From: Mobula hypostoma
Taxonomy: Eukaryota
Length of the DNA stretch: 64,000 nt
Direction: 5' to 3'
Assembly: GCF_963921235.1 (NCBI RefSeq)
Contig: NC_086121.1
Coordinates: 23,126,001 to 23,190,000, forward strand
The notes below the pieces were generated by a model. The model saw only the letters and a list, made by a program, of their open reading frames with translations, did not search any database and was not told where the DNA came from. How positions within the stretch are numbered: position 1 is the stretch's first letter; every line of letters begins with the position of its first letter. Below, in pieces: positions 1 to 64,000 of the stretch. The translations under genes and the position numbers were made by a program.

Positions 1-3000
1 TCCCCTGAGAGAGAAGGACTGAGAGACACCGGTCAGGGTACAGATCTCCCCCTGAGAGAGAGGGACCGAGAGGCACCGGTCAGTGTACAGATCTCCCCCT
101 GAGAGAGAGAGGGACAGAGAGACGCCAGTCAGTGTACAGATCACCCCTGAGAGAGAGGGACCGAGAGACACCGGACAGTGTACAGATCTCCCCCTGAGAG
201 AGAGGAACTGAGAGACACAGGTCAGTGTACAGATCTCCCCCTGAGAGAGAGGGACTGAGAGACACCGGTCAGTGTACAGATCTCCCCCTGAGAGAGAGGG
301 ACTGACAGACACCGGTCAGTGTACAGATCTCCCCCTGAGAGAGAGGGACTGATAGACACCGGTCAGTGTACAGATCTCCCCCTGAGAGAGAGAGGCTGAG
401 AGACACCGGTCAGTGTACAGATCTCCCCCTGAGAGAGAGGGACTGAGAGGCACCGGTCAGTGTACGGATCTCCCCCTGAGAGAGAGGGACTGAGCGACAC
501 CGGTCAGTGTACAGATCTCCCCCTGAGAGAGAGGGACTGAGAGACACCGGTCAGTGTACAGATCTCCCCCTGAGAGAGAGGGACTGAGAGACACCGGTCA
601 GTGTACAGATCTCCCGCTGAGAGAGAGGGGCTGAGAGACACCGGTCAGTGTACAGATCTCCCCCTGAGAGAGAGGGACTGAGAGACACGGGTCAGTGTAC
701 AGATCTCTCCCTGAGAGAGAGGGACTGAGAGGCACTGGTCAGTGTACAGATCTCCCCCTGAGAGAGAGGGACTGAGAGACACCGGTCAGTGTACAGATCT
801 CCCCCTGAGAGAGAGGGACTGAGAGACACCGGTCAGTGTACAGATCTCCCCCTGAGAGAGAGGGACTGAGAGACACCGGTCAGTGTACAGATCTCCCCCT
901 GAGAGAGAGGGACCGAGAGGCACCGGTCAGTGTACAGATCTCCCCCTGAGAGAGAGGGGCTGAGAGACACCGGTCAGTGTACAGATCTCCCCCTGAGAGA
1001 GAGGGACTGAGAGACACCGGTCAGTGTACAGATCTCCCCCTGAGAGAGAGGGACTGAGAGACACCGGTCAGTGTACAGATCTCCCCCTGAGAGAGAGGGA
1101 CGGAGAGACACCGGTCAGTGTACAGATCTCCCCCTGAGAGAGAGGGACCGAGAGACACCGGTCAGTTTACAGATCTCCCCCTGAGAGAGAGGGACTGAGA
1201 GACACCGGTCAGTGTACAGATCTCCCCCTGAGAGAGAGGGACTGACAGACACCGGTCAGTGTACAGATCTCCCCCTGAGAGAGAGGGACTGAGAGACACC
1301 GGTCAGTGTACAGATCTTCCCCTGAGAGAGAGGGACTGACAGACACCGGTCAGTGTACAGATCTCCCCCTGAGAGAGAGGGACTGAGAGACACCGGTCAG
1401 TGTACAGATCTTCCCCTGAGAGAGAGGGACTGAGAGACACCGGTCAGTGTACTGATCTCCCCTGAGAGAGAAGGACTGAGAGACACCGGTCAGGGTACAG
1501 ATCTCCCCCTGAGAGAGAGAGGGACTGAGAGACACCGGTCAGTGTACCGATCTCCCTTGGAGAGTGAGGGACCGAGAGACACCGGTCAGTGTACAGATCT
1601 CCCCCTGAGAGAGAGGGACTGAGAGACACCGGTCAGTGTACAGATCTCCCCCTGAGAGAGAGAGTGATTGAGAGACACCGGTCAGTGTACAGATCTCCCC
1701 CTGAGAGAGAGGGACTGAGAGACACCGGTCAGTGTACAGATCTTCCCCTGAGAGAGAGGGACTGAGAGACACCGGTCAGTGTACAGATCTCCCCCTGAGA
1801 GAGAGGGACTGAGAGACACCGGTCAGTGTACAGATCTCCCCCTGAGAGAGAGGGACTGAGAGACACCGGTCAGTGTACTGATCTCCCCCTGAGAGAGAAG
1901 GACTGAGAGACACCGGTCAGGGTACAGATCTCCCCCTGAGAGAGAGGGACCGAGAGGCACCGGTCAGTGTACAGATCTCCCCCTGAGAGAGAGAGGGACT
2001 GAGAGACGCCGGTCAGTGTACAGATCACCCCTGAGAGAGAGGGACCGAGAGACACCGGACAGTGTACAGATCTCCCCCTGAGAGAGAGGAACTGAGAGAC
2101 ACAGGTCAGTGTACAGATCTCCCCCTGAGAGAGAGGGACTGAGAGACACCGGTCAGTGTACAGATCTCCCCCTGAGAGAGAGGGACTGACAGACACCGGT
2201 CAGTGTACAGATCTCCCCCTGAGAGAGAGGGACTGAGAGACACCGGTCAGTGTACAGATCTCCCCCTGAGAGAGAGGGACTGAGAGACACCGGTCAGTGT
2301 ACAGATCTTCCCCTGAGAGAGAGGGACTGAGAGACACCGGTCAGTGTACAGATCTTCCCCTGAGAGAGAGGGACTGAGAGACACCGGTCAGTGTACAGAT
2401 CTCCCCCTGAGAGAGAGGGACTGATAGACACCGGTCAGTGTACAGATCTCCCCCTGAGAGAGAGGGACTGAGAGGCACCGGTCAGTGTACAGATCTCCCC
2501 CTGAGAGAGAGGGACTGAGCGACACCGGTCAGTGTACGGATCTCCCCCTGAGAGAGAGGGACTGAGCGACACCGGTCAGTGTACAGATCTCCCCCTGAGA
2601 GAGAGGGACTGAGAGACACCGGTCAGTGTACAGATCTCCCCCTGAGAGAGAGGGACTGAGAGACACCGGTCAGTGTACAGATCTCCCCCTGAGAGAGAGG
2701 GACTGAGAGACACCGGTCAGTGTACAGATCTCCCCCTGAGAGAGAGGGACTGAGAGACACCGGTCAGTGTACAGATCTCCCCCTGAGAGAGAGGGACTGA
2801 GAGACACCGGTCAGTGTACAGATCTCCCGCTGAGAGAGAGGGACTGAGAGACACCGGTCAGTGTACAGATCTCCTGCTGAGAGAGAGGGGCTGAGAGACA
2901 CCGGTCAGTGTACAGATCTCCCCCTGAGAGAGAGGGACTGAGAGACACGGGTCAGTGTACAGATCTCCCCCTGAGAGAGAGGGACTGAGAGACACCGGTC

Positions 3001-6000
3001 AGTGTACAGATCTCCCCCTGAGAGAGAGGGACTGAGAGACACCGGTCAGTGTACAGATCTCCCCCTGAGAGAGAGGGACCGAGAGGCACCGGTCAGTGTA
3101 CAGATCTCCCCCTGAGAGAGAGGGGCTGAGAGACACCGGTCAGTGTACAGATCTCCCCCTGAGAGAGAGGGACTGAGAGACACCGGTCAGTGTACAGATC
3201 TCCCCCTGAGAGAGAGGGACTGAGAGTCACCGGTCAGTGTACAGATCTCCCCCTGAGAGAGAGGGACTGAGAGTCACCGGTCAGTGTACAGATCTCCCCC
3301 TGAGAGAGAGGGACTGAGAGTCACCGGTCAGTGTACAGATCTCCCCTTGAGAGAGAGGGACTGAGAGACACCGGTCAGTGTAAAGATTTCCCCCTGAGAG
3401 AGAGGGACTGAGAGACACCGGTCAGTGTACCGATCTCCCTTGGAGAGTGAGGGACCGAGAGACACCGGTCAGTGTACCGATCTCCCCCTGAGAGAGAGGG
3501 ACTGAGAGACACCGGTCAGTGTACAGATCTCCCCCTGAGAGAGAGAGTGACTGAGAGACACCGGTCAGTGTACAGATCTCCCCCTGAGAGAGAGGGACTG
3601 ACAGACACCGGTCAGTGTACAGATCTTCCCCTGAGAGAGAGGGACTGAGAGACACCGGTCAGTGTACAGATCTCCCCCTGAGAGAGAGGGACTGAGAGAC
3701 ACCGGTCAGTGTACAGATCTCCCCCTGAGAGAGAGGGACTGAGAGACACCGGTCAGTGTACTGATCTCCCCTGAGAGAGAAGGACTGAGAGACACCGGTC
3801 AGGGTACAGATCTCCCCCTGAGAGAGAGGGACCGAGAGGCACCGGTCAGTGTACAGATCTCCCCCTGAGAGAGAGAGGGACTGAGAGACGCCAGTCAGTG
3901 TACAGATCACCCCTGAGAGAGAGGGACCGAGAGACACCGGACAGTGTACAGATCTCCCCCTGAGAGAGAGGAACTGAGAGACACAGGTCAGTGTACAGAT
4001 CTCCCCCTGAGAGAGAGAGAGGGACTGAGAGACACCGGTCAGTGTACAGATCTCCCCCTGAGAGAGAGGGACTGAGAGACACCGGTCAGTGTACAGATCT
4101 CCCCCTGAGAGAGAGGGACTGATAGACACCGGTCAGTGTACAGATCTCCCCCTGAGAGAGAGAGGCTGAGAGACACCGGTCAGTGTACAGATCTCCCGCT
4201 GAGAGAGAGGGACTGAGAGGCACCGGTCAGTGTACAGATCTCCCCCTGAGAGAGAGGGACTGAGCGACACGGGTCAGTGTACAGATCTCCCCCTGAGAGA
4301 GAGGGACTGAGAGACACCGGTCAGTGTACAGATCTCCCCCTGAGAGAGAGGGACTGAGAGACACCGGTCAGTGTACAGATCTCCCCCTGAGAGAGAGGGA
4401 CCGAGAGGCACCGGTCAGTGTACAGATCTCCCCCTGAGAGAGAGGGGCTGAGAGACACCGGTCAGTGTACACATCTCCCCCTGAGAGAGAGGGTCTGAGA
4501 GACACCGGTCAGTGTACAGATCTCCCCCTGAGAGAGAGGGACTGAGAGACACCGGTCAGTGTACAGATCTCCCCCTGAGAGAGAGGGACTGAGAGACACC
4601 GGTCAGTGTACAGATCTCCCCCTGAGAGAGAGGGACCGAGAGACACCGGTCAGTTTACAGATCTCCCCCTGAGAGAGAGGGACCGAGAGGCACCGGTCAG
4701 TGTACAGATCTCCCCCTGAGAGAGAGGGACTGAGAGACACCGGTCAGTGTACAGATCTCCCCCTGAGAGAGAGGGACTGAGAGACACCGGTCAGTGTACA
4801 GATCTTCCCCTGAGAGAGAGGGACTGAGAGACACCGGTCAGTGTACAGATCTCCCCCTGAGAGAGAGGGACTGAGAGACACCGGTCAGTGTACTGATCTC
4901 CCCTGAGAGAGAAGGACTGAGAGACACCGGTCAGGGTACAGATCTCCCCCTGAGAGAGAGGGACTGAGAGACACCGGTCAGTGTACAGATCACCCCTGAG
5001 AGAGAGGGACCGAGAGACACCGGACAGTGTACAGATCTCCCCCTGAGAGAGAGGTACTGAGAGACACAGGTCAGTGTACAGATCTCCCCCTGAGAGAGAG
5101 GGACTGAGAGACACCGGTCAGTGTACAGATCTCCCCCTGAGAGAGAGGGACTGACAGACACCGGTCAGTGTACAGATCTCCCCCTGAGAGAGAGGGACTG
5201 GTAGACACCGGTCAGTGTACAGATCTCCCCCTGAGAGAGAGAGGCTGAGAGACACCGGTCAGTGTACAGATCTCCCCCTGAGAGAGAGGGACTGAGAGAC
5301 ACCGGTCAGTGTCCAGATCTCCCCCTGAGAGAGAGGGACTGAGAGACACCGGTCAGTGTACAGATCTCCCCCTGAGAGAGAGGGACTGAGAGACACCGGT
5401 CAGTGTACAGATCTCCCGCTGAGAGAGAGGGACTGAGAGACACCGGTCAGTGTACAGATCTCCCGCTGAGAGAGAGGGACTGAGAGACACCGGTCAGTGT
5501 ACAGATCTCCCGCTGAGAGAGAGGGGCTGAGAGACACCGGTCAGTGTACAGATCTCCCCCTGAGAGAGAGGGACTGAGAGACATGGGTCAGTGTACAGAT
5601 CTCTCCCTGAGAGAGAGGGACTGAGAGACACCGGTCAGTGTACAGATCTCCCCCTGAGAGAGAGGGACTGAGAGACACCGGTCAGTGTACAGATCTCCCC
5701 CTGAGAGAGAGAGACTAAGAGACACCGGTCTGTGTACAGATCTCCCCCTGAGAGAGAGGGACCGAGAGGCACCGGTCAGTGTACAGATCTCCCCCTGAGA
5801 GAGAGGGGCTGAGAGACACCGGTCAGTGTACAGATCTCCCCCTGAGAGAGAGGGACTGAGAGACACCGGTCAGTGTACAGATCTCCCCCTGAGAGAGAGG
5901 GACTGAGAGACACCGGTCAGTGTACAGATCTCCCCCTGAGAGAGAGGGACTGAGAGACACCGGTCAGTGTACAGATCTCCCCCTGAGAGAGAGGGACTGA

Positions 6001-9000
6001 GAGACACCGGTCAGTGTACTGATCTCCCCTGAGAGAGAAGGACTGAGAGACACCGGTCAGGGTACAGATCTCCCCCTGAGAGAGAGGGACCGAGAGGCAC
6101 CGGTCAGTGTACAGATCTCCCCCTGAGAGAGAGAGGGACTGAGAGACGCCAGTCAGTGTACAGATCACCCCTGAGAGAGAGGGACCGAGAGACACCGGAC
6201 AGTGTACAGATCTCCCCCTGAGAGAGAGGAACTGAGAGACACAGGTCAGTGTACAGATCTCCCCCTGAGAGAGAGGGACTGAGAGACACCGGTCAGTGTA
6301 CAGATCTCCCCCTGAGAGAGAGGGACTGACAGACACCGGTCAGTGTACAGATCTCCCCCTGAGAGAGAGGGACTGATAGACACCGGTCAGTGTACAGATC
6401 TCCCCCTGAGAGAGAGAGGCTGAGAGACACCGGTCAGTGTACAGATCTCCCCCTGAGAGAGAGGGACTGAGAGGCACCGGTCAGTGTACAGATCTCCCCC
6501 TGAGAGAGAGGGACTGAGCGACACCGGTCAGTGTACAGATCTCCCCCTGAGAGAGAGGGACTGAGAGACACCGGTCAGTGTACAGATCTCCCCCTGAGAG
6601 AGAGGGACTGAGAGACACCGGTCAGTGTACAGATCTCCCGCTGAGAGAGAGGGGCTGAGAGACACCGGTCAGTGTACAGATCTCCCCCTGAGAGAGAGGG
6701 ACTGAGAGACACGGGTCAGTGTACAGATCTCTCCCTGAGAGAGAGGGACTGAGAGGCACTGGTCAGTGTACAGATCTCCCCCTGAGAGAGAGGGACTGAG
6801 AGACACCGGTCAGTGTACAGATCTCCCCCTGAGAGAGAGGGACTGAGAGACACCGGTCAGTGTACAGATCTCCCCCTTAGAGAGAGGGACTGAGAGACAC
6901 CGGTCAGTGTACAGATCTCCCCCTGAGAGAGAGGGACCGAGAGGCACCGGTCAGTGTACAGATCTCCCCCTGAGAGAGAGGGGCTGAGAGACACCGGTCA
7001 GTGTACAGATCTCCCCCTGAGAGAGAGGGACTGAGAGACACCGGTCAGTGTACAGATCTCCCCCTGAGAGAGAGGGACTGAGAGACACCGGTCAGTGTAC
7101 AGATCTCCCCCTGAGAGAGAGGGACGGAGAGACACCGGTCAGTGTACAGATCTCCCCCTGAGAGAGAGGGACCGAGAGACACCGGTCAGTTTACAGATCT
7201 CCCCCTGAGAGAGCGGGACTGAGAGACACCGGTCAGTGTACAGATCTCCCCCTGAGAGAGAGGGACTGACAGACACCGGTCAGTGTACAGATCTCCCCCT
7301 GAGAGAGAGGGACTGAGAGACACCGGTCAGTGTACAGATCTTCCCCTGAGAGAGAGGGACTGACAGACACCGGTCAGTGTACAGATCTCCCCCTGAGAGA
7401 GAGGGACTGAGAGACACCGGTCAGTGTACAGATCTTCCCCTGAGAGAGAGGGACTGAGAGACACCGGTCAGTGTACTGATCTCCCCTGAGAGAGAAGGAC
7501 TGAGAGACACCGGTCAGGGTACAGATCTCCCCCTGAGAGAGAGAGGGACTGAGAGACACCGGTCAGTGTACCGATCTCCCTTGGAGAGTGAGGGACCGAG
7601 AGACACCGGTCAGTGTACAGATCTCCCCCTGAGAGAGAGGGACTGAGAGACACCGGTCAGTGTACAGATCTCCCCCTGAGAAAGAGAGTGATTGAGAGAC
7701 ACCGGTCAGTGTACAGATCTCCCCCTGAGAGAGAGGGACTGAGAGACACCGGTCAGTGTACAGATCTTCCCCTGAGAGAGAGGGACTGAGAGACACCGGT
7801 CAGTGTACAGATCTCCCCCTCAGAGAGAGGGACTGAGAGACACCGGTCAGTGTACAGATCTCCCCCTGAGAGAGAGGGACTGAGAGACACCGGTCAGTGT
7901 ACTGATCTCCCCTGAGAGAGAAGGACTGAGAGACACCGGTCAGGGTACAGATCTCCCCCTGAGAGAGAGGGACCGAGAGGCACCGGTCAGTGTACAGATC
8001 TCCCCCTGAGAGAGAGAGGGACTGAGAGACGCCGGTCAGTGTACAGATCACCCCTGAGAGAGAGGGACCGAGAGACACCGGACAGTGTACAGATCTCCCC
8101 CTGAGAGAGAGGAACTGAGAGACACAGGTCAGTGTACAGATCTCCCCCTGAGAGAGAGGGACTGAGAGACACCGGTCAGTGTACAGATCTCCCCCTGAGA
8201 GAGAGGGACTGACAGACACCGGTCAGTGTACAGATCTCCCCCTGAGAGAGGGGGACTGATAGACACCGGTCAGTGTACAGATCTCCCCCTGAGAGAGAGG
8301 GACTGAGAGGCACCGGTCAGTGTACAGATCTCCCCCTGAGAGAGAGGGACTGAGCGACACCGGTCAGTGTACAGATCTCCCCCTGAGAGAGAGGGACTGA
8401 GCGACACCGGTCAGTGTACAGATCTCCCCCTGAGAGAGAGGGACTGAGAGACACCGGTCAGTGTACAGATCTCCCCCTGAGAGAGAGGGACTGAGAGACA
8501 CCGGTCAGTGTACAGATCTCCCCCTGAGAGAGAGGGACTGAGAGACACCGGTCAGTGTACAGATCTCCCCCTGAGAGAGAGGGACTGAGAGACACCGGTC
8601 AGTGTACAGATCTCCCCCTGAGAGAGAGGGACTGAGAGACACCGGTCAGTGTACAGATCTCCCGCTGAGAGAGAGGGATTGAGAGACACCGGTCAGTGTA
8701 CAGATCTCCTGCTGAGAGAGAGGGGCTGAGAGACACCGGTCAGTGTACAGATCTCCCCCTGAGAGAGAGGGACTGAGAGACACGGGTCAGTGTACAGATC
8801 TCCCCCTGAGAGAGAGGGACTGAGAGACACCGGTCAGTGTACAGATCTCCCCCTGAGAGAGAGGGACTGAGAGACACCGGTCAGTGTACAGATCTCCCCC
8901 TGAGAGAGAGGGACTGAGAGACACCGGTCAGTGTACAGATCTTCCCCTGAGAGAGAGGGACTGAGAGACACCGGTCAGTGTACAGATCTCCCCCTGAGAG

Positions 9001-12000
9001 AGAGGGACTGAGAGACACCGGTCAGTGTACAGATCTCCCCCTGAGAGAGAGGGACTGAGAGACACCGGTCAGTGTACTGATCTCCCCCTGAGAGAGAGGG
9101 ACTGAGAGACACCGGTCAGGGTACAGATCTCCCCCTGAGAGAGAGGGACCGAGAGGCACCGGTCAGTGTACAGATCTCCCCCTGAGAGAGAGAGGGACTG
9201 AGAGACGCCAGTCAGTGTACAGATCACCCCTGAGAGAGAGGGACCGAGAGACACCGGACAGTGTACAGATCTCCCCCTGAGAGAGAGGAACTGAGAGACA
9301 CAGGTCAGTGTACAGATCTCCCCCTGAGAGAGAGGGACTGAGAGACACCGGTCAGTGTACAGATCTCCCCCTGAGAGAGAGGGACTGACAGACACCGGTC
9401 AGTGTACAGATCTCCCCCTGAGAGAGAGGGACTGATAGACACCGGTCAGTGTACAGATCTCCCCCTGAGAGAGAGAGGCTGAGAGACACCGGTCAGTGTA
9501 CAGATCTCCCCCTGAGAGAGAGGGACTGAGAGGCACCGGTCAGTGTACAGATCTCCCCCTGAGAGAGAGGGACTGAGCGACACCGGTCAGTGTACAGATC
9601 TCCCCCTGAGAGAGAGGGACTGAGAGACACCGGTCAGTGTACAGATCTCCCCCTGAGAGAGAGGGACTGAGAGACACCGGTCAGTGTACAGATCTCCCGC
9701 TGAGAGAGAGGGGCTGAGAGACACCGGTCAGTGTACAGATCTCCCCCTGAGAGAGAGGGACTGAGAGACACGGGTCAGTGTACAGATCTCTCCCTGAGAG
9801 AGAGGGACTGAGAGACACCGGTCAGTGTACAGATCTCCCCCTGAGAGAGAGGGACTGAGAGACACCGGTCAGTGTACAGATCTCCCCCTGAGAGAGAGAG
9901 ACTAAGAGACACCGGTCTGTGTACAGATCTCCCCCTGAGAGAGAGGGACCGAGAGGCACCGGTCAGTGTACAGATCTCCCCCTGAGAGAGAGGGGCTGAG
10001 AGACACCGGTCAGTGTACAGATCTCCCCCTGAGAGAGAGGGACTGAGAGACACCGGTCAGTGTACAGATCTCCCCCTGAGAGAGAGGGACTGAGAGACAC
10101 CGGTCAGTGTACAGATCTCCCCCTGAGAGAGAGGGACTGAGAGACACCGGTCAGTGTACAGATCTCCCCCTGAGAGAGAGGGACTGAGAGACACCGGTCA
10201 GTGTACTGATCTCCCCTGAGAGAGAAGGACTGAGAGACACCGGTCAGGGTACAGATCTCCCCCTGAGAGAGAGGGACCGAGAGGCACCGGTCAGTGTACA
10301 GATCTCCCCCTGAGAGAGAGAGGGACTGAGAGACGCCAGTCAGTGTACAGATCACCCCTGAGAGAGAGGGACCGAGAGACACCGGACAGTGTACAGATCT
10401 CCCCCTGAGAGAGAGGAACTGAGAGACACAGGTCAGTGTACAGATCTCCCCCTGAGAGAGAGGGACTGAGAGACACCGGTCAGTGTACAGATCTCCCCCT
10501 GAGAGAGAGGGACTGACAGACACCGGTCAGTGTACAGATCTCCCCCTGAGAGAGAGGGACTGATAGACACCGGTCAGTGTACAGATCTCCCCCTGAGAGA
10601 GAGAGGCTGAGAGACACCGGTCAGTGTACAGATCTCCCCCTGAGAGAGAGGGACTGAGAGGCACCGGTCAGTGTACAGATCTCCCCCTGAGAGAGAGGGA
10701 CTGAGCGACACCGGTCAGTGTACAGATCTCCCCCTGAGAGAGAGGGACTGAGAGACACCGGTCAGTGTACAGATCTCCCCCTGAGAGAGAGGGACTGAGA
10801 GACACCGGTCAGTGTACAGATCTCCCGCTGAGAGAGAGGGGCTGAGAGACACCGGTCAGTGTACAGATCTCCCCCTGAGAGAGAGGGACTGAGAGACACG
10901 GGTCAGTGTACAGATCTCTCCCTGAGAGAGAGGGACTGAGAGGCACTGGTCAGTGTACAGATCTCCCCCTGAGAGAGAGGGACTGAGAGACACCGGTCAG
11001 TGTACAGATCTCCCCCTGAGAGAGAGGGACTGAGAGACACCGGTCAGTGTACAGATCTCCCCCTTAGAGAGAGGGACTGAGAGACACCGGTCAGTGTACA
11101 GATCTCCCCCTGAGAGAGAGGGACCGAGAGGCACCGGTCAGTGTACAGATCTCCCCCTGAGAGAGAGGGGCTGAGAGACACCGGTCAGTGTACAGATCTC
11201 CCCCTGAGAGAGAGGGACTGAGAGACACCGGTCAGTGTACAGATCTCCCCCTGAGAGAGAGGGACTGAGAGACACCGGTCAGTGTACAGATCTCCCCCTG
11301 AGAGAGAGGGACGGAGAGACACCGGTCAGTGTACAGATCTCCCCCTGAGAGAGAGGGACCGAGAGACACCGGTCAGTTTACAGATCTCCCCCTGAGAGAG
11401 AGGGACTGAGAGACACCGGTCAGTGTACAGATCTCCCCCTGAGAGAGAGGGACTGACAGACACCGGTCAGTGTACAGATCTCCCCCTGAGAGAGAGGGAC
11501 TGAGAGACACCGGTCAGTGTACAGATCTTCCCCTGAGAGAGAGGGACTGACAGACACCGGTCAGTGTACAGATCTCCCCCTGAGAGAGAGGGACTGAGAG
11601 ACACCGGTCAGTGTACAGATCTTCCCCTGAGAGAGAGGGACTGAGAGACACCGGTCAGTGTACTGATCTCCCCTGAGAGAGAAGGACTGAGAGACACCGG
11701 TCAGGGTACAGATCTCCCCCTGAGAGAGAGAGGGACTGAGAGACACCGGTCAGTGTACCGATCTCCCTTGGAGAGTGAGGGACCGAGAGACACCGGTCAG
11801 TGTACAGATCTCCCCCTGAGAGAGAGAGTGATTGAGAGACACCGGTCAGTGTACAGATCTCCCCCTGAGAGAGAGGGACTGAGAGACACCGGTCAGTGTA
11901 CAGATCTTCCCCTGAGAGAGAGGGACTGAGAGACACCGGTCAGTGTACAGATCTCCCCCTGAGAGAGAGGGACTGAGAGACACCGGTCAGTGTACAGATC

Positions 12001-15000
12001 TCCCCCTGAGAGAGAGGGACTGAGAGACACCGGTCAGTGTACTGATCTCCCCTGAGAGAGAAGGACTGAGAGACACCGGTCAGGGTACAGATCTCCCCCT
12101 GAGAGAGAGGGACCGAGAGGCACCGGTCAGTGTACAGATCTCCCCCTGAGAGAGAGAGGGACTGAGAGACGCCGGTCAGTGTACAGATCACCCCTGAGAG
12201 AGAGGGACCGAGAGACACCGGACAGTGTACAGATCTCCCCCTGAGAGAGAGGAACTGAGAGACACAGGTCAGTGTACAGATCTCCCCCTGAGAGAGAGGG
12301 ACTGAGAGACACCGGTCAGTGTACAGATCTCCCCCTGAGAGAGAGGGACTGACAGACACCGGTCAGTGTACAGATCTCCCCCTGAGAGAGGGGGACTGAT
12401 AGACACCGGTCAGTGTACAGATCTCCCCCTGAGAGAGAGGGACTGAGAGGCACCGGTCAGTGTACAGATCTCCCCCTGAGAGAGAGGGACTGAGCGACAC
12501 CGGTCAGTGTACAGATCTCCCCCTGAGAGAGAGGGACTGAGCGACACCGGTCAGTGTACAGATCTCCCCCTGAGAGAGAGGGACTGAGAGACACCGGTCA
12601 GTGTACAGATCTCCCCCTGAGAGAGAGGGACTGAGAGACACCGGTCAGTGTACAGATCTCCCCCTGAGAGAGAGGGACTGAGAGACACCGGTCAGTGTAC
12701 AGATCTCCCCCTGAGAGAGAGGGACTGAGAGACACCGGTCAGTGTACAGATCTCCCGCTGAGAGAGAGGGATTGAGAGACACCGGTCAGTGTACAGATCT
12801 CCTGCTGAGAGAGAGGGGCTGAGAGACACCGGTCAGTGTACAGATCTCCCCCTGAGAGAGAGGGACTGAGAGACACGGGTCAGTGTACAGATCTCCCCCT
12901 GAGAGAGAGGGACTGAGAGACACCGGTCAGTGTACAGATCTCCCCCTGAGAGAGAGGGACTGAGAGACACCGGTCAGTGTACAGATCTCCCCCTGAGAGA
13001 GAGGGACTGAGAGACACCGGTCAGTGTACAGATCTTCCCCTGAGAGAGAGGGACTGAGAGACACCGGTCAGTGTACAGATCTCCCCCTGAGAGAGAGGGA
13101 CTGAGAGACACCGGTCAGTGTACAGATCTCCCCCTGAGAGAGAGGGACTGAGAGACACCGGTCAGTGTACTGATCTCCCCTGAGAGAGAAGGACTGAGAG
13201 ACACCGGTCAGGGTACAGATCTCCCCCTGAGAGAGAGGGACCGAGAGGCACCGGTCAGTGTACAGATCTCCCCCTGAGAGAGAGAGGGACTGAGAGACGC
13301 CAGTCAGTGTACAGATCACCCCTGAGAGAGAGGGACCGAGAGACACCGGACAGTGTACAGATCTCCCCCTGAGAGAGAGGAACTGAGAGACACAGGTCAG
13401 TGTACAGATCTCCCCCTGAGAGAGAGGGACTGAGAGACACCGGTCAGTGTACAGATCTCCCCCTGAGAGAGAGGGACTGACAGACACCGGTCAGTGTACA
13501 GATCTCCCCCTGAGAGAGAGGGACTGATAGACACCGGTCAGTGTACAGATCTCCCCCTGAGAGAGAGAGGCTGAGAGACACCGGTCAGTGTACAGATCTC
13601 CCCCTGAGAGAGAGGGACTGAGAGGCACCGGTCAGTGTACAGATCTCCCCCTGAGAGAGAGGGACTGAGCGACACCGGTCAGTGTACAGATCTCCCCCTG
13701 AGAGAGAGGGACTGAGAGACACCGGTCAGTGTACAGATCTCCCCCTGAGAGAGAGGGACTGAGAGACACCGGTCAGTGTACAGATCTCCCGCTGAGAGAG
13801 AGGGGCTGAGAGACACCGGTCAGTGTACAGATCTCCCCCTGAGAGAGAGGGACTGAGAGACACGGGTCAGTGTACAGATCTCTCCCTGAGAGAGAGGGAC
13901 TGAGAGGCACTGGTCAGTGTACAGATCTCCCCCTGAGAGAGAGGGACTGAGAGACACCGGTCAGTGTACAGATCTCCCCCTGAGAGAGAGGGACTGAGAG
14001 ACACCGGTCAGTGTACAGATCTCCCCCTGAGAGAGAGGGACTGAGAGACACCGGTCAGTGTACAGATCTCCCCCTGAGAGAGAGGGACCGAGAGGCACCG
14101 GTCAGTGTACAGATCTCCCCCTGAGAGAGAGGGGCTGAGAGACACCGGTCAGTGTACAGATCTCCCCCTGAGAGAGAGGGACTGAGAGACACCGGTCAGT
14201 GTACAGATCTCCCCCTGAGAGAGAGGGACTGAGAGACACCGGTCAGTGTACAGATCTCCCCCTGAGAGAGAGGGACGGAGAGACACCGGTCAGTGTACAG
14301 ATCTCCCCCTGAGAGAGAGGGACCGAGAGACACCGGTCAGTTTACAGATCTCCCCCTGAGAGAGAGGGACTGAGAGACACCGGTCAGTGTACAGATCTCC
14401 CCCTGAGAGAGAGGGACTGAGAGACACCGGTCAGTGTACAGATCTCCCCCTGAGAGAGAGGGACTGAGAGACACCGGTCAGTGTACAGATCTTCCCCTGA
14501 GAGAGAGGGACTGACAGACACCGGTCAGTGTACAGATCTCCCCCTGAGAGAGAGGGACTGAGAGACACCGGTCAGTGTACAGATCTTCCCCTGAGAGAGA
14601 GGGACTGAGAGACACCGGTCAGTGTACTGATCTCCCCTGAGAGAGAAGGACTGAGAGACACCGGTCAGGGTACAGATCTCCCCCTGAGAGAGAGAGGGAC
14701 TGAGAGACACCGGTCAGTGTACCGATCTCCCTTGGAGAGTGAGGGACCGAGAGACACCGGTCAGTGTACAGATCTCCCCCTGAGAGAGAGGGACTGAGAG
14801 ACACCGGTCAGTGTACAGATCTCCCCCTGAGAGAGAGAGTGATTGAGAGACACCGGTCAGTGTACAGATCTCCCCCTGAGAGAGAGGGACTGAGAGACAC
14901 CGGTCAGCGTACAGATCTTCCCCTGAGAGAGAGGGACTGAGAGACACCGGTCAGTGTACAGATCTCCCCCTGAGAGAGAGGGACTGAGAGACACCGGTCA

Positions 15001-18000
15001 GTGTACAGATCTCCCCCTGAGAGAGAGGGACTGAGAGACACCGGTCAGTGTACTGATCTCCCCTGAGAGAGAAGGACTGAGAGACACCGGTCAGGGTACA
15101 GATCTCCCCCTGAGAGAGAGGGACCGAGAGGCACCGGTCAGTGTACAGATCTCCCCCTGAGAGAGAGAGGGACTGAGAGACGCCGTTCAGTGTACAGATC
15201 ACCCCTGAGAGAGAGGGACCGAGAGACACCGGACAGTGTACAGATCTCCCCCTGAGAGAGAGGAACTGAGAGACACAGGTCAGTGTACAGATCTCCCCCT
15301 GAGAGAGAGGGACTGAGAGACACCGGTCAGTGTACAGATCTCCCCCTGAGAGAGAGGGACTGACAGACACCGGTCAGTGTACAGATCTCCCCCTGAGAGA
15401 GGGGGACTGATAGACACCGGTCAGTGTACAGATCTCCCCCTGAGAGAGAGGGACTGAGAGGCACCGGTCAGTGTACAGATCTCCCCCTGAGAGAGAGGGA
15501 CTGAGCGACACCGGTCAGTGTACAGATCTCCCCCTGAGAGAGAGGGACTGAGCGACACCGGTCAGTGTACAGATCTCCCCCTGAGAGAGAGGGACTGAGA
15601 GACACCGGTCAGTGTACAGATCTCCCCCTGAGAGAGAGGGACTGAGAGACACCGGTCAGTGTACAGATCTCCCCCTGAGAGAGAGGGACTGAGAGACACC
15701 GGTCAGTGTACAGATCTCCCCCTGAGAGAGAGGGACTGAGAGACACCGGTCAGTGTACAGATCTCCCCCTGAGAGAGAGGGACTGAGAGACACCGGTCAG
15801 TGTACAGATCTCCCGCTGAGAGAGAGGGACTGAGAGACACCGGTCAGTGTACAGATCTCCTGCTGAGAGAGAGGGGCTGAGAGACACCGGTCAGTGTACA
15901 GATCTCCCCCTGAGAGAGAGGGACTGAGAGACACGGGTCAGTGTACAGATCTCCCCCTGAGAGAGAGGGACTGAGAGACACCGGTCAGTGTACAGATCTC
16001 CCCCTGAGAGAGAGGGACTGAGAGACACCGGTCAGTGTACAGATCTCCCCCTGAGAGAGAGGGACCGAGAGGCACCGGTCAGTGTACAGATCTCCCCCTG
16101 AGAGAGAGGGGCTGAGAGACACCGGTCAGTGTACAGATCTCCCCCTGAGAGAGAGGGACTGAGAGACACCGGTCAGTGTACAGATCTCCCCCTGAGAGAG
16201 AGGGACTGAGAGTCACCGGTCAGTGTACAGATCTCCCCCTGAGAGAGAGGGACTGAGAGTCACCGGTCAGTGTACAGATCTCCCCCTGAGAGAGAGGGAC
16301 TGAGAGTCACCGGTCAGTGTACAGATCTCCCCTTGAGAGAGAGGGACTGAGAGACACCGGTCAGTGTAAAGATTTCCCCCTGAGAGAGAGGGACTGAGAG
16401 ACACCGGTCAGTGTACCGATCTCCCTTGGAGAGTGAGGGACCGAGAGACACCGGTCAGTGTACCGATCTCCCCCTGAGAGGGAGGGACTGAGAGACACCG
16501 GTCAGTGTACAGATCTCCCCCTGAGAGAGAGAGTGACTGAGAGACACCGGTCAGTGTACAGATCTCCCCCTGAGAGAGAGGGACTGAGAGACACCGGTCA
16601 GTGTACAGATCTTCCCCTGAGAGAGAGGGACTGAGAGACACCGGTCAGTGTACAGATCTCCCCCTGAGAGAGAGGGACTGAGAGACACCGGTCAGTGTAC
16701 AGATCTCCCCCTGAGAGAGAGGGACTGAGAGACACCGGTCAGTGTACTGATCTCCCCTGAGAGAGAAGGACTGAGAGACACCGGTCAGGGTACAGATCTC
16801 CCGCTGAGAGAGAGGGACCGAGAGGCACCGGTCAGTGTACAGATCTCCCCCTGAGAGAGAGAGGGACTGAGAGACGCCAGTCAGTGTACAGATCACCCCT
16901 GAGAGAGAGGGACCGAGAGACACCGGACAGTGTACAGATCTCCCCCTGAGAGAGAGGAACTGAGAGACACAGGTCAGTGTACAGATCTCCCCCTGAGAGA
17001 GAGGGACTGAGAGACACCGGTCAGTGTACAGATCTCCCCCTGAGAGAGAGGGACTGACAGACACCGGTCAGTGTACAGATCTCCCCCTGAGAGAGAGGGA
17101 CTGATAGACACCGGTCAGTGTACAGATCTCCCCCTGAGAGAGAGAGGCTGAGAGACACCGGTCAGTGTACAGATCTCCCGCTGAGAGAGAGGGACTGAGA
17201 GGCACCGGTCAGTGTACAGATCTCCCCCTGAGAGAGAGGGACTGAGCGACACCGGTCAGTGTACAGATCTCCCCCTGAGAGAGAGGGACTGAGAGACACC
17301 GGTCAGTGTACAGATCTCCCCCTGAGAGAGAGGGACTGAGAGACACCGGTCAGTGTACAGATCTCCCCCTGAGAGAGAGGGACCGAGAGGCACCGGTCAG
17401 TGTACAGATCTCCCCCTGAGAGAGAGGGGCTGAGAGACACCGGTCAGTGTACAGATCTCCCCCTGAGAGAGAGGGACTGAGAGACACCGGTCAGTGTACA
17501 GATCTCCCCCTGAGAGAGAGGGACTGAGAGACACCGGTCAGTGTACAGATCTCCCCCTGAGAGAGAGGGACTGAGAGACACTGGTCAGTGTACAGATCTC
17601 CCCCTGAGAGAGGGGGACCGAGAGACACCGGTCAGTTTACAGATCTCCCCCTGAGAGAGAGGGACCGAGAGGCACCGGTCAGTGTACAGATCTCCCCCTG
17701 AGAGAGAGGGACTGAGAGACACCGGTCAGTGTACAGATCTCCCCCTGAGAGAGAGGGACTGAGAGACACCGGTCAGTGTACAGATCTTCCCCTGAGAGAG
17801 AGGGACTGAGAGACACCGGTCAGTGTACAGATCTCCCCCTGAGAGAGAGGGACTGAGAGTCACCGGTCAGTGTACTGATCTCCCCTGAGAGAGAAGGACT
17901 GAGAGACACCGGTCAGGGTACAGATCTCCCCCTGAGAGAGAGAGGGACTGAGAGACGCCGGTCAGTGTACAGATCACCCCTGAGAGAGAGGGACCGAGAG

Positions 18001-21000
18001 ACACCGGACAGTGTACAGATCTCCCCCTGAGAGAGAGGAACTGAGAGACACAGGTCAGTGTACAGATCTCCCCCTGAGAGAGAGGGACTGAGAGACACCG
18101 GTCAGTGTACAGATCTCCCCCTGAGAGAGAGGGACTGACAGACACCGGTCAGTGTACAGATCTCCCCCTGAGAGAGAGGGACTGATAGACACCGGTCAGT
18201 GTACAGATCTCCCCCTGAGAGAGAGAGGCTGAGAGACACCGGTCAGTGTACAGATCTCCCCCTGAGAGAGAGGGACTGAGAGACACCGGTCAGTGTCCAG
18301 ATCTCCCCCTGAGAGAGAGGGACTGAGAGACACCGGTCAGTGTACAGATCTCCCCCTGAGAGAGAGGGACTGAGAGACACCGGTCAGTGTACAGATCTCC
18401 CGCTGAGAGAGAGGGACTGAGAGACACCGGTCAGTGTACAGATCTCCCGCTGAGAGAGAGGGACTGAGAGACACCGGTCAGTGTACAGATCTCCCGCTGA
18501 GAGAGAGGGGCTGAGAGACACCGGTCAGTGTACAGATCTCCCCCTGAGAGAGAGGGACTGAGAGACATGGGTCAGTGTACAGATCTCTCCCTGAGAGAGA
18601 GGGACTGAGAGACACCGGTCAGTGTACAGATCTCCCCCTGAGAGAGAGGGACTGAGAGACACCGGTCAGTGTACAGATCTCCCCCTGAGAGAGAGAGACT
18701 AAGAGACACCGGTCTGTGTACAGATCTCCCCCTGAGAGAGAGGGACCGAGAGGCACCGGTCAGTGTACAGATCTCCCCCTGAGAGAGAGGGGCTGAGAGA
18801 CACCGGTCAGTGTACAGATCTCCCCCTGAGAGAGAGGGACTGAGAGACACCGGTCAGTGTACAGATCTCCCCCTGAGAGAGAGGGACTGAGAGACACCGG
18901 TCTGTGTACAGATCTCCCCCTGAGAGAGAGGGACTGAGAGACACCGGTCAGTGTACAGATCTCCCCCTGAGAGAGAGGGACCGAGAGACACCGGTCAGTT
19001 TACAGATCTCCCCCTGAGAGAGAGGGACCGAGAGGCACCGGTCAGTGTACAGATCTCCCCCTGAGAGAGAGGGACTGAGAGACACCGGTCAGTGTACAGA
19101 TCTCCCCCTGAGAGAGAGGGACTGAGAGACACCGGTCAGTGTACAGATCTCCCCCTGAGAGAGAGGGGCTGAGAGACACCGGTCAGTGTACAGATCTCCC
19201 CCTGAGAGAGAGGGACTGAGAGACACCGGTCAGTGTACAGATCTCCCCCTGAGAGAGAGGGACTGAGAGACACCGGTTAGTGTACAGATCTCCCCCTGAG
19301 AGAGAGGGACCGAGAGGCACTGGTCAGTGTACAGATCTCCCCCTGAGAGAGAGGGACTGAGAGACACCGGTCAGTGTACAGATCTCCCCCTGAGAGAGAG
19401 GGGCTGAGAGACACCGGTCAGTGTACAGATCTCCCCCTGAGAGAGAGGGACTGAGAGACACCGGTCAGTGTACAGATCTCCCCCTGAGAGAGAGGGACTG
19501 AGAGACACCGGTCAGTGTACAGATCTCCCCCTGAGAGAGAGGGACTGAGAGACACCGGTCAGTGTACAGATCTCCCCCTGAGGGAGAGGGGCTGAGAGAC
19601 ACCGGTCAGTTTACAGATCTCCCCCTGAGAGAGAGCGACCGAGAGACACCGGTCAGTGTACAGATCTCCCCCTGAGAGAGAGGGACTGAGAGACAACGGT
19701 CAGTGTACAGATCTCCCCCTGAGAGAGAGGGACTGAGAGACACCGGTCAGTGTAAAGATTTCCCCCTGAGAGAGAGGGACTGAGAGACACCGGTCAGTGT
19801 ACCGATCTCCCTTGGAGAGTGAGGGACCGAGAGACACCGGTCAGTGTACAGATCTCCCCCTGAGAGAGAGGGACTGAGAGGCACCGGTCAGTGTACAGAT
19901 CTCCCCCTGAGAGAGAGGGACTGAGCGACACCGGTCAGTGTACAGATCTCCCCCTGAGAGAGAGGGACTGAGAGACACCGGTCAGTGTACAGATCTCCCC
20001 CTGAGAGAGAGGGACTGAGAGACACTGGTTAGTGTACAGATCTCTCCCTGAGAGAGAGGGACTGAGAGACACCGGTCAGTGTACAGATCTCCCCCTGAGA
20101 GAGAGAGTGACTGAGAGACACCGGTCAGTGTACAGATCTCCCCCTGAGAGAGAGGGACTGAGAGACACCGGTCAGTGTACAGATCTCCCCCTGAGAGAGA
20201 GGGACTGAGAGACACCGGTCAGTGTACAGATCTCCCCCTGAGAGAGAGGGACTGAGAGACACCGGTCAGTGTACAGATCTCCCCCTGAGAGAGAGGGGCT
20301 GAGAGACACCGGTCAGTGTACAGATCTCCCCCTGAGAGAGAGGGACTGAGAGACACCGGTCAGTGTACAGATCTCCCCCTGAGAGAGAGGGACTGAGAGA
20401 CACTGGTCAGTGTACAGATCTCCCCCTGAGAGAGAGGGACTGAGAGACACCGGTCAGTGTACAGATCTCCCCCTGAGAGAGAGGGGCTGAGAGACACCGG
20501 TCAGTGTACAGATCTCCTCCTGAGAGAGAGGGACTGAGAGACACCGGTCAGTGTACAGATCTCCCCCTGAGAGAGAGGGACTGAGAGACACCGGTCAGTG
20601 TACAGATCTCCCCCTGAGAGAGAGGGACTGAGAGACACCGGTCAGTGTACAGATCTCCCCCTGAGGGAGAGGGGCTGAGAGACACCGGTCAGTTTACAGA
20701 TCTCCCCCTGAGAGAGAGCGACCGAGAGACACCGGTCAGTGTACAGATCTCCCCCTGAGAGAGAGGGACTGAGAGACAACGGTCAGTGTACAGATCTCCC
20801 CCTGAGAGAGAGGGACTGAGAGACACCGGTCAGTGTAAAGATTGCCCCCTGAGAGAGAGGGACTGAGAGACACCGGTCAGTGTACCGATCTCCCTTGGAG
20901 AGTGAGGGACCGAGAGACACCGGTCAGTGTACAGATCTCCCCCTGAGAGAGAGGGACCGAGAGGCACCGGTCAGTGTACAGATCTCCCCCTGAGAGAGAG

Positions 21001-24000
21001 GGGCTGAGAGACACCGGTCAGTGTACAGATCTCCCCCTGAGAGAGAGGGACTGAGAGACACCGGTCAGTGTACAGATCTCCCCCTGAGAGAGAGGGACTG
21101 AGAGACACCGGTCAGTGTACAGATCTCCCCCTGAGAGAGAGGGACTGAGAGACACCGGTCAGTGTACAGATCTCCCCCTGAGAGAGAGGGACCGAGAGAC
21201 ACCGGTCAGTTTACAGATCTCCCCCTGAGAGAGAGGGACCGAGAGGCACCGGTCAGTGTACAGATCTCCCCCTGAGAGAGAGGGACTGAGAGACACCGGT
21301 CAGTGTACAGATCTCCCCCTGAGAGAGAGGGACTGAGAGACACCGGTCAGTGTACAGATCGCCCCCTGAGAGAGAGGGGCTGAGAGACACCGGTCAGTGT
21401 ACAGATCTCCCCCTGAGAGAGAGGGACTGAGAGACACCGGTCAGTGTACAGATCTCCCCCTGAGAGAGAGGGACTGAGAGACACCGGTCAGTGTACAGAT
21501 CTCCCCCTGAGAGAGAGGGACCGAGAGGCACTGGTCAGTGTACAGATCTCCCCCTGAGAGAGAGGGACTGAGAGACACCGGTCAGTGTACAGATCTCCCC
21601 CTGAGAGAGAGGGGCTGAGAGACACCGGTCAGTGTACAGATCTCCCCCTGAGAGAGAGGGACTGAGAGACACCGGTCAGTGTACAGATCTCCCCCTGAGA
21701 GAGAGGGACTGAGAGACACCGGTCAGTGTACAGATCTCCCCCTGAGAGAGAGGGACTGAGAGACACCGGTCAGTGTACAGATCTCCCCCTGAGGGAGAGG
21801 GGCTGAGAGACACCGGTCAGTTTACAGATCTCCCCCTGAGAGAGAGCGACCGAGAGACACCGGTCAGTGTACAGATCTCCCCCTGAGAGAGAGGGACTGA
21901 GAGACAACGGTCAGTGTACAGATCTCCCCCTGAGAGAGAGGGACTGAGAGACACCGGTCAGTGTAAAGATTTCCCCCTGAGAGAGAGGGACTGAGAGACA
22001 CCGGTCAGTGTACCGATCTCCCTTGGAGAGTGAGGGACCGAGAGACACCGGTCAGTGTACAGATCTCCCCCTGAGAGAGAGGGACTGAGAGGCACCGGTC
22101 AGTGTACAGATCTCCCCCTGAGAGAGAGGGACTGAGCGACACCGGTCAGTGTACAGATCTCCCCCTGAGAGAGAGGGACTGAGAGACACCGGTCAGTGTA
22201 CAGATCTCCCCCTGAGAGAGAGGGACTGAGAGACACTGGTTAGTGTACAGATCTCTCCCTGAGAGAGAGGGACTGAGAGACACCGGTCAGTGTACAGATC
22301 TCCCCCTGAGAGAGAGAGTGACTGAGAGACACCGGTCAGTGTACAGATCTCCCCCTGAGAGAGAGGGACTGAGAGACACCGGTCAGTGTACAGATCTCCC
22401 CCTGAGAGAGAGGGACTGAGAGACACCGGTCAGTGTACAGATCTCCCCCTGAGAGAGAGGGACTGAGAGACACCGGTCAGTGTACAGATCTCCCCCTGAG
22501 AGAGAGGGGCTGAGAGACACCGGTCAGTGTACAGATCTCCCCCTGAGAGAGAGGGACTGAGAGACACCGGTCAGTGTACAGATCTCCCCCTGAGAGAGAG
22601 GGACTGAGAGACACTGGTCAGTGTACAGATCTCCCCCTGAGAGAGAGGGACTGAGAGACACCGGTCAGTGTACAGATCTCCCCCTGAGAGAGAGGGGCTG
22701 AGAGACACCGGTCAGTGTACAGATCTCCTCCTGAGAGAGAGGGACTGAGAGACACCGGTCAGTGTACAGATCTCCCCCTGAGAGAGAGGGACTGAGAGAC
22801 ACCGGTCAGTGTACAGATCTCCCCCTGAGAGAGAGGGACTGAGAGACACCGGTCAGTGTACAGATCTCCCCCTGAGGGAGAGGGGCTGAGAGACACCGGT
22901 CAGTTTACAGATCTCCCCCTGAGAGAGAGCGACCGAGAGACACCGGTCAGTGTACAGATCTCCCCCTGAGAGAGAGGGACTGAGAGACAACGGTCAGTGT
23001 ACAGATCTCCCCCTGAGAGAGAGGGACTGAGAGACACCGGTCAGTGTAAAGATTTCCCCCTGAGAGAGAGGGACTGAGAGACACCGGTCAGTGTACCGAT
23101 CTCCCTTGGAGAGTGAGGGACCGAGAGACACCGGTCAGTGTACAGATCTCCCCCTGAGAGAGAGGGACTGAGAGGCACCGGTCAGTGTACAGATCTCCCC
23201 CTGAGAGAGAGGGACTGAGCGACACCGGTTAGTGTACAGATCTCCCCCTGAGAGAGAGGGACTGAGAGACACCGGTCAGTGTACAGATCTCCCCCTGAGA
23301 GAGAGGGACTGAGAGACGCCGGTCAGTGTACAGATCTCTCCCTGAGAGAGAGGGACTGAGAGACACCGGTCAGTGTACAGATCTCCCCCTGAGAGAGAGA
23401 GTGACTGAGAGACACCGGTCAGTGTACAGATCTCCCCCTGAGAGAGAGGGACTGAGAGACACCGGTCAGTGTACAGATCTCCCCCTGAGAGAGAGGGACT
23501 GAGAGACACCGGTCAGTGTACAGATCTCCCCCTGAGAGAGAGAGGCTGAGAGACACCGGTCAGTGTACAGATCTCCCCCTGAGAGAGAGAGGCTGAGAGA
23601 CACCGGTCAGTGTACAGATCTCCCCCTGAGAGAGAGGGACTGAGAGACACCGGTCAGTGTACAGATCTCCCCCTGAGAGAGAGGGACTGAGCGACACCGG
23701 TCAGTGTACAGATCTCCCCCTGAGAGAGAGGGACTGAGAGACACCGGTCAGTGTACAGATCTCCCCCTGAGAGAGAGGGACTGAGAGACACCGGTCAGTG
23801 TACAGATCTCCCCCTGAGAGAGAGGGACTGAGAGACACCGGTCAGTGTACAGATCTCCCCCTGAGAGAGAGGGACTGAGAGACACCGGTCAGTGTACAGA
23901 TCTCCCCCTGAGAGAGAGGGACTGAGAGACACCGGTCAGTGTACAGATCTCCCCCTGAGAGAGAGGGACCGAGAGGCACCGGTCAGTGTACAGATCTCCC

Positions 24001-27000
24001 CCTGAGAGAGAGGGACTGAGAGACACCGGTCAGTGTACAGATCTCCCGCTGAGAGAGAGGGACTGAGAGACACCGGTCAGTGTACAGATCTCCCGCTGAG
24101 AGAGAGGGACTGAGAGACACCGGTCAGTGTACAGATCTCCCGCTGAGAGAGAGGGGCTGAGAGACACCGGTCAGTGTACAGATCTCCCCCTGAGAGAGAG
24201 GGACTGAGAGACACCGGTCACTGTACAGATCTCCCCCTGAGAGAGAGGGACCGAGAGACACCGGTCAGTGTACAGATCTCCCCCTGAGAGAGAGGGACTG
24301 AGAGACACCGGTCAGTGTACAGATCTCCCCCTGAGAGAGAGGGACTGAGAGACACCAGTCAGTGTACAGATCTCTCCCTGAGAGAGAGGGACTGAGAGGC
24401 ACTGGTCAGTGTACAGATCTCCCCCTGAGAGAGAGGGACTGAGAGACACCGGTCAGTGTACAGATCTCCCCCTGAGAGAGAGGGACCAAGAGACACCGGT
24501 CAGTGTACAGATCTCCCCCTGAGAGAGAGGGACTGAGAGACACCGGTCAGTGTACAGATCTCCCCCTGAGAGAGAGGGGCTGAGAGACACCGGTCAGTGT
24601 ACAGATCTCCCCCTGAGAGAGAGGGACTGAGAGACACCGGTCAGTGTACAGATCTCCCCCTGAGAGAGAGGGACTGAGAGACACCGGTCAGTGTACAGAT
24701 CTCCCCCTGAGAGAGAGGGACTGAGAGACACCGGTCAGTGTACAGATCTCCCCCTGAGAGAGAGGGACCGAGAGACACCGGTCAGTTTACAGATCTCCCC
24801 CTGAGAGAGAGGGACCGAGAGGCACCGGTCAGTGTACAGATCTCCCCCTGAGAGAGAGGGACTGAGAGACACCGGTCAGTGTACAGATCTCCCCCTGAGA
24901 GAGAGTGACTGAGAGACACCGGTCAGTGTACAGATCTTCCCCTGAGAGAGAGGGACTGAGAGACACCGGTCAGTGTACAGATCTCCCCCTGAGAGAGAGG
25001 GACTGAGAGACACCGGTCAGTGTACAGATCTCCCCCTGAGAGAGAGGGACTGAGAGACACCGGTCAGTGTACTGATCTCCCCTGAGAGAGAAGGACTGAG
25101 AGACACCGGTCAGGGTACAGATCTCCCCCTGAGAGAGAGAGGGACTGAGAGACGCCGGTCAGTGTACAGATCACCCCTGAGAGAGAGGGACCGAGAGACA
25201 CCGGACAGTGTACTGATCTCCCCCTGAGCGAGAGGAACTGAGAGACACAGGTCAGTGTACAGATCTCCCCCTGAGAGAGAGGGACTGAGAGACACCGGTC
25301 AGTGTACAGATCTCCCCCTGAGAGAGAGGGACTGACAGACACCGGTCAGTGTACAGATCTCCTCCTGAGAGAGAGGGACTGATAGACACCGGTCAGTGTA
25401 CAGATCTCCCCCTGAGAGAGAGGGACTGAGAGACACCGGTCAGTGTACAGATCTCCCTCTGAGAGAGAGGGACTGAGAGACACCAGTCAGTGTACAGATC
25501 TCCCCCTGAGAGAGAGGGGCTGAGAGACACCGGTCAGTGTACAGATCTCCCCCTGAGAGAGAGGGACTGAGAGACACCGGTCAGTGTACAGATCTCCCCC
25601 TGAGAGAGAGGGACTGAGAGACACCGGTCATTGTACAGATCTCCCCCTGAGAGAGAGGGACTGAGAGACACCGGTCAGTGTACAGATCTCCCCCTGAGAG
25701 AGAGGGACGGAGAGGCACTGGTCAGTGTACAGATCTCCCCCTGAGAGAGAGGGACTGAGAGACACCGGTCAGTGTACAGATCTCCCCCTGAGAGAGAGGG
25801 GCTGAGAGACACCGGTCAGTGTACAGATCTCCCCCTGAGAGAGAGGGACTGAGAGACACCGGTAAGTGTACAGATCTCCCCCTGAGAGAGAGGGACTGAG
25901 AGACACCGGTCAGTGTACAGATCTCCCCCTGAGAGAGAGGGACTGAGAGACACCGGTCAGTGTACAGATCTCCCCCTGAGGGAGAGGGGCTGAGAGACAC
26001 CAGTCAGTGTGCAGATCTCCCCCTGAGATAGAGCGACCGAGAGACACCGGTCAGTGTACAGATCTCCCCCTGAGAGAGAGGGACTGAGAGACAACGGTCA
26101 GTGTACAGATCTCCCTCTGAGAGAGAGGGAACGAGAGGCACCGGTCAGTGTACAGATCTCCCCCTGAGAGAGAGGGACTGAGAGACACCGGTCAGTTTAC
26201 AGATCTCCCCCTGAGAGAGAGGGACCGAGAGGCACCGGTCAGTGTACAGATCTCCCCCTGAGAGAGAGGGACTGAGAGACACCGGTCAGTGTACAGATCT
26301 CCCCCTGAGAGAGAGGGACTGAGAGACACCGGTCAGTGTACAGATCTCCCCCTGAGAGAGAGGGGCTGAGAGACACCGGTCAGTTTACAGATCTCCCCCT
26401 GAGAGAGAGCGACCGAGAGACACCGGTCAGTGTACAGATCTCCCCCTGAGAGAGACGGACTGAGAGATACGGTCAGTGTACAGATCTCCCCCTGAGAGAG
26501 AGGGAACGAGAGGCACCGGTCAGTGTACAGATCTCCCCCTGAGAGAGAGGGGCTGACAGACACCGGTCAGTGTACAGATCTCCCCCTGAGAGAGAGGGAC
26601 TGAGAGACACCGGTAAGTGTACAGATCTCCCCCTGAGAGAGAGGGACTGAGAGACACCGGTCAGTGTACAGATCTCCCCCTGAGAGAGAGGGACTGAGAG
26701 ACACCGGTCAGTGTACAGATCTCCCCCTGAGGGAGAGGGGCTGAGAGACACCGGTCAGTTTACAGATCTCCCCCTGAGAGAGAGCGACCGAGAGACACCG
26801 GTCAGTGTACAGATCTCCCCCTGAGAGAGAGGGACTGAGAGACACCGGTCAGTGTACAGATCTCCCCCTGAGAGAGAGGGACTGAGAGACACCGGTCAGT
26901 GTACAGATCTCCCCCTGAGAGAGAGGGACTGAGAGACACCGGTCAGTGTACAGATCTCCCCCTGAGGGAGAGGGGCTGAGAGACACCGGTCAGTTTACAG

Positions 27001-30000
27001 ATCTCCCCCTGAGAGAGAGCGACCGAGAGACACCGGTCAGTGTACAGATCTCCCCCTGAGAGAGAGGGACTGAGAGACAACGGTCAGTGTACAAATCTCC
27101 CCCTGAGAGAGAGGGACTGAGAGACACCGGTCAGTGTAAAGATTTCCCCCTGAGAGAGAGGGACTGAGAGACACCGGTCAGTGTACCGATCTCCCTTGGA
27201 GAGTGAGGGACCGAGAGACACCGGTCAGTGTACAGATCTCCCCCTGAGAGAGAGGGACTGAGAGGCACCGGTCAGTGTACAGATCTCCCCCTGAGAGAGA
27301 GGGACTGAGCGACACCGGTCAGTGTACAGATCTCCCCCTGAGAGAGAGGGACTGAGAGACACCGGTCAGTGTACAGATCTCCCCCTGAGAGAGAGGGACT
27401 GAGAGACGCCGGTCAGTGTACAGATCTCTCCCTGAGAGAGAGGGACTGAGAGACACCGGTCAGTGTACAGATCTCCCCCTGAGAGAGAGAGTGACTGAGA
27501 GACACCGGTCAGTGTACAGATCTCCCCCTGAGAGAGAGGGACTGAGAGACACCGGTCAGTGTACAGATCTCCCCCTGAGAGAGAGGGACTGAGAGACACC
27601 GGTCAGTGTACAGATCTCCCCCTGAGAGAGAGAGGCTGAGAGACACCGGTCAGTGTACAGATCTCCCCCTGAGAGAGAGAGGCTGAGAGACACCGGTCAG
27701 TGTACAGATCTCCCCCTGAGAGAGAGGGACTGAGAGACACCGGTCAGTGTACAGATCTCCCCCTGAGAGAGAGGGACTGAGCGACACCGGTCAGTGTACA
27801 GATCTCCCCCTGAGAGAGAGGGACTGAGAGACACCGGTCAGTGTACAGATCTCCCCCTGAGAGAGAGGGACTGAGAGACACCGGTCAGTGTACAGATCTC
27901 CCCCTGAGAGAGAGGGACTGAGAGACACCGGTCAGTGTACAGATCTCCCCCTGAGAGAGAGGGACTGAGAGACACCGGTCAGTGTACAGATCTCCCCCTG
28001 AGAGAGAGGGACTGAGAGACACCGGTCAGTGTACAGATCTCCCCCTGAGAGAGAGGGACCGAGAGGCACCGGTCAGTGTACAGATCTCCCCCTGAGAGAG
28101 AGGGACTGAGAGACACCGGTCAGTGTACAGATCTCCCGCTGAGAGAGAGGGACTGAGAGACACCGGTCAGTGTACAGATCTCCCGCTGAGAGAGAGGGAC
28201 TGAGAGACACCGGTCAGTGTACAGATCTCCCGCTGAGAGAGAGGGGCTGAGAGACACCGGTCAGTGTACAGATCTCCCCCTGAGAGAGAGGGACTGAGAG
28301 ACACCGGTCACTGTACAGATCTCCCCCTGAGAGAGAGGGACCGAGAGACACCGGTCAGTGTACAGATCTCCCCCTGAGAGAGAGGGACTGAGAGACACCG
28401 GTCAGTGTACAGATCTCCCCCTGAGAGAGAGGGACTGAGAGACACCAGTCAGTGTACAGATCTCTCCCTGAGAGAGAGGGACTGAGAGGCACTGGTCAGT
28501 GTACAGATCTCCCCCTGAGAGAGAGGGACTGAGAGACACCGGTCAGTGTACAGATCTCCCCCTGAGAGAGAGGGACCAAGAGACACCGGTCAGTGTACAG
28601 ATCTCCCCCTGAGAGAGAGGGACTGAGAGACACCGGTCAGTGTACAGATCTCCCCCTGAGAGAGAGGGGCTGAGAGACACCGGTCAGTGTACAGATCTCC
28701 CCCTGAGAGAGAGGGACTGAGAGACACCGGTCAGTGTACAGATCTCCCCCTGAGAGAGAGGGACTGAGAGACACCGGTCAGTGTACAGATCTCCCCCTGA
28801 GAGAGAGGGACTGAGAGACACCGGTCAGTGTACAGATCTCCCCCTGAGAGAGAGGGACCGAGAGACACCGGTCAGTTTACAGATCTCCCCCTGAGAGAGA
28901 GGGACCGAGAGGCACCGGTCAGTGTACAGATCTCCCCCTGAGAGAGAGGGACTGAGAGACACCGGTCAGTGTACAGATCTCCCCCTGAGAGAGAGTGACT
29001 GAGAGACACCGGTCAGTGTACAGATCTTCCCCTGAGAGAGAGGGACTGAGAGACACCGGTCAGTGTACAGATCTCCCCCTGAGAGAGAGGGACTGAGAGA
29101 CACCGGTCAGTGTACTGATCTCCCCTGAGAGAGAAGGACTGAGAGACACCGGTCAGGGTACAGATCTCCCCCTGAGAGAGAGAGGGACTGAGAGACGCCG
29201 GTCAGTGTACAGATCACCCCTGAGAGAGAGGGACCGAGAGACACCGGACAGTGTACTGATCTCCCCCTGAGCGAGAGGAACTGAGAGACACAGGTCAGTG
29301 TACAGATCTCCCCCTGAGAGAGAGGGACTGAGAGACACCGGTCAGTGTACAGATCTCCCCCTGAGAGAGAGGGACTGACAGACACCGGTCAGTGTACAGA
29401 TCTCCTCCTGAGAGAGAGGGACTGATAGACACCGGTCAGTGTACAGATCTCCCCCTGAGAGAGAGGGACTGAGAGACACCGGTCAGTGTACAGATCTCCC
29501 TCTGAGAGAGAGCGACCGAGAGACACCGGTCAGTGTACAGATCTCCCCCTGAGAGAGAGGGACTGAGAGACACCGGTCAGTGTACAGATCTCCCCCTGAG
29601 AGAGAGGGACTGAGAGACACCGGTCAGTGTACAGATCTCCCCCTGAGAGAGAGGGACTGAGAGACACTGGTCAGTGTACAGATCTCCCCCTGGGAGAGAG
29701 GGACTGAGAGACACCGGTCAGTTTACAGATCTCCCCCTGAGAGAGAGGGACCGAGAGGCACCGGTCAGTGTACAGATCTCCCCCTGAGAGAGAGGGACTG
29801 AGAGACACTGGTCAGTGTACAGATCTCCCCCTGGGAGAGAGGGACTGAGACACACCGGTCAGTGTACAGATCTCCCCCTGAGAGAGAGGGGCTGAGAGAC
29901 ACCGGTCAGTTTACAGATCTCCCCCTGAGAGAGAGCGACCAAGAGACACCGGTCAGTGTACAGATCTCCCCCTGAGAGAGAGGGACTGAGAGACACCGGT

Positions 30001-33000
30001 CAGTGTACAGATCTCCCCCTGAGAGAGAGGGGCTGAGAGACACCGGTCAGTGTACAGATCTCCCCCTGAGAGAGAGGGACTGAGAGACACCGGTCAGTGT
30101 ACAGATCTCCCCCTGAGAGAGAGGGACTGAGAGACACTGGTCAGTGTACAGATCTCCCCCTGAGAGAGAGGGACTGAGAGACACCGGTCAGTGTACAGAT
30201 CTCCCCCTGAGAGAGAGGGGCTGAGAGACACCGGTCAGTGTACAGATCTCCCCCTGAGAAAGAGGGACCGAGAGACACCGGTCAGTGTACAGATCTCCCC
30301 CTGAGAGAGAGGGACTGAGAGACACCGGTCAGTGTACAGATCTCCCCCTGAGAGAGAGGGACTGAGAGACACCGGTCAGTGTACAGATCTCCCCCTGAGG
30401 GAGAGGGGCTGAGAGACACCGGTCAGTTTACAGATCTCCCCCTGAGAGAGAGCGACCGAGAGACACCGGTCAGTGTACAGATCTCCCCCTGAGAGAGAGG
30501 GACTGAGAGACAACGGTCAGTGTACAGATCTCCCCCTGAGAGAGAGGGACTGAGAGACACCGGTCAGTGTAAAGATTTCCCCCTGAGAGAGAGGGACTGA
30601 GAGACACCGGTCAGTGTACCGATCTCCCTTGGAGAGTGAGGGACCGAGAGACACCGGTCAGTGTACAGATCTCCCCCTGAGAGAGAGGGACTGAGAGGCA
30701 CCGGTCAGTGTACAGATCTCCCCCTGAGATAGAGGGACTGAGCGACACCGGTCAGTGTACAGATCTCCCCCTGAGAGAGAGGGACTGAGAGACACCGGTC
30801 AGTGTACAGATCTCCCCCTGAGAGAGAGGGACTGAGAGACGCCGGTCAGTGTACAGATCTCTCCCTGAGAGAGAGGGACTGAGAGACACCGGTCAGTGTA
30901 CAGATCTCCCCCTGAGAGAGAGAGTGACTGAGAGACACCGGTCAGTGTACAGATCTCCCCCTGAGAGAGAGGGACTGAGAGACACCGGTCAGTGTACAGA
31001 TCTCCCCCTGAGAGAGAGGGACTGAGAGACACCGGTCAGTGTACAGATCTCCCCCTGAGAGAGAGAGGCTGAGAGACACCGGTCAGTGTACAGATCTCCC
31101 CCTGAGAGAGAGAGGCTGAGAGACACCGGTCAGTGTACAGATCTCCCCCTGAGAGAGAGGGACTGAGAGACACCGGTCAGTGTACAGATCTCCCCCTGAG
31201 AGAGAGGGACTGAGCGACACCGGTCAGTGTACAGATCTCCCCCTGAGAGAGAGGGACTGAGAGACACCGGTCAGTGTACAGATCTCCCCCTGAGAGAGAG
31301 GGACTGAGAGACACCGGTCAGTGTACAGATCTCCCCCTGAGAGAGAGGGACTGAGAGACACCGGTCAGTGTACAGATCTCCCCCTGAGAGAGAGGGACTG
31401 AGAGACACCGGTCAGTGTACAGATCTCCCCCTGAGAGAGAGGGACTGAGAGACACCGGTCAGTGTACAGATCTCCCCCTGAGAGAGAGGGACCGAGAGGC
31501 ACCGGTCAGTGTACAGATCTCCCCCTGAGAGAGAGGGACTGAGAGACACCGGTCAGTGTACAGATCTCCCGCTGAGAGAGAGGGACTGAGAGACACCGGT
31601 CAGTGTACAGATCTCCCGCTGAGAGAGAGGGACTGAGAGACACCGGTCAGTGTACAGATCTCCCGCTGAGAGAGAGGGGCTGAGAGACACCGGTCAGTGT
31701 ACAGATCTCCCCCTGAGAGAGAGGGACTGAGAGACACCGGTCACTGTACAGATCTCCCCCTGAGAGAGAGGGACCGAGAGACACCGGTCAGTGTACAGAT
31801 CTCCCCCTGAGAGAGAGGGACTGAGAGACACCGGTCAGTGTACAGATCTCCCCCTGAGAGAGAGGGACTGAGAGACACCAGTCAGTGTACAGATCTCTCC
31901 CTGAGAGAGAGGGACTGAGAGGCACTGGTCAGTGTACAGATCTCCCCCTGAGAGAGAGGGACTGAGAGACACCGGTCAGTGTACAGATCTCCCCCTGAGA
32001 GAGAGGGACCAAGAGACACCGGTCAGTGTACAGATCTCCCCCTGAGAGAGAGGGACTGAGAGACACCGGTCAGTGTACAGATCTCCCCCTGAGAGAGAGG
32101 GGCTGAGAGACACCGGTCAGTGTACAGATCTCCCCCTGAGAGAGAGGGACTGAGAGACACCGGTCAGTGTACAGATCTCCCCCTGAGAGAGAGGGACTGA
32201 GAGACACCGGTCAGTGTACAGATCTCCCCCTGAGAGAGAGGGACTGAGAGACACCGGTCAGTGTACAGATCTCCCCCTGAGAGAGAGGGACCGAGAGACA
32301 CCGGTCAGTTTACAGATCTCCCCCTGAGAGAGAGGGACCGAGAGGCACCGGTCAGTGTACAGATCTCCCCCTGAGAGAGAGGGACTGAGAGACACCGGTC
32401 AGTGTACAGATCTCCCCCTGAGAGAGAGTGACTGAGAGACACCGGTCAGTGTACAGATCTTCCCCTGAGAGAGAGGGACTGAGAGACACCGGTCAGTGTA
32501 CAGATCTCCCCCTGAGAGAGAGGGACTGAGAGACACCGGTCAGTGTACTGATCTCCCCGGAGAGAGAAGGACTGAGAGACACCGGTCAGGGTACAGATCT
32601 CCCCCTGAGAGAGAGAGGGACTGAGAGACGCCGGTCAGTGTACAGATCACCCCTGAGAGAGAGGGACCGAGAGACACCGGACAGTGTACTGATCTCCCCC
32701 TGAGCGAGAGGAACTGAGAGACACAGGTCAGTGTACAGATCTCCCCCTGAGAGAGAGGGACTGAGAGACACCGGTCAGTGTACAGATCTCCCCCTGAGAG
32801 AGAGGGACTGACAGACACCGGTCAGTGTACAGATCTCCTCCGGAGAGAGAGGGACTGATAGACACCGGTCAGTGTACAGATCTCCCCCTGAGAGAGAGGG
32901 ACTGAGAGACACCGGTCAGTGTACAGATCTCCCTCTGAGAGAGAGGGACTGAGAGACACCAGTCAGTGTACAGATCTCCCCTTGAGAGAGAGGGGCTGAG

Positions 33001-35294
33001 AGACACCGGTCAGTGTACAGATCTCCCCCTGAGAGAGAGGGACTGAGAGACACCGGTCAGTGTACAGATCTCCCCCTGAGAGAGAGGGACTGAGAGACAC
33101 CGGTCATTGTACAGATCTCCCCCTGAGAGAGAGGGACTGAGAGACACCGGTCAGTGTACAGATCTCCCCCTGAGAGAGAGGGACCGAGAGGCACAGGGTC
33201 AGTGTACAGATCTCCCCCTGAGAGAGAGGGACTGAGAGACACCGGTCAGTGTACAGATCTCCCCCTGAGAGAGAGGGGCTGAGAGACACCGGTCAGTGTA
33301 CAGATCTCCCCCTGAGAGAGAGGGACTGAGAGACACCGGTAAGTGTACAGATCTCCCCCTGAGAGAGAGGGACTGAGAGACACCGGTCAGTGTACAGATC
33401 TCCCCCTGAGAGAGAGGGACTGAGAGACACCGGTCAGTGTACAGATCTCCCCCTGAGGGAGAGGGGCTGAGAGACACCAGTCAGTGTGCAGATCTCCCCC
33501 TGAGATAGAGCGACCGAGAGACACCGGTCAGTGTACAGATCTCCCCCTGAGAGAGAGGGACTGAGAGACAACGGTCAGTGTACAGATCTCCCCCTGAGAG
33601 AGAGGGAACGAGAGGCACCGGTCAGTGTACAGATCTCCCCCTGAGAGAGAGGGACTGAGAGACACCGGTCAGTTTACAGATCTCCCCCTGAGAGAGAGGG
33701 ACCGAGAGGCACCGGTCAGTGTACAGATCTCCCCCTGAGAGAGAGGGACTGAGAGACACCGGTCAGTGTACAGATCTCCCCCTGAGAGAGAGGGACTGAG
33801 AGACACCGGTCAGTGTACAGATCTCCCCCTGAGAGAGAGGGGCTGAGAGACACCGGTCAGTTTACAGATCTCCCCCTGAGAGAGAGCGACCGAGAGACAC
33901 CGGTCAGTGTACAGATCTCCCCCTGAGAGAGACGGACTGAGAGATACGGTCAGTGTACAGATCTCCCCCTGAGAGAGAGGGAACGAGAGGCACCGGTCAG
34001 TGTACAGATCTCCCCCTGAGAGAGAGGGGCTGACAGACACCGGTCAGTGTACAGATCTCCCCCTGAGAGAGAGGGACTGAGAGACACCGGTAAGTGTACA
34101 GATCTCCCCCTGAGAGAGAGGGACTGAGAGACACCGGTCAGTGTACAGATCTCCCCCTGAGAGAGAGGGACTGAGAGACACCGGTCAGTGTACAGATCTC
34201 CCCCTGAGGGAGAGGGGCTGAGAGACACCGGTCAGTTTACAGATCTCCCCCTGAGAGAGAGCGACCGAGAGACACCGGTCAGTGTACAGATCTCCCCCTG
34301 AGAGAGAGGGACTGAGAGACACCGGTCAGTGTACAGATCTCCCCCTGAGAGAGAGGGACTGAGAGACACCGGTCAGTGTACAGATCTCCCCCTGAGAGAG
34401 AGGGACTGAGAGACACTGGTCAGTGTACAGATCTCCCCCTGGGAGAGAGGGACTGAGAGACACCGGTCAGTTTACAGATCTCCCCCTGAGAGAGAGGGAC
34501 CGAGAGGCACCGGTCAGTGTACAGATCTCCCCCTGAGAGAGAGGGACTGAGAGACACTGGTCAGTGTACAGATCTCCCCCTGGGAGAGAGGGACTGAGAG
34601 ACACCGGTCAGTGTACAGATCTCCCCCTGAGAGAGAGGGGCTGAGAGACACCGGTCAGTTTACAGATCTCCCCCTGAGAGAGAGCGACCAAGAGACACCG
34701 GTCAGTGTACAGATCTCCTCCTGAGAGAGAGGGACTGAGAGACAACGGTCAGTGTACAGATCTCCCCCTGAGAGAGAGGGAACGAGAGGCACCGGTCAGT
34801 GTACAGATCTCCCCCTGAGAGAGAGGGACTGAGAGACACCGGTCAGTGTACAGATCTCCCCCTGAGAGAGAGGGACTGAGAGACACCGGTCAGTGTACAG
34901 ATCTCCCCCTGAGAGAGAGGGACTGAGAGACACCGGTCAGTGTACAGATCTCCCCCCTGAGAGAGAGAGGGACTGAGAGACACCGGTCAGTGTGTAGATC
35001 TCCCCCTGAGAGAGAGGGGCTGAGAGACACCGGTCAGTTTACAGATCTCCCCCTGAGGGAGAGGGGCTGAGAGACACCGGTCAGTGTGTAGATCTCCCCC
35101 TGAGAGAGAGAGGGACTGAGAGACACCGGTCAGTGTGTAGATCTCCCCCTGAGAGAGAGAGGGACTGAGAGACACCGGTCAGTGTGTAGATCTCCCCCTG
35201 AGAGAGAGGGACTGAGAGACACCGGTAAGTGTACAGATCTCCCCCTGAGAGAGAGGGACTGAGAGACACCGGTCAGTGTGTAGATCTCCCGCTG
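1..35294. repeat. 47-bp minisatellite array, about 750 units in the window (continues past the left edge), consensus CCCCCTGAGAGAGAGGGACTGAGAGACACCGGTCAGTGTACAGATCT
   Basis: Direct 47-bp periodicity throughout, with recurring point and indel variants. The array stops at about 35294, roughly 210 bp before the Ig exon acceptor. Copy number is length divided by 47. Confidence 0.99.
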
Positions 35295-35504
35295 ACTATT
35301 TGATTTGGAAGACCTCGGACCTGTCAGAAGATATTGAATGTGTTTTTTTTCCAGCCAGATTACTGAACTCTTACTGTCTCTCTTCCCCCTCCCTCCTTTA
35401 TTGTCTGCTGCCCCCTCTTTTAACCCTCTCGCTCCCCTCCCCTCATCTTCGTCTCCCTTCTCTCTCTTCCCTGCCTCCTCTCCCCCCCCCCCGCCGTTCC
35501 CCAG

Positions 35505-35852
35505 AGCCGCCTCGGGTCCGCGTCTTCACGCAGACGTTCGGCGCGGGCCCCCGCCCCCGGCTGCTGCTGGTCTGCGAGGCCTCGGGCTTCTTCCCGCTGG
35601 CCGTCGACATCGCCTGGCTGGTCCCCGCCCCCGAGGACGATTCGGACCCCGTCCCCCTCGCCCCGCTCGTCTTTGGCAGCCACCGCCACAACCGCGACGG
35701 CACTTTCAACCTCTCGGCCGAGGTGGCCCTGGAGGGCTGGCCGGAGGAGGAGGAGGGCGGGGGCGGGCCCGGCCCCCTCTACACCTGCCAGGTGACCCAC
35801 CCGGCGCTGGACGCCCCCCTCGCCGTCAACCTCCGGCCGCAGCCCCCCGACG
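35505..35852 (+). CDS. TAPBPL: Ig C1-set domain exon of a tapasin-family (TAPBPL/TAPBPR-like) gene, 348 nt, phase 1-1
   Basis: An AG-free pyrimidine tract (about 35360-35502) ends in CCCCAG, and the donor is G|GTCAGT at 35853. Translation EPPRVRVF...LVCEASGFFPLAVDIAW...LVFGSHRHNRDGTFNLSAEV...YTCQVTHPALDAPL...QPPD has C1-set Cys/Trp/Cys spacing. It resembles tapasin-family C1 domains (C..xGYYPLDV.V.W, FSSHR..DGT.SLS, YTCxVxHxxL..PL). The C1 domain is secure. The exact paralogue is inferred from motif recall plus MLF2 synteny; a B7-H6-like protein is the alternative. Confidence 0.75.
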
Positions 35853-35954
35853 GTCAGTACATGCGGTAATGTGGGTCCTTCTGGGGGGGGGGAACGGGCG
35901 GGGTGGGGGGAGGTCGCGGGTCTGTGACTGGGAGGCGGGAGGGAGAGGGTTAAT

Positions 35955-36972
35955 AGAGCGTAGAACATAGTACAGCACAGTACAGGCCCTTCGGCCCACA
36001 ATGTTGTGCCGACCCTAAAAACCCTGCCTCCCATATAACCCCCCCCACCTTAAATTCCTCCATATACCTGTCTGGTAGTCTCTTAAACTTCACCAGTGTA
36101 TCTGCCTCCACCCCTGACTCAGGCAGTGCATTCCACGCACCGACCACTCTCTGAGTAAAAAACCTTCCTCTAATATCTCCCTTGAACTTCCCACCCCTTA
36201 CCTTAAAGCCATGTCCTCTTGTACTGAGCAGTGGTGCCCTGGGGAAGAGGCGCTGGCTATCCACTCTATCTATTCCTCTTATTATCTTGTACACCTCTAT
36301 CATGTCTCCTCTCATCCTCCTTCTCTCCAAAGAGTAAAGCCCTAGCTCCCTTAATCTCTTATCATAATGCATACTTTCTAAACCAGGCAGCACCCTGGTA
36401 AATCTCCTCTGTACCCTTTCCAATGCTTCCACATCCTTCCTATAGTGAGGTGACCAGAACTAGACACAGTACTCCAAGTGTGGCCTAACCAGAGTTTTAA
36501 AGAGCTGCATCATTACATCGCGACTCTTAAACTCTATCCCTCGACTTATGAAAGCTAACACCCCGTATGCTTTCTTAACTACCCTATCCACCTGTGAGGC
36601 AACTTTCAGGGATCTGTGGACATGTACCCCGAGATCCCTCTGCTCCTCCACATTACCAAGTATCCTGCCATTTACTTTGTACTCTGCCTTGGAGTTTGTC
36701 CTTCCAAAGTGTACCACCTCACACTTCTCCAGGTTGAACTCCATCTGCCACTTCTCAGCCCACTTCTGCATCCTGTCAATGTCTCTCTGCAATCTGTGAC
36801 AATCCTCTACACTATCTACAACACCACCAACCTTTGTGTCATCTGCAAACTTGCCAACCCACCCTTCTACCCCCACATCCAGGTCGTTGATAAAAATCAC
36901 GAAAGGTAGAGGTCCCAGAACAGATCCTTGTAGGACACCACTAGTTACAATCCTCCAATCTGAATGCACTCC
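35955..36972 (-). mobile_element. 5'-truncated CR1-clade LINE (3' ORF2 RT portion plus 3' UTR), inactivated by a nonsense mutation
   Basis: Translations SGV(L)QGSVLGP..FVIFINDLD...KFADDTKVGG and [15 protein letters not shown]...FFTQRVVGAWNALP are typical CR1 ORF2. LEYCV* stands where LEYCVQFWSP is expected. The CR1-type tail lies at about 35955-36010. Confidence 0.93.
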
Positions 36973-36984
36973 TTCTGCCTTGAG

Positions 36985-37700
36985 ATCTACAGCACATCAC
37001 AGGCCATTCGGCCCACAATGTCATGCCGACCATGTAACCAGCATTAGAGACTGCCTAGGATTTCCCTCTCTTTCTCTAAGTTCCTTGTACCTATACAGGA
37101 GTCTCTTAAAAGACCCTATCGTATCCGCCTCCACCACCGTTGCCGTCAGCCCATTCCACGCACTCACCACTCTCTGCGTAAAAAAACTTACCCCTGACAT
37201 CTCCTCTGTACCTACTCCCCAGCACCTTAAACTTGTGTCCTCTTGTAGCAACTATTTCAGCCCTGGGAAAAAGCCTCTGACTATCCACACGATCAATGCC
37301 TCTCCTCATCTTATACACCTCTATCAGGTCACCTCTCATCCTCCGTCGCTCCAAGGAGAAAAGGCCGATTTCACTCAACCTATTCTCATAGGGAAGGCTC
37401 CCCAATCCAGGCAACATCTTTGTAGATCTCCTCTGCACCCTCTCTATGGTTTCCACATCCTTCCTGTAGTGAGGTGACCAGAACTGAGCACAGTACTCCA
37501 AGTGGGGTCTGACCAGTGTCCTATATAGCTGCAACATTACCTCTCGGCTCTTGAACTCAATCCCACGATTGATGAATGCCAACACACCGTACGCCTTCTT
37601 AACCACAGAGTCAACCTGTGCAGCAGCTGTGGACTCGGACCCCAAGATCCCTCTGATCCTCCACGCTGCCAAGAAGTCTTGCCATTAATACTATATCCTG
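36985..37700 (-). mobile_element. Second 5'-truncated CR1 LINE (different subfamily), abutting the first
   Basis: It has its own 3' tail (ACAGGCCATTCGGCCCACAATGTCATGCCGACC on +). ORF2 peptide: VVKKAYGVLAFINRGIEFKSREVMLQLYRTLVRPHLEYCAQFWSPHYRKDV... Confidence 0.92.
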
Positions 37701-37729
37701 TCCGTGGGGGAATAGGTGTCACGAAACGG

Positions 37730-38365
37730 GGATAAGAGGGTTAATCCTCCTTCTGACGGTGGGCGGGTGTCCATACCGGGAGAGAAAAGGTTAATTCAAT
37801 CTCTGATCGGGGAACGGTGGGCGGGGGGGGGGGTGGAGGAGAGAAGGAGTTAATCCTCTCGAGGTAGTGCAACGCGTATCTGTATCACGGGGAGGGAGGA
37901 CCAATCACCTCTCTGGGGAGTGTTGAACTGGGAGTGAGAGGGTTAATTTTCCTTCCGACAGGGGGCCGGGTTGTCCGTATCTGGGAGGCAGAGAGTTAAT
38001 TCCCCCCCACCCCACCCCCCTCTACCTGATCTAGGTGCGGCTGCCTGTGACCGGGAGATGGAGGGTTAATACCCTCTGAGATTGGGACGTCATGTGCAAT
38101 GGGGGGGGGAGAGGGGGTTAATATTCTCTCTGACGGGGGGGGGACTAGTATCTGGCAATAAAAGGGTTAATGTCCCTTAATGGAGGAGGAGGTGCTGTTG
38201 TCAGGAAGAGTGGGGAGAGAGAGAGGGAGGGGAGCGACGGGGAGGGAGAGAGAGGGAGAAAATTAACCCTCTCTCTCCCCTGGATACAGACACCAGTTTC
38301 CCCCGAACATTAACCCTCTCTCTCCCAGATACAGACACCAGTTTCCCCCAAACATTAACCCTCTC
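37730..38365. repeat. Degenerate ~50-60-bp-spaced repeat with a conserved GGGTTAAT core, including a ~46-bp tandem duplication near 38260-38365
   Basis: (G)GTTAAT recurs about 8 times from 37738 to 38170. It then appears inverted (ATTAACCCTCTC) near 38263, 38309 and 38355. Confidence 0.5.
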
Positions 38366-39013
38366 CCTCCTGGTTATACGCACCGAGGACCGTCGACCGG
38401 CCCCCTCTTCCCCCACATTGCCTCCGGCGCTGGTCCGCTCGCCCCCCCCCACCCCCGGCACGGGTTTAACGCGGGTCCGTCGGGCAAGGGGCCTGCGACC
38501 GGGAGGGAGAGGGGTTACAGGTGTACCTCGGACTGAGGGAGCGGGATCCGGGCCCGATATCACCGGCCCGCGTTGCTTCGCGGTCGCAGTACCTCGCCGT
38601 CCGCGACGGTCTGGACTGCCAGTCGCGGCCAGTAAATGCTGATATTTAAAAAGCTGAACTGATTAACTGGCGCGACAAGGGGAGGAACAAGAAGAAACCG
38701 TCCCTGGCCGGTCGAGTGTGCGCACCCGATGAGAGGGGAGAGGGTCACGGGACGGGAGGCTGAGAGAGACGGACAGGGGCAGGGCGAGCCCGGAGGAAGA
38801 TGGAGAGCAGGCAAGGGAGTGAGATGGACAGAAGGAGAAAAAAGAGAGAGAGAAAAAAAGTAGATAAATAAGGGACGGGGTATGAAGGGGAGGAGGGGCA
38901 TGAACGGAAGTTAGAGAAGTCAATGCTCATGCCTCTCCCGTCTCCAGCCTCATATCCCTTTTGCCAGTCGACTTCCCAGCTCTCCCTCCCATCGTTTCCT
39001 ATCGTTTCTGAAG

Positions 39014-39880
39014 AGATGGGACGGGCTAGATGCAGGAAGATTGTTCCCGATGTTGGGGAAGTCCAGAACGAGGGGTCACAGTTTGAGGATAGAGGGGAAG
39101 CCTTTTAGGACCGAGATGAGGAAAAACTTCTTCACACAGAGAGGGGTGAATCTGTGGAATTCTCTGCCCCGTGAAGCAGGGGAGGCTCCCTCAATGAATA
39201 TATTTAAGACGAGGTCAGACAGATTTTTTTTGCAGAGGAGGGGAATTAAGGGTTATAGGGGATTCGAGTACAGGAGCAGGGAGGTACTACTGCAGTTGTA
39301 CAAGGCCTTGGTGAGACCACACCTGGAGTATTGTGTGCAGTTTTGGTCCCCTAATCTGAGGAAAGACATTCTTGCCATAGAGGGAGTACAAAGAAGATTC
39401 ACCAGATTGATTCCTGGGATGGCAGGACTTTCATATGAAGAAAGACTGGATGAACTGGGCTTGTACTCGTTGGAATTTAGAAGATTGAGGGGGGATCTGA
39501 TTGAAACGTATAAGATCCTAAAGGGATTGGACAGGCTAGATGCAGGAAGATTGTTCCCGATGTTGGGGAAGTCCAGAACGAGGGGCCACAGTTTGAGGAT
39601 AGAGGGGAAGCCTTTTAGGACTGAGATGAGGAAAAACTTCTTCACACAGAGAGTGGTGAATCTGTGGAATTCTCTGCCACAGCAAACTGCTGAGGCCAGT
39701 TCATTGGCTATATTTAAGAGGGAGTTAGATGTGGCCCTTGTGGCTACAGGGGTCAGGGGGTATGGAGGGAAGGCTGAGGCGGGGATCTGAGTTGGATGAT
39801 CAGCCATGATCATACTGAATGGCGGTTCAGGCTCGAAGGGCCGAATGGCCTACTCCTGCACCTATTTTCTATGTTTCTAT
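39014..39880 (+). mobile_element. Composite CR1 3' fragment: a short 3' piece (about 39014-39255) followed by a longer piece (about 39258-39880) ending in a TTCTATGTTTCTAT tail
   Basis: ORF 39041-39790 carries FPMLGKSRTRGHSLRIEGKPFRTEMRKNFFTQR twice, plus LYKALVRPHLEYCVQFWSP. The 3' UTR reads GATCAGCCATGATC...GGCCTACTCCTGCACCTATTTTCTATGTTTCTAT. Confidence 0.93.
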
Positions 39881-40224
39881 AAGGCGGGCAGGTGGAGATG
39901 AGTCCGTGGTCGGATCAGCCGTGATCTTATCGAATAGTGGAGCAGGGTCAACGGGACAGACCGGCCCCTGACGACCCCCGTCACCCAGGGCGCGCCCTCT
40001 TCTTGACGCCACCATCGGGGAGGAGGTCCAGGAGCCTGAAGGCATACAGCGCGGCGATTCAGGAACAGATTCTCCCCCCGGCCGGTGATAGGGAAACCCG
40101 ATTTGGACTTGCAGGGATCCACAACTGACATAGATTCTCCAGTCCGACACCAGCGCACCAGGCCCAGGTTAGAATCCGCGGGGCAGCCGGCCTCACCAGA
40201 GGTTTCAATCGTTTCCTTTTGCAG

Positions 40225-40329
40225 ACCAGGCAGCCCGTTACCTGCACGTCGTTTACCAGGGGGCGTTGTTGTCCGTGTTGCTGCTGGTGGCTGTGATGTA
40301 CCTCTGTCGAGGGAACAGGACCCCGACTG
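40225..40329 (+). CDS. TAPBPL: Transmembrane exon of the same gene, 105 nt, phase 1-1: (D)QAARYLHVVYQGALLSVLLLVAVMYLCRGNRTPT
   Basis: Acceptor TTTCCTTTTGCAG| at 40224 and donor G|GTGAGA at 40330. The phase matches the C1 exon. A ~20-residue hydrophobic stretch is followed by basic residues (CRGNR). Confidence 0.8.
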
Positions 40330-40399
40330 GTGAGATGCACCTCCTGTTCGAAACGCTCCTGTCACAGAGAGAATCTCTCATTAACCCCGTTACAGAGAG

Positions 40400-43300
40400 A
40401 GTCTATCGTTACCCCTGTTATAGGGGGAGTCTCTCATCACCCCTCTAACAGAGGGAGTCTCTCCCCCATCACCCCTGTTACAGTGGGAGTCTCTCCCCCA
40501 TCACCCCTCTTACAGGGGGAGTCTCTCCCCCATCACCCCTGTTACAGTGGGAGTCTCTCCCCCATCACCCCATTACAGAGGGAGTCTCTCCCCATCACCC
40601 CTGTTACAGTGGGAGTCTCTCCCCCATCACCCCTCTTACAGGGGGAGTCTCTCCCCCATCACCCCTGTTACAGTGGGAGTCTCTCCCCCATCACCCCCAT
40701 TACAGAGGGAGTCTCTCCCCATCACCCCTGTTACAGGGGGAGTCTCTCCCCCATCACCCCTGTTACAGAGGGGGTCTCTCCCCCATCACCCCTCTAACAG
40801 AGGGAGTCTCTCCCCCATCACCCCTGTTACAGAGGGAGTCTCTCCCCCATCACCCCTCTAACAGAGGGAGTCTCTCCCCCATCACCCCTCTAACAGAGGG
40901 AGTCTCTCCCCCATCACCCCTGTTACAGAGGGATTCTCTCCCCCATCACCCCGTTACTGAGGGAGTCTCTCCCCCATTACCCCCATTACAGAGGGAGTCT
41001 CTCCCCCATCACCCCTGTTACAGAGGGAGTCTCTCCCCCATCACCCCCGTTACTGAGGGAGTCTCTCCCCCATCACCCCTGTTACAGAGGGAGTCTCTCC
41101 CCCATCACCCCTGTTACAGTGGGAGTCTCTCCCCCATTACCCCCATTACAGAGGGAGTCTCTCCCCATCACCCCTGTTACAGAGGGAGTCTCTCCCCCAT
41201 CACCCCGTTACAGAGGGAGTCTCTCCCCCATTACCCCTGTTACAGAGGGAGTCTCTCCCCCATTACTCCTGTTACAGAGGGAGTGTCTCTCCCATTACCC
41301 CTGTTACAGAGGGAATCTTTCCCCCATCACCCCTGTTACAGAGGGAGTCTCTCCCCCATCACCCCGTTACAGAGGGAGTCTCTCCCCCATTACCCCTGTT
41401 ACAGAGGGAGTCTCTCCCCATTACCCCTGTTACAGAGGGAGTCTCTCCCCCATCACCCCTCTAACAGAGGGAGTCTCTCCCCCATCACCCCTGTTACAGA
41501 GGGATTCTCTCCCCCATCACCCCCGTTACTGAGGGAGTCTCTCCCCCATTACCCCCATTACAGAGGGAGTCTCTCCCCCATCACCCCTGTTACAGAGGGA
41601 GTCTCTCCCCCATCACCCCCGTTACTGAGGGAGTCTCTCCCCCATCACCCCTGTTACAGAGGGAGTCTCTCCCCCATCACCCCTGTTACAGTGGGAGTCT
41701 CTCCCCCATTACCCCCATTACAGAGGGAGTCTCTCCCCATCACCCCTGTTACAGAGGGAGTCTCTCCCCCATCACCCCGTTACAGAGGGAGTCTCTCCCC
41801 CATTACCCCTGTTACAGAGGGAGTCTCTCCCCCATTACTCCTGTTACAGAGGGAGTGTCTCTCCCATTACCCCTGTTACAGAGGGAATCTTTCCCCCATC
41901 ACCCCTGTTACAGAGGGAGTCTCTCCCCCATCACCCCGTTACAGAGGGAGTCTCTCCCCCATTACCCCAGTTACAGAGGGAGTCTCTCCCCATTACCCCT
42001 GTTACAGAGGGAGTCTCTCCCCATTACCCCTGTTACAGAGGGAATCTCTCCCCCATCACCCCTGTTACAGAGGGAATCTCCCCCATCACCCCTGTTACAG
42101 AGGGAGTCTCTCCCCCATTACCCCCATTACAGAGGGAGTCTCTCCCCCCATCACCCCTGTTACTGAAGGAGTCTCTCCCCCATTACCCCTGTTACAGAGG
42201 GAGTCTCTCCCCCATTACTCCATTACAGAGGGAGTCTCTCCCCCATTACTCCATTACAGAGGGAGTCTCTCCCCCATTACCCGTTACAGAGAGAGTCTCT
42301 CCCCATTACCCCTGTTACAGAGGGAGTCTCTCCCCATTACCCCTGTTACAGAGGGAGTCTCTTCCCCCATTACCCCTGTTACAGAGGGAGTCTCTCCCCC
42401 ATCACCCCGTTACAGAGGGAGTCTCTCCCCCATCACCCCTGTTACAGAGGGAGTCTCTCCCCATTACCCCCGTTACAGAGGGAGTCTCTTCCCATTACCC
42501 CTGTTACAGAGGGAGTCTCTCCCCCATTACCCCCATTTCAGAGAGAGTCTCTCCCCCATCACTCCTGTTACAGAGGGAGTCTCTCCCTCATTACCCCTGT
42601 TACAGAGGGAGTCTCTCCCCCATTACTCCTGTTACAGAGGGTGTCTCTCCCCCATTACTCCATTACAGAGGGAGTCTCTCCCCATTCCCCGTTACAGAGG
42701 GAGTCTCTCCCCCATCACCCCTGTTACAGAGGGAGTCTCTCTCCCATCACCCGTTACAGAGGGAGTCTTTCCCCATTACCCCTGTTACAGAGGGAGTCTC
42801 TCCCCCATCACCCCTGTAACAGAGGGAGTCTCTCTCCCATCACCCATTACAGAGGGAGTCCCTCCCCCATCACCCCTGTTACAGAGGGAATCTCTCCCCC
42901 ATTACCCGTTACAGAGGGAGTCTCTCCCCATTACCCCTGTTACAGAGGGAGTCTCTTCCCCATCACCCCTGTTACAGAGGGAGTCTCTCCCCCATCACCC
43001 CATTACAGAGGGAGTCTCTCCCCCATCACCCCTGTTACAGAGGGAGTCTCTCCCCCATCACCCCGTTACAGAGGGAGTCTCTTCCCATTACCCCTGTTAC
43101 AGAGGGAGTCTCTCCCCCATTACCCCCATTTCAGAGAGAGTCTCTCCCCCCATCACTCCTGTTACAGAGGGAGTCTCTCCCCCATCACCCCTGTTACAGA
43201 GGGTGTCTCTCCCCCATTACTCCATTACAGAGGCAGTCTCTCCCCCATCACCCCTGTTACAGAGGGGGTCTCTCCCCCATCACCCCTGTTACAGTGGGAG

Positions 43301-45048
43301 TCTCTCCCCCATTACCCGTTACAGAGGGAGTCTCTCCCCATTACCCCTGTTACAGAGGGAGTCTCTCCCCCATCACCCCTGTTACAGAGGGAGTCTCTCC
43401 CATTACCCCTGTTACAGAGGGAGTCTCTTCCCCATCACCCCTGTTACAGAGGGAGTCTCTCCCCCATCACCCCGTTACAGAGGGAGTCTCTCCCCCATCA
43501 CCCCTTTTACAGAGGGAGTCTCTCTCCCATCACCCGTTACAGAGGGAGTCTCTCCCCCATCACCCCTGTTACAGAGGGAGTCTCTCCCCCATTACTCCGT
43601 TACAGAGGGAGTCTCTCCCCCATTACTCCGTTACGGAGGGAGTCTCTCCCCCATTACTCCATTACAGAGGGAGTCTCTCCCCATTACCCCCATTACAGAG
43701 GGAGTCCCTCCCCCATCACCCCCATTACAGAGGGAATCTCTCCCCCATTACCTGTTACAGAGGGAGCCTCTCCCCATTACCCCTGTTACAGAGGGAGTCT
43801 CTCCCCCATTACCCCATTACAGAGAGAGTCTCTCCCCATTGCGCCTGTTACATTGGGGGTCTCTCCCCCATTACCCCCATTACAGAGGGAGTCTCTCGTT
43901 ACCTTGTTACAGAGGGAGTCTCTCTCCCATCACCCATTACAGAGGGAGTCCCTCCCCCATCACCCCTGTTACAGAGGGAATCTCTCCCCCATTACCCGTT
44001 ACAGAGGGAGTCTCTCCCCATTACCCCTGTTACAGAGGGAGTCTCTTCCCCATCACCCCTGTTACAGAGGGAGTCTCTCCCCCATCACCCCGTTACAGAG
44101 GGAGTCTCTCCCCCATCACCCCTGTTACAGAGGGAGTCTCTCTTCCATCACCCGTTACAGAGGGAGTCTCTCCCCATTACCCCTGTTACAGAGGGAGTCT
44201 CTCCCCCATCACCCCTGTTACAGAGGGAGTCTCTCTCCCATCACCCATTACAGAGGGAGTCCCTCCCCCATCACCCCTGTTACAGAGGGAATCTCTCCCC
44301 CATTACCCGTTACAGAGGGAGTCTCTCCCCATTACCCCTGTTACAGAGGGAGTCTCTCCCCATTACCCCTGTTACAGAGGGAGTCTCTCCCCCATTACTC
44401 CGTTACAGAGGGAGTCTCTCCCCCATTACTCTGTTACAGAGGGAGTCTCTCCCCCATTACCCCGTTACAGAGGGAATCTCTCCCCCATTACCCCCGTTAC
44501 GGAGGGAGTCTCTCCCCCATTACTCCATTACAGAGGGAGTCTCTCCCCATTACCCCCATTACAGAGGGAGTCCCTCCCCCATCACCCCCGTTACAGAGGG
44601 AATCTCTCCCCCATTACCTGTTACAGAGGGAGCCTCTCCCCATTACCCCTGTTACAGAGGGAGCCTCTCCCCATTACCCCATTACAGAGAGAGTCTCTCC
44701 CCATTGTGCCTGTTACATTGGGGGTCTCTCCCCCATTACCCCCATTACAGAGGGAGTCTCTCGTTACCTTGTTACAGAGGGAGTCTCTCCCCCCATTACC
44801 CCTGTTACAGAGGGAGTCTCCCCATTACCCCTGTTACAGAGGGAGTCTCTCCCCCATTACCCCATTACAGAGGGAGTCTCTCCCCCATTACCCCATTACA
44901 GAGGGAGTCTCTCGTTACCCTGTTACAGAGGGAGTCTCCCCATTACCCCTGTTACAGAGGGAGTCTCTCCCCCATTACCGCATTACAGAGGGAGTCTCTC
45001 CCCCATTACCCCATTACAGAGGGAGTCTCTCGTTACCCTGTTACAGAG
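40400..45048. repeat. ~32-bp (29-33) minisatellite, about 150 units, consensus GAGGGAGTCTCTCCCCCATCACCCCTGTTACA, filling the TM-to-cytoplasmic intron
   Basis: Direct periodicity, for example unit starts at 40451 and 40483. Confidence 0.97.
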
Positions 45049-45113
45049 GCAGTGCGTGAAGGGGTTTGAACCTTCGAATTTAACTCTCTCCTTTGCCCTG
45101 TTTCTCTCCTCAG

Positions 45114-45142
45114 AAATGCCCAGCGTCCCAGGACCAGACAAG
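45114..45142 (+). CDS. TAPBPL: Short cytoplasmic exon, 29 nt, phase 1-0: (E)MPSVPGPDK
   Basis: Acceptor CTTTGCCCTGTTTCTCTCCTCAG| and donor AAG|GTGAGA. The phase is compatible with the TM exon. It sits in the only unique sequence just after the 32-bp array. Confidence 0.7.
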
Positions 45143-45542
45143 GTGAGATGTTTGCTCCCCGTAAAATAATCCTGTCCTGTGAAAAGTTTAGATGATGAGA
45201 ACACTCAGTCCTCTTTTATTGTCATTTAGAAATGCGTACACGCCTTAAGAAATAATACAATGTTCCCCCGGGGGAGTGATATCACAGGAAAACAGGATAA
45301 ACCAGATCCTAACACTGACAGAACCACATAATTACTACACATAGTTAAAGCAGTGCAAAGCAATACCGTAATTTGAAGAGCAGACCACGGGCACGGTAAA
45401 AAAATTCTCGAAGTCCCGAGTCGATCGACTCCCGAGTGCCCGATAGCACCTTTTCTAACTCTCCCGCGCCCCTCCCCTCCCACTCTTCCGCGCCCCCCCC
45501 CACCCCTTCCTCCATGTTTACTCTGCTCTCTGCCTGTTGCAG

Positions 45543-45557
45543 ACAACACAAGACTAA
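45543..45557 (+). CDS. TAPBPL: Probable last coding exon, phase 0: TTQD-stop, followed by the 3' UTR
   Basis: A CTAAC branch-point-like motif near 45455 is followed by an AG-free pyrimidine tract to TTGCAG| (45542), then ACA ACA CAA GAC TAA. Confidence 0.55.
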   Translation, partial: TTQD

Positions 45558-46144
45558 AGGCGATGGAAGGGCCTGCGCGGGACGGAGCGCGTCGATGGCG
45601 CTCGCCGTTCGAGGATGCGAGGGAGTGACGGGGTGGGGGGAGCCCTCCGCTCCTACTGAGGGGCCTGACACTCTCCCTTTTACCTCCCTCCCCCGAGCTC
45701 TCTCCCTCCCCACTCCCCGCTTCCCTCGGCTCCGAGTGTCGGCACCCTCGAGGCGGTGCCGGAGCGCAGAGGGATTCCGACGCTCCCCGAACGTGGACGC
45801 GCCCGTCCAGGGCCACGTTTTATAGAACTCCCGTCTGGAGTACCACCTTCCCGTTACAGGGAAGGTGTGTGTTTGTGTGTGGGAGGGGGAGTTGGCGGGA
45901 GACTCGGAGAGGAGGCTCACACCGTGACGCTTCCTGGATTCGAGGGCGCGAGGGTCCGGATGAACGTGGGACGTTCTCCCCCACCCCCCGTGCGCCGGGG
46001 GAGGGGCGCACGGGGAATGGGGGGGAGACGGACCAGGCATGGGGGAAGGTGGGAGTGGTTTCGCTAGGTGTCTGGTTTTTAATTTAATCCGCTGGGCAGC
46101 AAACTTCATGTGCTGCGTTCCATGTTCAATACCCTGAAGGTCAA

Positions 46145-49100
46145 GGGACTGGGGGACCTCGGTGTATGAGGGTCGGACACACACCGTGAGCAGTCGGGAG
46201 TGTCGAGGGACAGAGGGACCTCGGTGTATGAGGGTAGGACACACACAGTGAGCAGTGGGGAGTGTCGAGGGACAGGGGGACCTCGGTGTATGAGGGTAGG
46301 ACACTCACTGTGAACGGTGGGGAGTGTCGAGGGACAGGGGGACCTCGGTGTATGAGGGTGAGACACTCACTGTGAACGGTGGGGAGTGTCGAGGGACAGG
46401 GGGACCTCGGTGTATGAGGGTGAGACACTCACTGTGAACAGTGGGGAGTGTCGAGGGACAGGGGGACCTCGGTGTATGAGGGTAGGACACACACAGTGAG
46501 CAGTGGGGAGTGTCGAGGGACAGGGGGACCTCGGTGTATGAGGGTGAGACACTCACTGTGAACAGTGGGGAGTGTCGAGGGACAGGGGGACCTCGGTGTA
46601 TGAGGGTAGGACACTCACTGTGAACGGTGGGGAGTGTCGAGGGACAGAGGGACCTCGGTGTATGAGGGTAGGACACTCACTGTGAACGGTGGGGAGTGTC
46701 GAGGGACAGAGGGACCTCGGTGTATGAGGGTGAGACACTCACTGTGAACAGTGGGGAGTGTCGAGGGACAGGGGGACCTCGGTGTATGAGGGTAGGACAC
46801 ACACAGTGAGCAGTGGGGAGTGTCGAGGGACAGAGGGACCTCGGTGTATGAGGGTGAGACACTCACTGTGAACAGTGGGGAGTGTCGAGGGACAGGGGGA
46901 CCTCGGTGTATGAGGGTAGGACACACACAGTGAGCAGTGGGGAGTGTCGAGGGACAGGGGGACCTCGGTGTATGAGGGTGAGACACTCACTGTGAACAGT
47001 GGGGAGTGTCGAGGGACAGGGGGACCTCGGTGTATGAGGGTAGGACACTCACTGTGAACGGTGGGGAGTGTCGAGGGACAGAGGGACCTCGGTGTATGAG
47101 GGTAGGACACTCACTGTGAACGGTGGGGAGTGTCGAGGGACAGAGGGACCTCGGTGTATGAGGGTGAGACACTCACTGTGAACAGTGGGGAGTGTCGAGG
47201 GACAGGGGGACCTCGGTGTATGAGGGTAGGACACACACAGTGAGCAGTGGGGAGTGTCGAGGGACAGAGGGACCTCGGTGTATGAGGGTCGGACACACAC
47301 AGTGAGCAGTGGGGAGTGTCGAGGGACAGGGGGACCTCGGTGTATGAGGGTAGGACACTCACTGTGAACGGTGGGGAGTGTCGAGGGACAGAGGGACCTC
47401 GGTGTATGAGGGTGAGACACTCACTGTGAACAGTGGGGAGTGTCGAGGGACAGGGGGACCTCGGTGTATGAGGGTAGGACACACACAGTGAGCAGTGGGG
47501 AGTGTCGAGGGACAGAGGGACCTCGGTGTATGAGGGTGAGACACTCACTGTGAACAGTGGGGAGTGTCGAGGGACAGGGGGACCTCGGTGTATGAGGGTA
47601 GGACACACACAGTGAGCAGTGGGGAGTGTCGAGGGACAGGGGGACCTCGGTGTATGAGGGTGAGACACTCACTGTGAACAGTGGGGAGTGTCGAGGGACA
47701 GGGGGACCTCGGTGTATGAGGGTAGGACACTCACTGTGAACGGTGGGGAGTGTCGAGGGACAGAGGGACCTCGGTGTATGAGGGTAGGACACTCACTGTG
47801 AACGGTGGGGAGTGTCGAGGGACAGAGGGACCTCGGTGTATGAGGGTGAGACACTCACTGTGAACAGTGGGGAGTGTCGAGGGACAGGGGGACCTCGGTG
47901 TATGAGGGTAGGACACACACAGTGAGCAGTGGGGAGTGTCGAGGGACAGAGGGACCTCGGTGTATGAGGGTCGGACACACACAGTGAGCAGTGGGGAGTG
48001 TCGAGGGACAGGGGGACCTCGGTGTATGAGGGTAGGACACTCACTGTGAACGGTGGGGAGTGTCGAGGGACAGAGGGACCTCGGTGTATGAGGGTGAGAC
48101 ACTCACTGTGAACAGTGGGGAGTGTCGAGGGACAGGGGGACCTCGGTGTATGAGGGTAGGACACTCACTGTGAACGGTGGGGAGTGTCGAGGGACAGAGG
48201 GACCTCGGTGTATGAGGGTGAGACACTCACTGTGAACAGTGGGGAGTGTCGAGGGACAGAGGGACCTCGGTGTATGAGGGTCGGACACACACAGTGAGCA
48301 GTGGGGAGTGTCGAGGGACAGAGGGACCTCGGTGTATGAGGGTAGGACACACACCGTGAACGGTGGGGAGTGTCGAGGGACAGGGGGACCTCGGTGTATG
48401 AGGGTGAGACACTCACTGTGAACGGTGGGGAGTGTCGAGGGACAGGGGGACCTCGGTGTATGAGGGTAGGACACACACCGTGAACGGTGGGGAGTGTCGA
48501 GGGACAGGGGGACCTCGGTGTATGAGGGTGAGACACTCACTGTGAACGGTGGGGAGTGTCGAGGGACAGGGGGACCTCGGTGTATGAGGGTGAGACACTC
48601 ACTGTGAACGGTGGGGAGTGTCGAGGGACAGGGGGACCTCGGTGTATGAGGGTAGGACACACACAGTGAGCAGTGGGGAGTGTCGAGGGACAGAGGGACC
48701 TCGGTGTATGAGGGTCGGACACACACCGTGAACGGTGGGGAGTGTCGAGGGACAGGGGGACCTCGGTGTATGAGGGTGAGACACTCACTGTGAACGGTGG
48801 GGAGTGTCGAGGGACAGGGGGACCTCGGTGTATGAGGGTAGGACACACACCGTGAACGGTGGGGAGTGTCGAGGGACAGGGGGACCTCGGTGTATGAGGG
48901 TGAGACACTCACTGTGAACGGTGGGCAGTGTCGAGGGACAGGGGGACCTCGGTGTATGAGGGTAGGACACACACAGTGAGCAGTGGGGAGTGTCGAGGGA
49001 CAGAGGGACCTCGGTGTATGAGGGTCGGACACACACAGTGAGCAGTGGGGAGTGTCGAGGGACAGGGGGACCTCGGTGTACGAGGGTAGGACACTCACTG

Positions 49101-50403
49101 TGAGCAGTGGGGAGTGTCGAGGGACAGGGGGACCTCGGTGTATGAGGGTAGGACACACACCGTGAACGGTGGGGAGTGTCGAGGGACAGGGGGACCTCGG
49201 TGTATGAGGGTAGGACACACACTGTGAGCAGTGGGGAGTGTCGAGGGACAGGGGGACCTCGGTGTATGAGGGTAGGACACACACCGTGAACGGTGGGGAG
49301 TGTCGAGGGACAGGGGGACCTCGGTGTATGAGGGTGAGACACTCACTGTGAACGGTGGGGAGTGTCGAGGGACAGGGGGACCTCGGTGTATGAGGGTAGG
49401 ACACACACAGTGAGCAGTGGGGAGTGTCGAGGGACAGAGGGACCTCGGTGTATGAGGGTCGGACACACACAGTGAGCAGTGGGGAGTGTCGAGGGACAGA
49501 GGGACCTCGGTGTATGAGGGTAGGACACTCACTGTGAACGGTGGGGAGTGTCGAGGGACGGGGGACCTCGGTGTATGAGGGTAGGACACACACAGTGAGC
49601 AGTGGGGAGTGTCGAGGGACAGAGGGACCTCGGTGTATGAGGGTCGGACACACACAGTGAGCAGTGGGGAGTGTCGAGGGACAGAGGGACCTCGGTGTAT
49701 GAGGGTAGGACACACACAGTGAGCAGTGGGGAGTGTCGAGGGACAGAGGGACCTCGGTGTATGAGGGTAGGACACACACAGTGAGCAGTGGGGAGTGTCG
49801 AGGGACAGAGGGACCTCGGTGTATGAGGGTAGGACACACACAGTGAGCAGTGGGGAGTGTCGAGGGACAGGGGGACCTCGGTGTATGAGGGTAGGACACA
49901 CACAGTGAGCAGTGGGGAGTGTCGAGGGACAGAGGGACCTCGGTGTATGAGGGTAGGACACACACAGTGAGCAGTGGGGAGTGTCGAGGGACAGAGGGAC
50001 CTCGGTGTATGAGGGTAGGACACACACAGTGAGCAGTGGGGAGTGTCGAGGGACAGAGGGACCTCGGTGTATGAGGGTAGGACACACACAGTGAGCAGTG
50101 GGGAGTGTCGAGGGACAGGGGGACCTCGGTGTATGAGGGTAGGACACACACAGTGAGCAGTGGGGAGTGTCGAGGGACAGGGGAACCTCAGCGTACGAGG
50201 ATAGGACACATACAGTGAGTGATGGGGCGTGTCGAGGGACAGGGGGATCTTGGTTAGTGAGGTAAGGACACTCACTGTGAACGGTGGGGAGTGTCGAGGG
50301 ACAGAGGGACCTCAGCGTACGAGGGTGAGACACTCACTGTGAACGGTGGGGAGTGTCGAGGGACAGAGGGACCTCAGCGTACGAGGGTGGGACACACTCT
50401 GTG
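46145..50403. repeat. 62-bp minisatellite, about 69 units, consensus GGGGAGTGTCGAGGGACAGGGGGACCTCGGTGTATGAGGGTGAGACACTCACTGTGAACAGT
   Basis: Direct periodicity; the repeat-derived ORFs step by 62 bp. Two main variants occur: CACTCACTGTGAAC and CACACACAGTGAGC. Confidence 0.98.
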
Positions 50404-50590
50404 AATCGCTTCCAACTCCCTACCCAGCTCCCTGCCTCTAACTCCCTCCAAGCCTCAAACTCCTGCAACTGCCTCCAATCCCCTCCCTAAATGCCTGTGC
50501 CTCACTCGAAAAGATTTACGCCTTCCAGCCCCCCTCCCTCCACTTTTGACCCTATCCCGCTGCTGGGAACTTGTCAACTTTGATACTGTT

Positions 50591-50640
50591 AATAAAGTTT
50601 GGCCTACGGAAACCAGGCTGTCTGTCTGTCTTGTCTATCC
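50591..50640 (+). terminator. Candidate polyadenylation signal of the tapasin-like gene (AATAAA plus GU-rich downstream element)
   Basis: AATAAA at 50591-50596 is followed about 20 nt later by CTGTCTGTCTGTCTTGTCT. It is the first AATAAA I found on + downstream of the stop at 45557. Confidence 0.6.
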
Positions 50641-50644
50641 CCGG

Positions 50645-53600
50645 AGTGGGCGTCGGGGTGGGGGGGGGCGGGGGGTCCGAGGAGGACGAGGTGAGAGGGT
50701 CCAGGGATGGGTAGGGGGCAGGCTTGAAGCTTTGGGGATGGAGGGCAGAGTCTGGGGGTGAGGAGTGGAGACTGTGGAGGGGAAGGGGTGTGGCTCGGGG
50801 GGGTTGTTGAGATGGGGGAGAGGCCTGGGAGGATTAAGGAGGGGGTTGGGACTGGGGAATGAGGCAGGGTCTGGGGGATTGAGGAGGGGACAGGGGGCAG
50901 CGGTGTCTGGGGGTATGTGGAGGGGACGGAGTCTAGGGGATTAAGGAGGAAGCAGGGTATGGGGGATTGAGGAGGGGCGGGTTCTGGGGACTGAGGGGGA
51001 AGCAGGGGTGTAGGGGGATTGAGGAGGAGGAGGAGGAGGGGGCAGAATCTGTGGATGGAGGACGAAGCAGGGTCTGGGGATTGAGGGGGGAAGCAGGGTG
51101 TTGGGGAGCAGTCTGGGGACAGAGGAGGGAGTGGGGTCAAGGGGGCATTGAGGAGGGGTGGGTGTAGGGTGTGGATGAGGGGGTGGTGTTTGGAGGGGCT
51201 GAGGAGGGGGAGGGGGCGGGGTTTGGTGGGGATTGAGGACGGGGCGGGGTCTAGGGGGAATGGTGGAGGGGGTGGGGTCTGGGGGGATGGAGGAGGGGGG
51301 TCTGGGGGGATGGTGGAGGGGGCGGGGTCTAGAGGGTCTGGGGGGATTGAGGATGCGGGGTTTGGGGGGGATTGATGAGGGGGTGGGGTCTCGGGGGGGA
51401 TGGTGGAGGGGGCAGGGTCTAGGGGAAGGAGGGTCTGGAGGAGGGGGCGGGGTTTGAGGACAGGGCGGGGTTTGGGGGGATTGATAAGGGGGCGGGGTCT
51501 AGGGTATGGAGGAGGGGAGGGGTTTGGAGGGAATGGTGGAGGGGGCGGGGTCTAGGGGATGGAGGAGGGAGCGGGTTCTAGGGGATGGAGGGGGGTCTGG
51601 AGGAGGGGCGGGGTCTGGGGGGATGGTGGAGGGGGCGGGGTCTAGGGGAAGGAGGGGGTCTGGGGGGATGGAGGAGGGGCGGGGTCTGGGGGATGGTGGA
51701 GGGGCGGGGTCTAGGGGATGGAGGGGGGTCTGGGGGGATGGAGGGGTCTAGGGGATGGAGGGGGGTCTGGGGGATGCAGGGGGGGTCTGGGGTGATGGAG
51801 GAGGGGCGGGGTCTGGGGGGATGGTGGAGGGGGCGGGGTCTAGGGGATGGAGGGGGGTCTGGGGGGAATGGAGGGGTCTTGGGGATGGAGGGGGTCTGGG
51901 GGGAATGGAGGGGTCTAGGGGATGGGGGGGCCGGGGGGATGGAGGGGTCGGGGGGGATGGAGGGGGGGTCTGGGGGGGGATGGAGGGGTCTAGGGGATGG
52001 AGGGGGGTCTAGGGGATGGAGGGGGGTCGGGGGGAATGGAGGGGTCTAGGGGATGGAGGGGTCTAGGGGATGGCGGGGGGGGTCTGGGGGGCATGGAGGG
52101 GGGTCTGGGAGGAATGGAGGGGTCTAGGGGATGGAGGGGGGTCGGGGGGGATGGAGGGGGGTCTGGGGGGAATGGAGGGGTCTAGGAGATGGAGGGGGGG
52201 TCGGGGGGGATGGAGGGGGGTCTAGGGGATGGAGGGGGGGTCTGGGGGGGATGGAGGGGGGTCTGCGGGGAATGGAGGGGTCTGGGGGGAATGAGGGGTC
52301 TAGGGGATGGAGGGGGGTCTGGGGGAATGGAGGGGTCTAGGGGATGGAGGGGGGGTCGGGGGGGATGGAGGGGGGTCTGGGGGGGATGGAGGGGGGTCTG
52401 GGGGGAATGGAGGGGTCGGGGGGATGGAGGGGTCTAGGGGATGGAGGGGGGTCTAGGGGATGGAGGGGGGTCTGGGGGGGATCTGCGGGGAATGGAGGGG
52501 TCTAGGGGATGGAGGGGGGGTCGGGGGGGATGGAGGGGTTTAGGGGATGGAGGGGTCTACGGGATGGAGGGGGGTCTGGGGGGAATGGAGGGGTCTAGGG
52601 GATGGAGGGGGGTCTGGGGGGGATGGTGGAGGGGGCGGGGTCTAGGGGATGGAGGAGGGGGAGGGGTTTGGGGGAGAATGGTGGAGGGGGCGGGGTAAAG
52701 GGGATGGAGGAGGGGGAGGGGTTTGGGGGCGACGGAGGAGGGGCGGGGTCTGGGGGGGATGGTGGAGGGGGCGGGGTAAAGGGGATGGAGGAGGGGGCGG
52801 GGTCTAGGGGATGGAGGGGGGTCTGGCGGGATGGAGGAGGGGCGGGGTCTGGGGGATGGTGGAGGGGGCGGGGTCTAGGGGATGGAGGAGGGGGACGGGT
52901 TTGGGGGGGAATGGTGGAGGGGGCGGGGTAAAGGGGATGGAGGAGGGGGAGGGGTTTGGGGGCGATGGAGGAGGGGCGGGGTCTGGGGGGATGGTGGAGG
53001 GGGCGGGGTAAAGGGGATGGAGGAGGGGGCGGGGTCTAGGGGATGGAGGGGGGTCTGGCGGGATGGAGGAGGGGCGGTGTCTGGGGGGGATGGTGGAGGG
53101 GGCGGGGTCTAGGGGATGGAGGGGGGTCTGGGGGATGGAGGAGGGGCGGGGTCTGGGGGAGATTGTGGAGGGGGCGGGGTAAAGGGGATGGAGGAGGGGG
53201 AGGGGTTTGGGGGGATGGTGGAGGGGCGGGGTCTAGGGGATGGAGGGGGGTCTGGCGGGATGGAGGAGGGGCGGGGTCTGGGGGGGATGGTGGAGGGGGC
53301 GGGGTCTAGGGGATGGAGGGGGGTCTGGGGGATGGAGGAGGGGCGGGGTCTGGGGGAGATTGTGGAGGGGGCGGGGTAAAGGGGATGGAGGAGGGGGAGG
53401 GGTTTGGGGGGATGGTGGAGGGGCGGGGTCTAGGGGATGGAGGGGGGTCTGGCGGGATGGAGGAGGGGCGGGGTCTGGGGGGGATGGTGGAGGGGGCGGG
53501 GTCTAGGGGATGGAGGGGGGTCTGGGGGATGGAGGAGGGGCGGGGTCTGGGGGAGATTGTGGAGGGGGCGGGGTAAAGGGGATGGAGGAGGGGGAGGGGT

Positions 53601-53700
53601 TTGGGGGGATGGTGGCGGGGGCGGGGTCTAGGGGATGGAGGGGGGTCTGGGGGGATGGAGGAGGGGCGGGGTCTGGGGGGATGGTGGAGGGGGCGGGGTC
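50645..53700. repeat. G-rich low-complexity/minisatellite tract (units like GGGGATGGAGGGGTCTA and GGAGGGGGCGGGGTCT) with a ~197-bp higher-order repeat near 53040-53630
   Basis: The + strand is extremely G-skewed with many G4-7 runs. Repeat-derived ORFs recur at 53043/53240/53437 and 53116/53313/53510. Confidence 0.9.
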
Positions 53701-54193
53701 GTATTTTTGGGGCGTGGCCGGGCGGCTGATGTCACTGCGCCTGGGTGGGAGCTCGCGCTGACGCCTGCCAGCCGTTGTGATCTAAACCCGCCCAGAATGA
53801 CGCGGGGGGAATAAAACCAGCAGGAAAAGAATCAGAATGGTAAAGCAGAGTTTGAAAGGGTGGAAAATAGTCGCAGACCAGCTGAACGGAGACGCTGACA
53901 ATGACATGAAACCTAATTGCGACGCCGATTCTCAGAAATGGCGGCTGTCGTCACGGGAGAGGAAAGTCGCCCCGCGACGTGCGGTTTAATGACGTCGGAC
54001 GCAGTGAGGTCCGGGGGACGCCTCCGGCCGCGCTGACGTCAGACGCAGTGAGGTCGGGCGTGAAGACGCGGCGATGGCGGACGACGTCATTGGCTGTCCG
54101 GAGAAAGGTGGGGGGGGTGTGCCCAGGCACCCGAGACGACTTCCGGTGGAGGCGACGGGAACTTCCGGTGCTGGAGAAGAGGAAAATGTAAGA
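53700..54193 (+). promoter_or_regulatory. MLF2: CpG-island housekeeping-type promoter and probable exon 1 of MLF2
   Basis: The region is CpG-dense. Motifs: full CRE TGACGTCA at 54034-54041 plus half-sites; a YY1-like AAATGGCGGC at 53936; an inverted CCAAT (ATTGG) near 54089; two ETS/GABP ACTTCCGG at 54139 and 54161; a good donor AT|GTAAGA at 54188. Assignment to MLF2 is by position and orientation. Confidence 0.65.
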
Positions 54194-54199
54194 AAACTG

Positions 54200-55005
54200 A
54201 GGGACGGGGGAAAGAGAAGGAGAAACGGGGGAGTGGGGTGTGGTGGAGAGGGAGTAAGAGGTGCGGAGGGGGTGAAGTGGGGAAGGAGAGGGTGGGGAGG
54301 GATGTGGGGGAGCGGAGGAGAGAGGGAGGTAGGGGGAAGACGAGGGAGAGAGAGGGGAGGGTCGGAGAGAGGGAGAGAGCGAAGGGAGGGAGAGGAGGAA
54401 GGGGGCAGAGGGAGAGGAGGTAGGGGAGAGAGAGGAGGGAGGGAGTAGGGGGAGAAGGGGAGGGGGAAGGAGAGGGGGAGGGGAGAGGCAGAGGGGGGAG
54501 GGGAGAGAGAGGAAGGAGGGGAGGAGGAGAGAGGGAGAGGGGGTAGGGGGAGAGAGAGAGGAGGGAGGAAGTGGAGGGAGGGAGGGAGAGGAGGAAGGGG
54601 GCAGAGGGAGAGGAGGTAGGGGGAGAGAGAAGGGAGGGAGGGAGTAGGGGGAGAAGGGGAGGGGGAAGGAGAGGGGGAGGGGAGAGGCAGAGGGGGCAGG
54701 GGAGAGAGAGGAGAGAGGGAGGGGGGTAGGGGAGAGAGAGGAGGGAGGGGAGGGAGAGAGAGAGGGAGAGGGGGCAGGGGAGAGAGAGAGGAGGGAGGGA
54801 GTGGAGGGAGGGAGTAGGGGGAGGGGGAGGGGGAGAGGCAGAGGGGGTAGGGGAGAGAGAGGAGGGGGAGGGAGTAGGGGGAGAGAGAAGAGGGAGGGAG
54901 GGGAGGGAGTAGGGGGAGAAGGGGAGGGGGAGGGGAGAGGCAGAGGGGGAGGGGAAGGGAGAGGGGGTGGGGGGAGAGAGAGGAGGGAGGGAGCGGAGAG
55001 AGGGA
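54200..55005. repeat. Polypurine (GA-rich) low-complexity tract
   Basis: Almost exclusively G and A on + (GGGAGAGAGAGGAGGGAGG...). Confidence 0.9.
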
Positions 55006-55007
55006 GT

Positions 55008-55500
55008 AACATAGAAACATAGAAAATAGGTGCAGGAGTAGGCCATTCGGCCCTTTGAGCCTGCACCGCCATTTATTATGATCATGGCTGATCATCCAAC
55101 TCAGAACCCCGCCCCAGCCTTCCCTCCATACCCCCTGACCCCCGTAGCCACCAGGGCCATATCTAACTCCCTCTTAAATATAGCCAATGAACTGGCCTCA
55201 ACTGTTTCCTGTGGCAGAGAATTCCACAGATTCACCACTCTCTGTGTGAAGAAGTTTTTCCTAATCTCGGTCCAAAAAGGCTTCCCCTCTATCCTCAAAC
55301 TGTGACCCCTCGTTCTGGACTTCCCCAACATCGGGAACAATCTTCCTGCATCTAGCCTGTCCAATCCCTTTAGGATCTTATACGTTTCAATCAGATCCCC
55401 CTTCAATCTTCTAAATTCCAACGAGTACAAGCCCAGTTCATCCAGTCTTTCTTCATATGAAAGTCCTGCCATCCCAGGAATCAATCTGGTGAACCTTCTT
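55008..55500 (-). mobile_element. 5'-truncated CR1 3' end, same subfamily as the 39258-39880 copy
   Basis: An (ACATAGAA)n tail lies at 55008-55025. Peptide IPGMAGLSYEERLDELGLYSLEFRRLKGDLIETYKILKGLDRLDAGRLFPMLGKSRTRGHSL is near-identical to the 39 kb copy. Confidence 0.93.
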
Positions 55501-55548
55501 TGATCCAGGCATCATCCAGGTGAATCTCCTCTGCACCCTCTCTAATCC

Positions 55549-56137
55549 ATAGAAACATAGACAATAGGTGCAGGAGTAGGCCATTCGGCCCTTCGAGCCT
55601 GCACCGCCATTCAGTACGATCATGGCTGATCATCCAACTCAGAACCCTGTACCTGCCTTCCCTCCATACCCCCTGATCCCCGTAGCCACAAGGGCCATAC
55701 CTAACCTTGTACAATATCTATCCTTGTACAACTGCAGTAGTACGTCCCTGCTCCTGTACTCGAATCCTCTCGCTATAAATGCCAGCATACCATTTGCCTT
55801 TTTCACCGCCTGCTGTACCTGCATGCCCACTTTCAATGACTGGTGTATAATGACACCCAGGTCTCGTTGCACCTCCCCTTTTCCTTATCGGCCACCATTC
55901 AGATAATAATCTGTTTTCCTATTTTTGCCACCAAAGTGGATAACCTCACATTTATCTCATTAAATTGCATCTGCCATGAGTTTGCCCACTCACCCAACCT
56001 ATCCAAGTCACCCTGCATCCTCTTAGCATCCTCCTCACAGCTAACACTGCCGCCCAGCTCCGTGTCATCCGCAAACTTGGAGATGCTGCGTTTAATTCCC
56101 TCATCCAAGTCATTAATATATATTGTAAACAACTGGG
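55549..56137 (-). mobile_element. CR1 fragment with a ~420-bp internal deletion, running into the assembly gap
   Basis: [29 protein letters not shown]...RGFEYRSRDVLLQLYK is joined almost directly to MALVATGIRGYGGKAG and the tail. Confidence 0.9.
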
Positions 56138-56282
56138 NNNNNNNNNNNNNNNNNNNNNNNNNNNNNNNNNNNNNNNNNNNNNNNNNNNNNNNNNNNNNNN
56201 NNNNNNNNNNNNNNNNNNNNNNNNNNNNNNNNNNNNNNNNNNNNNNNNNNNNNNNNNNNNNNNNNNNNNNNNNNNNNNNNNN
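56138..56282. other. Assembly gap (145 N)
   Basis: Run of N. Confidence 1.
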
Positions 56283-58440
56283 AGAGGGGGGAGGGGAGGG
56301 AGAGGGGGGAGGGGAGGGAGGGGGGGAGGGGAGGGGGAGAGGGGGTGGGGGGAGAAGGAGAGGGGGGAGGGGAGAGGGAGAGGGGGTAGGGGGAGAGAGA
56401 GGAGGGAGGGAGCGGAGAGAGGGAGTAGGGGGGAGAAGGAGAGGGGGAGGGGAGAGGGGGTAGGGGGAGAGAGGAGGGGGGAGGGAGGGGAGGGGGAGAG
56501 GGGGTGGGGGGAGAAGGAGAGGGGGGAGGGGAGAGGGAGAGGGGGTAGGGGGGAGAGAGGGAGTAGGGGGGAGAAGGGGAGGGGAGAGGGGGTAGGGAGA
56601 GAGAGGAGGGGGGAGGGAGGGAATGGGGGGAGAAGGGGAGGGGGAGAGAGGAGAGAGGAGGGGGGAGGGGAGGGGGAGAGGGGGTAGGGGGGAGAGAGAG
56701 GAGGGAGGGAGTGGAGAGAGGGAGTAGGGGGGAGAAGGAGAGGGGGAGGGGAGAGGGGGTAGGGGGAGAGAGGAGGGGGAAGGGGAGAGGGGGTAGGGGG
56801 AGAGAGGAGGGGGGAGGGAGGGAATGGGGGAGAAGGGGAGGGGGAGGGGGAGAGAGGAGAGGGGGGAGGGAGGGGGGAGAGGGGGTAGGGGGAGAGAGAG
56901 GAGGGAGGGAGCGGAGAGAGGGAGTAGGGGGGAGAAGGAGAGGGGGGAGGGGAGAGGGGATAGGGGGAGAGAGGAGGGGGAGGGAGGGAATGGGGGGAGA
57001 AGGGGAGGGGGAGAGAGGGGAGGGGGCAGGGAGAGGGGGTGGGGAGAGAGAGAGGAGGGAGGGAGTAGAGGGGAGAGGGGGAGGGGGCAGGGGGAGAGGG
57101 CTGAGAAGAGAGTAGGAAGGGGAAAGGTGGGGAGGGAGAGGGGGAGAGAGGAACAGAAAGGAGAGAGAAAGGGAAGGAGAGAGGGAGGGAGGGGGCAGGG
57201 AGAGAGGGGAGGAAGGGGAGAGGGGTGAAGGAGATGGGAGGGAGGGGAGAGAGAGGGCTGAGAAGTGAGAAGAGAGTAGGAAGGGGAGGGAGGGAGAGGA
57301 GGAGAGAGGAACAGAGAGGGGGAGGAGAGAGAAAGGGAAGGGGAGGGGGGGCAGCGACAGATGTGGGCAGGGGTAGAGAGAGCTGGAGTGGGAGGTGAAG
57401 AGTGGATGAGGGGTAGAGAGATGGAGGGGAAGGGAGAGGGGGTAGAGATAGGTGGATGGAGATGGAGAGAATTGGGGATGGGGAGGGACAGCGGTGTGAG
57501 ACGGGAGAGGTAGGAGGAGGGTGGAAGAGCGTGGTGGCGAGATGGGACTAGAGGGAGAGGTGGAGTGGGGCAGAGTATGGTGGAGGGAGGGAGGGAGGTG
57601 GGGTGACAGAGGGAGGGGGCTGAGTGGTGGGGAGAGGAAGGCGGAGGGGAAGAGTGAGGTTGATGGAGAGAAAGGGGGAGGAGAGTGAGAGGGCAGAGAT
57701 AGGTGGAGGGAGGGAGAGAGTGGTAGGGAGATAGAGAGTTTGGGGAGTGAGGAGGAGTCGAGAGAGGTGGAGGGAGTGACGGAAGGAAGAGACGCAGGGA
57801 GGAGGAGAGAGGGGGCTCGAGGTGGGTGTCGAGAGCTGGAGGGGGAGGGAGGCGGAGGGACTGGTGGGGAGAGGGAGGGAGAGAGAATTGTGGGGAGAGG
57901 GAGAGAAGGGGGTTGTGGTAGATGGAGAGAGAGAGGTGGGGGTGAGAAGGGGAGACAGCTGGATGGAGGGAGGGAGAGAGGTGCGGCGATGGAGGGAGGA
58001 GAGAGGTGAGGCTGGTGAGAGAGCTGGGGAGGGGGGGCAGGATGGGAGTGGAGGGAGGGGACGAGGAGCGGGAGGGAGACACGGGGCGGGCAGGGGTGGG
58101 GGGAGTGAGAAAGCGAAGAGCCTGAGAGGGGAGTTCCGGATGAGATGGAGACGAGGGGAACGGACGGACGAGGCAGGAGGGGAACGGAAGGGGTGACCGG
58201 GGGAGAAGTCGGGGTGTCGAGCTGAGGCGTTGGATATGACGGCGGGGGTGTGGAGGAGGGGGAATGTCGGGCAAGAGGGTGAGGGGGGGAGAGACGGGGG
58301 GGTGAAACGGGACGGAGGGAGGGGGACAGCAGTGATAGCGGAGGGGAGAGTCTGAGAGAACGGGGAAGCGGGACAGAGAGATTGACACTGGGGGGGGAGC
58401 GACAGGAGTGGGGGAGAGATTTGCAGGTGTGGGCAGCTTT
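56283..58440. repeat. Polypurine/G-rich low-complexity tract
   Basis: GA-rich on +, degrading towards 58400. Confidence 0.88.
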
Positions 58441-58519
58441 GGGAGGGCTGGGGGTGGGAGAGAGCCTAGTGTGATTGATTTTAGATGCTAATGTAATCTT
58501 GTTTTCTATTTTGTGTTTC

Positions 58520-59340
58520 CTTTACACCCTCCCCCCTTCACCCCCCCTTCGCCCTCCCCCCTTCGCCCTCCCCCCTTCGCCCTCCCCCCTTCGCCCTCCC
58601 CCTTCACCCTCCCCTTCACCCTCCCCTTCACACTCCCCCTTCACCCTCCTTCCCCACCCCCTCTCCCCTTCCCTCCTCCCTCTCCTCCCCCTCCCCCTCC
58701 CCCTCCCTCTCCCCTCCCCCTCTCTCTCCCCTCCCCCTCCCTCCTTCACCCTCCCTCCTTCCCCCTCCCCCTCCCCTCCTTCCCCCTCCCCCTCCCTTCC
58801 TTACCCCTCTCCCCTTCCCCCTCTCCCCTACCCCCTCTCCCCTTCCCCCTCTCCCCTCACCTCCTTCCCCCTCCCCCTCCCCTCCTTCCCCCTCCTCCCT
58901 CTTCCCCCTCCTCCCTCTCCCCTCTTCCCCCCTCCCCCCCTCCCCTCCTCCCTCCCCACCCTCTCCCTCACTCTCNNNNNNNNNNNNNNNNNNNNNNNNN
59001 NNNNNNNNNNNNNNNNNNNNNNNNNNNNNNNNNNNNNNNNNNNNNNNNNNNNNNNNNNNNNNNNNNNNNNNNNNNNNNNNNNNNNNNNNNNNNNNNNNNN
59101 NNNNNNNNNNNNNNNNNNNNNNCCCTCTCCCCTTCCCCCTCTCCCCTCACCTCCTTCCCCCTCCCCCTCCCCTCCTTCCCCCTCCTCCCTCTTCCCCCTC
59201 CTCCCTCTCCCCTCTTCCCCCCTCCCCCCCTCCCCCTCACTCCCTCCCCACCCTCTCCCTCACACCCTTCCCCCTGCCCTCACATCCCCTTTGCCTGCCT
59301 GTTACCCACCGTCCTCCGTCCCCCGTCTCCCTCTCTCCCC
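58520..59340. repeat. Polypyrimidine (CT-rich) low-complexity tract interrupted by the second gap
   Basis: C/T-only runs, including (CCCCCTTCGCCCT)n at about 58530-58620. Confidence 0.88.
58976..59122. other. Assembly gap (147 N); its flanks are near-identical ~130-bp sequences, so the contig ends probably overlap
   Basis: About 58835-58975 and 59123-59275 both start CCCTCTCCCCTTCCCCCTCTCCCCTCACCTCCTTCCCCC. Confidence 0.9.
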
Positions 59341-59343
59341 CAG

Positions 59344-59497
59344 GGACCCGTTCGCTGCCCACCGCCAGCACATGTCTGCACTTTTCGGGGGCCTCGGCTC
59401 CCCGCTGGGCTTCGACCCCTTCCTGAGCCTGACCGATGGCCGCACCGCCCTCGCTCCCCACCCCGGCGCCCTGCAGCACTCCCGCCGGGCAATACAG
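59344..59497 (+). CDS. MLF2: Myeloid leukemia factor 2 coding exon, 154 nt, phase 2-0: DPFAAHRQHMSALFGGLGSPLGFDPFLSLTDGRTALAPHPGALQHSRRAIQ
   Basis: Acceptor CTCTCTCCCCCAG| and donor CAG|GTTGGT. The peptide matches the human MLF2 N-terminal region as I recall it ([30 protein letters not shown]...SRRMQ). Confidence 0.88.
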
Positions 59498-59554
59498 GTT
59501 GGTCTGACTCTGCTCGTCTCACCCCGACAGGGCGTTCCGCACGGCCGCCACTCC

Positions 59555-59700
59555 CCGTGTGGAAAAACCTCCCTCTGATCGCCGAGAAATTATGCCCCCT
59601 CGTATCACTTCTGCCCTCGGGGAAAAGTCTCTGGCCGTCCACTCGATCAGTCTCTGGATCTATGCCTCTTATCATCTTGTACACCTCTATCAAGTCCTCT
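59555..59700 (-). mobile_element. Degraded CR1 ORF2 3' remnant contiguous with the 42-bp array
   Basis: The minus-strand translation DLIEVYKMIRGID..DRVDGQRLFP...TRGHNF..IRGRFF is the CR1 sequence that normally follows [14 protein letters not shown], here with deletions. Confidence 0.8.
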
Positions 59701-61540
59701 GTACCCTCTCTAATCCAGGCAGCGTCCTGGTAAATCTCCTCTGCACCTTCTCTAATCCAGGCAGCATCCTGGTAAATCTCCTCTGCACCCTCTCTAATCC
59801 AGGCAGCATCCTGGTGAATCTCCTCTGTACCCTCTCTAATCCAGGCAGCATCCTGGTGAATCTCCTCTGCACCCTCTCTAATCCAGGCAGCACCCTGGTA
59901 AATCTCCTCTGCACCCTCTCCAATCCAGGCAGCATCCTGGTGAATCTCCTCTGCACCCTCTCTAATCCAGGCAGCGTCCCGGTGAGTCTCCTCTGCACCC
60001 TCTCTAATCCAGGCAGCATCCTGGTGAACCTCCTCTGCACCCTCTCTAATCCAGGCAGCATCCTGGTGAATCTCCTCTGCACCCTCTCTAATCCAGGCAG
60101 CATCCTGGTGAGTCTCCTCTGCACCTTCTCTAATCCAGGCAGCATCCTGTTGATTCTCCTCTGCACCCTCTCTAATCCAGGCAGCATCCTGGTGAACCTC
60201 CTCTGCACCCTCTCTAATCCAGGCAGCGTCCCGGTGAATCTCCTCTGCACCCTCTCTAATCCAGGCAGCGTCCCGGTGAGTCTCCTCTGCTCCCTCTCTA
60301 ATCCAGGCAGCGTCCCGGTGAGTCTCCTCTGCACCCTCTCTAATCCAGGCAGCATCCTGGTGAATCTCCTCTGCACCCTCTCTAATCCAGGCAGCATCCC
60401 GGTGAATCTCCTCTGCACCCTCTCTAATCCAGGCAGCATCCTGGTGAATCTCCTCTGCACCCTCTCTAATCCAGGCAGCATCCTGGTGAGTCTCCTCTGC
60501 ACCTTCTCTAATCCAGGCAGCATCCTGTTGATTCTCCTCTGCACCCTCTCTAATCCAGGCAGCATCCTGGTGAATCTCCTCTGCACCCTCTCTAATCCAG
60601 GCAGCGTCCCGGTGAATCTCCTCTGCATCCTCTCTAATCCAGGCAGCATCCTGGTGAATCTCCTCTGCACCCTCTCTAATCCAGGCAGCATCCTGGTGAA
60701 TCTCCTCTGCACCCTCTCTAATCCAGGCAGCATCCTGGTGAACCTCCTCTGCACCTTCTCTAATCCAGGCAGCATCCTGGTGAATCTCCTCTGCACCCTC
60801 TCTAATCCAGGCAGCATCCTGGTGAGTCTCCTCTGCACCTTCTCTAATCCAGGCAGCATCCTGTTGATTCTCCTCTGCACCCTCTCTAATCCAGGCAGCA
60901 TCCTGGTGAACCTCCTCTGCACCCTCTCTAATCCAGGCAGCGTCCCGGTGAGTCTCCTCTGCTCCCTCTCTAATCCGGGCAGCATCCTGGTGAATCTCAT
61001 CTGCACCCTCTCTAATCCAGGCAGCACCCTGGTGAATCTCCTCTGCTCCCTCTCTAATCCGGGCAGCATCCTGGTGAATCTCCTCTGCACCCTCTCTAAT
61101 CCAGGCAGCATCCTGGTGAATCTCCTCTGCACCCTCTCTAATCCGGGCAGCATCCTGGTGAATCTCCTCTGCACCTTCTCTAATCCAGGCAGCGTCCCGG
61201 TGAATCTCCTCTGTACCCTCTCTAATCCAGGCAGCGTCCCGGTGAGTCTCCTCTGCTCCCTCTCTAATCCGGGCAGCATCCTGGTGAATCTCATCTGCAC
61301 CCTCTCTAATCCAGGCAGCACCCTGGTGAATCTCCTCTGCTCCCTCTCTAATCCGGGCAGCATCCTGGTGAATCTCCTCTGCACCCTCTCTAATCCAGGC
61401 AGCATCCTGGTGAATCTCTAATCCAGGCAGAATCTCTAATCTACCCTCTCTAATCCAGGCAGCATCCTGGTGAATCTCCTCTGCACCCTCTCTGATCCAG
61501 GCATCATCCAGGTGAATCTCCTCTGCACCCTCTCTAATCC
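59700..61540. repeat. 42-bp CR1-derived minisatellite, about 44 units, AATCCAGGCAGCATCCTGGTGAATCTCCTCTGCACCCTCTCT
   Basis: The minus strand translates to ([14 protein letters not shown])n, a CR1 ORF2 peptide also seen once in the intact copies at 36 kb and 37 kb. Confidence 0.97.
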
Positions 61541-63196
61541 ATAGAAACATAGACAATAGGTGCAGGAGTAGGCCATTCGGCCCTTCGAGCCTGCACCGCC
61601 ATTCAGTACGATCATGGCTGATCATCCAACTCAGAACCCTGTACCTGCCTTCCCTCCATACCCCCTGATCCCCGTAGCCACAAGGGCCATACCTAACCTT
61701 GTACAATATCTATCTTTGTACAACTGCAGTAGTACGTCCCTGCTCCTGTACTCGAATCCTCTCGCTATAAATGCCAGCATACCATTTGCCTTTTTCACCG
61801 CCTGCTGTACCTGCATGCCCACTTTCAATGACTGGTGTATAATGACACCCAGGTCTCGTTGCACCTCCCCTTTTCCTAATCGGCCACCATTCAGATAATA
61901 ATCTGTTTTCCTGTTTTTGCCACCAAAGTGGATAACCTCACATTTACCCACATTAAATTGCATCTGCCATGAATTTGCCCATTCACCTAATCTATCCAAG
62001 TCACCCTGCCTGCTCTTAGCATCCTCATTACAGCTAACACTGCCGCCCAGCTTCGTGTCATCCGCAAACTTGAAGGTGCTGCATTAAATTCCTTCATCTA
62101 GGTCATTAATATATATTGTAAACAACTGGGGTCCCAGCACTGAGCCTTGCGGTACCCCACTAGTCACTGCCTGCCATTCTGAAAAGGTCCCGTTTATTCC
62201 CACTCTTTGCTTCCTGTCTGCTAACCAATTCCTTATCCACATCAATACCTTACCCCCAATACCGTGTGCTTTAAGTTTGCACACTAATCTCCTGTGTGGG
62301 ACCTTGTCAAAAGCCTTTTGAAAATTCAAATATACCACATCCACTGGTTCTCCCCTATCCACTCTACTAGTTACATCCTCAAAAAATTCTATGAGATTCG
62401 TCAGACATGATTTTCCTTTCACAAATCCATGCTGACTTTGTCCGATCATTTCTCCGCTTTCCAAATGTGCTGTTATCACATCTTTGATAACTGACTCCAG
62501 CAGTTTCCCCACCACCGACGTTAGGCTAACCGGTCTATAATTCCCCGGTTTCTCTCTCCCTCCTTTTTTAAAAAGTGGGGTTACATTAGCCACCCTCCAA
62601 TCCTCAGGAACTAGTCCAGAATCTAAAGAGTTTTGAAAAATTATCACTAATGCATCCACTATTTCTTGGGCTACTTCCTTAAGCACTCTGGGATGCAGAC
62701 CATCTGGCCCTGGGGATTTATCTGCCTTTAATCCGTTCAATTTACCTAACACCACTTCCTTACTAACATGTATTTCGCTCAGTTCCTCCATCTCACTGGA
62801 CCCTCTGTCCCCTACTATTTCTGGAAGATTATTTATGTCCTTCTTCGTGAAGACAGAACCAAAGTAATTATTCAATTGGTCTGCCATGTCCTTGCTCCCC
62901 ATAATCAATTCACCTGTTTCTGTCTGCAGGGGACCGACATTTGTCTTTACCAGTCTTTTCCTTTTTACATATCTATAAAAGCTTTTACAGTCCGTTTTTA
63001 TGTTCCCTGCCAATTTTCTCTCATAATCTTTTTCCCCCTTCCTAATTAAGCCCTTTGTCCTCCTCTGCTGAACTCTGAATTTCTCCCAGTCCTCAGGTGA
63101 GCCACTTTCTCTGGCTAATTTGTATGCTTCTTCTTTGGAATTGATACTATCCCTAATTTCCCTTGTCAGCCACGGGTGCACTATCTTCCCTGATTT
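61541..63196 (-). mobile_element. Young 5'-truncated CR1 LINE (~1.65 kb, RT domains) inserted in the 42-bp array, carrying the same internal deletion as 55549-56137
   Basis: ORF 62084-63181 contains [56 protein letters not shown] and [14 protein letters not shown]. The ATAGAAACATAG tail lies at 61541. Confidence 0.95.
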
Positions 63197-64000
63197 ATCC
63201 CGGTGAATCTCCTCTGCACTCTCTCTAACTGGACAGCATCCTGGTGGATCGCCTCTGCACCCTCTCTAATCCAGGCAGCATCCTGGTGAATCTCCTCTGC
63301 ACCCTCTCTAATCCAGGCAGCATCCTGGTCAATCTCCTCTGCACCCTCTCTGACCCAGGCAGCATCCTGGTGAATCTCCTCTGCACCCTCTCTGATCCGG
63401 ACAGCAGCCTGGTGAATCTCCTCTGCTCCCTCTCTAATCCAGACAGCATCCTGGTGAATCTCGTCTGCACCCTCTCTAATCCAGGCAGCATCCTGTTGAT
63501 TCTCCTCTGCACCCTCTCTAATCCAGACAGCATCCTGGTGAATCTCCTCTGCACCCTCTCTAATCCAGACAGCATCCTGGTGAATCTCCTCTACACCCTC
63601 TCTAATCCAGGCAGCATCCTGGCGAATCTCTTCTGCACTCTCTCCAATCCGGGCAGCATCCTGGCGAATCTCCTCTGCACCCTCTCTAATCCAGGCAGCG
63701 TCCTGGTGAATCTCCTCTGCACCATCTCTAATCCAGGCAGCATCCTGGTGAATCTCCTTTGCACCCTCTCTAATCCAGGCAGCATCCTGGTGAATCTCCT
63801 CTGCACCCTCTCTGACCCAGGCAGCATCCTGGTGAATCTCCTCTGCACCCTCTCTGATCCGGGCAGCAGCCTGGTGAATCTCCTCTGCACCCTCTCTAAT
63901 CCAGGCAGCATCCTGGTGAATCTCCTCTGCACCCTCTCTAATCCGGGCAGCATCCTGGCGAATCTCTTCTGCACCCTCTCTAATCCAGGCAGCATCCTGG
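63197..64000. repeat. Continuation of the 42-bp CR1-derived minisatellite (about 19 units, runs off the window)
   Basis: Same unit; ORFs read ([14 protein letters not shown])n. Confidence 0.97.

Follow-up and report, generated by a model that had tools for sequence, protein, structure and literature searches.

The 64,000-nucleotide stretch of Mobula hypostoma DNA analysed here (the window) very probably contains the last exons of the ray orthologue of TAPBPR (HGNC symbol TAPBPL), followed by the start of MLF2. In the arrangement that we propose, the window carries the 3' half of the TAPBPR gene, and MLF2 starts approximately 8.5 kb further along the same strand. TAPBPR is a chaperone related to tapasin; it binds MHC class I molecules in their peptide-receptive state and edits the peptides that they carry, away from the loading complex bound to TAP. 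MLF2 is a housekeeping gene.

TAPBPR Exons in the Window

The TAPBPR exons and the satellites in their introns are as follows.

2–35295: 47-bp satellite, about 750 copies, of uniform composition, in the TAPBPR intron 5' of the IgC1 exon (Tandem Repeats Finder)
35505–35852, + strand: TAPBPR IgC1-domain exon, 348 nt, phase 1/1, acceptor ccccag, donor gtcagt
40225–40329, + strand: TAPBPR connecting-peptide/transmembrane/juxtamembrane exon (DQAARYLHVVYQGALLSVLLLVAVMYLCRGNRTPT), 105 nt, phase 1/1, acceptor ttgcag, donor gtgaga, parallel to that of Hypanus
40409–45053: 32/63-bp satellite in the intron between the transmembrane exon and exon 3 (Tandem Repeats Finder)
45114–45142, + strand: TAPBPR cytoplasmic-tail exon, (E)MPSVPGPDK, 29 nt, phase 1 to 0 (compare EMRPSVPGPVK in Hypanus)
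45543–45557, + strand: last coding exon of TAPBPR, coding part only; ctgttgcag, then ACA ACA CAA GAC TAA, i.e., TTQD and stop

All four exons lie on the + strand with canonical AG/GT sites and join in phase into a peptide of 165 aa; the AG of the last one is preceded by 16 pyrimidines in 20 positions. The IgC1 exon matched the Pfam C1-set domain (E 2.3e-5) and has the canonical Cys...Trp...Cys-x-V-x-H pattern, and its GC3 is 0.97. The transmembrane exon alone had no Pfam match. The transmembrane span, VVYQGALLSVLLLVAVMYLC, contains no lysine, and the cytoplasmic tail, RGNRTPTEMPSVPGPDKTTQD, ends in KTTQD, with no C-terminal KKxx.

The 165-aa peptide is 72–74% identical to the "tapasin-related protein-like" of the stingray Hypanus sabinus, with the same exon order and tail, and the C-termini are collinear to the end (...EMPSVPGPDK-TTQD and stop in the window; ...EMRPSVPGPVK-TTED and stop in XP_059815087/XP_059815403). 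The junctions 35852^40225, 40329^45114, and 45142^45543 are based on splice consensus and predicted orthologous proteins. Phases, splice sites, and collinearity with Hypanus confirm the proposal of the first-pass annotation that four in-phase exons encode a C1 domain, a transmembrane segment, and a tail, and its outer coordinates (35505 and 59497) are exact exon boundaries. A rival last exon at 45230–45331 (KCVHALRNN...TDRTT and stop) is also in frame; it has no stingray protein support and was rejected. The exon at 45543 was preferred because its TTQD and stop match the TTED and stop of the stingray, as well as the annotated end of the coding sequence.

Existing Annotation of the Locus

The first-pass annotation had considered the gene possibly unannotated, a view that was not supported. 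In GCA_963921235.1, a 443-aa gene on the + strand ends 38 nt ahead of the coding start of LOC134341807, and the same 38 nt separate the predicted TAPBPR stop (45557) from an ATG at 45595. The matching spacing indicates that the coding sequence of the 443-aa gene ends exactly at the predicted stop, and the ray TAPBPR gene thus appears to be annotated already. The LOC134341807 model begins with the following exon.

45595–45635 (end approximate), + strand: first coding exon of the NCBI LOC134341807 model (MALAVRG.EGVTG), 38 nt past the TAPBPR stop

This exon is probably either TAPBPR 3' UTR or an artefactual extension of the MLF2 5' UTR. The public M. hypostoma model of MLF2 is mis-built: the 5' UTR is translated, and the start lies in the TAPBPR flank. 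Past ...SLLDNM, the product of this model also differs from the MLF2 transcript product; this and the translated UTR explain why the model is named "uncharacterized".

The 443-aa call also bears on whether the four exons are merely what remains of a decaying or truncated gene, its upstream exons missing or severed by the 35-kb satellite, and no functional TAPBPR left. Such a remnant would fit the lack of any N-terminal or IgV exon inside the window, the introns swamped by satellites, and the Hypanus and Mobula birostris orthologues, which are only partial models on short unplaced contigs. We consider it highly improbable, given that the frame stays open in each of the four exons, that their splice sites fit the consensus, that the tail is kept with the stingray to its last residues, and that a full-size product is called at the locus. 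The TAPBPR gene here is presumably expressed and intact, and its N-terminal and IgV exons must lie past the left edge of the window, beyond the satellite of more than 35 kb.

Family and Lineage of the Ray Gene

When the IgC1 exon was used as a query against 1.8 billion representatives, the best single-domain matches were all annotated tapasin-related proteins, at 50–65 bits per domain, versus 42 bits or less for MHC. A PDB search with an elasmobranch profile gave human TAPBPR as the top single-domain match (77.6 bits), 14 bits above B7-H6 (63.4 bits); tapasin was not among the best 60 PDB matches of this profile.

These scores weigh against an origin of the C1 exon in another C1-set gene (B7-H6/NCR3LG1, butyrophilin-like, MHC class I/II, or Ig constant), as do the separation of MHC from the tapasin family in a C1-only tree (96/96) and the 74%-identical stingray protein, which has a tapasin-family N-domain and IgV upstream. 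In favor of such an origin are the E-values of a single-sequence PDB search, which are indistinguishable for HLA-DR beta (8.6e-9), TAPBPR (1.9e-8), and B7-H6 (2.1e-8). A V-C1 architecture lacking the tapasin N-domain, with a C1 closest to B7-H6, would characterize a B7-H6/butyrophilin-type gene; neither was found. We regard this origin as exceedingly improbable and close to refuted, and the comparisons with B7-H6 and MHC left the peptide in the tapasin family.

The window covers the C-terminal third to 3' half of TAPBPR, and for the lineage placement much of the weight falls on the orthologues of Hypanus and M. birostris. In the full-length maximum-likelihood tree, the TAPBPR side was split at 100/100 from tapasin plus a third lineage, the "TAPBPL" of Grimholt 2018 (PMC5824609). 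The ray genes and the window group with shark TAPBPR-like proteins at 100/98, with bony-vertebrate TAPBPR on the same side, and the AU test rejected the ray genes on the side of tapasin and the third lineage (p = 0.017); in these trees, tapasin and the third lineage were represented by species other than cartilaginous fish. In the C1-only tree, the ray sequences branched apart from the C1 domains of the rest of the tapasin family, and the three lineages were not separated; with p = 0.09 and 0.28, the corresponding AU tests left a TAPBPR placement neither rejected nor established, and C1-only trees were not relied on for the sub-lineage. The stingray and manta orthologues carry IgV and the TAPBPR-type N-domain motif (..FHADCAGDQVDCEV..); the HADC...C-E motif of this type is absent from all nine third-lineage sequences and both tapasins checked.

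The same data allow us to weigh the possibility that this tapasin-family gene is something other than a TAPBPR orthologue: an additional paralogue, either ancient or confined to rays, or else the ray orthologue of tapasin or of the third lineage. Speaking for this are the C1-only tree, in which the window and Hypanus together form the sister group of the remaining tapasin-family C1 domains, the identity of just 36–37% between the ray protein and shark TAPBPR-like proteins, and the ray branch length of 1.08. However, the long branch has a simple possible explanation in the extreme GC3 of the ray C1 exon, and the full-length support, the AU test, and the HADC...C-E motif of the stingray and manta orthologues point the other way. 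The window gene also has neither the transmembrane lysine nor a KKxx or KKKPY tail, and its neighbor MLF2 shares a human block with TAPBPL. Non-orthology is therefore very unlikely in our estimation, and the assignment to the TAPBPR/TAPBPL lineage made from the sequence alone is upheld by the per-domain matches, the profile search, the full-length tree, and the AU test.

As a TAPBPR orthologue, the ray gene would be expected to function in MHC class I peptide editing without TAP docking. This reading of the sequence follows from the orthology, the absence of a transmembrane lysine, and the absence of a C-terminal KKxx.

Comparison with Known Members of the Family

Human TAPBPR (TAPBPL, 12p13.3; structures 5WER, 5OPI, 7RNO, and 9C96) belongs to the same family and, by the tree, to the same orthology group. 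In both proteins, the IgC1 leads into one transmembrane span and a short tail, with no TAP-docking lysine and no KKxx, and the membrane-proximal IgC1 of the ray gene is closest to TAPBPR C1; the C1 domains are about 35–40% identical. Unlike its human counterpart, the ray C1 exon combines the GC3 of 0.97 with an acidic glycine-rich insert, EEEEGGGGPGP.

The direct orthologues are Hypanus sabinus XP_059815087/XP_059815403 and the M. birostris "tapasin-related protein-like"; they share the order of the exons with the window gene, likewise end in TT(Q/E)D, and are 72–74% identical to it over the C1 domain, span, and tail. In both species, TAPBPR is stretched over tens of kilobases of repeats, as in the window; unlike the window gene, their models are partial and on unplaced contigs.

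Tapasin (TAPBP) shares the N-domain, IgV, IgC1, and transmembrane architecture and the MHC class I client. It differs in the transmembrane lysine that docks on TAP and in the KKxx ER-retrieval tail (frog, caecilian, and bird), both of which the window gene lacks, and in being MHC-linked, whereas the window gene lies beside MLF2; the tree splits the two at 100/100. Third-lineage members in lungfish, sturgeon, caecilian, and frog are annotated as "tapasin-related protein-like" and have a C1 domain similar to that of the ray gene within the same family. Most of them end in ..KKKPY or ..KRKPY and lack LHADC, and they form their own clade (100/100) next to tapasin.

MLF2 Exons and Assembly Gaps

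The MLF2 part of the window (probably MLF2 rather than MLF1) is organized as follows.

53936–54187, + strand: MLF2 exon 1, 5' UTR and the AT of the start codon, donor AAAAT/gtaaga; 54126–54187 matched by transcript
54188–59343, + strand: MLF2 intron 1, with GA/CT-rich simple repeats, CR1 fragments, and both assembly gaps
59344–59497, + strand: MLF2 exon 2, 154 nt, the G of ATG and then DPFAAHRQHMS...RRAIQ

The exon 1 region has a CpG island and CRE-like sites, and the start codon is split AT/G between exons 1 and 2. Exon 2, which alone had no Pfam match, agrees with part of the M. hypostoma LOC134341807 product at 100% identity; with a 241-aa ray transcript product of the MLF family (PF10248), the identity is 94%. 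The nearest Atlas clusters of the latter are named "Myeloid leukemia factor 2" (0.97), with an MLF1-like cluster next (0.96), and its C-terminal ...PRYDW presumably matches human MLF2. The ray exon encodes the conserved N-terminal segment DPFxxHRQHMS...PFLS(I/L)TDG of MLF2 (human 12p13.31); it differs in that the start Met stands directly before DPF and its codon is split by a 5.2-kb intron. The MLF2 exon that the first-pass annotation noted on the same strand about 14 kb past the TAPBPR stop was borne out, at a distance of 13.8 kb.

The check for a mis-join at the gaps was run first. The sole N runs in the window are at 56138–56282 and 58976–59122, and an mRNA contig of a related ray passes from window positions 54126–54187 straight into 59344–59497. 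Since this transcript joins MLF2 exons 1 and 2, the gap flanks belong to one gene, ordered and in frame. Both gaps are thus bridged inside MLF2 intron 1, and the stretch from the TAPBPR exons to MLF2 exon 1 has none, so the adjacency of TAPBPR and MLF2 rests on gap-free sequence (35505 to 56137).

Tandem arrays fill approximately 7 of the 8.5 kb that separate the two genes (Tandem Repeats Finder), and in such mostly satellite sequence long-read assemblies can err even without gaps. A mis-join or collapse in the arrays between 46.1 and 53.7 kb could therefore make the adjacency an assembly artefact, all the more as its sole corroboration is the NCBI gene calls, apparently from the same assembly. 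We assign a very low probability to such an artefact, given the gap-free sequence and the transcript across the gaps; linkage of TAPBPR and MLF2 is also to be expected because both lie in one conserved human/chicken block (PMC2917037, PMC12937304).

Gene Order and the MHC Paralogue

Ray TAPBPR lies tail-to-head with MLF2, with no gene between them. MLF2 belongs to the human 12p13.31 block (PMC2917037), which human TAPBPR shares with it as in the ray (PMC2917037, PMC6394470), and MLF2 immediately downstream places the ray gene in a chromosome-12-type MHC paralogue; VAMP1, COPS7A, PTMS, CD4, and LAG3 are outside the window. In white shark and elephant fish, the chromosome-12 MHC paralogue contains tapbpl alongside cd4 and lag3 (PMC10751288). 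The chromosomal neighborhood of TAPBPR in cartilaginous fish is thus already published, and the ray finding is ordinary: that rays keep a TAPBPR orthologue in this paralogue confirms what these two species showed, and its importance beyond good annotation is small.

The interval between TAPBPL and MLF2 holds many genes in human and none in the ray; in the chicken and human gene lists, the two are separated by VAMP1...COPS7A (PMC12937304, PMC2917037). In the teleost Denticeps, a synaptobrevin gene lies directly downstream of TAPBPR. A tblastn search with ray MLF2 at the TAPBPR loci of Denticeps, Acipenser (sturgeon), and Heptranchias (sevengill shark) gave no match within approximately 10 kb downstream, and no gene is called within 10 kb downstream of white shark TAPBPR. 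Direct adjacency of TAPBPR and MLF2 has so far been seen only in this ray. Accordingly, the earlier suggestion of a compact ancestral cluster stands insofar as the two genes adjoin here, but its ancestral compactness does not, given the synaptobrevin gene of Denticeps and the intervening genes of human and chicken.

Two further scenarios, taken together, seem doubtful to us: either the ray produces conjoined or read-through TAPBPR–MLF2 transcripts, or the adjacency is ancestral to jawed vertebrates and the VAMP1...COPS7A block was inserted later in bony vertebrates. The NCBI model of MLF2 starts 38 nt past the TAPBPR stop and is spliced from there to exon 1 of MLF2, and no canonical poly(A) signal occurs within 5 kb past this stop, so read-through transcripts may exist. 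If they do, an immune chaperone would be tied to a housekeeping promoter region. For reconstruction of gene order in the paralogue, the adjacency itself offers a marker to look for in chromosome-level assemblies of elasmobranchs.

Ray TAPBPR is unusually divergent and GC-rich and is set in very large satellite arrays, features that together may account for its fragmentation in the assemblies examined, those of stingray, manta, and devil ray.

Four Exons of a Tapasin-Related Gene among Satellites

Four exons on the forward strand join in phase as the 3′ part of a tapasin-related gene (TAPBPR; human symbol TAPBPL), as the first-pass annotation had proposed: the exons are open, every splice site is AG/GT, and a stingray protein is collinear with them, the junctions themselves being predicted.

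Exons of TAPBPR in the window (slashes mark splice sites)
35505–35852, +, IgC1 (C1) exon, 348 nt, phase 1/1, acceptor ccccag/, donor /gtcagt
40225–40329, +, membrane-span exon, 105 nt, phase 1/1, ttgcag/ ... /gtgaga
45114–45142, +, exon of 29 nt, frame continued
45543–45557, +, last coding exon, ctgcctgttgcag/ACA ACA CAA GAC TAA

Phase 1/1 is the usual layout of an Ig-domain exon, and the 115-aa translation of 35505–35852 matches the Pfam C1-set. In this exon, GC content is 76% and GC3 is 0.97; it also encodes an acidic, glycine-rich insert, EEEEGGGGPGP, which is absent from the stingray orthologue. A hydrophobicity scan of the forward strand downstream of it gave one convincing membrane span, inside exon 40225–40329. 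The last coding exon was located by scanning every acceptor downstream of exon 45114–45142; the joined peptide ends in ...LRPQPPDDQAARYLHVVYQGALLSVLLLVAVMYLCRGNRTPTEMPSVPGPDKTTQD, followed by the stop. Between 45558 and 53810, neither AATAAA nor ATTAAA occurs in the first 5 kb 3′ of this stop, the first such hexamer lying at 50591 and the next at 53810.

When the C1 peptide was compared with 1.84 billion representative proteins (HMMER), the sole strong match was P0001, a "tapasin-related protein-like, partial" model of Hypanus sabinus (E 5e-40, 74% identity). Downstream of C1, P0001 reads ...RPRPPADETAGYLRIIYQGVLLSALLLVAGMYLRRGNRTPSEMRPSVPGPVKTTED; therefore, the C1 domain, transmembrane span and tail follow one another as in the window, and the last four residues are almost identical. 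Its 363-aa sister model, P0151, adds an IgV domain and part of a tapasin-type N-domain. The Hypanus and M. birostris orthologues are likewise fragmented and lie on short contigs.

The 64 kb consists largely of tandem repeats, with the exons located in small islands of unique sequence that survive among them.

Repeat arrays in the window
2–35295, 47-bp satellite, about 750 copies, 94% match, spanning the entire left half of the window, in a TAPBPR intron
40409–45053, 32/63-bp satellite
46140–50405, 62-bp satellite
most of 51.1–57.3 kb, G-rich and GA-rich arrays
59695–61418 and 63197–64000, 42-bp minisatellite derived from CR1 ORF2, in MLF2 intron 2

The long ORFs (up to 1258 aa, on either strand) in the satellites at 40409–45053 and 46140–50405 are spurious, and none is a gene.

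Family and Lineage Assignment

The single C1 sequence searched against the PDB gave equal E-values for HLA-DR beta, TAPBPR and B7-H6, so this search does not discriminate. Ranked by their best single domain, the leading library matches of C1 are all annotated tapasin-related proteins (50–65 bits), from sevengill, whale and bamboo sharks, coelacanth, lungfish, birds and a caecilian, and MHC chains reach at most 42 bits. When ray and shark C1 domains were combined into a profile, the solved structure with the highest-scoring single domain was human TAPBPR (77.6 bits vs. 63.4 bits for B7-H6); tapasin is missing from the top 60 structures matched by this profile. In a C1-only tree, the tapasin family, including the window sequence, is split from MHC with a support of 96/96. 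Of the alternatives to be checked for this domain, B7-H6 is disfavored by the profile scores and MHC by the tree.

Tandem C1-set proteins of 3–10 domains and about 320–2200 aa (P0002–P0014) are among the strongest summed matches to C1; P0002 is the 1105-aa "titin-like" Carcharodon carcharias XP_041031359, and P0004 is a cyprinid Ig-like protein.

Three lineages of the family have been described: tapasin, TAPBPR (human TAPBPL) and a third, also called "TAPBPL", which was lost in placentals (Grimholt 2018, PMC5824609; Kaufman review, PMC9586880). All three are present among our matches, told apart by names and tails (KKxx or KKKPY). The C1-only tree does not separate them: here the ray sequences branch outside every other tapasin-family C1 domain, and AU tests on this tree are non-significant. 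The full-length tree (32 sequences, with the stingray and manta orthologues and the window C-terminus) divides TAPBPR from tapasin plus the third lineage (100/100) and groups the rays with shark TAPBPR-like genes (100/98); placement of the rays on the tapasin/third-lineage side is rejected (AU test, p = 0.017). These values support the TAPBPR lineage suggested at first pass. The membrane span without lysine and the tail without a KKxx motif are likewise as expected for TAPBPR, unlike tapasin. The rays sit on a long branch (1.08 substitutions per site), and both this length and their odd C1-only placement could plausibly stem from compositional drive.

MLF2 and the Existing Gene Models

The second exon of MLF2 is as follows.
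59344–59497, +, MLF2 exon, cccccag/G GAC CCG ... ATA CAG/gttggt

Its translation, DPFAAHRQHMSALFGG...RRAIQ, matched two proteins in a region-restricted search. One is LOC134341807, an "uncharacterized" M. hypostoma model (100% identical); the other, 241 aa long and 94% identical, is encoded by a transcript-like Logan contig; it carries Pfam PF10248, starts MDPFAAHRQHMS, ends ...PRYDW, and has nearest Atlas clusters named Myeloid leukemia factor 2. The 5′ UTR of this contig aligns to 54126–54187 (58/61 bases) and then runs directly into 59344–59497, contig and window parting exactly at the exon-1 donor. The MLF2 start codon is therefore split AT/G (54185–54189 / 59343–59346) over the 5.2-kb intron 1 (54188–59343), and the ray protein begins directly with M-DPFAAHRQHMS.

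The exon-1 region has a CpG observed/expected ratio of 1.2–1.3, and the stretch 53900–54200 is CpG-island-like (1.33), with three CRE-like sites: TGACGT at 53990, TGACGTCA at 54034 and ACGTCA at 54084. Judged from these sequence features, it is likely the MLF2 promoter and is compatible with one of housekeeping type.

The LOC134341807 model (246 aa; 45595 to about 45635, 53936–54187, 59344–59497) treats the open MLF2 5′ UTR as coding and includes an extra exon at 45595; it has R vs. C in the window at residue 8, and its C-terminal part diverges from the MLF2 transcript product past ...SLLDNM. The model is read here as MLF2 bearing a probably artefactual N-terminus. The extra exon and the UTR translation are probably an artefact, or else a sign of read-through from TAPBPR.

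On the contig of LOC134341807, a 443-aa forward-strand gene precedes it, its coding end lying 38 nt before the LOC134341807 coding start; in the window, exactly 38 nt likewise separate the TAPBPR stop (45557) from the ATG at 45595. From this matching spacing, the TAPBPR gene appears to be already annotated full-length by NCBI, and the suggestion that it was unannotated is not supported.

Linkage of TAPBPR and MLF2

The only N runs in the window (56138–56282 and 58976–59122) both lie inside MLF2 intron 1, and their flanks are united in one mRNA of a related ray. The sequence from the TAPBPR exons to MLF2 exon 1 is gap-free, and the adjacency is therefore independent of scaffolding; a misjoin at a gap, which was checked for, does not account for it.

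Published orders are TAPBPL ... MRPL51 ... COPS7A, MLF2, PTMS in human 12p13.31 (PMC2917037) and TAPBPL, SCNN1A, VAMP1 ... COPS7A, MLF2, PTMS, CD4 on chicken chromosome 1 (PMC12937304), and tapbpl, cd4 and lag3 are linked in white shark and elephant fish (Verissimo et al. 2023, PMC10751288). On this basis, linkage of the TAPBPR–MLF2 block is conserved, and the chromosome-12-type paralogon proposed from the MLF2 neighbor is supported. The further proposal of a compact ancestral cluster is not: genes lie between TAPBPL and MLF2 in human and chicken, and in the teleost Denticeps, a synaptobrevin gene comes after TAPBPR. MLF2 was not found within about 10 kb downstream of TAPBPR in Denticeps, sturgeon or sevengill shark DNA, and the 10 kb 3′ of TAPBPR in white shark contain no called gene. 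So far, the two genes are seen as direct neighbors only in this ray. It should be noted that TAPBPR–MLF2 is a correctly read yet ordinary gene pair, the paralogue linkage of tapbpl being already published.
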